From the NCBI RefSeq assembly GCF_052425735.1, contig NC_135759.1, positions 21,204,001 through 21,268,000 on the forward strand: a DNA stretch of 64,000 bases, in the 5' to 3' direction. The notes below the pieces were generated by a model. It ran no database searches. It was not told the origin of the DNA and worked only from the letters and a program-made list of their open reading frames with translations. Source of the DNA: Oculina patagonica (taxonomy: Eukaryota). Within the stretch, counting starts at the first letter, position 1; each line of letters starts with the position of its first letter. Below are positions 1 to 64,000 of the stretch, one piece after another. The translations under genes were made by a program, and so were the position numbers.

Positions 1-290
1 ACAGAGATCTTTTCATAAGGTTGCTTTTTTCGGTATAAGTCAATTCTGGTGCTGCCTCTTTTCTTGTTAATCTTGTACTTGCGTCCTCTGTATAGCCTGA
101 TGTTCGATGCTCGTTCTATGAACTGAACAGCTTTGATACCTCCCTTCTCTGCCTTCTGTGCCGGCCTTGGTCTTCCTTTCCTTGTGAAGGCGATGAGGCT
201 GTTGTTGTACTTGACGGAGCTGAATTCTGTGTAAGCATTTTCAGCGACACGATCCGTGAAAAAGCAGTTCTCCTTCCACTTGCCTCGTTC
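1..290 (-). CDS. FGF8: FGF8-like A, coding exon 5, runs off the window (ERGKWKENCFFTDRVAENAYTEFSSVKYNNSLIAFTRKGRPRPAQKAEKGGIKAVQFIERASNIRLYRGRKYKINKKRGSTRIDLYRKKQPYEKIS...)
   Basis: Acceptor tctctttaacag (AG at 292-291); frame open to position 1; AFTRKGRPR matches the FGF8 heparin-binding segment. Confidence 0.95.
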
Positions 291-361
291 CTGTTAAAGA
301 GATAATTAATGTCAATCCTTTGGCCATTCAGGCAAATTAATAAGTGGGGTTATGTGTTAAT

Positions 362-586
362 TAAATCACTGAGAAGATAAAAAGCGTTCTCTGGTAAAAA
401 ATTTAAAATTATTAGCTTTCGATAGCCTGACTGCTGTCTTCGACGGACTTCATTTTTATCCGTCGAAGACAGCAGTCTGGCTGTCGAAAGCTAATAATTT
501 TAATTATTTTTTACCAGAGAACGCTTTTTATCTTCTTACAATGAATCCTGGTATCGGATCTTCAATATTTTTATAAATCACTGAGA
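362..586. mobile_element. Fold-back insertion, probable Penelope-like element remnant, in FGF8-A intron 4
   Basis: Near-perfect inverted arms of about 77 bp (372-447 and 459-536); 13-bp direct repeat TAAATCACTGAGA at 362-374 and 574-586; hammerhead-like motif in the arms. Confidence 0.6.
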
Positions 587-3500
587 TTAGGCACACAATA
601 ATACGTTAACAGGCTTAGGGGCTCAGACAGCTGCAGCCGCTGGTTTCGTGGTAAGAAACGTATTGTGGTCTTCCTAGATGGGATGCTGCTACAACCCCTG
701 ACATAAGTCTTGCACTTTAGTTGAGCGAAAAGCGACCTTACACACACAAGATTGTAAAGAGAGGGACCAACATTGATAGGGGGTACTGGGCGATCCTACA
801 GCAGTACAGGAATGAAGATTGCTAAATTGAATTCGAAACTCTTTGTAATCGGGCAAGTTTTTAACAACTTGCACAACTATTTTTGTCTGGGTTTGTAGTT
901 CTTCGAAATTCAATTAACAACGGGAAAATTTGCGGGGCGCCAAAAATCACCAGGGCCATTTTAACAACACTGTGGCACTGTGAAATTAACGCGCTTTGCC
1001 TATAAAAAACATGTAAGCTATGGCCTCGCTCGCAAACTGAACCATTTGATCTCCAATTTGACGCATTAACGATTAGGCCACCGCACCTCCCACAAAGGAC
1101 TCACGCAATTTATCAAACCTGAAAATAGTTCGGTGGGGTAGAAAAAGGCCAAGGGATAGCAATAAATTAGATAGGAATATCTGTGGTTAAGACTGACTTG
1201 GACAGATTGTAAAAGTTTAAACCCTTTGCAATATGAAGTTAAACTCTCATTGCAAGCTATCTTTTGATGATTCTAGGCAATCTTTAAGCTCGTGGGCGTA
1301 AAGACAAGTTCAGTAACTTGCTTTTTCCCCTTTCGATAAGACCACCGAATGTGCAAAACAAATCTCATTTCAGAGGACAAATAACATAACTGAACTCGAG
1401 ACTCTTTGTGATTTGTGTCTGTCAAACAGTATTTACTATGTTTTACTGAAGTGGAATTCTAGCAATGTTGTATTGTTTTCCTCTACGTAACCATGGGAAT
1501 ATTAAGTTAAAGCATAACCCGGGTAAAGAACAGTTTATTTGCCGTTGGGGTCTGAAAGTTAGCTGTTTTTGCGAAAGTTAAAAGTTGGTCAATTTGTCGC
1601 TTCCTTTGCTGAAACCACCAAAAATTCAATCACTGTTGAATGTGCGTTACTAGTTTGCAGGCGACAAACACAACTAAATTGTGCTATTTCCTTTAGTAAA
1701 CCATCACGCTTGGCAAACACCTCCCACGCTCACAAGTAAAAAGAAATCGGCATCGCAAGTGACATCAGAAAGATTAACTTGTACAGCGGAGATTTTGCGG
1801 TACCTAAACTGTGCCGTTTGAACTTTCCGGGCGGTGCTTTCTGCTATTGTGTAGAACTGTAGGCTTATTTGAATGCACTGGTTTTCTCTCCCGTTGAGGC
1901 TGTCTCAACTTCACGACTGTTTCACGCTGTTTATGTGGGCAAACGGGCGAAATTTCAAACTGATTTCGTCTGTGTCATGTTGTGTTTGTGTATTTCGGAG
2001 CACGAATGGTTCAGAGCTGTAGTCCCGGACATCAGTAAATGAAAATCTTTCCAGTCAGTTTCAAAGATGACGTTTGAAGTTTCGCTATTTGGGCTGAAAA
2101 CCCCTTGAAAAATGTTTGGTGTTATTAAAATTTGATCAGAATGTCGACAAAACGTGTCTTCGCGCATGTCTTAGACCACTTGCTTCTGAAAGCGAGTCAG
2201 TAATCAATTCAATCCAAAAATATAGCGAAACTTACAAAACTCCACTGAGTAGATGGCTAACTACACAAGTTTAAAACAAGAGCTATCGCTGACTGAAAAC
2301 TAAGTCTTCAAATGCTTAATGTATCGACAAGTAAAAAGGTAAAAGACAGTGCGGGCACTCGTCAGCAGTGTAAGCGGCATACCGTGATTTTATTCAGAAA
2401 TTCTTGCTTCTGCAAAGCAATGACAGTTACTGTGTTCCCCGAGTCAGTAACGATTTTTAAAACCAAATCTGCATGAGTAGCTACGCACGTCAGCAAAACA
2501 TGCACAAAAGTATAAATTACACTGTTTCGGATAAATTTTCAGTTAGTAAGGTTTAAAAATTGGTTTTATACACAAACTAAGCAAAATCAACTCATTCAGT
2601 CTCGACCCCTCTTATACTGATTTTCAAACATTTTCTTGTTTTAAAAACTCTTTAACATCAAAGTGATATCACCTATTTTTGTCACTTCGCTACTTTCACT
2701 TTCCAAGTCTGAGAAGTACCTTCCTTCTAGAAAAATCTTCAGCACCGAATAAACTCTTGCAAGAGTTAATTAAATGCTGTCCCATTTTCTCTGAAAAATA
2801 CTTTCTAAGCGCGCCCCTAATTGCTTTTTCAATAGCTCCTTCAATTAAGCTAAAATAAATCAAGGCGTTACCGGAATGATGACTGAAAAATTTGAGTTGG
2901 TGGAAAAATGTCACATTGACGACAAATGGCGGGGCAGGGGTTACCGTGACTTAATTGCTTTCTTCGCGATAAAATGATGCATTGCTTCTTGGACATTTAC
3001 AAACGTGCGTCATCAGGTTTTATTTATGGCAAAAAGAGACGAGTCGGGAAAGGTGTTAGCTAGACAACATTCCAAACTAACGTGCACACATTACATAGGC
3101 GTCCACCATCCTGACATGCGTGGCATTCCTTTAACATAAGTCACTAAGGAAATGTGGCTACCCAACAACATGTTTGCAGGATTCTAAAGTCGTTAGCAAT
3201 CGTCATTAAACTGAATTTTCGAAGCTGACGATCCGAATGCAAACCAATCATTGAAAGACTAACACTTGGAAGGCTAGCAGTGGAAAGACTTACAAAGGAG
3301 GGCAACTTAACAAATTAAGTGGTTTCGCGCGCCCGCCAACGCAGTACAACAGTTTAGAAAGTAATTTTCACTTGAACGTTCTTGAAAGACTGAAACTAAC
3401 GCGTGGAGGAAGGAAACTATGGAGGGAAATACTACCGATTGTTCTTGTTTCCTTTGATTTAACTAATTTTTAATCTGAATCAACTTGGAAATGAAAAGAT

Positions 3501-3887
3501 TATGACAGTTACAACGAGGGCACACAACTTAGAAAATTGTCACAGTAAGAAAGTCAAGTAAACTTGCCACTAATTTAAGGACAGTTATTTCAGCTAACCT
3601 ATATCCGAGTTGACAAAGATGGGTACACTTTGAGGAGTGATTCTTTTGTTTTTGAGCACATTGTGACAGTGTTTTCAAAACATAAAACGAAAATAGATTT
3701 AATCACATAATTAGAATAGCCATTATAGGCAGGTTCCGGTTCCAAAAACGTCCTGAGCAAACATGACATTCAAAACTCTTCCCAACTGTTACCGACTCGG
3801 TGTTCCCATTGGTGCATATTTTTCAAAGGCCAGCATGATATATTAATAATAATATAATATATTTAGTTATTTTACTCCCTAACTTAC

Positions 3888-3991
3888 CCTTGCTCTCAAT
3901 CTTCCTCGCTTGTCCACACAGAGGTAAAAGTTAGTTGCTGAGCCCCGTATCCGAACTCGTCCAAAACTTACTGATTCGATCACCAACTTGG
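3888..3991 (-). CDS. FGF8: FGF8-like A, coding exon 4 (AKLVIESVSFGRVRIRGSATNFYLCVDKRGRLRAR)
   Basis: 104-nt central FGF exon between tttattacag and gtaagt; matches FGF8 AKLIVETDTFGSRVRVRG..YICM. Confidence 0.95.
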
Positions 3992-6019
3992 CTGTAATAA
4001 AAACAAAAGAAACAAGATGAGAACACGCTTGCAAAAAAATACGTTTGTTTATAGGCCTTCTCCTTTGAATGAAGCTGCCACTCATAGTTCATCGCCACTT
4101 CAGGCCTTTTGCTTATAGCTTCAAACTACGCCGATTTGCACGCACAGCTTTAGAAAGTTCTAGCAGCTTTCCATATACAAGATATATTATACAAACATTA
4201 TACAAATAAAAGAGACATTTATGATTATGCTCTGTTCACCGGTATGGTTTGACACTGAGAGCAGAAATTAAAGTGTCCGTATTAAGGTGGTGTCTTAATA
4301 ATAAGGAAACCTGTGGGCATTTATTAAACAAAGAACACTAAAAACACTATTCTGGTATAATAACGGGGTGTCTGTATAAAAGCAAGGTTGTATCAGAAAC
4401 TTAACAACGCTCATCTAGTCAGAGCTTTACTCTTGGTTAATAACATGTAGTCATGATCAGTGGTTGGCAGGTATGTTGAAAAGAAGTTGACAGAGTTTCG
4501 GTGAGAAAGACCAGTTGGAACATGTAGCTTCTACATGCTGAAACGCTTTTGCCCCAAAAATTTAAAACAGGATAAAATCGGCGATTTTTGATACTCAGGT
4601 CGCACCGAGTGCAGCAAACTGCGGTGTTCTGTGGTTTCGCCCCCTCGTCCCACAACAAAACAAAGTCAATAAAAGATGCCTCTCATAAATGGCAGCAACG
4701 CAAATCCGCTCCGTCAAGCTTTTCTTTGTTGTTTACTTAACCGATGAAAGGTTCGAATTAGAATGTTACAATCGATAAATTCGCGACTGTTGGAAGTGTT
4801 AAAATGTAGTCATGTATCTGGATAAAGAGGTCAGTTTTGTGGCGAGGCAAAGCTTCACCGTCTATATTTGTTTTAATTAGGACAGTTTGCTTCATGCAGT
4901 GGTAATAACTATTAAACTCTCTTCGTGTGGAGCAGCTCTTTGTTGCCTGTCGCGAAATCTCTTTCATGCAATTAACGCAAAGAGGATTAAGTATTTGAAA
5001 CGGGTTCTCGAAAGGTAACAATAAACCAACCGCCGCGAGGCGTAAGTCTGTTAACTAAAGACGCACTCCAAAGAGGTCGATTAATCACTTCACTTTCAGT
5101 GAGGTAGACACACGGATAGAGATGGCTGGCACGGTCATTGAAAAATTCTTTAAATCCTCCTCCTTTCAGATTTGTGTAAATAGAACACCCATCGCTTGAC
5201 AATCAAATGATTTGTCGTCAAACAATATAAAAACTTGAATTTTTGACGAGCTACTGTGGAGGGAGTTACTTATAGCTACGTCAAGAAACAGGGACACTTC
5301 GCTTGTCTGAAGATAGCACGAACGTTCTTAAGAAAATTGAGACATGGCATCGATGCTAAGGTGTAAAAATAACCAATTTTAATTTGTGTTTCCTTTCAAA
5401 GAACCTGCCTTCGTACTAATAATAGCAACAATTAACCTTCTACGTAGGCGATAACTTGAATTACTGAAAAGAATGCGAAAAATTTCACCGTTTTCCGAAA
5501 GTATTAACAGAGAGTCGTTTTGCTGTGAATTTCGGAGCGTTCACTCACGTAAAGCTTACCTCAAATTAAATAAAAAACAGAGAACAAAACATTCTTGTGG
5601 TTCAATAAAACAAAAAGGAAAACCATTTAAATGTCTGTGCGATGCGTTCATGCACTTGGTAAACAGAAAAAAACAAAGTCAACTTAACTTGGAAAACTAC
5701 AGAGAAGACAAGTTATGCTAAAAAAATACTTAGGCGAAAACGACATTAGCGTTAATTTCGAACAATCCTCTGCGAAGGATATCCAGCGAACAAATCTTAT
5801 TTGGCCCTTTCACCGAGAGAAAAAGAGAGCACGATGCGCCAGTAGCCATTTGAAGAGCGTGTTACTGCCGTAAAAAGCTGTCAAGATTCCGAACAGAAGA
5901 TTAAGACACCGCTTTTACAATAAGCATTAAGAAAGGCGACAGACAAGTAATAAACTCCAGAGTAAACAAGTTTTTACAATATTAATTATACAGTAACATA
6001 ACAGTTTACGAGTTGGTAC

Positions 6020-6197
6020 CGTATTTGTCGCCGTCTTCACCGATGGCATCCACGCTTCTGTCAGCCTTGATTCTAACGTGGCGGCCACTATTTCTCGAGT
6101 AGAGCTGAATGAATCTGCGAAAAGGTAAACTTTTCGTGTCGCTTTTCGTCTTCTGGTTCGCATAAACATCGTCGAAAACTCTCTTTTCTTCCGGTTT
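6020..6197 (-). CDS. FGF8: FGF8-like A, coding exon 3 (KPEEKRVFDDVYANQKTKSDTKSLPFRRFIQLYSRNSGRHVRIKADRSVDAIGEDGDKY)
   Basis: Acceptor ttcttcttctcag; 178 nt; phase 0 to 1. QLYSR..SGRHV..EDGD matches FGF8 QLYSRTSGKHV..EDGD. Confidence 0.95.
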
Positions 6198-6310
6198 CTG
6201 AGAAGAAGAAAAACGAAGAAGCGATAAACCGGATAAGTTTCAATACGTGAGAGAAAATGCAAATTTGTCAAAATTAAATTTTGAACGAGGTTTGTGTTAG
6301 TTTCCTTTAC

Positions 6311-6356
6311 CAGATCAAAATTGCTTTCTTGAGCAAGTCCATCCGGCAACAGCAAG
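6311..6356 (-). CDS. FGF8: FGF8-like A, coding exon 2 (LLLPDGLAQESNFDL, end of signal peptide)
   Basis: Acceptor ttttcttgtttcag; 46 nt; donor gtaaag; phase 2 to 0. GLA|Q is a plausible signal-peptidase site. Confidence 0.85.
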
Positions 6357-6593
6357 CTGAAACAAGAAAAATGACGTCAATTAAGGATTTGCTAGATTGT
6401 TAAAGCACAGAAACTGTTTAGTACTTAGTCAAGTGAAAAATTGTTGATGCTACTTCAGGAAGGCGCCATTATTCATTTGACTAGGCGCTAAATTGTAATC
6501 TTAATCGATCTCGTGTTCAAAAGGAAGCTTCGATTCGCTCGTCTTCTCAACCGAGTCTGAATTGCTATATAACAACCAGCTGTATATACTTAC

Positions 6594-6643
6594 TGGAGCG
6601 TGAGTAGCGTAAACGCTCGCAAGAGATTCAACCCCAAGGCCAT
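6594..6643 (-). CDS. FGF8: FGF8/17/18-like ligand A, coding exon 1 (signal peptide, MALGLNLLRAFTLLTL(H))
   Basis: ATG at 6643; 50 nt, ends in phase 2 at a GTAAGT donor (6593). Hydrophobic; joins the next exon in frame. Confidence 0.85.
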
Positions 6644-6652
6644 ACTGCACTA

Positions 6653-6689
6653 AACTGAATGGCAGTGGCGTGCGGAGAACCCTTTTATC
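6653..6689 (-). promoter_or_regulatory. Candidate core promoter of FGF8-A (GATAAAAG TATA variant plus TCAGTT initiator)
   Basis: GATAAAAG at 6689-6682 lies about 31-33 nt before the A (6656) of TCAGTT; CCAAT near 6766-6770. Implies a 5'UTR of about 13 nt. Confidence 0.45.
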
Positions 6690-9600
6690 ATGCGTCACGG
6701 GTTAACACCCGTTACGTATACCGGTAAATCGCGCGCCTTTGGTACGGTGGGAAATGAGAAGCGAGATTGGCCGCAAAGAACAATTAGGATGTGTTAGCGG
6801 AAATGTACGACAAGTGTAACCAACTCCTACTCAGCGAAGGAAGGAACCTAGTCAGTGGTCTATCTACAACGACCCAAGAAAACATAACAAAGTTGATCGG
6901 AGATGTATAAATGACGGAGACACAAGTCTTGCCCATTAATAAGGTGTGCCCCCTGTACTTGCTAAGAACAATTAACTGTAAATGTAATTAAGATGCTTAT
7001 CACAATCTTTTATCGTCGGCCGCTGGGGTTTGACCTTTCTAGGTGTCAATCTAAGCTTTTTACGCCTTAATTAAATTTTAAATGTTGAATTGTTACGCGC
7101 TGCGGTTCAGAGAGGTTTGATGACATGACATGGGTGTTTAGAGGCAGGTCTCTTTTGCAAGCGATTTGCGGACCACAGCGATCAAAGGTTTGCGGGTGCT
7201 AAAACGCGAGCTCAGAGTAAATTCTTTTCAAGACCATTAGAGGTTGCAGCGGCGACATGAAGGGTTCGTGTGAATAACGTATCGATTAAGTCTGGTCTGT
7301 TATTGGGCTAAAAGAACAATATGTCAATAAAAGTGTCTAAAAGCGGCCGACTTATTTCAGTTAACAACTTGAAAAAAGAAGCGGATGTTTGGAAGATTAG
7401 ATGACCTGCGATATCAAAAGCTATTTCGTAGCTTGATTATTCAGCTATTTCTAGTTCGCGAGTTTGTTTTTCCTGCGCGTAACAAAAGATACAAAAGTTG
7501 TTATTGCACTCATTTACTGGCACATTTGTCGTACAGTTTTAGATTTTGACGGATTTAGGTCGATTAACATTTACGACGAAACAATTTAAAAGCGTGAAAA
7601 GCAGTTAACCTGCTACTAAACTGAAATATGAGATGGAGGATTATGTACAGTGAGATAATGGTTAGAGTAAATTAAAGCAGATAATAAAAATGTCCAAATT
7701 ATTGGCTAATATACAATGTGAACCAAACAAGTTACAGGGTCCCACATCACTGCTGTGTTACAGCTCATTAAACTGTGTAAACAAAAAGCCAAAGAAAACT
7801 AATATCCTCTTTTTTGTCTTATCGACAACTGATATCATCTATACGCGCGTGTCGCGGCCAACATTCCGTAAGAGGAAAAAATAAGTCATGAATTTTCCAT
7901 TGAAAGTTCTTGTATAAGCTTGGTTAATTTGACAGTTTGCATTTTTTTCAGTGACCAGAAATGATATCTCGGAAAGCACTGCTTTGAAGGCCTCCGGGCG
8001 GCATCTCTTATACCGAATTCTAAAAAGGTGACAATCTGTACTTCCTTCCAGCCACTCGGAGTGCTACTTATAGCCGAAAAATCTCAAACCTGTACAAAAC
8101 ACCTTGAAGAATTTCCCTTCGGTAAACATGCTCCTTGCAAAGACTCTTTGTCAGTTTCTTTGCAGTGGTTCTCGCCGCAGAAACTTCGCGACGTTTTCTA
8201 AAGGGAAATCGCTTTGGAGCAATGACGTCACCGGGTTTGAAGGTTGACCGGGGACGATGTTCATAATTGATTTGCTAAGATTATAATCTGTGTATGTCTT
8301 TATTACTGTAATAGAGTTGGATGATTGCTGAGTTTATTGCACTCTCGAGTTAGACGGTTTGCCTTACGTAGAACAAAAGAATGTTGTTATGATACATTAG
8401 TTGAAGGAGTAAAACAGAATAAAAATTAATTGAATTTTGAGTGTTTGAGCTTTTATCTTCAAGTTATGTTATGAGAACAGGGCGTGAGCATTTTATCTGC
8501 GTAGAAATTTTAAACTTGGGGTCTATCTTGATTTCTCAGTGCTTATCTCCAAGAACTGCCTTTTGCAAATGATCAGGGTGTAAAAGAACCTTTATCTTAT
8601 GCTTTTAAATGTGAGAATTTACAGAGCTTGTCTCCACCTAGCATCGCTGGCTCCTAAACTCTTCTTACACAATCTTGGCACCGGATTATCCGGGAGACGG
8701 CGAATCAATTGAAAAAGTATAGCTTTCGAGAGATCTTAGTATAATAGGATATAACTGGCTATTAATAACAAAGTGGGGGAGGGGAGGGAGGGGGTGGTAT
8801 TCTGGCATGTGATCAGCAGGTAACCTTCTTACAGAAGAAATTCCTTTTAACGAAATATTAGTTATTCTGTTTAAAGTATTCATTTTGCTTTAGAGAAGCG
8901 CAAAAAACCATACAGGCGATGTACTTGTGTTATAATACTGTACTGATAAAGGCACTTTACACATCCCCACAGAACCCTTCAACAAGGAGTGTTGCCGGTA
9001 CCTGCTATCGGGCGCACGTCATTTGTAACATTGCAACTCTCTTCCGATCTCTCCGTGTTGATGATTTTTAAACGGAACTCAGTTTTCGTTTTTCGTATCT
9101 CGGCTGATTCCAGACAGTTCAGCTCGTCAAAGAGAAGGCTTATTTTGAGATTTCCGTTCTGTTCACTCAGCTATCACCGGTGACCGCGTATCGATAACTC
9201 GGCGTATGGGAGACTTCCGATGGGGTAATAGGCCAACTCGTCGAAGGATACATCAGATTTACAAAGTCCATCATAAACTCTCATCTGTTATCTCAACTTC
9301 TCCCAAGGCGCTTCGAGAAATTGCAGGCTATCGTGTAATAACTGAAAATGCTCTAAATCTCGCGTCCTCTCGTGGACACTTGATACGATGGCTGGATAAT
9401 AATCCATTTTGCGCACATTTTGATTTTCACAGCATGAGCCCATTTTGCTTCTTGTAGGGTCATTTCGGAGGATTTTTATGAAAGTGAAAACTGCTTCTTT
9501 GGCAGACTCCGGGCGCCAAGTTTGAGCTGTGACATATATTGTTACATGGGAATTCTTTTCATGAAAAAGGCTGATTCCATGTCAAGGCAAATGGGGAGGC

Positions 9601-12600
9601 CCCATGTAATATTTATTGCAGCACAAATCAGGCAAGAGTATTAAAAGATATATTAGCAATCCTTTTATCGGTTTTATTTTAAGAAGTTTTACGTCTTAGA
9701 AAGCTTTGGTACTAATAAAGCTCTGACTTTGTAACCAATACCCACCCGTTAGAATAAGTTTAATTTTCAACGAGGAAACACTCAAGAGTTGGCGAAGAGT
9801 TGAATTCGGGTAGTACATCTCTAAAATCAAAAGTTTATATACCTTTAAAAGTTTTCTTCTTTCGAAATGAGGAACGGCATGATTTTAACAATAGCAGTAT
9901 TGTGGAGGCGTGCGGTGTTCTTGAATTGAAAGTGTCTAAATGATGACCTAAACATAATATCCTGATAAAAAGATTATACGAGCTAGACACGGCTGAAACT
10001 GATAAAATACTTGTCGCAAATAAGCAGTTGATAAGTTCATTCTAAAGCTTCTTTTGCATCGATAAAGAGCCAAGAAACAAATTTTGCATTGTTCATGGAT
10101 GCGCGTCACAGCCATGCGTGGGAGGGTTTGGGGTTTTCCAATCTTCGGAATGTTTGTTTTCCAAATCTGTACTGGGATCTTCTTGACTCTGGAGCACTCT
10201 GGAGCTGGCCTCGTTGACACATTTAACCACAAACTGATCGCCAGACTATGGAGTCCCATACCCTATATGTTTGTGAGAACAAGATCTTATCATTTTATAA
10301 CTTGAGGTGAATAAATCTGCCATGAGAGAGGTTAACTTGACTGAAACTAGAGGCCATCTTTAAGTATGCCCTTTGTTGCTCAATATAGCTAGGAAATCCT
10401 CTTCAAACACTATGAAAAGAGGTTCAAGGGGAATGGCGCAATTCTCTTGCAAATCACATTAATTCTGCCGAAATCAGGGTCTAAAATAGTATTGTCCCTT
10501 TTTGGGTAAAAAGAAGATCTTTTCATCCATTGGAATCCATAGCCACTAAGCCAACAATGCGGTAAATTAATGTCAGCAGAGCTGTACATAAGGTGAGACA
10601 CACATGTTTTCGCTGGAGCCAGGATTCTAAAGAGCTGTCGATCGCATTTAGTACAAATTGGCCAAAGATAAGGAACATAAAACTGCCCTGGAGGAATTCC
10701 CATGCGAAAAAGGGTGTGGCTACAGATTTTCACCATTGCGCAGGGGCCGTGTTTTTATTGGAAAGTGGCCAGAGCTCAATCGGAACAATGGATTTCTGAT
10801 GATTCTTTTCCTGTCAATTCCAATTACGAATTCCTGAAGACGAAATTATTGTCGATCAAATGAGGTTTAAATCCTTCCTTTTGGTAAATTTGCAAGACCT
10901 CCACTTCAGTCATGACTGATGTTTTAATCGTTTTCACTTGTCTCTGTGTTGATTTCAGCTAATAATAATATATTTCTTAAGATGCACCCGAGTTAAAACA
11001 ATCTGTACGGAACTGCCAAAGGTCTCAAAGCATAAACAGATAGTCAGGCAAGGGTGAGCGATCCGACTTTGATATTAACTCACTTAAGAGCATTAAAGCA
11101 TTTGAAAAATGTTTACTTTTCATTCTGTCTTTGCAAAGCAGATTAAGCTAGGGCCATCGCTAATTACGGGGCCCTTATAATTATGTGCCGTTAACTCATT
11201 TCTTTCAAGAAATAAGAATTGCATCGATTTAAGTGATGAATTGATGAATTTGGACCATAAGGCATGGCTTACAAGTTGCACTATATACTGTACTGTGCAT
11301 TTTCTTTTTTTACTGACCTTTCACCCAATTTCGACTGAATATCGTGTAGAGCAACAACTTGAAAAGCGTTCAGCTTAGTATCAATTTCTGGCCTCTTTAG
11401 ACACATGGGCTCTATAAACACTCGCATGCTTGAACTGTAGAGGATTAGGCAAAAATACACAAAGCTCGCCTCGTGTGTGTCTGATAACTTAAAGACTAAA
11501 AAAACACGGCGGCGGTTTCATAACGTTACTTTTTACACCGCAGTTAGAGCTGCACGCGAACTACGGCTCATTATAACAGTAATTTCCTTTCCCTACAGCA
11601 AACATATTCAGCATGCTATTTGAAGTAAAACTAATATTTCCAATTTCCTATTGTGCCTGTAAATAGATTTTCGGCTTCGAATGCTTTCCTTTTAACTTCG
11701 TGCCTTCACGTCTGTTGCCGAAGACTTTGGCTTTGCGGTCGGTTAAGGTATTTGACCAAAAGCCGACCCGGCAGTGTGCTTAACAGAGGCGAAATGTTAC
11801 TATTCTTAAATCAAGTTCCCATTCCTCTAATAGAATTAATGGAACGGTTCCTTCCGATGCGATTCAATAAATTGTTAACAGTTCCTATTTTGATACAATT
11901 TGGATTAAAATACCACTTTCGGTACCGGTTCATCGAATTAACGTAACCGTATCAAGTCTATCATGATAGCCGCTGGCGAATTTATAGACTCCCATTATCC
12001 AACACTGGGCATATTTAACAATTATTCATTATTTCAAGCGTGTAGTGAAGTATAGTTCGGCATAATCAGATAAATTATATTGCCTTTTCACATTTCTATT
12101 TTTCGACCCAGTTTTGATACGACCCGAATTAAAGACGAAGAGGCAGTAGTAGACAGCAGTGAAGGTCTCAGTGAGTTTAATGATTCTTCGATTACTTTAA
12201 ACCTAACTTGATTTTTCCAAGTTACCTATCATGAGATAACTCACTTATTTGTGGAAGACCATGATCTATATATAATCGATGTAGAGCAATCACGGAAATA
12301 GCCGATTGAACATATGACGAGGCTGTTAAAGATTTTATGATTCAATGTGAAACTTGTGCTAACATCGACCGGCAAACCTCTTAAGGCTAGAGCTGATTAA
12401 AAAATCTTAGCATATGCATGTTGAAGACAAATATCATTTCTCCGATGGATTAATCAGTAATTGCTTTAATGCTAGAAACTATAAAACACTAAAGCGCCTG
12501 GGGAGAGGTGATGGCATACGTAGGGGGATCATCCTGTTTTGTACCTGAGACTCAATATAAAATGGCCGAATATAGCAATGCTATAAACACTGCACGAAAA

Positions 12601-15600
12601 CTTAGGTGTACTGAAAATTTGTGAAGCAGCACAAGAACTCCATTTACTAGCCAGTCGAAGCAAAACTCCGAATATCGGATACAATGAGATACTAACACAC
12701 TAAAAACTCGATGAAGGAGTATTGAATCATACACTACGTATTTGAATCAAGACACTTTACACTTGACGTTAGTTTTCCCAGCCTTTGTAAAGTACTTTGA
12801 GGAGAAATTTAACTTTGATCACTTTAATTTTGAGTTCAGCTGTCTTTTTATTATTCTATGTAGAAGAAAGAAACGGTGAATGATACGATGCCAAGACACA
12901 AAAAGCTTTTGCGTAAACCTTGCCGCGAAGAAAATAAACTTGGCGATATCTAAACTAACTGTCAATGTTTTGAAAGGATTTTTGTTCATTTTACCTTGCC
13001 TTGTGAAATGTTTCAGACAATGAAGCAATCCTACCCTTGAAGGGTATATACAGTTGTAAAATACAACATATTTTGTTTTTGGAGCAACAAATTCCAGGGA
13101 TAAGCTTAACTGTTCCTCAGAATGCGAAGACTTTCGCGGTGTGATCACTCAGATGCATGAAGGTCAAAGAATGTTTGAACATCTGCATTTTAGATATTAT
13201 AAACTTTAACAAAACACACCGAAAAGTAAAGTACCGTACCCCAAAAAACTTAAAATAGCGTTCGGTTATTATTATCATTATAGTGCCCCGGCTTCTTATC
13301 AGAAGATAACATATGTATTTTCTACACGGAAACGTTTTTTTTAGGTTGTTTTGCGAAAACATTAACATAGAGTAAACATAATACAATCAAAACATTGTAA
13401 AAGGTTGTGATGTTATGTGATGTGTCGAGCCAAGATAACTAATCAACAGCACCTTGTAGACTACTTGTTTTTTTTCCTTTCATTTGGCCTCTATTCTAAA
13501 ATTTAATATTATATTAAAAAAAATTATTGATTTTTTTTTTTTTTTTTTTATATTTTTAAATAAAATTTTTTTTTTTTTCGTGCGCCGTGTTCCGCCTCTG
13601 AAAGGAACTAACAGACATTTGCGGTATGCTATATTCAGTTTAGTTGATTACAGCGCTCGAAAATTCTGCTATACGTTTATTTTGAAAATGATTTGGGAGA
13701 AATTAAATTTTGTTTGCCTTTAAATAGATTCTGACATGCCGTACTAGATTGTGCAAATAAACTGATCGCAAATTGAAATTCCATGCCAAGAGACTAGCCC
13801 TTCTTTACTCAGACAATGAAAAGCGACCCATTTATTTAGGTTGGTCAGAACTTCGAGTCGGCTGCTGTTTAACAGTTCTTTCATGCGTTTCTGTTTCTTT
13901 GAATAGATTGCAAAACAAATTATAAAAATTAAAATTATCTTCACGGAGTTCTCAATTTGGGAGGTTTTGGGGACGAGAGGACTCTTTACAGATCAAAAGC
14001 GCCTCTAGGACATCACTGAAGTAATCTTCTTTTTATATTAGTTAACATGTATCAGCGTATACGCCACTATAAAAGTTTTCATGACCCTCCTAAGGACTGG
14101 CACTCTATTCAAAAGTCTTTTAACAAGAGCTTGGTTTCAACTTGACTTCGGCTAGAAGATTTTTTGTTATCTCAGTGATCAAGTTAGCTCACTTGTAGAC
14201 CAAGTTCTGCATTTGGTTCTGCTAACAATAATAAATTCTGGGGTCCTTTCCCATGCTTTGGCTATAGTTCCAGCCAGTAAGAGTATGTTTTATTAGAACC
14301 TAATAAAATAACGCCTATTCTTGCATTGATATATTTTAATCATGGAGCTGATAACAAATGATAAGCTCCTGAGTTTGTTCGTTTGAAATCAGTCAATCCT
14401 CGAAGTATGATCTTGACAAAACTGCGATAAATCCTCTTTACTAGTCAACAACTTTTTTTTTCGCACCCTAATTAAATCAAATTTACAATACAAACAAGAA
14501 TAAAAATCGCTATAAAATGTTGCTATAAATTTATTTTAATAGCCTGAATATGAAAAAATTGGATTTTTGTTTAGACAATCTCCACTCGGAAAATCCATTC
14601 TAAAATAACGTGTATAGTATCTACAGTTGTCGAATGTTTCTCTAAGTGAAATTATCGGCGGACACTTCATTAGAATTGAACTTTGAGGGGGGTTTCATTA
14701 GGGAACATAAATCAAAATCTGAGTGTCTTGCAATTGACGTTTATATTAAACGTAACAGACAGGCTTAGCATTCCTGCACACTTAGAACCCAATTCAGTTA
14801 ACTTGTGACTTTAGAGTGACCTGCTCATTAAATAAAATGTATGAACCGTTTCATTTTCTTAAAGAAGTATGAAGTTTGTATGAAGTTCAGAAAGCTGAAA
14901 CGCCGAGCGTATATCGAAACAAAACAAAGGCATTGTGCTTGAAGAGTAAAATAAACTGCGTAAAATTCCAAGTTTTAAAATAAGGGTCACTTATTTTGGT
15001 CCATGGTTTATGGGTGTGGCTGGGAACCTCGATAAAGAAAGCTTCACTTTACAGTGATCATCCGTGAATAACAGGAAAGATTTACAAGATGGGAAGTGAT
15101 CTAGAAGATAATGCTTCTTGTAGTGTGCTCCTCCCTGATGTCGCAAATGAGCGTTAGCAATTATAAACCGATACACCGAGTTTTAAGAGTTTGACAAAAA
15201 CTTCTATGCATTCAAGTCTGAATATTGGCGTGGAATTTTAGAATTAAACTTAAACTGGTTGCAGACGCCAGGTAAAAGTTCCCATGATTTCATACCTGGC
15301 ACTAATAACCTCTTTCTGCTATTACAACTTTTAGAGTGTGGTACTGACAAATGTAAACTTGGACATTTATCTTTTTAATGAAAACTTTATTTTTGCAGTT
15401 ACAAAGCACTAAAAAATCATAATTCTTGGTGGGGGAACTGAGAGGAGACTGACTTGAAGTGATAGGTTTTGGCTTGGGGTGGCAGTTTATTCAGAAATGT
15501 CTTATGGGCGACAAACATTATGTCATTAGATTCTACAGCATCATAGAATTTTGTAAATGAAGTCTGTGTGGCACAATTAGCAGCTAATGGCATTTCAAAA

Positions 15601-18019
15601 CAAACGATCTGAAGGAAAATCCACCTTGATGGATAAGTGATGGAAATACGTCATCCAAATTTCAGACCACAACACACAACAGATGACAACATTTTTTTTT
15701 TTCACTAGTTTTTGCCAAAGATCACGAATGTTTAACTGCGTCTCTAGTCTGAAGAAATCTTTGCAACCTGCTGCTGGCGAACCTTATCGCTGCTTGGTCT
15801 TGATTCCTTATAACTCGGCTTAGGCTGCACTGATTTTCTCGAAGGGAATAGGCAGTTGAAGTGAAAACTGCGTGTGGTCTTAAGGTTTCGTGAGAAATTG
15901 CGGTAGTTTATCGATGACGCCCATTGAATTCATCCCATGTTAATTTAAGTTCCAAGGTGGGGCCTCTTAGCTCGGTTTTGATCTTTCATCATTGTCCTCT
16001 TGCGGCTAACCAATTGACGCAATGTTTTTGAAAGAGGGAAAAAACGTACGTGGATTGGACACTTGTTGTTGGAGTGGTGAATGTTACCTGTTTTTTAATG
16101 TCTCAGTTTAAGTCGTGGCCGGCCTGAGCTACTCGAAGTAAGAGCTAATAAAAGAGCAACGGTCTTGTGTCTGGTTTCTACATATTTCCAAAAGTACTAG
16201 TTGAGAGATTTTCAATTATCAGTATCTTCTTTCTTGATTAGTTTTGGTATATCCTCTTGACCCGTCTACAATCGATCATCGTTTTTAGGGGCTGAAACGG
16301 GAAATGCACACGCCGGCGCAAATTTGACGGTAAGAGACATATCTTTACCAAGTTGTTGTTTGTAACAGAAAGTTCAAGTTAACTTCATTTTGTCTATTTT
16401 TAACTGAGTTTGAGAACTTCTTCTTTAGGGATATATTCAGAGAAAAGAAAGCGATATGCTTTGTAGGAGTTTATGACTGTTTAGTGGCATGCCGAATCAT
16501 ACGCTTAGCAAACGATATGCCATCAATTTTTGGTTTGTAATACTAAAACTGATGTTAAAAAAAAGATCCTCGACCCTCAACCCTAGAAGCTAACAGCTAT
16601 AAGACAGTCCCTTAAGTCGAGTTACTTGGTCTGAACTACGCCGACGGTGATTTCATTTGTTAACGTTGAGTACTTACTCACCAAAATATGTTTCAGTAAA
16701 TATATAGGCGTAGACAACCAGACCAGATATAAACTGCAAACTGTTGTTTAGAGCAGTGTCTTTACTTTTGCTTTAAACTAAATTCTACATACTGTAGTGA
16801 TATGCATTTATTTTAAAGTTCAGATAATTTTGTAAGGTGCTAGGATTGTCTCCGACTTGATAATTTTCTTTATTCTCAGTTAAAGTTCTGTGTTATTGAC
16901 AATGCGCTGAATGTTCTTCAAGGTCAAGTCCCTGCAATAAGTCCCCTAGTGTGTACCGACGACACAGGTCACCATTGCAGTGGTTAGTTCTGCCTCTTTT
17001 TAGGAAATTACTTCAACACCTGATCGAACTTTATTATGTCCCGACAGGTTCATTCCCGTAAAGTGATACAAAAAGGAAAGCAATTGCAACTGACTTCAAA
17101 CATCTCCCCAGAAAGCGAAGAACAAACCATGAATGTTCAGATAAAGCAATACGTTTGAGAGAAATTCTAAACGCCGAGACTAGGAATGTGTAAGAACAAT
17201 GAGAAGAATAAGACGTCACGTCTTTTATACACGTCCACACAGTTAAAATAACTTCCAAAACGATATAAAACTATAGTTCGATATATATTTCGCTCTTCGA
17301 GCCTCTTCAGTCGTCCGTCAGTATAAAAATGTTGGAATAGAAAATATTAAATAAATATAAAACACCGTATAAAAACGTTAAAATAGCGTTTGACCCGCAC
17401 TAAAAGTGGGTTTGTAAATTGACAAGCCCGAAGAGTAGTGACTCCGTTTTTCCTCGTAAAGAGATCTTTTTGCCTCGGAAAAATCACTCAGTAGGCTGTA
17501 TACGTATACAAAGGTTAGCTTTGGGTCATGATATAAGGGTGTGCTAAATTGTAAAATTCTCCAAATTTTTTCTCTGTTCAAGGGCTTAAGTATCATGTAT
17601 ATTGTAGGTTATATTTCTCATACATATTTGATGCGAAACGATGCACGCTGTAAAACCGAGATCAGTTTTTCCAAGGAGAAGTTCACATTTGCTGTTATGT
17701 GTATCTTTTTGCTTGCAAAAGCGTATTTTCAAATTCACTGATTAAAGCAAATCAACCACTTTTGGAGGATTTGTGATTTGTAAACCTCGATTCTGTTCTT
17801 AAGAAAATTAGTTGTTAGAATTATAACAAGTGGTAGAAACGGGGACGATTCTTTGCTCACGCCTTTGCAAACTGTACCAGGAGAATATGGGGAAAACAGA
17901 GAGCAGGAAATGCTGTTGAGTTCCCACCTGCTTAATGTTGTCATCACTTAGCTTCTCTTGCCGTCCTTGGATTTGTGAACACGCAACTGCTTATTACCAT
18001 GCAATGCTTAAACCGTTGA

Positions 18020-18680
18020 AATACTTGTAAGAGGAGGTTGGCGATAGATCGGTCACGGGCTCTGCAGACAAGCTGCTGACATAATTTTAAGTTGTTCTTA
18101 GATAGACCCCCAGAGGGAAAAGGAAGACAGGTTGTCCTAAATCTGTCCAGAGACCCTCTCTCCTCCACAGAGGCTCCTGTTGTATTTGGAGTATAGGAGG
18201 TGTAAGTAGGAGAGAGAAAGACCAAGAGGAGGACTGACGAGGCTTGCACCGCGGTCAAACGTCTCAGCCAGCTTTACTTTCCATTTAAGCATGTTTTGTT
18301 GGGATATTGAAGCCCTAGTACGAGCAAGGATTGATTTTTCTCAAGAAATAGTTGCTGAGTGTATGAATAATCCCATTGACCTCAGGTAAAGAGTTTTTGA
18401 CTTTCTAGATGTTTCAGAATCTGAACCAAAGGTGCTCTGGCCCCAGAACTGGCGCCGAGCAAGAGCTTACACGTCCGTCATATCGCAATTTTCAAACACG
18501 AGAACTCTGTTAGTACAGCTCCAAAAAACTTAGTAAACCCTTAGGATACCGGTTATGTATAATCTTTGAATGGGAAAATGGAGACCTTATCTTTGCAGTA
18601 CTTTTCTATTTTTTGATGTTTCTGTCGTTTGACCGCGATGGACTGACGAGGCAGACTTCAGCTGAAACCCTCAGCTGGGG
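18020..18680 (+). mobile_element. Decayed Penelope-like retroelement fragments
   Basis: Peptide VVLNLSRDPLSSTEAPV from 18131 resembles the PLE N-terminal V-x-N-L-S-x3-L-(S/T)-x2-E motif. Two GGACTGACGAGGC copies (18231, 18640) carry the hammerhead core CTGACGA. Confidence 0.4.
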
Positions 18681-20765
18681 CTACATTAGGCTGCATGGAT
18701 TTCGAAGGACTGGCTGACAAGAATGTAGAGTCCTTTAGCTTGTTTCTCCCATATGCACCACTGAAGGTGCATAGAGGAATGGTAGTAATAATAATAATGC
18801 ACAAGAATAAAGATGATGACGACAATAATATTATTTTAATTTTTGTATGAAAAATATTTTAAACTGTTAGTGCCAGAAAATATGCCTCCTTTGGCTTTCT
18901 CTAGCTTGGTATGAGTTGTGCCCCGCTAGCAAAGAATATTTCTGAACGCTGATTTTTGGAAAACAAAATAGCAGCTCTAATCTGGACTATACTCTTAATT
19001 AGTGGTACGAAACAACTTCAGAAAGCCCCTTAGTTCTGAGTAAGGTTTAGTTCCCTGTAGTAGTTCGCACAAGGGAGTATGATTTTCATGATAATTACAA
19101 ATTTGGGAATGATGAAAACAGTCTTCCATCTATAGCTTTACACCTATGGCTTTACCCGGATATGCCACTGCGTCGCGGGATCAAAATACAGTCAAAGAGT
19201 TTCCGTTCGAGGAGGTTCAACTTACCCAAAACGAACTGTAAATTTGATTGCCAATTTAAGAGCCAAACGTAGTTTGTAGATTTCACAAACGAACGCCTGA
19301 GATAAATTTCTGTGTATTAACTTGTTGGTCTGTAAATGAAGTCATTGCAAATCAGTTATGACTTATTCGAGCAGCACACAGCACTCTGGGATAAAAAAAG
19401 TTGTAAATTAAGTCACGCAATCAGCTGAGCAATTAACAACCACGTGTGGGAGCGAATTTATTTAAATACAAAATCATCACGTTACCTCAATCAAAACTAA
19501 ATAACGAGAACCTCTTTAAACAAATGCATAATAAAAAAAATATCTTGAGCAATTAATGAAACTTACTCTTGACAGTTAAACAAATTTCATTGGCTACAGC
19601 CCTATTCTTTTAACAGGCTAGACATTTCTATGCAATTTTGAGCAAATAGCACTGTCCTAAAAATAGCAGAGCCAGAGAGAGAATAACATGAGTGTCAAAT
19701 AATCGTCGGCCTCAAGTTGCTGCCTTTGCACTGATGGGTAATCTTAGCCAGCAGATTACAAAGTTATTCGATGTTGGTATTTTATTCTTGTAAATACTAG
19801 ACCGTCAAAAAACGGTTTAAGTTTTAATTAGCTTAGACAAAAATCTTACACACGCAAGTGAGAAAATTTCTTATGTTTATAAATAAACTTATCACGAGTA
19901 AATAAGCTGGTATGTTTTCCTAGAAACCAGCAGCTTAGTCCTCTAAGGATATCGATTGGCCTTGAGTGAGTTTTACAAAGTTTATCATCCCAGCAGGGAT
20001 CTGATTGCACTCTTGTCATTTCACAATGGCTTTGCGTGTGGACACTGTAGGAAAACAGCAGGCAATGCCATCATCATCCTCCAAACGATCATGAAATCAA
20101 TGCACTGGGAAGTTAATTGTGTCTCGGAGGTGCCAAGTTTCATTAAAATTTATACACCTAACGTAAAAAGCTGTGACAGCATTGCATCGAAGATGCCTAA
20201 TTTTCCCATAGAAATTTCCGTAAGTGATATGTTGACACGTTGTTTACGCAGTGATGATACAATAACGCTCATCTACCGCCCCCCTTTCACGCCCACCTTA
20301 ATTCGTTCTTAAACGGGATAATTGAGCCAATCTTTTAATGCTGTGACGTTAGAAGTTGGCGTTCTGAGCTCCGATTTCTCGTCGATATTCGCGCGCGATA
20401 ACGCTGTGCAGTGGAGGCTATGTAAAACGTCGCGGCGTTTTGTGACGACCCAATTGTTCCATTTCTCCGGTGTTGTTTATTTAAGGAACCCAGACATGCC
20501 CACCTACCGCAACTCTAATTGTAAGCGATTACCTTAATTAATTTTGTTATCTGCATATCAAAAATGGTACATACAAACTCTCACCACGTTATAATGGGAC
20601 AAAAACGACACAAAATAGAAAGGCGGCATCCTTGTGGTCGATCACAAAGGCTATAATTGAAAGAAGACCAAGGAGTGTGGGTTTTTGGAATGCTGGACAT
20701 TTTTCTCTGCTCTTCGCTGTGTTTTTCTCGATCGGCCCTTAACTCGCGCTCCTATTTGAGTTAAA

Positions 20766-20818
20766 ATGAACTTGATGTCTTCAGCGACGTTTAAATTTCA
20801 CATGTTGTTATTTTCGCT
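20766..20818 (+). CDS. FGF8: FGF8/17/18-like ligand B, coding exon 1 (MNLMSSATFKFHMLLFS(L))
   Basis: aaaATG; 53 nt; phase-2 GTAAGT donor; signal-peptide-like. A downstream in-frame Met could be the real start. Confidence 0.8.
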
Positions 20819-20977
20819 GTAAGTATAGTGCGGCGGCGATTTGCTTGAAATCTACAATTTGTCGCCTTGATTTCGAATCGAAAGGAACATTTTCGATTGC
20901 ACAGTCGAATTTTGTGCTATTTTCGCCCACGCAAAATCGACTGGTTAAAACATTTAACCTGTGATATCTTTTTATAG

Positions 20978-21017
20978 GATTTGTCGGATTGCCTTCATTT
21001 TGGGAAGAACCCACGAG
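20978..21017 (+). CDS. FGF8: FGF8-like B, coding exon 2 (ICRIAFILGRTHE)
   Basis: Acceptor atctttttatag; 40 nt; donor gtagga; phase 2 to 0. Confidence 0.8.
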
Positions 21018-21108
21018 GTAGGATAACAGAGTAAATTATTTATTGTCTCATTCAAAACACTGTTAACTAGCGTTCGATTAACCACCGTGTGTATAATGCC
21101 AACCGCAG

Positions 21109-21271
21109 GAAAGCTACTTTCGAGATCACGTCAGGGCTGAGAGGAGAAGAAGCGATACGAGGAGTCTACCGTTTCACCGTGAAACGCAGTTGTATTCGAG
21201 GTCCAGTCGAAGCCACCTTCGCATACATGGAAAACGCATCGACGCTCTGGGAAGAGATGGTGACAAATACG
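21109..21271 (+). CDS. FGF8: FGF8-like B, coding exon 3 (ESYFRDHVRAERRRSDTRSLPFHRETQLYSRSSRSHLRIHGKRIDALGRDGDKY)
   Basis: 163 nt; phase 0 to 1; donor gtaagc. FRDHVR resembles FGF8b FTQHVR, and QLYSR is present. The acceptor (ccaaccgcag) has a weak pyrimidine tract. Confidence 0.92.
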
Positions 21272-22629
21272 GTAAGCAAAGCTCTGAGTAATAAACCTAA
21301 GAGTCAACATTTCCAGAAGATAAGCTGATAATTGCCGCGCGCTGTAAAACTCAGTAAGGTAATAACTTGTCAGTAGCTTCGAGTTCTTGCACCGCTATAT
21401 CGCATGAGTGTAGCTGGTTGTTGTTGTTGCTGTCGTTGCCGACTAATTTTAATTGACTTAATTAGTCGCTCGTGAGGAAAGTCTAAAGAGGTTGAGAGTC
21501 AGATAAAAGCTGGTGTTTCCCTTGACATGCTGCAATAAATGGCTTCACACGAGGTAAAGCGATTATATAGTGTTAAGTTGAGTATCATAGCAGCGCATCA
21601 TGCCTTCGTTTTCACACGTTTCACAAGAGGCATTTAATCGGATCGTACCCAAAATATTTCCTATACAATTTTCGAACAATTTACCTCCTAAAGCGTACTT
21701 TTATTTTGCGTGTCAGCTCGGAAGCACTACCTGCATTTATTTCTTCATTCTTCAGGGCTTAAAAGCTCCTGAAGGTACATGGATAGTATTATGCGTAGTT
21801 GCCAGTTCGGAGCGCCAAGTTTGTTTGGTGCGAAAAGCACTTTACTTAACCGCTTCGCCAAGAGCTTAGCATGGATAAATATAAGCGATATTTTAGCGGA
21901 GCAACGTTAAAAGCTAATGCTATCATTAAATTGTAGGAGAAAGTATGCACGCGGTGTTTACAGTTTACTTTATGCTGAGGTAGAACAGGATGCGTAGCTG
22001 ACGACCGAAAACAGTGCACTGTCTTAGAGCGAGCCTTATTAGCGGCAAAAGCCTAATCCCAACAGAAACACTAAGGTCATAACATAAGGCAAGGAATTTA
22101 ATCTATTTATGTCCAGTCAGCGATTGTTTGCGCTAAAGCGGCGCCAGGATATACCGTTGATAGCTTTATGAGATCCCAATCAAGCCTTTTAGTGGAACTC
22201 TGTCAACGTTGGGGGTCTATCGAGCAATAAACCTGCTTGGGCTTTCGCTCGACATTACGTGGGTCTTCTCAAAATGGCGCTTACAATTACAAGAACCATG
22301 CTACGAAAGCAACAGCGCATTCAAAATAAATTTTGCTGGGAATAACACCTACGTTCTTCGTGTAGATAATTTTAATTTCAAGGCATAAAAACAGGGCAAG
22401 AGTCGAAGCGATTATGACTTGACGTCGGAGAGCATGAGGGATTAGAAAGCGTGTTATCTCAAGTTGATAAACTGTAACACGCATCATAAATTAAACTGTG
22501 CTTAGACACAATATGAAAGTTTCCGAAAGAATTTTCTGAATTTATCCTGTGCAAACAAACAAAACGAGGTGTTTGACAAATTAGAAATGGCCGCTAACCG
22601 ATGTCTTCGCGATTCTTTTTTTCTTGCAG

Positions 22630-22736
22630 CAAAGCTTGTCATCGAATCCGACAACTTTGGACGGGTGCGGATTCGTGGAGCCTTAACTAATTACTACTTG
22701 TGCATCAAAAGGAACGCAACGTTGATCGGACGAAAG
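22630..22736 (+). CDS. FGF8: FGF8-like B, coding exon 4 (AKLVIESDNFGRVRIRGALTNYYLCIKRNATLIGRK)
   Basis: Acceptor ttttttcttgcag; 107 nt; donor gtagct; FGF core strands. Confidence 0.95.
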
Positions 22737-23923
22737 GTAGCTCTTATTGCTTATGGTCATTTCATTATTTTATGCGCTCAATGTTTACAGAATGCTGTGT
22801 ATTCTTTGATAATAGGTAGGATTAAAAGCATGGGAATACGGCAAATTTGCATTCAATGCGCGCCCGGAGAGAAAGGGCGTCTTAAAAAAGTATTCGCTCA
22901 CCGAAATTAAGATATTGGTATTTTAAGATTGTTTTTTTCCAAGGTGAAGTTTGAATAAAGAAACGTTTTCATGCACTCATAGCAACGAGAAAGAATTACC
23001 TCGCGTCAAAGATGTGCAGATGTTTGGACATGACTGACACTTTGTCAACATAACCCACGCATGGGAAAATTCTCTGTAGATAGAACAAAAGAGAGTCAAA
23101 GGGATTTCTTGAACATGTCAAAACGTGTATGGCCACCTGAACTTCCAAATTATCTTCTTTACCAATTTAAACTATTGAAGCAACTGTCATACGGTTCCGT
23201 GACAACAAGATTGGTTTTACATGACGTAGAAGTTGAACTGTGTTTGCCAGTGACAGGGTCGGTCAAAGTTTACTCAAACGAGATTTTTTTGGGCTGCTCA
23301 TTACAATAACGTAATTAACGGTTCAAGTCGTAAACAGACTACATCCAAGAGTTGATGAAATTTTGTTCGATTTCCACCTTAATTTAGTCAGTAAAACGCG
23401 GTATTCACATTGTTTTAGCATATTGGCACGACACCTAAAGGATTACATCCTTATCTTACCGATTTCAAAAGTCACAGCCCTCTAATCTTACTTAACTGAT
23501 CCAATAAAAATAGTTGAAAGTTTTTAAACTTAAAAAACACATTAACTTTAAACTTGAAACACGATATCCTCGGTAGATGGGCTGGTTCGGCAGCTATAAC
23601 TTGCAGAAGATCCACCTATGATAAAATGGTTGCGTTCTAGTACAGGGCGTGTTTTAGAATGCTAAAGCGTTCATCTTACATTTTCCAGGTGTTGAATGTT
23701 TTTTTACTTTTTTTGCAAATTCACAGGGCTTTATAAATCGCGATGCAGGAACCAAGTCAAATTGCTCTCGAAAGTTACAATAGTCAACAACAAATGACGG
23801 GCGGTAGAACGAGCCTCAGCGACAAAAGTTACTCAAAAATTCGAAGTGTATTGGAAGATTTACTTATCTCAATTATCTGAATTCTCCGGAATAATTACGT
23901 TACATTTCTGAGAATTTTCATTA

Positions 23924-24540
23924 TGTTCTGAGAACTTGGTGCTATATAAAGTGGACAAGTGTCTCTATGTTCGTCACTGTCTACAAAATGTATTGATAAC
24001 GAAAAGAGAAATTGGATGTTGCTCGTGCCAAAACTACAAGCAATAATTAAACGCGGGTCTTGAATGATTGTCCGTTCATTATTTACTGACTATACGGGGC
24101 GTCGGATGATTTGGGTAAGAAACTGGCGGTGTTTTTGTGTCTGGTGCCCTTCAATTACTACAATAATGCTCGCTCACTGGCAAACACATCCTTTAATGTA
24201 ACCTTCATTCAAATCAGTTTTTATCAGAAAAACATGGGCGTGACCATTGGAATTTTAGGGTGCGTTGGAAATAAATCCGGATCTGATCCAAAACGGATGC
24301 GTCACCTAATGAGACATGATCTGAATACACTCGAGTGGAACTCAGATAACTGAATCGGATAGGATTGATCGTGCGCGGATGGACGAGACGCCCAGCGGTG
24401 TGGAAAAAGGCGCTCTGTAACACGCAACGGAGAGGCGGAGACAACAAACGAAAGGGAAACGAGCGTAGAAGGAGAGAAAACGGGAACAGGCAGAAGCACT
24501 GGTGCCACGGAGGACGAATGTCACGAGTGAAATGCACTGA
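23924..24540 (+). mobile_element. Decayed LTR retrotransposon 5' end (BEL/Pao-like) in FGF8-B intron 4
   Basis: TGTTCTGA...CAGAAAAACA LTR-like unit (23924-24234) with an internal TATATAAA. It is followed by TGGGCGTGACC (a degenerate tRNA-His PBS, TGGTGCCGTGACC) and a stop-interrupted, purine-rich gag-like frame. Confidence 0.35.
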
Positions 24541-24798
24541 TCATTCGCAATCAATCTTCGCACCAGATGCTTAGTCTTCGCCAAAATTGTGCAGTAAGAT
24601 AAAGAAGATCTTTTGCTTGCGTTGTCAGTTAAATTTTTGGCCATTTCCCAGATTTTCAGTTGTCGTCTATTAAGCTAAAACAGTTTGGCCTTCGTTTGCC
24701 AATCTACCAGATGTCCCTTCAAATTTTGTCTGCTTGAGTCAGTTAAAGTATCCGCTTGATCTGTAAGTTCCTGATACAACGTTTGGCCAGAGTTTAGT

Positions 24799-24953
24799 CA
24801 TCCTCGGAGACCCAGGGGCAGTTAGTGGGGGCGGGGGAAAGTCTATACGAGCGAAAAAAAAAATTGTCGAAGAAAAGTCAAGAACGAAAATAATAGCTTT
24901 TGTTCTTGACTTTCCCCCGCCCCCAGCTAACTGCCCCTGGGTCTCTGAGGATG
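24799..24953. mobile_element. 155-bp palindromic MITE
   Basis: TIRs of about 45 bp, CATCCTCGGAGACCCAGGGGCAGTTAG... / ...CTAACTGCCCCTGGGTCTCTGAGGATG, flanked by GT on both sides. Confidence 0.85.
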
Positions 24954-25671
24954 GTCACATTGTTTAAATGTCAGTTTAACGTCTGGAAAGTTAATGCTAA
25001 AACAGTTTGGCAGTGCTGCCTTTATCAATAGCTGAAGGCAGACTGTCGATACGTTCAGTATTTTGTACTGCTTTCCAGTCGTTAAACTTTACATTACATC
25101 CAATGTGTTCATTTAAATTAACGCTGCGTTAGGACATTTTTGTTTTTTCTCTGAGGACGGTGTTCAGTGAAAATTTGGGTTATTTATCGGTTATAATGTT
25201 TTGGCCGGAGAACAATTTCCCTCAAACTCTCTTCTCCTGGCTTTATTTAGTTGAGCCAAGTGTATTGTAAGTTATGAGTTACTGCACCGGGTTTTCTTTT
25301 TTTCTTTTTTGTTTCCCTTTTAAAGTTGTTACTAAGACCTACTAAGCGACATGGCGTTTCTTGCGAACAAACTGTCGCGACGGGTCTCGAAATTTCGCGT
25401 GTTTTGCAATAATTTAATTTAAACAGCACCATATTCCCTCCTATCTTTAAGAGTTATCAAGGAACCCACTGAAAAATTAGTCAGTGTTTCTTACAGACTA
25501 ATAACTCCTGTAAAGCAATTTCAAAATTTAGCGTACTCGCATATGTTTTCCCTGCCTTGATTCGATCTCACAGTTGCTAACAAAACCTCAGTAAACAGAG
25601 CAAGGAAACTATTGAGAAATGGATTAGTGTATAATTAATGAGCGTGTAAAAAAACATTCCCTTTCTTACAG

Positions 25672-26121
25672 GCCACTAGGTCCAAAAGATGCGTTTTTTA
25701 CGAAAAGTACGCCGAAAATCACTACACAGAATTCCTTTCGGCTTACAATGAGAGCTGGACAATAGCAGTGTCCAAGAAGGGCACAATGAGACCTGGACAC
25801 AAGGGACAAAGAGGAAAAAGAACCGTTCAGTTTATTGAGCGAGCTTCAAAGATCATCATTCAAACAAAAAATGTCCAGGAGTCACTTTATCACGGGCTTC
25901 GAGATCACATTGAACAGCTGTTGCGGGCATACAGAGCTAAAGAAGGCGACAGCAATAAAGACAAGACGAGGAAAATGCCACACCCTGGTTATCCAGAAAC
26001 AAGGAAGCGAAAAACCAAGATTAAAAGGAAAGAGAAGAAGATGAAGCAGCGATCTAAGAACAAGTTGCTAAAAATGCTTCGAAAAGAACAGCGCAAAGAA
26101 GAGAGGAAAGATAAACCCTAA
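25672..26121 (+). CDS. FGF8: FGF8-like B, coding exon 5 (ATRSKRCVFYEKYAENHYTEF...VQFIERAS plus long basic tail); 270 aa in total
   Basis: Acceptor ctttcttacag; C-x-F-x-E-x6-Y FGF signature; in frame with track ORF 25768..26121; TAA stop. Confidence 0.95.
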   Translation, partial: ATRSKRCVFYEKYAENHYTEFLSAYNESWTIAVSKKGTMRPGHKGQRGKRTVQFIERASKIIIQTKNVQESLYHGLRDHIEQLLRAYRAKEGDSNKDKTRKMPHPGYPETRKRKTKIKRKEKKMKQRSKNKLLKMLRKEQRKEERKDKP

Positions 26122-28952
26122 GCACTGTTGTTTCGTTAACTTATTCTACTTGTTTTAGCACTGTACTTTAACTTATTCTATGTTTAGATAACTGCCAGCC
26201 ATGATTTTGGGAGTATCCAAGGGGCTTATATTCAATCTCTTTCCATTTTTCACATCATAGAGCAAAATACGTGCCACAGAACTGGGTTCCTACCAGTTAT
26301 CTTTGGCTTTCTCACGCCCACAATTCGTTCCTCCCAACCGAAGAGCCGGAAAGAAGTCACAAAAAAAAATCGTTCATTTGGCTCGCTCGTAACACGATAT
26401 TTCTTTTCGGGAAACATCATATGGGGTGGGACGTTGCGTTAAATGCCACAAAGACACGAAGTGCGATCGCACCGAAAACGTACACTCAACAGAAACACCC
26501 GCAAACACTGATTGGAGGCAGGTGATGCATTTATGGGACAGTGAATCAGCCTCAAAGTGTCAAATGTTCTATTTTAATTAGTAATACTACCCAAAAAGCC
26601 CCAAGATGTAAAATTAGCATAAATTGATAAATATTCTTTGATTTTAATGATCACAATCAATACTCTATAATTGAGCCTATAGATGAGATGACTGGCTGTC
26701 CTTCATTATAGGTAATGATGAACAAAATCACTTGTTTTTATGTAATTATGACACCTTTTCCATTTTATAAGAACATGCTGAATTTTTCAGCCTCACCTTG
26801 TTCTTATAAAATGGGGCTTTATTGGCCAAATTCAGTTCAGCCTGGTGTTCTTAATCCATTTGTTCTCATATGCGGGTGTTTAAAGTGTGGGTTCATATCA
26901 TAGTGTGCTCAGATATTTAGAACGAGTCTTTACAACTTATCTCTAAATTCGTTATTAACATAAGTTAAAGTGTGGCTAAACATAGTAGGAATAGGTTGAA
27001 CTCAGAAGAACCCCTCGTTATAGCTGGATTACGTTTATTATCAGTTGAAAATATAACGAGCAGACTTTCAACCGAGACAAAATACAAGTCTGACGGCAGC
27101 GCAACCGCTGAAAAAAAAAAAACAATTGACAAAATGTGGAAGAACGTTGGTAATTCGCTTACGTTCCCGGGCTTACGTTTTGAATGACATCTGTAAAACC
27201 AAAACCAAAGTAGTCATAGAGCTCATCACTTCGATTGCAAAAAGTAGAACAAGTCAGTTAGAACTCAAACGAAAAACTGGCAACTGGTGGCGAGCGTGGG
27301 AATTGACGCACAAGGTGATTGGTCAGTTTTAGATTTGCACCTGAGTAGGGGACTAGGGACGACTTCTTGCTTTTGATTAGTCTGAGTACTTTGCACGAAT
27401 TTAAGGAATTTTTATAGCCAATTACCTAGCTAGGCAAAAAAAATTCAAAATTGTCTTTAAAAAATTGTCGGGGGACAAAATTGCTTTTGAAATACCTTCA
27501 CAAAAAGCTGATCATTGCTTCTTCTTGAAAACTTATATATTTTTTCTCTACACGATGAGCAGCTTCGCAGACTGTACGAGTGAATCATACCCATTTCGTA
27601 TGAAAATCAATTTGCATTACTTCACAGCACAGGGATAAACAGTTATCAGTGTTTTGTTGGGTGTACCGTTAATTTTGAAGCAATTATGCCGATGTTATTC
27701 TTCTTCCCAGTTACATTGTATTATACAGGATTATAAATGTATGGCTTATTGATATTGTTTTGCTTTGTATAATATAAATTTACATATATAAAGTGACATC
27801 GGACACAATGTTCCTGTTAAAAAGCGACTCAAAGCAAGAGTAAATTGAATTTTTAACTTGAGTTGCAGTTTGTGACTTCATGCGTACTATTTAGCTAAGT
27901 CCGCCGTTAATCTATCACTGAAAAGTAAAACATATCTGGATACTTTGGTTTTTTGCCTAAGCTTATCCCCTCCTTCCCTCCCTCGAACGGGCAAAAAAGT
28001 AAGGAAAATTGATCTAGCAAACTGGCAACCATCCGCATTGAGTAGCAAAAGGGCCGGTGCACAAGAAAGTAGACTTGATTAAAGGCTCAAGAGTCCCATA
28101 ATGGAACTTAAACTTCCAGAGTAAGCTTTATTGGCTTAACGAGACATGTTAGTTTTAATGGGAGTATTGGGCAACTTGCAGAACCCGGCTCCAAATCCAA
28201 GAATCTCGGCACCAATCAACAAAGCGATCCAAACCGGAATTGACGTAAAACTGTTTGTAAAATTTAATCTAAGCGGGAAACGTTACATAAGTGAATTCGG
28301 ATTGGTTAGTTAGAACACTTTGCACAAGTTTCAGCGAACCAGTTGTCGAGCTAGGCAAAAGCGAAATAAAGAAGTAACCCCACCATTACCTTAGAATACC
28401 ATCGGCTCTTTGCCGAGTGTTTCAGATAAATTTCTAAAGACGTGAGCAACACGGCGCGTATCAAGAAAAGAGGATGAAATTTGATAACAATAGGCTTTGT
28501 TAAACGATCAAAAATGACCCCTCCATTCTGACATTTTGGAATAATGAAGGGAACAGCTTCTAAATACTCAAGAGATTTTTCGAATATTTTAACACTTGTC
28601 TTTGCAAGGGAAAGTACATTACTGGATACTGGACTCTTAAGTTTCAGCGTTCCTTGGCAATAGCTCGGAATGTTGAAGCAGTTATAACATGCTCACAAGT
28701 TAAAGGAGTTACCGAGTAGCATTTTTCGCGCCGGGTCGGCCAGGGTCTTTAATAGGTATACGGTATAAAGAGGGATTTTAAATAGGGTATACAGTAATAT
28801 TATGCTAATAAAATTGGGCGATCCCTGGTGCTGACCAAAAGGATCGCGGCCTCTGCGAGCGAGAACAGAGATTGGCACGAGAGTTGGTGAAACCTGCGCA
28901 TGCGTTAACTGATTCGGGTCTCACCCGATACTTACATCGACGCGATTACCTC

Positions 28953-29381
28953 CCGGGGGGGGGGGGCACTCAAAAAAGTTTTATACGGGGAGGCTCCGCC
29001 CCAAGCTCTTACCCCTTACCCTTTTATATACCATTTTTGACAGGAATTGTACCCCTTTCGTATACCTTTTACTGAAAAAAGGTACCCCTTTCATATACCT
29101 AAGAGACATGGCATGAGCCTTAGAACAGGACGTTTTCTTGGCATTTTTATGTAGCGCTTAATAAATTAAAATAATAGAGCCATAAAGTGGGTCTGTTCAA
29201 AATATTTTAATTAAAGGCCCTTTTAAAAAGCCTAAATGACAGATTTTCATACCCTTTCATATACCTAAACTCGTGAAATCCCTACCCTTTTATATACCTG
29301 AAGCCTGAAAAAGGTACCCCTTTCGGGCGGAGCCTCCCCTTATAGGCCATTATAGGGAGTACCCCCTCCCCCCCCCCCCGG
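28953..29381. mobile_element. 429-bp MITE with 9-bp target-site duplication (Mutator-like by TSD length)
   Basis: CCG(n)...GGGGAGGCTCCGCCC / GGGCGGAGCCTCCCC...C(n)GG termini; TSD GATTACCTC / GATTGCCTC; internal TACCCTTT repeats. Confidence 0.85.
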
Positions 29382-31810
29382 GATTGCCTCATTACAATGT
29401 GAGGGAAGAGCGAGAACAAAAATGCTATACCACTAGTACATGCAAAAGGATGAAAAAGCATGATTGCCCCTCAAGCAGCACCACACAATACCTCCAACAC
29501 ATGCATTTACAACAGTCGCTGAAACAGCTCCGTCCCGGAGACGGAACGACGACACACAGACAAAAAGGAAACCGGCAGCAAAACGACCGCGGGGACAGCA
29601 CAGACAAATGAATCTACAAAGAAGCCTAAGAAGCGTCTGAAAATTTTCTAAACTGGAGTCCTTTATAGGTTATTTATATGCAGTATAGGGGCATAAGGAT
29701 CGGCGACATCATCCGGAGCACGTTTCTCCTAAGGCTTTATGTATCCGCTAACGTTCCCTCTATCCCGGTTGTTTTTATTGAGGGAAGTGGGTGGATATTT
29801 ATCTTGACAAAAATACTTAAAAATACTTTGGTCAGCCCGTTAGGATCAGAAATGAAATTATACTTTCCAAAATCCATTTTAATTTAGGCTAATTTCAACC
29901 ATACGCACCAGTTTTGTATATTACAGCTTCTTCTACAAAAGCGTAGTACAAAGATCTACAAAGTGCTGACATGATAGATTCGCAAAGCGAAAATAAATTG
30001 CCCGCGTTGCGCACTCTAGATCCTCCTCCGACCGGACACGGGGGAGCGACGGAAACCGAACCCAGGATACGGTGCGGACGGGCAAAATCACGTTCTTGAT
30101 TTTTATCCTACTTGTCTAAGACAAATCAGTTCTGATATATGTGCAGTACTGATATGTCATTATTCACATTGCTAATTGTAGCAAGCTTAACGATGTCCCA
30201 TCAGCTACATTAGTAATCTTTCTTCAGTAACTGTATTCAGGAAATACAGTAAATAAACAGAAACAGGGGCACACTGAGGTAATCACTCTCCTGCGCCGTG
30301 CGAAGAGCAGAACTCTGCGCAACAAAAGCAGGAAAACCATAGGGCTCCACACTAATGTAATATTTTTGATTCAGTGAATGTTTTAATCTTAGGCATCCTG
30401 ACAATTGTTAGCCTGCACAGGAGTACATCTCTATCAGCCGTTTTTCTTAGCTTATGGTTGCGCACGATGAGAGGCGGCTGCTGTTCTATTGTCTATAATT
30501 CATTAAACCTAAAGTGCGACAAAAGAAAGCGATCGCAAAACTTACCATTATTCTGGATAGTTGTCGATGGAAGCCTCATCTGGCATCAATTTCACAATTT
30601 TCCCTCAGGAATGAAAGCGGTATCAAGCAGTTGAAGCGCTGTTGTTTTGACGCAGAGTTTGTTACGAGCGCGCGCTTCCTTTCAACTCGACTGCTCGTAT
30701 GTCCAACCGGCTTGTTATGAAATACCTGGTTTATAGCCCAGGAGATCAACGACCCAGTCGGTACATTGTTCTTTGATGATTAGCGGTAATCCACTATGTT
30801 GCATAAGTGTGGACCAATGCACTCTGAAGAAATGCGCTATTCATTAGTCAAACAATTTCCCTAACAATGTAACATTTCTCCACATAACGACCACAATCTC
30901 ACTTTCTTCCAGCAGCGAGCCTTCCTATTTTAAACTCTCATACAGATTAAGTTTGACCGACGAGGGTGATTTTTAAACCATGAGATTTCTGGCAAAATCC
31001 CGAAAATTGGAACATCCTGTTGGTTATGATCTGATGCCTGCGGCAAGTGAGATGGGAGATTCGCCACTTCCTGGTTCTGTTTTTCCGACAATAGAGCGTG
31101 TGACATGACAAACTCTTTAAACAGCTGTTAAGATATTCTCCAATGTTCTGAATGTTCCACGACCAAAATTTAAATTACTTTTATATAGAGCGGCCGTTTC
31201 GATGTATCTACTGTAGTTCAGCGATCGTTTGTTGTCTTTCTAGTCACTTCAACTTTTATTCTGTTTATGTCTATCTTGTCCCACTATCTTGTGCCACAAC
31301 AGAACTTTGATTGTCGTGGAAGTGAAGAGCTCTATAATGATGAGGAAAGTGGGATCAATGCTGATTCTATCTCATCTTGGGTGGTCAAACTAGATTTATA
31401 GGTCTCTTTGTTAGCAAAACTGCACTAAGAAACAATGGTCTACAACTGCGTCTACAACTGAAAAGCACAGATCTGACGCGCCATTGTCGGAAAGAGCAAA
31501 GGGATCCGGGAAAAATACGCTTGTCTGACAAAGTGCAGATTTCTCAATTAAAAACCACTTCTTGCCGAAAAGCTCACATCAACACCTCATGTTTCTTGAC
31601 AGACAACTGGCGTGCCTTGCATGTGAAAGTCCTCGTTTTTACAAAAAGAAAACAATTTGTCCTAACAGATGTAGTTGTAATTGTTCAGTCAGGACTACAA
31701 TCAAGGCTTTAATGTCATTATTTTAAAGTATTTTTTGGCCCTATTCCCAACTTGGGTGGAGGAGCTAAACTAGTAAATTTAAGGTTTAACGTGTGACTTT
31801 GAGCAAACTA

Positions 31811-31885
31811 CAGCCTTCAAGCAGGCTCCCCGTTGGAAAAAAGAAATGAAAACTTTTTTCCCGCGGAGAGCCCGCTCGCAGGCTG
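31811..31885. mobile_element. Tiny palindromic MITE-like repeat
   Basis: Imperfect TIRs CAGCCTTCAAGCAGGCTC / GAGCCCGCTCGCAGGCTG. Confidence 0.55.
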
Positions 31886-33470
31886 CAAAGCAAATGATGT
31901 GCAAAGGGCCCCATGGTCGATAGATGAATAGTATGGGGCTACCTTTGAGCATTTAGATCTGGTCTGTTTAAACTGATTGTTTTGGTAACGTTTTTAACCG
32001 GAACTTTGTTTAAGAATAGGGCCACGCAAAAAGAAAACTTTTGAGGAGGCCCGCGTGAAGGAGGACGGTCTTTCGGTTACAAGATTATCCCAGGGGGGGG
32101 GGGGCAAAGATGCCCCCTATCCCCACTCTAATCTCTCAGTCGACATGACTGCAAAGTTTACACGGTGATATGACTCAAAAGACTCCAGTGAATTTAGAAT
32201 TATTCTCATTCCTTTTGTTATTCCATTGTTTAAGACTGATTGACTAAAATTAGGAAGCACATATATAAAACATTCAACTATGCCAGTATCTTTCTGTTTA
32301 GTACGTTATGGTCGTACACGTATCGAGTGTGTAAAAACAAGAGCGCTTTAACACCGGAAATTGCAGTTGAAAAGGTTACAGATAACAAGGTTCAGGAGTA
32401 ACATAATTGATTAAGAGGCTGTGTGGAAGTTTTTAGGATAAACACGACTTGAGAGAAATCTCCATGAGATTTTCCCCACATGTATTTTCAAAACAGCCTT
32501 GCGCTCAACAGTCGAAATAATATCCTGCCTAATCCCATAAATAATGAGACAACGACTTGCCAAACATAATGACATGTTTCCTAGAACTGTTTTTAATTTA
32601 AATTACTCTACTTCATAGATTTTTTCCAAAACATCTGGTAAACTATTTAGCAAAAAACCCCGAACCGTTGCTTCAGGCATGTTTTCCCCGCAGTTTCTCT
32701 CGTGAGAAAAATCGGGACGGGATGTTTTTGATCAAGGCCGAATTTTTTCCGGTGAAACGAAGTGAACTCGGTTCTTGTAAAGAAAAGGGAAATGAGTGGG
32801 TGTATAAACAGTTTGTAAAACAGACAAAGATAAATCACAAACATTTTTATGTGTTTAAACTGGCAGATTAAGTTATATATTAATAAAGTGCTTCAACTTT
32901 AAAATGCAAGGCGATCAATTAGACCAAATGACCATCAACTTTTAATCTACTTTGTTTAAAGACGTATTTCTTTCTTTTCGAGCGGCGGAGTAGTTTACTC
33001 TCTTTTCCCTATCTAAAGCCTGTCAAATGTAGATCTTTAATAATGATCACAGCGATAAAAACAGCAAAAATTATATCGTAATTAAAGTGTCATTTGTATC
33101 TTCAGCTGAGCATACAATTATTTTACAATTTCAAACCTTTGTGAACTTTCGTTTGTGGTACGACCAAAACAAATATTTTCTTTCCTGTAAATCCTTACTA
33201 AATTTACCACATATTCCGGGTTATTCTTTACCTTGGGTTTTAACTTTTGTAATTTTGGAATGCCGCCCTAGAAAATTATCCCAAGAAAAACAATTTGTCA
33301 CTCTGCCCGAACAATGGGCAACTTTTCTCTCACTTCAGGGGTTAAACGTAACAGGACACCTTTGATGAAAATCCCACTGGTATCGCTTCTCATCTGTGGC
33401 CTTCTCATTTACACTCGACACTGTGATAAAATGTCGGCAATACCTCCCACTTAAGGCCTGCAACGAGCAG

Positions 33471-33477
33471 TATAAAA
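33471..33477 (+). promoter_or_regulatory. TATA box of FGF8-C
   Basis: TATAAAA in a GC-richer context 87 nt upstream of the ATG. Confidence 0.6.
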
Positions 33478-33557
33478 GCGGGCAATTTGTAGAGACCTCG
33501 CTGATTCATCTTCATCGGATGTCTTTACAGCCTGCTTGTGCGTTCAACGACTCTACA

Positions 33558-33607
33558 ATGAAGACCAAGCTGTCATCCTTGAGTATTTGTGGTCTTATTT
33601 TAATCCT
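33558..33607 (+). CDS. FGF8: FGF8/17/18-like ligand C, coding exon 1 (MKTKLSSLSICGLILI(L))
   Basis: acaATG; 50 nt; phase-2 GTAAGT donor; TATAAAA 87 nt upstream. Confidence 0.85.
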
Positions 33608-33709
33608 GTAAGTCTTGACAATTTGAAAAGAACGTCCTGTTTCAGATAACACGCCACACGTGTGTGGCTAATTCGTTGTAGACTGATAAAATCTTCGTAT
33701 CTCTTTCAG

Positions 33710-33800
33710 CCTTCCAGTAACCTTCAGCACCAGTCCTGCAGCTAATAGCTGGGATAGTAGCAAAGGATCACTGAAATGTCCTACAGATAAGTCCATTCCG
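33710..33800 (+). CDS. FGF8: FGF8-like C, coding exon 2 (LPVTFSTSPAANSWDSSKGSLKCPTDKSIP)
   Basis: Acceptor tatctctttcag; 91 nt; donor gtaaga; phase 2 to 0; open frame. Confidence 0.82.
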
Positions 33801-33887
33801 GTAAGACACAGATACTAGTGAACACCGCCACTTTTTGTACAAGATAACGTGTTTAAAGAACTTTTCCGTTTTCTCTTGTTATTTCAG

Positions 33888-34056
33888 TTCTACGAGAGAA
33901 AAATGTGCGAGTTTGTTGAAAAACAAAAAAATATAACGGACCCACAAAATCCTCCTACAAAAAGAACTGTTCAACTCTATTCAAGAGCTTCAAAACTTCA
34001 CGTTCAAATCATGAAAACGGAGCTGGATGCTCGCGGTCGGGACGGCTCAGGATACG
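33888..34056 (+). CDS. FGF8: FGF8-like C, coding exon 3 (FYERKMCEFVEKQKNITDPQNPPTKRTVQLYSRASKLHVQIMKTELDARGRDGSGY)
   Basis: Acceptor ttgttatttcag; 169 nt; phase 0 to 1; donor gtaaga; RTVQLYSRASKLHVQ resembles FGF8 RTYQLYSRTSGKHVQ. Confidence 0.95.
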
Positions 34057-37000
34057 GTAAGAAGAGTGGAAGTTAACTCCTTTTTAATTAGTTACGAAGA
34101 AACGAAAAACTGTACCGAAGTACCTGCGAATTAAGATCTCTGTTACTTAAATGGAAACTATAAAGGACATGCTTAGTTTGTTTTTTAAATAATTTATGCT
34201 CGCATTGTTTTCTTACTCTATCAATAATTTCTTTAGGTTATCATAAGTTCGCTGATGCTTTCAGAGAAAACATTCAGCTATATACGCCAGCTAGACTCAA
34301 GTAACATTTCTCTCGGCATAGCTTGTGTTACATTCACTCATTTTGTCCTCGTTTGTCGTCGTATCTTTATTAGATCATGATAAATATCGTGATTACCGCA
34401 TTTCGTGATTAAGGAGAAAGTTAACGATCATCTGGGGACCACATTGAAAAAGCGCTTCGTAGGAAGAGCACGCTATCACGAAAGCCAAAAATATCCCACT
34501 TTATCTGCCTCAAGTAAGTTTTGTTCTTAACAAAGATGATCAGAAAATAACGCCGTCACACAGAGCGGATTTTGCGGCTTGTTCTTTTTAATTGCAAGTC
34601 ACGTTTCTTCAAGTAAGTGCGAAATTACTTTCCGCTTTTCCGTTTTCGAATAAATTAAAACGGATAGCCGGCGCCCTCTCAGCACGAGCATCTTCCGTCA
34701 ACAAAGCAACACTAAACTTAACTGCAAACAAAAACAACTCGCTTACGTTCAAAACTGATCTCGTTCCAGAAAATGGGAGAAAGTGGCGTTTTTTTTTAAT
34801 TTGGCTTGCCATCAATTGCGGACTAAATCCTGGTTTTAGGGTTGGGTCGTTTCGCCACAGGGATCGGAACTAACTGGATCGCACATGTTTTACGTTTTCA
34901 CGGGAATCCAACGCTTTTTTCGTTCAAGTCGGAGTGAAGCTAAGTGTGTCGATTCTTCTGTTCTTCGAATTCTTTCTTCAAAGCTCTTTTTCTTTTCTTT
35001 CTACTCTCATAGAACAGGATGATAGACTCTTTAGGAAAGTGGTCGTGACGTTTTGCTTTGTCGTTTCTTCAACACAAAATGCCCCGTGCTAAGAAGAACG
35101 ATTTTTGTTTAAGTTTGTAGAACAAAGTATTCTTCCACAAAACAGCGACTGATAGAAATATTCAGTAAAAGGGAAAATGCTCTCCTCATCACCAAGTAGT
35201 GTAAATTGGCTCCCCGGCGTGGGAGGCTAATAAACTTCTATCGCTACATTATGTAACTGTTTACGTCCCAAGTAACGTAAGGTTAGAAGGGGGATTGTTT
35301 AAGATCTGTTTCAAGTAAACTATTGAATTTTTGTTTTCGTCTGAAGTATTCTCTTCGATCTTTGGCGTTGTTATCATTGTTTATTCAGCTAGCTTTACTA
35401 ATGGCCCCACAAAACGAAACATGGGGCGCAGTTATTTATGTGGGTTTTGTTGATATTATAAATTCTTTCGTAATGGATACCGTTTTGTCTAACAAACCGT
35501 GAACGTTCTGATTTTAATTCACCTTGAACGTTAACATTATTTTCTCAGTTGGCTCAATAATTACACTGAGATGCAGGTTGCATCGATTAATCCCGGTTCA
35601 ATGACTCATCAATTGCTTTAGTGATAAAGCAGCTTGAGTTCACTGCACAGTAGTATGGCGCAGTCGACGCTCGATTATAAACTTGTAAGTCAAAAGCATG
35701 ATCGTTTTCTCGTTGATTAATCTGGTTCTTCCGGAGGCTGAGTGAATCACACTGTTGATGAATAATGAAGTGCCATAAAGGAAAGATTGATCAATGAATT
35801 CTTTGTGCTCCTATTTTTTCTCAGACTTTAAGTTCAATATCATAAAATCTGGCTCTAATAAGTTAAAACTTACAAAAACGCACAATACAGTTTAAGTAAA
35901 TTGTAAATTAGAAACTAAGCCGCTGTTGACATTGGCGAGGATAAAAAAAAAAGAAAATAACCTGCTTGGTTTCGCACAGCTTGCACAGCACGTCAGATCA
36001 TGAAGCAGAGGGGAGGGGGCGGGAAAGAACAAAAAATAACCCAGCCTATCCTGTTGGTAATTCCGCTACTGTTTTCTCTCCGCGCGGCCTCTCCTTCTCT
36101 GTTTGTGTTTTCATTCTCACTTCCTGTCCTTTTCCCTTCTTTTTAACCCGCTGTGCATGCACAACACCCGCGGAAAGTGGGTTGAAGTAAAAAAGTTAAA
36201 ACTGCCGTGTGGCAAAAAAAGAAATTGGGGGTTCTAATTTTTGCGGCTTTTTTCACGATCGGAAAAAGAGTTCTGGCTGTTAAGTTTTTTTCCACAAAAA
36301 AATTCACGGTGAAGAGGAGGAATACCGGTTAGAGGCACATAATTTTTGTGGTTCTTTTCACAAAGGTCGCACAAAAATGTTGCTTCCTTCAAAAAAAATA
36401 TACACTCTAAAGAAAATACAACGGGTCCCACGAGTATTTATTTTCCTGCATACACAAAGCCTTTGTATTACACGGAAAAAAGAAATGTCAAGTGGGATAT
36501 TCCATAGTATACCACACGAGAAGTGTTGTGTCTATTTTATACCATATAGAAATTACGCAAGAGAAAAGATCCCAGGCCCGTGGAAGGTGGAACCACAAAT
36601 ACAGGTAGACTGGCTGTTTTTCGATCTTACAAATATTCATCAAGTGGTGCAGTTCAGTTATCGCTGCTTCGTTTCCAGGACATTCAGCCACAGAAGACCA
36701 AAACGGTTTTATAATGACTAATAATGTAATCTTTGCAATTAGACTGACATGATATTCTTGCACTGAAATTTTCACTGTTTTACGTGAAAGTCTTGCAAAA
36801 CACAAAGAAGATCAAAATCATACAAAGTTGAATTCCCACAAAAAATTTACCACGCGAGCAAAATACCAGGGACTGTTATTCCACTTCCTTTTTGGGGCAA
36901 GAACTCTAACGAATTAACGCATTTGACTCAGCATGGCTTTCTTTCAAACTTGCATTTTCCATGAATTGCAGGAAGTGGACCGCCAAGTTTTCTGTGAAAC

Positions 37001-37420
37001 TTTACATACCGTATATGCTAGGGAGAGTAGTACTCCCCTGTCATGGACTAGCATACCTTCAGCATTGGTGATCAGACTCTCAGTTGCTTACTCTGCGTTA
37101 CTTTTATAAGTTTGGAAATATAATGTTGGCTGTCAAGTATTGTCCTGTTAAGTGAACAGACTTAACCTTGTAGAAGAGGAGAAAGGCTTTTCGTTTATAA
37201 ATATAACGTTTTCGGACGTTAAGTTGAGCGGCACCTCTACCCGGATTTTTCTTCTTTCATCCAAGACTCCATCAAAGTTTCCACCCAGTTTCTTCACCTC
37301 TATACCATTTTTCCAACGTCAGAAATAAATTCTCCTTTCTTTATTGGGTACATTTTTTCGTCATAATTCACCTTGGGATAATTTAGGATTTATTCGCGGC
37401 GTTGGGCACCGGATGATCTA

Positions 37421-37755
37421 GGGGAGCAGGGATAGCGCAGTGGTCAGTGAGAGCGCTCGCCTCATACCAATATCTTGGGTTGAATCCTGTCCTGTCATAT
37501 CTCCGTCGAGTTTGTTGTTTGGTCTCGTTCCTGCTACTGAGGGTTTCCCTTCAGGATTCCCAGGTTTTCCACCCTCCACAAAAGTCGATACTTCTAAATT
37601 CCAATTCTATCGGGAATCAGAGGGCCCCAAGTTTGTCAGTTCAAAGACTGTTATGTGCAACCATCGTTGAACAAAGTCGTTTTTTTTGATTGGTTGATTT
37701 ACTTATTTACTTATTTATTGGCGATTTTTTCATTCATTCATTCATTCATTCATTC
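37421..37755 (+). mobile_element. tRNA-derived SINE (older copy of the family at 46412)
   Basis: A box GATAGCGCAGTGG, B box GGGTTGAATCC; body alignable to 46412-46700; (ATTT)/(CATT)n tail. Confidence 0.85.
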
Positions 37756-38253
37756 CAGGATTTTAATATGTACCGACAATTGATGGAAATGCAATCGTTG
37801 CAAGCGTCTTTAAACTGAACAATCATTTATTTCGCAAATGATTATCTTATACTTTTGTACTACCCATAAAAATGTTTTTTACCCATTCTATACACGTTTT
37901 CACAAAACAAAGCCGGTTATTTTGAATAATTCGTTTGATAGGTACCCCTCCCTGTCCCTGCACACCCCCCCCCCCCCCCAAAAAAAAAAAAAAAAAAAAA
38001 AAGAAATGAAGTGTGTTTTAGGCATTTTCTGAAAAGCTACAAATCAGTGAATTCTCCAAACCAATTACATACTGTACGTTTTAATATTTTATAACTGATT
38101 TGGGGGTGGGGGTTTTATGGGTGATTTTTCTCAATTTCCATCACCTGTGAATACATTTTCGATGAAAATGATTTATATAAGGCTCATTTGAGTGTTCGTG
38201 TATTTCGTTTGCTGTTTTCACCACCCTAACATCATTCTTCATTCATTCTGTAG

Positions 38254-38357
38254 CGAGACTTGTGCTGGAGTCAGACAACTTTGGACGGATAAAGATTCGA
38301 GGAGAGAATACAAACCGCTATCTCTGCATTAATAAGAAAGGAGACCTCGTTGCAAGG
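38254..38357 (+). CDS. FGF8: FGF8-like C, coding exon 4 (ARLVLESDNFGRIKIRGENTNRYLCINKKGDLVAR)
   Basis: 104-nt exon between cattctgtag and gtgaga; absent from the ORF track; clear FGF core. Confidence 0.95.
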
Positions 38358-38397
38358 GTGAGAATTCAGTTTCTCTTGTATTTGACTCTGTAGTACA

Positions 38398-38790
38398 AGG
38401 GGGGACCCGGTGGCCGAATGGTCAGTGAGCTGGACTCCGGATCGAGTGGTCCGCGTTTGAGTTCTACCCGGGGTCACTGTGTTGTGTTCTTGGGCATGAC
38501 ACGTTACTCTCTTAATGCCTCTCTCCATCCAGGTGTACAAATGGGTACTGACAAGTTTAATGTTGGGGGTAACCCTGCGCGGGACTAACATCCCATCCAG
38601 GGGGGAGTAGGTCTCTCGTACATGGGTGCACCTAGCACAGCAAGAAGTATATATTATGTATATTTTTGTTGAAGAAAGAGAGGAAACATAAAATTTTGGG
38701 TGTTTTTCTCCCAAAAAAACAAATACTCCTAGTCGCTAAATGCTTAGAAACCGGGATAAGATTCGGCGACATGGGACACTTAGCTCTTTA
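38398..38790 (+). mobile_element. tRNA-derived SINE (second family, CORE-like centre), apparently interrupted by about 90 bp
   Basis: A box GGTGGCCGAATGG; TTGTGTTCTTGGGCA..CCAGGTGTACAAATGGGTAC body; CATCCCATCCAGGGGGGAGTAG then resumes at AAATACTCCTAGTC (38721). Starts about 40 nt after the FGF8-C exon 4 donor. Confidence 0.8.
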
Positions 38791-39917
38791 TTGTACAATG
38801 AAAGCACTTGTTTATGACGAATATGTTTTTTACCACTGAACGCCTATTGATTCATTGTATCTGATGTTCGCAATGTAAAACGAAAGCTCATTTCGTTGAC
38901 TCTGCCCGTTGTTCGCGCTTTGCCTCTTCGCTCGATTTGCTCTGTCGCAACATTCTAAAAAATTACACTTATAGAGAGTAGAAGAATTGTAGACAGACCA
39001 CACAAGAGTTGTCCTTACATCCATGAATGCACTGTGTTTTTTGTGGTTATCAAATAATCAGCAAGGATGTTGAGAAAAGGAACTTGTGTTGCTTGTCCTT
39101 TATGATTGGCGTCAAAAACTATGACAATACAATACAATACAAAACAATGTTTAATGTGGTCATTACACTTAGCTATGGTTTCGTGCGTCCCGCATTGTTA
39201 GCAAAATCGGGGGGAACGCACCCCTAGTCCACCGCAGGCTTTTTTATATAATTTTAAACAAGCGCCACTTTAGCTGGCTATCAAGCGTCTTTTACGGCCA
39301 TGATAAAAAATTTCAGCTTCTTTTTCAACGCCATTTTCCTTCTAATTTTGAATTATTATTTATGAATTCTCCTTCCTGGTCTCCATATCTTTCTTACCGT
39401 GTTAATGAGGAGGATTTAATTTTAACTTATAACAATTTCCCTTTGTAATTTGATTTTTAACAATGCTCCGTTTATTTGGCCTAGTTTTTGTATTTGATTC
39501 AGTTGGAGATAAATTTTACTCTACTCAACTAATAACAAAAGGCAAACTTTTTGATACCAGTTCAGTGAGAAAAACAGCAGCAACAGTCGCAGTTTTTTCC
39601 GGATTAAAATTTATTTAATGGATAAAGTACCACATTAATAGATCAACTTTTTCAACATCATGTGAACGCTAAACAATTCAAACTTATTAGAGTTGTAAAA
39701 GTTAACTCGTGGAAAGTTATCCAAAGTTCACTACCACGTTACCAGCCACCACCAGCAAATGATATTAACTTTTTATGGGACCGCAGCTTACCATAAAGGA
39801 ATGAACCTCATGGCAAGTGGCACAAGAAATCTATCTCCCGCGTTTATATAAAAAAATATCGGTTGCGATTGGTTGGGTAAATAACACGTGGTGTCTCTAA
39901 GGACCACGCCCTTGCAA

Positions 39918-40050
39918 GGTGTTACTACAATTAACGACATCTCGGATTTTCTACAAATTACGAAAACGTGTTATTACAGTTTGCGATAGGTGCGTTATTA
40001 AAAAACGCAATAGCTGTTATTACAATTTACGACAGGTATTACAACACGAC
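39918..40050 (+). repeat. Degenerate tandem array of TTATTACAA(A/T)TT(G/A)CGA-type units
   Basis: About 5-6 imperfect units of roughly 22-25 bp; probably the interior of a non-autonomous element. Confidence 0.55.
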
Positions 40051-43000
40051 AATCCACGACAGAACAAGCGAAAGCTAACTTTAAACTTTTGTAAAATTCA
40101 GTGTTTACGTTTTCTGTCCTTGATCCTCAATTTTTAAAACCTTTGATTAGGTGCGAATAGAATACAAGGCAAGGCACATTATCAGTTCTTTCGCAGTTTG
40201 GTGACTTGGGAACGCGCACAGAATTTTTTGCGGTTTCCATTTTCAAACAGTCATCAAGGTATTGCCAAATAATTAGTTCGAAAGGATTTTTTACACATGA
40301 GTACGTACCCGTGGCAAGGAAAAGCATATACTTTGGACTAACCTCCCGGACTGTCTCAGCCCATATGCTCAATACTGTGAGTGCCAAAAACAGTATAATG
40401 AAATTAAAAATACAACCTACAATCTTTGACAAAACCTTGGCACAATTGCTGTTTTTCTCACTTGAAACATGAAAAAGTTAAGTTTTTCCCCCTCTCTCTC
40501 TTTGCAATGTTGCGTAGCATGCAAAAAATAATGCCTTCAATTGCTGCCTACTTTTGTTCACAAACTAAAACGCACTATACAAGAGGTTTGGGCACATTGC
40601 GCTATCAAACAGTGAAACGGGTGGGTGTGTCAACGAGTTTTGTCAAAGATTGTAGCCATGTCCTTCAAATACAGTCATAATTAAACTACAAAGTTGGAAA
40701 AGGCGGGATTACTCCAGATTTCTAGCTACAATATAAAGCAGTTTTATTATTTAATTACAGAGTTTGCCATGAGAAAACATGAAATTTGTCGAAAGGCCGT
40801 CCCAGGCCCTTAATCTAGGTAATGCGGTATTTTGCGAAATGAAACACAGTACTTGTTTTAGTTAATCAACCTGGGTGATAACATTAGTAGAGCACATGTT
40901 CCAGGCAGGTTACTTTGTAAACATGACATTTCAGACCTTAAAATGCAATGTTTCGAAAAACACAATACTGTTTTTATTTTCACTGCACGAGATTCTATTC
41001 ATGTCATGTATACCATAAATTGTTGTCCCACGGACTGCTTGTGCGTCACTTCATGCTGCGTTGCACAAGATACATTACAAAGGGTTCAAGGTTTGTAAGA
41101 AACAATATGCTGCGGTGGTCGACTGTATATTCCGATCATGAGGCTACCTTATGTTTTTGAAAAGACAAATGGTCCCCTTTTATTCCTCCTAGATAACCAA
41201 CAGGCTATTGTGCTGAAGTTATTTAATTTTCCATGTCGTTGGCTGCTCGTATCCTTCACTTGTTGACTCTGACTGGTCGGTTTTCTAATCCTTTATTTTT
41301 GCAGCCCCCATTGTGGGCCGTCTGGTAGTCGATCATTCTGAGCGCGGTTGTACGCCCATTGTGACTGAACATATATTTGGCAAAGAATTACCAGGCGACC
41401 TATGGGCTTTGAATTTGCGAAAAAAATACGGAAAAATGCTCAGAGGACAAATAAATTGGACAAACAAATCATTAAGCGGTGAACTCTACGCAGTGTCTGC
41501 ATTCCTATTTCTCGTATGACGTTTTAACGTTTTATGTTTTACCCTGTCTGATGTCTGAGACAGCAACCTTGTCTGAAACAAAGCTTTTTAACTCTGTTTT
41601 TCTATCCTTTGGACACGAGTCAGGCCTCCCAGGTTGCTCTCCTAGCTATCTCTATGCCTACACCAGTTTTCACTTTTTATTATGTGCTCTAACAGTGACA
41701 TATTTAACTTTATTTCTCTCTCAAAATATTTATTCGTATTACAGTTAGCCAGTCTAAAGAATAGATGACGATCTGTATTGAGGTCTGCATGTAGAAAATT
41801 GTAATGAAAAAAAATTAAGGAAAAAAGGGGATATGATTAACAGAGAAAATACCTTAATTACATTTTGAGATTTAGTTTTGTTTTACTATATTTTTTTGTA
41901 GCCGAGCTTACTCCCACCATATAGATCCCGCTGATGAGATGTACTGTCATTCATTCGTCACTGTTCGTCTTCGCAGGGGCTTAACGTCTTTTACCTAATT
42001 CGATAATTACTTGTCTGTATTCCAAGGCGCGCTGCAGGAATTTGATGCAATGGAGAAGACAGTCTGTCAACAAGAATTAGCAGAAGAGACTAGACGTACC
42101 AATGTAATCTGCAGCCAACTTGCATGCGACTGAGTTAAAAAAGGACCGCTAGAAATTGAATCGGCGAAACTCTTTTAGTGAAGAGGACTGCTGTTTTGCG
42201 CAGCCCATTTCTTTTCGTTACACCGTGTGATACCTTATAACTGTTCACACTTGACATCATACGCCTGGTTAAAGTGAAGTATTGTTCAGAATCTTGGGTG
42301 TGAGCAGGCCATTCCGGCAGTTTGTTAGCTAAACTTCGGTACAGTTGATAAGGCAAGCTAAAAAATAAACCGCTCTTATTTTTGAACGAAACTGTATAGC
42401 CCACTGAGATATTCCTTGGCTGAAATCAATGGGGTGCTCCACAAAGTTTAGTAGCCACATCAGCAGTCTAAAAATATATCTTAAGTCCAAAATTAAACAG
42501 CTATTACTCAGGTTGACAATGATCTTGAAAACTTGTTAACAAGCCGGCAAATGACGTTCAGTGACCTAATGTTTGTCCCATATGAAAGCTAAAATCAAAA
42601 GACTTGATAAACTTTGGTTTTTGGGCATTTGATTATGTAATGTCTTTCACATTGACGAGATTGTCCAGCAATAGTGGCATGTTTCGAGTACAGGTAGGCA
42701 GCAAGCAACAGTTTGATTTGAACAGTTGTTTAATTTATTAGAATATTCTCACTGCCACTAAAGAATTCGAGTTGCTGAGAAGAGTGAAAATCCCCCATTC
42801 AGTGTCACTCACAGCAGAGACCCGGTAAAACGCCAGGGAGTTTAACATTTTTACTTAGCTTAAAAAAACCAAACACGCTTTATGCCAAATTAAATTTACT
42901 AAAATTACAATTTTTTACTTGTACAAGTTTGCAGTATTACTTAGTCAAATGACTGACCAGGAAAAATATATTATGCGCATGCGAGCTAGATAAAATCAAA

Positions 43001-44059
43001 GCTAGAAAGTTAAACAAAGGCTACGCCGAAATTCAGTAGTGTTATATATAAAAGAAGCTTAACCCCACCCTTTACAATAAAAATTACAGCAGCTGTTTTG
43101 GCTAATCAGCAAAGGCAAACAAAAGTGAAGATCAGTAGACCTTAAAATTCGAACAGTTATAGTGCAAAACAAAAATATGTTTCGCTCATTCATTTGCAAA
43201 CGTGAGAAATTCCGGCAGCTTCAAAGAAATTTATACATTCATATCAAGTTTGCAATTTATATCGTTCTTTTGTTTCTTATAACGGAAAAGAGGTATAATT
43301 TTGGTCAACAACAACAACAACAACAACATCCTCTTTATTTTCCTTATCAATAAAATTAAATTACAGAAATTGTTATATAAATATTACTAAAGATAAGAAG
43401 TTCTGGCAACCCGAAATAACCACTAGGTTAAAAATGCCGGGTTGCCAGTTTACAAATTGATTTGTCAAATTTTGGCCGGACACACACACGTACACACGGA
43501 CACACATACAAAATATAATATAGAATATAATATATACCAGAAAGTAAAGAAGAAAAGAAGCTGAAAATTACACGCGTAATCTATTACCATAAATAAAAAA
43601 TATAAATGAACTGAACAATGAAGAATATTAGAAACATAATGGTAAGGCGTTGCAAAAACAGTGATATTATCTTAATGTGAAGACAAAGGAATGATATGGA
43701 AGGGAAGGGTCGCTTTACTGTTTCGTAGAACTTTTAACACTTCGTCAAAGATGGAAATAACTTTCGAAAAAACTAACCACCTGACAATCAAATCCCTTCC
43801 ATATCATTACTCCTCGGGCGATAATTAGAAAATCTCAACATACGCTTTTCATTTGAATAGATCGATAGCTGGGTGTTAACGTAACTGGTTTCTAGTGTTA
43901 ATCGATTGTCGACACGCCTTTGCCATTTTTAGAATTTCGTGAGTTGTGCCTTTTCCACGTGTGGGCACTCCCAAATAATGACTTACCTAACTTATATAAG
44001 CACGCTATCATGAAGACAATTTATGCGATAGCCGATTTTTTAAACCTTTGAGAGATAGC

Positions 44060-44505
44060 AGGCTTTAAGCACGGGCAACACAAGATGAGAGTCACCGAAA
44101 GTTGACGAGAGTTAAACTTTCATCGACTACCATTCGAGCGAGGCTGAACGAGGATGCGAGGGATGGCACGAGAATTGATAAACATCACGCGATGCGCGAG
44201 CGAAATCTTTCGTCCTCGGGCTTTCGTCGACTGTCACGAACATTTACACACTTTCAGATTCGACGAGTTTAGCTAAGAGTTTACGAGAGTCGAGGAGAGC
44301 GTACTTATAGTTCCAGCCAAATAACGTAATAATAATAATTTATATATTTATTAAAATAGCGCTATTTCCAAAAAAGGATTGCCCACTAGCACTTTACAAC
44401 AACTGGCTTACAAATGAAATTACATGGCTTAATTACAAATAACAAAATGGGAGCGAAAGTTTGAGCTCTTGCATTAGGCTACTCTTATTATAGTTTGGCC
44501 CGAGA
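44060..44505. mobile_element. Decayed non-autonomous DNA element with GAGAGT repeats, interrupted by a reversed LINE-like (TAA)n tail
   Basis: Repeated GACGAGAGT/GATGAGAGT units; GTTTGGCCCG end near 44494; AATAATAATAAT..TTTATT..AGCGC block near 44328. Confidence 0.4.
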
Positions 44506-44870
44506 TTTATATATTGTAGCAATTATCGCTTTAAATTTCATGCCCTGTCATCGAGGTTCCGTTACCTACAAAAATAAATTGAAATTTTGGGATATCTGGC
44601 AAGCAAATAAACCCATAATGCGATTCTCCTGTGCTGCATAACGCGTCAAAGGTTTTCAACTTCGGTTAAAAAGCCTAATCTTCCTTCCCCCATCCCGATC
44701 CCTCCTCCAGCCACGCATCCCTCCCTCACAAACAGAAAACGACTTGAACACTAACAATAACAACAATACAAAAGCAACAAAAAAACTAAACTGTAGTTAT
44801 ACACGTAAAGTTATAAGATGGATGAATCACCTCATATTCATTTATTCTTTCCCACGCATTAATTTTCCAG

Positions 44871-45146
44871 GTAAAGAAACAAAGGTTTGCCCTCATGAGA
44901 AGATGCATTTTTAACGAAGAGATCACATCTGAGGGCTACTACCAGTACAAATCTGTTAGATATCCAGATTTATACATCGGTTTCTCCAAAGGCGGGCGCC
45001 CAAGGAACGGAAAAACAAGCGCCAAGAGGCAAATCTACCGTCATTTTACACCAAGGGTGCTGGGGAGAAGAAAACACCGACGAGAGGCTAAAATCAGAAA
45101 AATCATCAAGTTGCTGAAGCAGACACTTCACAGGAGACGGGCATAG
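44871..45146 (+). CDS. FGF8: FGF8-like C, coding exon 5 (VKKQRFALMRRCIFNEEITSEGYYQYKSVRYPDLYIGFSKGGRPR...HRRRA); 229 aa in total
   Basis: Acceptor aattttccag; C-x-F-x-E-x6-Y signature; YIGFSKGGRPR; TAG stop; AATAAA at 45210 and 45356. Confidence 0.95.
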   Translation, partial: VKKQRFALMRRCIFNEEITSEGYYQYKSVRYPDLYIGFSKGGRPRNGKTSAKRQIYRHFTPRVLGRRKHRREAKIRKIIKLLKQTLHRRRA

Positions 45147-46411
45147 AACTGGAAGCATCGCCACCTGGAGCTACCAGGTCTGATCCGCACGTGCAGTGTA
45201 CACAGGGACAATAAACGACAACAACTTCCATTTCTACTAGGAGTCGATGAATCTCTTGCAGGCAAAAGACATCAGTGAGGAAATACATTATCTCTCTTCA
45301 CTTTTAGAAATTAGGGTCAAATATACTTCAAAGTGTTAGGAGCTTTGCATGTGACAATAAAAATATTGTGGTGTGACGAGGACATGAATGTACCAAGGCA
45401 GCTTGCTTGCTAGCACCAATCATCAATGATTATCATTGAAATCTATAACTCAATTTTCTGTAACATTAAGAGATGAAGATCTAGTAAAACCAAATACTCA
45501 TTCATAAATCGAGGTAGAATTAACCCTTTTAGTTTCAATTTCGACTGAATACCAATTATCACTAACTTCCATAAAATAACTCCTGAAGGGTCCCCCCTAA
45601 AAATTGGGGGAACATCAAATCACTATCTGTCAGTGTTTGACAAAGTATTGCTATTGTAAGAAAAAAAATTAGATATCGCCGTTGAGAATTGAAGGTTTTT
45701 CAATCAGTTCCAGTTAAATTTTAAAGCTATTATAAAAACGGTTACTCAGTTTCGCCAAATGAAAATACCAGTTAACTAACATTTTTCAGTAGTACTAGTA
45801 CTAGCAGACTAATGAAGGAGAATTGAATGTATCAAACGTTCAAATATTTATTCCTATATATTTATGTTTTTGTACTGTCTTTGATTAAAATATAGCTGAT
45901 AGGGGAAATTGGCACAGAAGTACTGCCTTTGATTAATTTTAGTGTTTCTTAAAAAAAATTGTCAATGAAAGCTAGAAAGCCGTTGGCTTTTTAAAAATCG
46001 ACGAAGGCCGAAGTTATTTGGAAGAAACGTCTTGAAAGTTTTAATGTTGTTTCTAACGTTATTACAAGTCAGTGTCAAGCACAAATTTTATATTATGAAA
46101 ATCAGTCCCTTATACTTTATTTACCACAAAAAAAAAACACAAGAAATACAATTAATTTGAAGAAATAAACGATAACATTATATTATTAAACAGACAACAC
46201 ACTATTCGAAGTAAACACACTTGGTAAACACTCTTCTATCTTCGGTTACGCTAAACGGCACGTAAAGTGTCACTTTGCTTAGTGTAATAACTTTAGCTGA
46301 AACTGCTATGTTTCAAACAAATAGAGCTACATCGGTTTTTGATTGGTTATAGAAAGAAAAAACTTGTGTGTTTTCAACCAGTCAGAACCAAATCTAAAGC
46401 AAAATCGCTTT

Positions 46412-46700
46412 TGGGGGGAGCACGGATAGCGCAGTGGTGAGAGCGCTCGCTCACTTCCAACCAATGTGGCTCGGGTTCGATTCCCGGATCCGGCGTCATA
46501 TATATGTGGGTTGAGTTTGTTGTTAGTTCTCGTCCTTGCTCCGAGGGTTTTTCTCCGGGTTCTCTGGTTTTCCTCCCTCCACAAAAACCAACACTTCTAA
46601 ATTCCAATTCGATCGGGAATCCGAGGGCCACAGGTTTGTCAGTCGAAAGACTGTTATGTGCAACCCTCGTAAAACAAAGTTGATTTATTTATTAATTTAT
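46412..46700 (+). mobile_element. tRNA-derived SINE (V-SINE-like core)
   Basis: A box GATAGCGCAGTGG; B box GGGTTCGATTCC; TTTTTCTCCGGGTTCTCTGGTTTTCCTCCC core; (TTTA)n tail. Confidence 0.9.
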
Positions 46701-46701
46701 T

Positions 46702-46967
46702 GAGGCTCCACCAGGAATTTCAGGGAACAAGGGAACATGGGCATTATTAACTATATTGAGAAAACGGGAACCAACGGGAAAATAAAGCTGGGAACACGGG
46801 AATAAAAGCATATTTTAGGGAAAACCAAAACGAAGAAATGCTTTTAGGGAACACTGACGGGAACGTAAGGAAAGTTTTGTTAGGAACAAGGGAACATAGA
46901 CACAACCCATCCCCCCCCCTCCCCCACACACACACACACACACACACAACACACCCCGCAAGCCCTC
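46702..46967. mobile_element. MITE-like element with GAGG...CCTC ends (Sola2-like), GGGAACA repeats and a (CA)n microsatellite
   Basis: GAGGCTCC..AGCCCTC termini and multiple GGGAAC(A) units; no clear TSD. Confidence 0.5.
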
Positions 46968-49900
46968 CTAATATAATGAACTGATGCGCGTTTTCCGCGC
47001 TTTTTCGCGCCATAAAGGGAAGCTTTGATTGGTTCAAGCTTTGATTGGTTCTTAGAAGATAAATCTTTACAGTACTATTGCAAAACGGATATCTTAGTGT
47101 TGTTTATTTGGATCAGATTCTTATGCTGCCAGCCTAGAAAGGAATCGATGTTTTATAATTAAAATTTGGCCTAGAAGGGACTTTACTTTTCAATTATTAG
47201 ATCCTAGAATCGTCCCAGAGGTCGAAGCATTTCTGGCAGCGACAAGATTCTGATATCTAAGAGACGGCAATATTATACCATTTCTCGTTGGTCTGGGAAG
47301 AAAAATGGTGCAAATATGGATCAATATGATCACACAGTCTCCACAACCGAGGCTTCCGAGGAGCAGGAAAATGAGTGGGTACCAGGGTATTGGTGGTCGT
47401 CAGGAGCCCATTACTAGGAGCGTGCAACATTACTAGATGGGTTCCTGTGGTCGTGGGAAGAGAAGGGAATTCACCGAATGATCTGCGTAAACAACTGTTC
47501 ATTTCACAAGAGAATACGAAAGATATTTATCGTAATTGAGAGAGTTGCTGCCGCAATGGTATCAGATAAAACTACCTAGCTGGCACGATGTCATAATTTC
47601 CTGATAATTTCTGAAGCCTTCTAACTATTCCATTAGATAGGCATTTGTCTATTGTGCTCGACCAAATGTCCAGCAGTGCTAATCCAGTGATTATTACGCT
47701 GCCCAAGTTATAAAATGTGACAATAACAAGCTTGAAATTCCGTCTACAAACTGGACACCCTCTAGGGTGTCTTTTTTTCTCAGGCCGAGGTAGTCACAAA
47801 TGGATGGACGCCATCTTGATTCAGTCAGTTAGGTATCCTTCCGGTCTTTTTCGAGGCTTCTCTAATACTCCAATACCTCTAGAAATCCTTCAGATTTCCG
47901 GATTTTCGGGCTAAGCAAACAGCACCTGAATTAACAAATTAATCTCTTGTCAATTTTTGTGTTCCAGAGAAAGAAAAAAACATTGTCAAACAATGCTAGC
48001 ATTGCTGCGTTGTAGCAAACATCGCCTGGAACAAAGTTTTCTCTCCCATAATTACGTCAAAAGTGCTCATTATCCTCAACCTCTATTTAAACCACGTAGG
48101 CGCTGTCCAGGATTCAATGAAAGCCGTAACTTATGCACGTGACTCATCAATCTTCATTAGACCTTTCACTTCTTGTTAATGGTTTGACACCAACTTGGAC
48201 AAGCTCCACAACCAATTCCAAAAGCCGGTCTGTTTATTAAGCTGTGTCACGTGGTGTCTCGACATGATAATGCCAAAGATTACAAAGAGGCATTTCCGAG
48301 CATACTGACCACACGTTTCTTTAAAGCCACGTGCAAGCCTTCGGACCCTTTACAACGGCCACCCTGAGAACATTTTACTGGTCATGCTGCAATATGATTA
48401 CTGTACATTCATTAAAATGATTAATTCTTAATATTCCAAGAAGAAAAACGCTGGCTATGGGCATACAGGCCATAAGAATGACTGTTGTCAAGAGGTAATT
48501 AAATCATTTTTTAAAACAAAGGCAACTGATAAAGTTGATAAAATATTGCAAATAATGTCCTCTCCAGAGTGTATAATCATCATTGAGGCTATTGACATCG
48601 CTGAAATAAAACTGCGGCCAGTTTTGGCTCTGCAGTGATTTAAAGGTAGCCGCAAGATTGTAATAGGTAGATTGTTAGCGCTCACTTTAATTCTGTGTGT
48701 GGCTTCAGTTTGTCATATCCCGAAGTTAAATCTGTTGCTCTTATGACGTCTTGTTACAGGTTGTTATGCACACAGGGTAAGGGTGGTGGCCTTTAGTGGA
48801 AGTTAATAAACTCAAAAACTCGATGAAAACAATGTCGCGAAGTAAAAGAAATTTAATTATAAGAAGGTCTGCAAACTACAAAAAACCTGACACTTGTACT
48901 TGGAGACTAAATTCTTATCTGACAGAGGTATATCCGGGTCAACGATTTTTAATAACCTTATTTCCGCTGCTTTCATTTTCGCCGCCATAAATATCACGTT
49001 GTAAAAAAAAAGAGGGCGAAGAAAATTATGGCCTTTTTGTTTGGCCTGCTCGTATTACTTTTCAAGGAAGGAAAAAAAACGTGGTGTTTCGCATTAACTT
49101 TTGCTTTGCTGCAGAAACTCGAAGTGATTTTGGCAGCAAAAGCTTAACCTAAGGATTTTAAACAAAGGGCTGCTTTGTGTTCCTCGTTCTAGGCTGTTGT
49201 TTGATCAGATTGTTTCTGCATTAATTCTTGTTTTGAATTTTCTCATTTGTTTTACTTCATAACCAACCGGAAATTATCCTTGTACATAGTTCGACTGCAC
49301 TGCAGGAACTCAGGTTAGATGTCAGCCCACAGAAGTCTGCAGCAGGAAGCGTCGCCGTTAATTTCATTAGATAATGAATTTCCTATCTCTCAGACTATTT
49401 ACACTATTTTTGCAAGGGATCATTTTAAAAGTTTGTGGTAGACCGCAACACGCAGTGTAACAAAGCTTTGATTGTCTATCTCGCTTTTCCACATTGATTT
49501 TGCTATTCTGCCAAACGAATGCACTCCCTCGATTTCAGTTGATCAATTATTAAGACAGTGCTTTCAGTGCCGAGTATTGACATACTTTGGGAAGCCATTG
49601 AATTCCTAAGTATGTGGAAGATGACACGCTTGTTGTTGTGAAATAAATTGATATGCTAGTCTGCGGAATAGAAATGTCGCACGATTTGTGAAGTAGGACG
49701 CCCTTACTTATCAGGCAATCTGGAAAAAAGTGAAATCAGTAATTCAAGATCGTGAATTAACGGTATTATCTTGATTTTAGTGATTGTGGCTCATATCAGG
49801 TCATTTTGCGGCTTGCTATGACGTCTGAAACTCTAAAAAAAGACACAAAAACTTCTCCGGGGCTAAATTAAAATTAATACAAAAATATCAAAAGAAGTTC

Positions 49901-52514
49901 TACCGTGAATTTGTCAAAATATTTCTCAGCGAATTCCTCAACATTTTATTTTTAACGCTAAACAATTTAATGTTTGATCTAAAAAAAAATGATAGATCGC
50001 ACATCCCAGTAGCTTTAGAGCCATTGGGTTTCAGCCTCAATATTCCTTAAAATTGGAAAGTTCGGTCCAAATGGCTTGACTTGCGGGCGACTTATAATGA
50101 ACCATTTCCTGCTAATGGTTTATTAAACGGAAAAGTGACTCGCCACATCGTCATTGTTCATCACTCTTTCTTGCGCCGCGTGGGCAATATAACGGGAAGC
50201 ACAATTATTGAAGCGAACATCACCTGACGTAATTGTTTTTTTTTTTTTCCTTTCAGCGTACATTTTGTCCACCGAGACGTGATTTTTCCCTCATTTTTTC
50301 GCGAAAACGTTAATTTTCAATTTAGAAGTTTCTTTGAATTGCTTAAAGTCAATTTCCGACGTTCAAAGAATTTCACACGCACAGGTGCTTTCGCGATCGT
50401 CACGCGATTGCGCGAACCCGCGAAACATTGCGCAGTCACGTTGAAATGCAGTTGTCTTTTTCTATACACTTTTATGTCGATTTATATAGCTAAGCTTATG
50501 TTGAAATCGCGTTGTAATTGTTCACCCCCATTGGCAATGTCGTATTAACGGATACAATCAAAGAAACGCGCGCGAGAGAGATCCGAAAATAATGATACTC
50601 TATTCCTTTTGTTTTTCTTAAAAAAAATAATTCTAAGTAAGAGAAGGTAAACCGGAAAACGACAAGATGTTTTGAAGGTCCTTAAGCGAATTCCTTTGCG
50701 AGCTCACGAAAAATTACTTTAGCATGTCCTGGTAGAATTGCAAACAGAACGTGCTTTGTTTGGAACATAAAAATTCCGATGCAAATTGTGACAAGAAAAA
50801 GAGTATAAACGTCTGCTAAACCAAGGGTAATTAAAACGGGTTTCCAAACAAATGTACACAAATAAATGCATTGTCAAAATTCGTAGAAAAAATGCGCTAA
50901 ATGTCGACCTTGGAAACATGATGATCAGCTTAAAAAACATCGCTAAGACAAACTTTGCTTAGTAGACTGTTCTTAGTTTTGTCTCTAAACTATATTTTTA
51001 TCCAAACCAAAGAAAGCAAAGGGGTAATTAGGGACATCAATCACCATGTGTGACCTTTATGAAGTTCTGTGTATCGTGAACTCATGTCATGAATATGGAT
51101 TTCTGAAAAACCGCAAAACACGATAACTTTAAGTAGTAGTTTCTACGTATTAAAGTGCGTATGTTCTTCTGTAATGAATACAATACTATTCATCATAGCG
51201 ACTTTTTTTTGCTGGCTTACAAATTTGACAGTTGTGATTGAAATTTTAACCTCGATTAATCGGTTTATAAGCCAGGAATTTATTTAGCCAACCAGCTGCT
51301 CAGAAGGCAAAGGCAATAACTTTTAGATGAAAATAGCTCAGCGAAAGCAATAAATCTTGTTTGGCTCTTTGCGAAATAAAAATAAAACAACAACAAACAT
51401 TCGCACGATCTGAGAACTTCGGGTGGAATTTTAATACAATACTGCTGCGAAGAGCTACCTCGCTTTGGGAAAATCAACAGAATTAAATAAAGTACTCAAA
51501 GACCCATCATCTCATTAAAGTATTATAAACCGGGCTGGGTTTGGGAAGCGAAAAAAATTATTGGGCTTTCAAGAAGAAACTCGTTCTTGCTGAACCGCGG
51601 GTCGCGATCCCGAGTCACATGTATTCAACAGAAAATATCAGCAAGCGGGCTGTTATCGATGTTTACAGGAACTCGATAAAGGGCTCGGTCCGATTGAGAC
51701 AGAGATCACGTCTCTTTAGAACTCTATATGTAAAAGAAACACACCAATTATTGGATTTTGCATTCTAAATAGGAAATATTTGAGCGAAAAAATTGACCCG
51801 AGTCACCCCATGCCCGTCAAAACAAGAGAGATTCTTGCCGAGCTTTGACCATGCTGTGCGGTTATGCGAAGGTTTCTTCGGTCACTAAATATTGATATTA
51901 CTACTTGTAGGTTAGCGATGCAGCCCGATACCGCAAGCACTGTGAATTCTAAGTTATCACTAATAAAGCGTGCATTCGAGACTTAAAGAATATCGCTCTG
52001 TTGCCTTTGAGATTTGTTTTGAGTAATACAAACTCCCGGCGGCGCGCGGGAGTTCGAGTAACAGTTACAGACGTATACGTTTACCATCAAACGCTATTAA
52101 CTGTACAAGAATTTTTAATTGTTTATCTCCGAGAAAATTCATGTACACAGTTTTCAGTTTATAGAATTAGTGTCGAAGAATCCGATGGGGGAAAAAACTG
52201 CACAGAAAAGCCACAAACTGGCTGAATGAAAGAGGCTGTTCCTACTTTAACATCAAATCGGTCTTCTCAGCCGATATCACTGACAACAGAAGATAAAAGG
52301 ATTTAATTTTTCCCCCGAGAGCTTCGAATAATTACGCGCTGACTATCACAGGTATAAAACAGAAGGCCTTCTTTAAACAAATTTGATATTTACAAGGAAG
52401 GTATAAATAAGGCATATGTATTTGATAGACAAATTTCAATTTGAGAGCTCGATACGAACCCGCTAAGCTAAATTATAAATTAACCCTGGCCCCGCACTGT
52501 TATAATGACACTTT

Positions 52515-53267
52515 TCAGACGGGATCTTTGGGTCTTCTTTGTCGCTGCCTACTCGCAGTTTTCTGTCTTTTATAACAACCACACACTTTTGAACATCCTT
52601 TGAGAGGCAAATAGCAAAGGAGGCAAGGCATGAAAATTGAACAAGCCGCCAAACACCCCCATCTGCCGATGCAAGATGTCCGAGGGGGACCGCACGAGCA
52701 AGGGTGATCTGACGCACTGCCTTCATCGAAGGAATCCTTTGAGCAGTGATACAACACTGCTTTAACCCCGCACATACAGCTTGCGTAGTCGATTAACACG
52801 TCCACGTCCCGCTTACAGCAAAACAACTTGATATCGTCGTCATCTTCACTATGTTTGCATTGGAGTACATTACTACGTCGCGATTGCACCGGTGTTGCCG
52901 GACCTGTGGGTTTCGGTTGTGTAGTTACAACTTGTGACGGTGGACTGCGTATAGTTCCTCCCGTATGTCTCCTAACAAATGCGTTAAACGTCCTGTTAGT
53001 TGCTGGAGTCGATAAACGGAGCCGATTGTCACGATCCGCGACCAAGATGGGTTGGCGAGGTGTAGTAGTCGCCGTCCGCTTCGTAGCGGCCGCAATAACA
53101 CAATAATCTGAGTGATATTCATCCTTGTTCACAATCGTGTCAACTTTGCTAACAGTATTCTGTGGTCGAATGCGATGTTTTGAGTCGTAATCCAAGCTCC
53201 TTTTCTCCCAAACAATTGTCTTTTCCAGTGGGTTCTCGTGTAGAGTGACCGCTGTCTCTACCGCCAT
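52515..53267 (-). CDS. SPRY: Sprouty (RTK/FGF feedback antagonist), single coding exon, 250 aa
   Basis: Cys-rich SPR domain IDYASCMCGVKAVLYHCS..DHPCSC..RWGCL..FMPCLLCYLPLKGC. N-terminal NKDEY resembles Spry2 NTNEY. No EVH1 domain. First in-frame ATG after an upstream stop is at 53267. Confidence 0.95.
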   Translation of the reverse strand: MAVETAVTLHENPLEKTIVWEKRSLDYDSKHRIRPQNTVSKVDTIVNKDEYHSDYCVIAAATKRTATTTPRQPILVADRDNRLRLSTPATNRTFNAFVRRHTGGTIRSPPSQVVTTQPKPTGPATPVQSRRSNVLQCKHSEDDDDIKLFCCKRDVDVLIDYASCMCGVKAVLYHCSKDSFDEGSASDHPCSCGPPRTSCIGRWGCLAACSIFMPCLLCYLPLKGCSKVCGCYKRQKTASRQRQRRPKDPV

Positions 53268-53416
53268 GAAACATTGATCGCCATTCAAATGGACGTCTTG
53301 AAAAACAATTTGGATTAATTTCGCCGGGATCAGGCGTTCTCGAAGTCACCCAGATCCAGCCAATGAATGCCGAACGCCATCATATGGCCTCAGCGAACGG
53401 GAGAACTACGGGCGAC

Positions 53417-53599
53417 CTGAAAAATAAACCCAAAGTACGTTGAGCAATTGAAACCCTTGGGACTAAATGAACATGAATAAAGCTTTCATCAATTAACATT
53501 ACGTTAATCAAAATACAGTTTATATATAGTATCAGAATGCAGAGGTGAAGGCCATACAGCTGGAGTTGCCGGAGAAAAGTAATATTCAGTTTTTCTCAC
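53417..53599 (-). other. Predicted 5'UTR intron of sprouty (non-coding first exon above 53600)
   Basis: Donor tag|GTGAGA at 53599 and acceptor tttatttttcAG at 53417. A 5'UTR intron before an intronless CDS is the usual sprouty layout. Confidence 0.6.
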
Positions 53600-53699
53600 C
53601 TACACCGAAGACAGAAAAGATACAGCCAGCTAATTGAAAACTCGCACGATTGATTGTTCTCGAATGCCCAGCGAAAAGTTCCGTGTTGTGAATACAGCA

Positions 53700-54270
53700 C
53701 TGCCAGCACGCGCAGGAAATGAAGGAATGTTTCCGGCAGCAGTCCGGATTCTTACTGATCGAGACATTGGCCAGTAAACTTATCCATTCAGTCAGCAGAT
53801 AAAACCAACTCGCGTTACACTCCTACTAGGCCGGGTGGGTAACCAAAGCTTTTGAACCCCGCTCGTAACGGCTCGCGCTTTGCGAGCGATTAATAACAAC
53901 CTTGTACTACGGCTCACGCGCGGAGCACTCGAATGAGTTGACAATGCAAACGACTGCCTTGAGCCACAAAACGAACTAATGCAATTCACCGCCCACGAAC
54001 TAAAGCCATATCTGTGTTATTGTGATTTGTGACGTCACAACACGCCCCTTCGCTGCAATTGCTTCGCAAGGTATTTTCGCGTCGCGCGTGGCAAGGTAAA
54101 ACAGACGATTCCTCGATAACCCATTTATCTTTGTATCACTCTAAGCCTTTGAACGTCGCGGAGCGAACAGCGCTTAGGAAATTTTCTCGTTCGAAGGTCG
54201 GTCTGTTTATCTGTTTATTAAAACGCCATATTGCTTGCTGAAGACAGTCTCTCTCAATGTGACTTCCGGT
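53700..54270. promoter_or_regulatory. CpG-rich sprouty promoter region with ETS and CRE motifs
   Basis: CAGGAAAT at 53713; CCGGAAAC on the minus strand near 53730; palindrome TTGTGACGTCACAA at 54027-54040; ACCGGAAGT on the minus strand at 54262-54270. Confidence 0.5.
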
Positions 54271-56572
54271 TTCATTCTGGTCAGAACAAAGGCTGCAGAC
54301 AAAGGGTTTGTTCGTGTGTCTTTGGATTTACATAATGAACATACTAAACATATTCTGCAAATTGCTTAAAAATCCTAAGAAGCTTAACATTTCTTGCCTT
54401 TGAGCTGGTGCAGTTGAGTCTTGTTCCAGTTTTCGCCGATTTTTGTGTTTCTCTCTGGCGCTCTCAGCTAATCACGCGTTCTCCTTTCAGGTGTCAACTC
54501 TTTGAAAACATTTTTTTGCATTAATTTTGCGATCACGTTTGACAGCGACAGGAGGCTGGATGTTTGTATTTCTTTCTTTGCTTTAGAAAGAGAAACTACA
54601 GGACTGGATCTAGCGTATGAGACACTTGATATAGATGTAATTGATGACCCATGTTTGGGGGGGCTCCAGTCACCCTTAATGAACATAAAAACTGGGTCAA
54701 CCACTATGCCATCAAAACCCTTCACTTCCGACGCCAGTTTCCGATTTTGTGTGATGGGATTTAAGCTGACAACCGGGTCTGTCGGAAAACCAGCAAGCAC
54801 TCGAGAAAAGCGACTACGAAATTGGAAAAATCCAATATGTCAACTTTCAATAGATTTAATCATCTGTTGGAGCGCTTTCAAGTTAGACGCATGCAGATGA
54901 GAACAGACCGTCATTTCAAGCCCGGTAACCCAACACTTGAAAGTGGCGTATTGGCCTGGAGGGGTGTATGAATATTAGATGCCTTGAAATCTGCTCTAAG
55001 GCTGGCGCTTGGGAGGGCAACTGAGTCTTTACAATCTTTGTGCCTTGACTTGGGGGTCTTGAAAAAGGAATTTTGACTGAAAAAAATGTCGAGTTATTTA
55101 CTAACGTTTTCAAACAACCAAAGGAAAACGATATTGCTTAACTTTCATTAGTGAAAAAGAACAATATACACATTTGCATCTCCATAAACAATATAGTTTC
55201 CGGTCGTCAGCTATCTCGCCATTCTTCCAGTAGGTTCTCCGAAATATTTATTTTCGATCAGGTTAGTGTCTAATGCAATTTTCTAAACGTGATCGAGGAT
55301 TTCTTAAACAGATTTTGCTTTGCGCTGGTCGATCTCCTTGCTAAAACTGCCGAAAAACGCAAAGAAAAAGGCTCAAGGCCGAGTCCTTTACACTTCAAAA
55401 GGAACCGAAAGTGCCAAAATGTAATTACGGTCCAAGAAAAGTGTTCGCGTCTTTGTTAGGGGTTTCCTGCTTTGTCCATAGGCCTATTTTCCATCAAAAC
55501 AAACACCTGCTAAGGGCTTCGTGACGTTGAATTAACGCCAGCAATCTCGTTGCCAATTATTTTGCGTCTCCGTGAAGCTAAACTGCGAAGGAATGCCACT
55601 GTGTGTACACAAGCAAATTAAATTCAGGCGACCAAATGCGACAGAACTTGATTCAGCAAACATGGGGGGCTTTTATGAATCAACTGGGATGACAGTTTGG
55701 ATGAGAAGTAATTTCACAGCCGCGGGGAGCGTAAAATAATAATTGTTTGTGCGTGATACACTAAGCGCCCGAGCGGATCAGATGCAAATTTGATTTTCGC
55801 TATTTAATATATGCACACAGACTACCCAGGCTTTGGGTAATGGCTTTATGTGAACAGAAACATCGAGAAGTTGGTTTTAAAAAGGTAAAAAGACTTTCTG
55901 AACAGGAAATTGCATCAATTGGGAAATGGAAATTTCATTACAACTGACCTTCTTAAAATGTTTTTATGCTCATTTGATCAACTCTCATTTACAATATTCT
56001 CGAAATATTCTTCTCTATTTTTACGGAAACGCCGGTACTCTGATAGAATCCTTTTGTAGCTTTCCTCAATTTTGTTCTTCATCTTGAACAAAAAATAACA
56101 ACTATAAATTATTTTCTTATTTAGATTCCTGTATTTGATCACAGTAGTTATACGTTCCGGCTAAGACTTCAAAGGTGATAGTTTGTTTGTGGACATTGAA
56201 CGAAAAAAAAAAAAGAAATAAATCCCAGGTGCGTATTCATTAACACAGCATGAAATAATATACTGGTGGAAGACTCACGCACGAAAACATTGAGCTTCAG
56301 TAGAAAACATCAATAAACCAAGTTACTTATTGGTCTGGTTATTTTTTTGCTTTTGTTTTGTCGTTTTGTTTTTTCGAACTAAGAAAAATGCGATTGCTGT
56401 CTTGGGCTCCTTCCGAAGATTTTCTTCTCCAACTCTTTTATTTTGGCGTCAAAAGATTCTTTACGGTCTGCGGACTGAACTGTATTGCTTGGGTTTGTTG
56501 ACAATAAACTTGGTTGAAAAGTGCCACGATCAGAAGCCCCAAGGCTAGAGGTTGCTTGAAAACGCTGTTTAA

Positions 56573-57158
56573 GGGCCTGTTCGCACTAGGACGAAAAATT
56601 TGGTTTGGGTACAAAAAAATTGAAAATTTTGTAATGCGAAATTTTGGTTTGTGGGCGCGTTCGCACTTGAGACATGAAATTTTTGTGAAACCACAAAAAT
56701 CAATCGAACGAAATAGAAACCATGTTTCGTGTGCGTTCCTTCAATATTCGCAGTGGAAGAAACGTTCGAATTTCGAAGCGCCCTTGGAAGAAGGTGGGAG
56801 CGAGGAGGTGCTGGTGACTGACAGTGCTGTGACCGTACTGTCCACCGAGAGTCGCATTGATAGCCAAGAGTTGAAGCAGAGGAACAACTGGAAGGATGAT
56901 TTGGTACAAACAAATAGGAATCGGTGTTTCTCTCCCATAATTCATCTCTTCGGCTACCGCTATATAGCGGCGTAACAGAGCAGGACTGACAGATGACCCG
57001 TGAAGGGATGTCAAGGAACAAAAGATCCGCCTGACAAAAAATGTAGGCCCCAAAGCAGCGACGGCGGTGAAGTTGAGCACCGATGGTGGTCACGACGTCG
57101 CACAATGGCGCGTTGACAGTGCAAAACAAACAAAATTTCGCGTAGTGCGAACAGGCCC
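56573..57158. mobile_element. 586-bp non-autonomous DNA transposon inserted at TTAA
   Basis: Perfect 16-bp TIRs GGGCCTGTTCGCACTA / TAGTGCGAACAGGCCC, with imperfect pairing beyond; TTAA at 56569-56572 and 57159-57162. Confidence 0.9.
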
Positions 57159-59660
57159 TTAAACATAGCTCACAAGAGCCCGTTGAAGGAAAAACAAATT
57201 GGATTAATAAGGATAAAAAATAGGGTTACGCTAACTGAACACATCTTTGCGATGGGATAAGGGTGCAAAATTAAAAGCGATCAGTTCAGGGTCATACAGG
57301 TTGTAGACAAATCATTTGCAAGCCAATATACAACTGAGCATTTGATACTTACTCATATCAGCACAGTGAGAAAGCTTATTGACCAGGCTGTTGGAAGTTT
57401 GGATAAGTGGCGAAAAACATCCGAAAAAACAAACATTTAAAGATGAATAAGCATGGAAAATTTACTTAACGCGACCTTGAAGGAAAAAAAAAGCGATTTG
57501 ACGAAGTTAAATACACCACAAAAGTTGCCATAGCACGTCTTACTAGTTGATATAAAGGATTTATTTTATCGTGTTACCGATTTGTGTACTGCCGTTTTCG
57601 ATCCTTCCGGATTTCCAAGTTCTTAAAATGCTTGCAGTGATTAAAGTTTATAGAATGTTCCATGGTATGAAACATGATCAAGCAAGCTGCCCTCGTACCT
57701 CGCTTGGTAAATCTGGTTTTACGCAATGCAAAGACGGCTTAAAATGAGAGGTGAAAGTTCTTCTTTTATTCCGAATTTCGTTCTCACGGGTATTTGGTTC
57801 TTATATTAAATCAATTTTTTCAGGTCGAGCACGCAGTTCAGTCACTTTGAATAGTTTGCCGTACAAGACCTTATAACACTTCTTTCTCTGGCCAGAGTTC
57901 TTACTTTTTGCAAATAGCTTGGAATAGGAAATGCATAAAAAAAGCAACGTTATTTTTTTTAAGTAGCAACTACTCTTGCTAACGTTTTTATTAACAGTGG
58001 TATCTTCAAGAACTTACATCGAAAAATTAAAAGCAGTTTCAGTCAATTGAAAATTCTTTTCGTGACTTTGATTGTCTCAAAGGCTTTACCTCAGTATCAA
58101 GTAATCGTCTAATTTCGAAGTTAAAAGACTAACTGTCTTACCATAGCTAAGAACAGATGTTGAGTACCAGATTTGTACTGGCTTTGTAAGGGAAAAACCG
58201 ACAGCATATTGGATTATCAAACACAAAATATTTAGGGCCGTGATATTTTCAGTCCTAATGAAAAATGCACATGAACATTTTACTCACAACAGAACCAGAG
58301 TAGTTTGTTTCTGGCCAAGTAATGTTCTTGATGTTCTTAATGAATCTCTAGCCATTGCTCGTACGTTTGTTAAGGTCAGTTGCACTCCACAAGAATACAA
58401 CTTTTTCAGTGATCATACTCAACCGTATTCGCATTATATACTTGAGATATTTGCTTTGCTGTTTCAGTTTCTATGTAGTACCGACTTTAAACAAACACCG
58501 AATGGTCACCAGTGGTTTTCCATGAACAGTGTAAAGTCGAATGGCAGCCAAACGAACAGATGAACACTGAAGTACGGCCTAGTGTGTGAGCTTAAGTAGG
58601 GAAACAGACAAGAAACGAAGTGAATCTGTCGACATCACAGAATTAAGTTGACAAGCAAGTGCGACTTACTGGCGTGATTAATAAGCGTCAAACAAACAAA
58701 AACCTAAAATGATTGGCTTAAGCACGGGCCATAGTTCCTGGTTTAAGTCTCTTAACTGACATGCTCTGCAAGCGGGTGCATGAATTCAAACAATTGAAGC
58801 CGACAGTTCCTTGTTGAATCTAATGTATAATTCCAAAGTGACACTGACAAAACCTGCGCGCATGCAGGCATGCATGCGCTCGTTTGGTATGAATTGATTA
58901 ATTGTAAAGTTATTCAGCCGTCTTAAATGTGTTTTGCCTTTGCTATAGTATGTTGTTTTTGGTGTGTGTTTTTGATAGAAGTTGAAGGCGTCTATTGTGC
59001 CTCCTCTCCAAAGTCTGTTATTTGTTTGTGTGCAATCTTGATCTGTCTGTTTTTTCTTTCTCAACTGCTTGTCTAAGTGTTTTGTCTAACTGTTAATCTG
59101 TTATGTGTTTGTGCCTATTTGTGGTCTATTTTTCTCTTTTTGAAAAGTATTCCGATCCATCTATCTGGTTGTTTGTGTGACTGTCTTGACTTTGTTTATT
59201 TATAGCTTAGTAATTGTCTTTCCTGCGAGCTATATGCTGCCTGGTTAAGGTTTTGGTACAGTGTCAGTCGTATCTGCTTTTTTCTTTCGGTTTAGGTGTA
59301 GCTGAACGACAATGGGGTAAACTCATAGCGAGTTTAGAACACTTTTAGTTTTAGTCTGCATGTAGACGTCCAATTCACCTCCTTTAAGAAAAAAGGGTCG
59401 CAGGAAGGAAACAACTTGAACGAGGATGCTACGAAGGTTTGCGTCAGTAAAACAATATGACGGTCTGTTCGTCGTTGTCGACTTCCTTTTTGTAAAGGAA
59501 CTAGATGTTTACGCTGTTTTGTTTGCTCGTTTGTTTGTTCGTTTAGCTGTTTTCTGTTATCCAAATTCAGTGCCCGATTGTTCACAGTGTATGTCACTTT
59601 CGCAGGGAAGATGACGCACATTGAAATGAAAAAAAAAATGAAAAGAAGAATATCATAAAA

Positions 59661-59847
59661 TACCGCAAATCTGGCTTGGACTTATATTTGCTTGTCAACG
59701 TCCCTTTCAGCTGGGCCTATTTTCGGGGAGGGCTCATATACGGGAGGGTTTATTTTTGGAAGGATTTTTTCGTCTGAAATTTGAGGGCCTTTAATATATT
59801 TTTGGAGGAATGAAGGGGGTATTCATATTTTCGGAATTTTACGATAT
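59661..59847. mobile_element. Decayed Tc1/pogo-type MITE (TA-CCGTAAAATTCCG family)
   Basis: TACCGCAAAT left end and TTTCGGAATTTTACGATA right end; internal GGGCTTATWTTCGG-like repeats. Confidence 0.55.
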
Positions 59848-60594
59848 CGCTTGAATGTTGCTCACTTGTCTCTAAGTAGTAATTATAGCTTTACTGCGTT
59901 CACATTATATTTCAGTATTCTTTATTTCCCTCCATTTTGATTTTATAATCTACCATTATTTCTAAGACGAGCTGCCTAGCCCACTCACATATGAGCTCCT
60001 TAGGCAAAGCGGAGTTCTTTAAATTGTATCTAGTAGCTAGCCCTGTGGTATATTACGCATGATGCATGTAGACGGCTGCAACTCTGCAAGCAGGCTAGAC
60101 GTTTACTCCACAATATTCAACTAACTAATAAAAAATTTTAGCGACTGCGGGAAGGAAGGAAATGTCAAGGGTCTTTTCATCCCTTCTTGTCATCGTATGG
60201 CTACTGGCAGATTAGGAGAGCCAAATTGAGTTACGCTACAACGTAACTTAGACATGAAAATATACAGGAAATTAAAAATACACCCTCGACGTGATTCGTC
60301 CAATACTTACCATGCCAGAATCAACGACTGTTTAAGCACGATCTCCCTAACTGACTGTGAAACTCAGTGAAAAGGGAGCTTACCGTTGAAAACCCAAAGA
60401 AAACTGAAAGGCCGAGCCTTTTACCGTAGGACTCACACTTTAAAGATCAAAAATCGGGAAGAAAGACTGGAAAGATCATTAAGTCAACGCTATAAGACAC
60501 CCATCGTGCCATTTTTGCTCTTTACTTCTCAGTTTACGCTCTAGTAAGGTCTTGTTGCCCTGTGCTATCAAGCAGTCTAAACTTTGCTTTAGTG

Positions 60595-60755
60595 GGATAC
60601 GAATTTCTCATATTCTCAATTTCTCGGGCCTCCCGATAACTCGAACAAATGTCGCTTTCCTTGGAATTGCTTCAATCATTCGAACACTGTAATTTTACCC
60701 CCGACTTCTCGAAACAATTTTCGTTTCTCTCAGAAGTTCGAGAAATCGGAATTAT
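60595..60755. mobile_element. Decayed pogo/Tigger-like MITE fragment
   Basis: Subterminal repeats CCCGATAACTCGAAC, CCGACTTCTCGAAAC and GTTCGAGAAATCGG. Confidence 0.45.
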
Positions 60756-63700
60756 TTGACTTAGTGGGCCACGGTCGAGCTCACTTAATCCGTTTGAACT
60801 GCGATAAATAAACTAGTAGTCTTTAACCTAAATCAAGAGAGGATGAAGTACTTCATCCTATCTTGCCTAAATGGAATAAAGCTCAAACTTGTAGTTCCAT
60901 ACAATCAACTGACCCATAGAGAAAAGCTTATGAAATACTGGAAAGTCGAAACTGCATACGGATGGTCAAACCTGGATGAGATGAAAACGGATTGCATAAG
61001 ACATAACATAGTTTATTTCAGTCAGACCGTTTAAAATCCGGGAAAATCAAGTTAAAGTTAATTTTAAACAAGTTAAAGAGGCATTTCTTATTTAGATATG
61101 TCCTCTTAATTTGTCCATCAGTATAGATGAAAATTTTTTATTGAAGTAATATTTCGTTGACAGTTTTCATTTTGCCAGTTGACGCACACGAAGAATCACG
61201 AGCCAAAAAAAAATCTCGTGACCTTGTAGAAATAGAAAAGACCGCCGCCGGCTGGAGCATCTTACATAGCTACACCGATGACCGCCGCTTCCATAAATAA
61301 CTCATGATAAGGAACAAGTTTGGGAAACCCAGTCGAGACTAGACTGGAAACTTTCAACGAAAAATGGGGTTGCTCTGCATGATTTTTGGGCAAACCAGAC
61401 TACAAAACTTTACACGAAAGTGGCGTTACTCTGCACAATTTCACTGACAGACCCAGAAACGTTTAAGGGTGTGGACAAATTAAGTTTTAAGTACAAGGAG
61501 TGCATCTTTACAAAAGGATAGAAAGTTTAAAATGATGAGAGACAGAGGCTTCAAAATTACACCCATTCCGTAAAGGCGTATCTGTTCTTAAAATGCACTT
61601 AACATCGGCAGAGAATTTGCTGAAAGTTCTTGTAAATTGATCTTATTATACCACACAATTTAGTGGGTAAAAATATCTCTGGAAAGGACTAAGGTTTTTT
61701 CCGCATTTATTCTTGGGTGAGAAAGAGTATTCGAAAATTAAATTCCTAGTTCTCCATTTGTAAACATTGCGAAGGCCTTGTAAAATGTTTTATTCTGTTT
61801 GGAAGATTTAGTACCATCATGGACTAAAATTATACTGAGAACGATGACATTCCATTGCACGATAGCTGAACAAAAAATTTCCGCAAAAAATGACCCTATC
61901 AAACCAACACTTGATTATGTATTAGTTTCGTCGACAACCTTTGTGATCTCTGGCCGATGGATAGTTTTTATCAAATTCCACATGTTCCACTAACAATGTT
62001 GTTTAGCTAGCAAAAAAACTGCATCGACATTTCGTACTAACAGAAAAAGTGAACAGAGATTTCGCAACTTTGAAGTCTAATGAATAAATGAGCATAAATG
62101 AGGTTGTGTTAGAGTAGCTTTGGCTGGCAAAAAAATCTGGTTAATTCAGGTTAATTCCTCTGTCTTCGCCGCCAGAATAAACTTGCCTCACAAACCACAA
62201 GCGAGTTTTTTCGGTTGGCTTGTTTCCCTGCCAGCTAGTGTATTCAGTTACGAGACGAAAGTGCTATAATTGGCTATAAGTTATAACAATTAGTCATAGA
62301 CTTTATGATGATGGATGGCGGAGCACGAGATAAAAGTATCGACATCACTTACAAAATTAGTTACTGTTTCAACCGTATGCTTGCTAGGTATTTCCGTCGA
62401 ACGGAAGATGTTAACATTTCTGACTGATTTCGGTCGGAAGGAAGACTAGCCAGCTAACTTAATACCACCATGAAAGTATGCACGGACCGTAGTTGTGCTA
62501 ACACGGTGTCTGCGAACTCATTAGGCATTCTTCTAGACAGTTTCTTTATAATTGTGTACGATGGCGCAATTTTTGATGGTAGCTTGTGTGATCTACTAGG
62601 GATTATTGTCCGAAAGCTTTTCCTAAACGGCTGGACATGCATGTCTATCTATCTCTGTCTAGTGTATTTATTACAACTATGGTTCTAAAGGGCACATGCA
62701 TGGTACTCATAAAGTATGTAATCCATTCCTTCTCATGACCGTTATATGTCGGCGCCGAAAAGGCCTGTCCTCTCATCAGGCGAAGGTCTTAAATTCATGT
62801 AAATCCGGCAAGTGAGTGTGTTTAACGTCGACCAAAGGGCAAACGTTGATTCTAGGCAGGGTTTCTTTGTGATATCGATATAGCACACGTATTCTTTTCT
62901 TTGTTTTCGAAGAAAGAAAATATCTCTTTCCTGACTGATGACACATGTGTCTCGTTTCGTTTTTTACAGCCCTGCGTTTTGTTTCTTTCACTTAGTAGTA
63001 CTCCGTAACTTTCAACAAGGAGAACTTTATACTGGGAATTACGTTCTACGTTTTCCGGCGTCTTCTACGACCAATTCTTTCGCCAAATTTGGTAAATTGC
63101 GCGTGTGTCTTGCATGTGCGATCTGCGATGCACGTTTCTATAAATACTCCCCAACGAGTAAAACCTGCTACAAGGTTTTGGCTATAGATTAATGAATCAG
63201 CGATTGTGAGCTCCCCTGACCGAACGAACGACTCGAAAACTCATTTTTCTCTTCTTCATAACTAGAAAGAGTAGTTTTGCTTGCTTTGTACTGCATAAAT
63301 TTCACGGTTAAAATCTTTAGCGGACTTCTATTACTCACCTTTCGTAAGACTTGCTTAGTCGTTTATCTGCGTAACAAAAAAGTGGCTCAACTTTTCAGTC
63401 CGTGCAAGCAGTTAGAGAACTTTGTAGACAGCTTGGAAATGTTCTGGACTCTTCAATCTTCAGTGATTAACCCAGGACTGATTAACACAATGCTTGATCG
63501 ATTCATTGGTTACCTAATTATGACATAAAACATTAGGAGACTTTTGTTTCAGCGAGTTAGGACCTTCGCCACAAAGAGCTCTACTCGACCGGAAGTTCAG
63601 TGAACAAAGGCAAGTCGTGTACCGAGAGGCGGACTTTTCCCGCGCATTAATCACGCAAATTATCTGTGAGCGAAGTTCGGGCAGGATATACCTTTACCGG

Positions 63701-64000
63701 AGTATAAAAATACCAAACAGACCAAGTATTTCCATGCGTATCTGATGACGAAAAACATTGCCTTAAAAAACTGACCTCGTAGGTGCTGTATGCTTAAAGT
63801 AAATTAGCTATCATTAAATCGTTAACGGGTAAACAACGCAGCCTTCCGAATGAAGTTTTGAAAGTAATCAGATGTGTTACAAACGAAGTTATGAAAGTCT
63901 CTCGTTTCGACACTAAAGTAAACGGGGTCTATAAGAAAATGCGTTTTTAATACGTAACAGATTTCGCACTTGTGCGCAATTTAGCGTTTATCACGGTTAA

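Follow-up and report, generated by a model that had tools for sequence, protein, structure and literature searches.

The 64-kb stretch of Oculina patagonica DNA analysed here (the window) carries three FGF genes, FGF8-A on the minus strand and FGF8-B and FGF8-C on the plus strand, together with a sprouty gene on the minus strand. A sequence-only reading had proposed three FGF8-type genes and sprouty in this arrangement, and all four were found at the places and on the strands it had given. It had also taken the organism for a probable cnidarian; indeed, NCBI protein ACROYT_G006059 of Oculina patagonica, a scleractinian coral, matches the sprouty open reading frame at 100% identity. The genes and the conserved non-coding sequences around them are as follows.

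1..6643, minus strand: FGF8-A, splice-site model with coding exons 6594-6643, 6311-6356, 6020-6197, 3888-3991 and 1-290
6967..7090, no strand: non-coding block about 330-450 bp upstream of the FGF8-A start codon, from blastn against Nematostella
20516..20558, no strand: short block upstream of the FGF8-B start codon, from blastn against Nematostella
20766..26121, plus strand: FGF8-B, coding exons 20766-20818, 20978-21017, 21109-21271, 22630-22736 and 25672-26121 (stop included), modelled along the full-length orthologue P0018
22737..23168, no strand: strongly conserved sequence in the FGF8-B intron right after exon 4, from the Pocillopora alignment
33558..45146, plus strand: FGF8-C, splice-site model with coding exons 33558-33607, 33710-33800, 33888-34056, 38254-38357 and 44871-45146 (stop included)
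48912..48991, no strand: block of about 80 bp in the spacer between the 3' ends of FGF8-C and sprouty, from coral alignments
51022..52514, minus strand: conserved sequence that adjoins the sprouty stop codon, within a collinear 2-kb blastn block shared with Pocillopora (70.7%)
52515-53267, minus strand: sprouty coding sequence, single exon, 250 aa, Pfam PF05210
53268..55805, minus strand: sprouty 5' region (5' UTR, intron, promoter), from its deep conservation

The three FGF genes share one architecture. Each has five coding exons, two small 5' exons followed by three core exons, with identical intron phases (2, 0, 1, 0) and canonical AG/GT splice sites. A subdivided first coding exon, giving five coding exons instead of the usual three, is a trait of vertebrate Fgf8/17/18 genes. 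FGF8-B (270 aa) and FGF8-C (229 aa) are complete; 222 aa of FGF8-A are visible, its C-terminus and 3' end being cut by the start of the window. In all three models the N-terminal methionine is followed by a hydrophobic stretch, a putative cleavable signal peptide of a secreted ligand. The exon-4 pieces match the Pfam FGF family PF00167 above the curated cut-off (E 1.3e-9 for A, 6.9e-7 for B and 7.9e-9 for C), and the full-length orthologues carry PF00167 as well. FGF8-C has a TATA-like motif some 100 bp upstream of its ATG.

By their best hits, A, B and C are assigned to the FGF8/17/18 class, in agreement with the subfamily originally named for them. For the C type, the orthologue P0079 matched FGF18 (8e-25, 91 bits) and FGF8b (4e-24, 89 bits) in the PDB far better than FGF2 (8e-8, 35 bits); exon 5 of FGF8-C by itself also ranked FGF18 first, by a small margin. 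For the B type, the search covered 1.8 billion proteins, and 20 of its 150 best representatives were looked up. Fourteen of these 20 had an informative source name, and 13 of the 14 were FGF8, 17, 18 or 8/17/18, among them proteins of amphioxus, Ciona and Saccoglossus and NvFGF8a; the sole exception was a 'putative FGF1' of Actinia. Our FGF trees, which included no other FGF subfamilies as outgroups, gave no resolution at the deep nodes. Published trees put four Nematostella genes in the FGF8/17/18 subfamily with low support (PMC3420111).

At the level of individual genes the trees separate three clades. FGF8-A groups with a Desmophyllum FGF and NvFGF8A (support 100/97) and is by this placement the orthologue of Nematostella FGF8A. 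FGF8-B groups with an Acropora 'FGF18-like' protein, Exaiptasia and a Nematostella 'FGF18' (100/97) and is the orthologue of the Nematostella gene lying head-to-head with FGF8A. FGF8-C groups with P0079, P0097 and Oculina ACROYT_G006076 (100/100) and belongs to a third anthozoan FGF clade distinct from A and B. Coding genes B and C are under purifying selection, with dN/dS values against Pocillopora of 0.08 and 0.25, respectively, at a dS of about 1 in both cases.

The sprouty protein has the C-terminal cysteine-rich SPR domain at residues 157-243 (PF05210, E 2.1e-23, 83 bits against a cut-off of 25) and is 77% identical to Montipora and Pocillopora-cluster proteins, both named 'sprouty homolog 2-like' by NCBI. 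The EVH1/WH1 domain, which separates SPRED from Sprouty, was not detected; Sprouty was the sole Pfam family on the 257-aa open reading frame. Vertebrate sprouty requires an N-terminal tyrosine motif of the NxYxExP type for its inhibitory activity. Across seven anthozoan sprouty proteins D49-x-Y51 ... Y55 is invariant, a candidate counterpart of the vertebrate motif.

FGF8-A and FGF8-B are arranged head to head, with 14,122 bp between their ATGs, and 7,436 bp separate the FGF8-B stop from the FGF8-C ATG. FGF8-C and sprouty are convergent, tail to tail; their stops are 7,368 bp apart, matching the earlier figure of about 7.4 kb. The 50 longest remaining stop-free stretches in the window (88 aa or more) gave no credible Pfam match, a scan that short exons could escape. 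The 64 kb contained no tRNA and no Rfam family, and we found no FGFRL1 or FGFR exon in them; the blocks conserved with Pocillopora at 55.8-64 kb have stops in every frame. At the sensitivity of the Pfam, tRNA and Rfam scans, the claim that the window holds only four genes thus stands.

This gene-poor region is rich in conserved non-coding sequence. Between Oculina and other corals, blocks across the locus retain 70-90% identity where dS is about 1, and those at 80-90% despite this divergence are under constraint. The sequence in the FGF8-B intron falls inside a 769-bp block with 81.8% identity to Pocillopora at a synonymous divergence of about 1, and its first ~90 bp are kept in Nematostella too (blastn). 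Upstream of FGF8-A, the block at 6967..7090 is 75% identical over 124 bp to Nematostella L008:9540-9661, immediately upstream of the NvFGF8A gene, and is probably promoter or 5' UTR. The counterpart upstream of FGF8-B is a short, weak match (84% identity over 45 bp to L011:17023-17067, blastn). The sprouty 5' region is 77.6% identical to Pocillopora across 3.4 kb and 70-75% identical to Porites; the blocks 53417-53533, 54211-54337 and 55107-55204 are also kept in contigs whose sprouty is only 63% and 47% identical. In the spacer between FGF8-C and sprouty, most conserved sequence either adjoins the stop codon of sprouty or is found in the half nearer to it, so that it could simply be 3' UTR, and 51022..52514 is a probable sprouty 3' UTR. 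The block at 48912..48991 (89.6% identity with Pocillopora, 80% with Porites) may be the far end of this 3' UTR or an enhancer. Each gene seems to be served by a promoter and by flanking conserved non-coding sequence of its own.

The array is found again in Nematostella, where OW051990.1 carries A (-), B (+) and a third FGF (+) in the same order and orientation as in Oculina. The trio is thus older than the split of stony corals and sea anemones. The third Nematostella FGF joins the C clade with an SH-aLRT of 87 when five long-branch rows are left out, and forcing it together with the C clade was not rejected (p-AU 0.51). As a separate observation, the motif SVRYP.W is common to this protein and the C clade.

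The position of sprouty is more variable. The sequence-only reading had suggested a search for FGF-sprouty linkage in other anthozoans; close pairing is present in three cases and absent, within 10 kb, in two. A convergent pair of sprouty and a C-type FGF is found in Pocillopora (5.9 kb), Porites (7.8 kb) and the ENA contig ctg66198 (3.8 kb), a more distant contig whose sprouty is only 47% identical and whose DNA similarity to Oculina is down to a few short blocks. The distance is therefore 4-8 kb in four taxa, Oculina included, and the alignment of Oculina and Pocillopora keeps sprouty, C and B collinear. The 10 kb flanking the Nematostella array on each side contain no sprouty, and two unrelated genes come after the third FGF; on contig ctg18600 (L004), whose sprouty is 63% identical, the first 10 kb downstream of sprouty lack an FGF. 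On ctg66198 (L013), sprouty has an FGFR-type kinase exon 9.7 kb upstream; this exon, seen on a single contig, could belong to another FGFR-like kinase family. Taken together, the FGF-sprouty link is inherited within Anthozoa and not a peculiarity of one genome, and the locus is a real, conserved anthozoan synteny block.

How the adjacency has been kept is a matter of interpretation. We give about an even chance to the following scenario: an inherited anthozoan block in which sprouty follows FGF8 in trans and adjacency is kept by constrained regulatory DNA. A tandem array of three FGF8/17/18-class genes of the A, B and C types would have arisen before the stony coral-sea anemone split and would have retained its order and orientation since, with sprouty and the C-type gene convergent and facing each other by their 3' ends. 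Induction of the feedback inhibitor sprouty by FGF/ERK is established pathway logic in bilaterians and has been proposed for Nematostella. In the coral, sprouty would likewise track FGF8 mainly in trans, secreted FGF acting via FGFR and Ras/ERK on sprouty transcription. In a gene-poor region dense in constrained regulatory DNA, selection would act against breakpoints, much as it does in genomic regulatory blocks. With trans induction and constraint on breakpoints, ligands and inhibitor would need no shared enhancers.

We consider it rather improbable, though not far-fetched, that a single early event in Anthozoa brought sprouty next to an FGF8-class gene and that slow rearrangement alone has kept it there, with no function. 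Scleractinian genomes generally keep microsynteny well, and conservation among three coral genera is therefore weak evidence of selection; the taxa that share the adjacency are related and do not count as independent observations. The missing adjacency in Nematostella and ctg18600 would fit such a history, as would a spacer whose conservation, lying mostly at the sprouty end, may be just 3' UTR. However, the pairing persists on ctg66198, where little other DNA similarity is left, and constrained non-coding sequence is plentiful in the region. If a genome of about 25-35 thousand genes is assumed to hold 15-20 or so FGF genes, random arrangement would put an FGF directly next to a single sprouty gene in about 0.1% of cases; this rough estimate speaks against chance, although one chance event need happen only once.

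A co-regulated module, in which the ligands and sprouty share enhancers in one contact domain as the physical basis of synexpression, seems unlikely to us. The retained adjacency and the non-coding blocks conserved both in the spacers and within the genes are what one would expect of it, and NvSprouty expression overlaps that of FGF ligands according to Bertrand et al. 2009, where a conserved feedback loop is proposed (PMC2754479). Moreover, fgf8a, fgf8b, fgf8/17-like and sprouty all fall together in Nematostella twist mutants (PMC13539428). The authors of that study attribute the joint fall to lost signalling tissue (PMC13539428), and it fits cis and trans coupling equally. On the other hand, FGF8-C and sprouty converge, and about 20 kb separate their start codons (33558 and 53267), which puts their promoters at opposite ends of the pair, and the conserved upstream sequence of sprouty (53.3-55.8 kb and beyond) lies on the side away from the FGFs. 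ERK-dependent induction in trans already accounts for co-expression, and Nematostella shows co-variation with a sprouty that is not adjacent, which argues that adjacency is unnecessary for it. Very improbable, finally, is the idea that the coral cluster is the best-preserved remnant of an ancestral eumetazoan block of FGFR-type receptor, sprouty and FGFs in a shared regulatory landscape, with the vertebrate SPRY-FGF1/2 pairs and the proposed FGFR/FGFRL1/FGF8 linkage as dispersed descendants and L013, where less than 20 kb holds a C-type FGF, sprouty and an FGFR-like kinase exon, as another survivor.

A signal and its own feedback inhibitor in one cluster are rare, and if the linkage were functional it would offer a simple cis-level means of matching the doses of ligand and antagonist. 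The orthology of the three anthozoan FGF8-class genes is now fixed and their array is older than the coral-anemone split. Since sprouty adjoins the FGF8 array in corals and does not in Nematostella, the two provide a natural contrast in which the effect of adjacency on co-expression can be tested. What we describe is, as far as gene order and alignments go, a conserved synteny block that extends a published observation; any regulatory role is a proposal.

One parallel to the locus is the genomic regulatory block, which is likewise gene-poor, contains developmental regulators and keeps its gene order for long, with non-coding conservation far above neutral. Such blocks are defined by elements acting across a neighbouring gene, whereas the likeness of the coral locus is one of order and conserved sequence alone. 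In vertebrates, SPRY1 lies near FGF2 and SPRY4 near FGF1, at distances of hundreds of kb, and FGF1 and FGF2 form the FGF1/2 subfamily, different from FGF8/17/18. As in the coral, sprouty is near an FGF ligand, but the ligand is of the FGF1/2 subfamily; for the two linkages to share descent, both subfamilies would have had to sit in one ancestral cluster. Our literature searches found no published treatment of these vertebrate neighbourhoods. Within anthozoans, passages of Bertrand et al. 2009, citing Matus et al. 2007, place NvSprouty on the same Nematostella scaffold 51 as FGF8a, FGF8b and FGFRL1 (PMC2754479), so that linkage of FGF8 and sprouty is already published. Like Oculina, Nematostella thus has FGF8-class ligands linked to a single-exon sprouty; in the corals, however, the C-type gene and sprouty are direct neighbours, convergent and 4-8 kb apart, whereas in Nematostella other genes intervene. 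The same passages, which treat anything under 10 Mb as 'close', do not describe a three-gene FGF array (PMC2754479), and in the literature searched the tight adjacency of coral sprouty and FGF8-C appears to be undescribed. The ancestral bilaterian linkage of FGFR, FGFRL1 and FGF8/17/18 that has been proposed (Birnbaum, Popovici and Roubin 2005; Bertrand et al. 2009) also joins parts of the FGF pathway to an FGF8-class ligand. That proposal concerns receptors at the megabase scale, whereas in the coral the partner is sprouty and the scale is that of kilobases.

The 64 kb hold 0 N at a GC content of ~39%, and all ORFs are short except one of 257 aa. This ORF encodes sprouty: it carries the Sprouty domain (Pfam PF05210, E 2.1e-23) and matches the NCBI protein ACROYT_G006059 from Oculina patagonica, a scleractinian coral, at 100% identity, which bears out the "probable cnidarian" of the sequence-only reading. 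The 50 longest other stop-free stretches of the window gave no credible Pfam match, there were no tRNAs and no matches to Rfam families in the window, and an FGFR or FGFRL1 exon was not found in the window search. For the Pocillopora-conserved blocks at 55.8-64 kb, a coding role was considered and rejected, as they contain stops in every frame in both species. At the sensitivity of these searches (Pfam on 50 stretches, tRNA, Rfam, frame check at 55.8-64 kb), the earlier count of four genes in 64 kb holds. Upstream of sprouty, 56294-57225 contains unusually long stop-free stretches (<=217 aa) on both strands and in several frames; they have 0 Pfam matches, and only one short Pocillopora-conserved block (57544-57678) lies nearby.

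The FGF loci were located using the window's own FGF-like exon as tblastn query, which revealed three paralogous exon sets, and the three core exons of each gene were set by splice-site inspection. No signal-peptide exon ending in a phase-0 donor was found, the putative signal peptide being spread across two small exons. The 5' end of B was determined via a full-length orthologue (P0018, 270 aa), those of A and C via the same pattern.

Genes of the window (coding exons in order of transcription)
6594-6643, 6311-6356, 6020-6197, 3888-3991, 1-290, minus strand: FGF8-A, 222 aa seen, C-terminus beyond the window
20766-20818, 20978-21017, 21109-21271, 22630-22736, 25672-26121, plus strand: FGF8-B, 270 aa
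33558-33607, 33710-33800, 33888-34056, 38254-38357, 44871-45146, plus strand: FGF8-C, 229 aa
52515-53288, minus strand: sprouty ORF, first ATG 53267

A, B and C share a structure of five coding exons in which every splice site is canonical AG/GT and the introns are in phases 2, 0, 1, 0, and each product has a hydrophobic N-terminus; A is 47% identical to B and 38% to C, and B is 41% identical to C. A and B are arranged head to head with start codons 14.1 kb apart, B and C are separated by 7.4 kb, and C and sprouty lie tail to tail. The stop-to-stop distance of the latter pair is 7,368 bp, which confirms the clustering of three FGF8-class genes with sprouty about 7.4 kb from the C stop, as proposed from the sequence alone. 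Comparison of Oculina with Pocillopora gave a dN/dS of 0.08 for B and of 0.25 for C at a dS of about 1; both genes are functional, and unconstrained DNA is expected to approach saturation at this distance. That C is a decaying copy was rejected in view of its dN/dS and of a frame and splice sites that are intact in two genera.

With the B orthologue as query, phmmer covered 1.8 billion representatives and returned 337 relatives, and source names were looked up for 20 of the best 150. Fourteen of these 20 were informatively named, 13 of them as FGF8, 17, 18 or 8/17/18, including FGF8/17/18 of amphioxus, Ciona and Saccoglossus and FGF8a of Nematostella; the sole exception is an Actinia "putative FGF1", an automatic label. 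Among solved structures, the C-type orthologue P0079 matched FGF18 (8e-25) and FGF8b (4e-24), and FGF2 far more weakly (8e-8); with C exon 5 alone, FGF18 ranked top by a narrow margin. A subdivided first coding exon is a trait of vertebrate Fgf8/17/18, and the predicted FGF8/17/18 class of A, B and C rests on these best matches together with the subdivided first exon. In a maximum-likelihood tree the three genes fall into three well-supported clades: A with a Desmophyllum FGF and NvFGF8A (100/97), B with Acropora "FGF18-like" and Nematostella and Exaiptasia "FGF18" (100/97), and C with P0079, P0097 and a second Oculina gene, ACROYT_G006076 (100/100).

This second C-type FGF8-class gene of Oculina (P0120) shares a 46.5-Mb chromosome with sprouty (ACROYT_G006059), the locus tags being 17 apart, so the window may cover only part of the FGF8-class neighbourhood. 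In the scyphozoan Sanderia malayensis, two FGF8-class proteins (P0039, placed near the B clade, and P0156) bear consecutive EukProt numbers, gene5233 and gene5234, a hint that such genes may be paired in tandem outside Anthozoa as well. The Nematostella B orthologue has four N-terminal isoforms in NCBI (P0186, P0038, P0187 and P0189, with 286, 285, 276 and 275 aa), recalling the alternative use of 5' exons in vertebrate Fgf8.

In Nematostella, OW051990.1 carries at 6.61-6.67 Mb FGF8A (-), the B orthologue (+) and a third FGF (+; "FGF8b-like", P0209), with spacers of 7.7 kb and 6.7 kb. Order and orientation are those of A, B and C. The position of the third gene was not resolved in the free tree; its constraint into the C clade was not rejected (p-AU 0.51), and a reduced tree, from which five long-branch rows (Rhopilema, P0152, P0142, P0184, Ciona) were removed and to which the FGF of the ENA contig ctg66198 was added, united it with the C-type genes in one clade (SH-aLRT 87). 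The motif SVRYP.W is common to both. Array order, constraint test, reduced tree and motif together argue that the three-gene array is most likely older than the split between Scleractinia and Actiniaria. At the locus of the third gene (L012:15180-15764), one unbroken tblastn match spans the counterparts of exons 4 and 5 of the coral genes; apparently, the C-type gene of Nematostella has lost the intron between them.

The linkage to sprouty was compared across five loci or genomes.

Sprouty and its FGF neighbours (percentages: sprouty to Oculina)
Pocillopora (TARA scaffolds; name from protein cluster), 77%: sprouty, C and B in order and orientation as in Oculina
Porites, 70%: last exon of a C-type gene 7.8 kb downstream of sprouty, convergent
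ENA ERZ25073755 ctg66198 (L013), 47%: three C-type FGF exons 3.8-10 kb downstream, convergent
ctg18600 (L004), 63%: no FGF within 10 kb downstream
Nematostella: third FGF followed by two unrelated genes; the 10 kb flanking the array on each side hold no sprouty

The DNA of Pocillopora is collinear with that of Oculina, and its C and sprouty stops are 5.9 kb apart. The sprouty-C adjacency extends to Pocillopora, Porites and ctg66198 but was not seen within 10 kb downstream on ctg18600, and Nematostella shares the trio but has no sprouty neighbour within 10 kb of it; a Nematostella sprouty was not recovered, profile search included. On ctg66198, sprouty is flanked by the C-type FGF 3.8 kb downstream and, 9.7 kb upstream, by an exon for an FGFR-type kinase activation loop (140-262, plus strand), for which FGFR1-4 account for all of the top 60 PDB matches (E about 1e-18 to 1e-16); simple motif searches gave no further kinase exons on this contig, and the exon may belong to an FGFR-like kinase rather than a true FGFR. 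Montipora capricornis has two sprouty-domain genes, "sprouty homolog 2-like" (P0010 and P0249), on one 76.5-Mb chromosome, the second protein (301 aa) matching the window's sprouty in the Cys-rich domain only.

The region is rich in conserved non-coding sequence.

Conserved stretches
22737-23168, about 430 bp: B intron directly after exon 4, 82% with Pocillopora
48912-48991: C-sprouty spacer, 90% with Pocillopora, 80% with Porites
53268-55805: sprouty 5' region, 70-78% with corals, short blocks kept in ctg18600 and ctg66198

Further blocks lie in introns of C and in its upstream sequence, and two, upstream of A and of B, are kept even in Nematostella. The B intron stretch could act in splicing or as an enhancer, or could be an alternative 3' end; conservation of the initial ~90 bp reaches as far as Nematostella, and the frame continues from exon 4 into the intron for 58 codons (ORF 22569-22910). 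In the C-sprouty spacer, the conserved sequence is all on the sprouty side. Contigs with sprouty homologues have a recurrent length of about 5.2-5.3 kb; if these are transcripts, the sprouty 3' UTR would measure ~3.6 kb and end near the 48.9-kb block.

Sprouty is an FGF/ERK-induced feedback inhibitor, and its induction in trans would account for co-expression with FGF genes. FGF-sprouty feedback has been proposed for Nematostella (PMC2754479). Mutation of twist in Nematostella lowers fgf8a, fgf8b, fgf8/17-like and sprouty jointly (PMC13539428); as sprouty does not adjoin the array in that species, such co-variation seems not to depend on adjacency. C and sprouty converge from start codons separated by about 20 kb, and the conserved sequence upstream of sprouty lies on the far side; this layout fits independent promoters better than a shared one. 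Ranked on comparative sequence data, the leading explanation, to which we give an even chance, is that the block was inherited and that its high density of constrained regulatory DNA has kept it together. Pure inertia, in which the adjacency was inherited without function, comes second and seems rather unlikely. The shared-enhancer module of the sequence-only reading gains from the linkage inherited across corals, a part of that interpretation that is supported, but is improbable given Nematostella co-variation without adjacency within 10 kb and a tail-to-tail layout that speaks for independent promoters.

Bertrand et al. 2009 (PMC2754479) describe FGF8a, FGF8b and FGFRL1 as linked in Nematostella; on scaffold 51 they place NvSprouty, at 1.09 Mb, between FGFRL1 and FGF8a. 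FGF-sprouty linkage as such is therefore already published. In the searchable literature we found nothing on SPRY-FGF synteny beyond this paper, nor the tight convergent coral adjacency or the three-gene array. The orthology of the three anthozoan FGF8-class genes is now fixed, and the published Nematostella linkage is extended to a far tighter one, conserved across corals, in which sprouty adjoins a C-type FGF.
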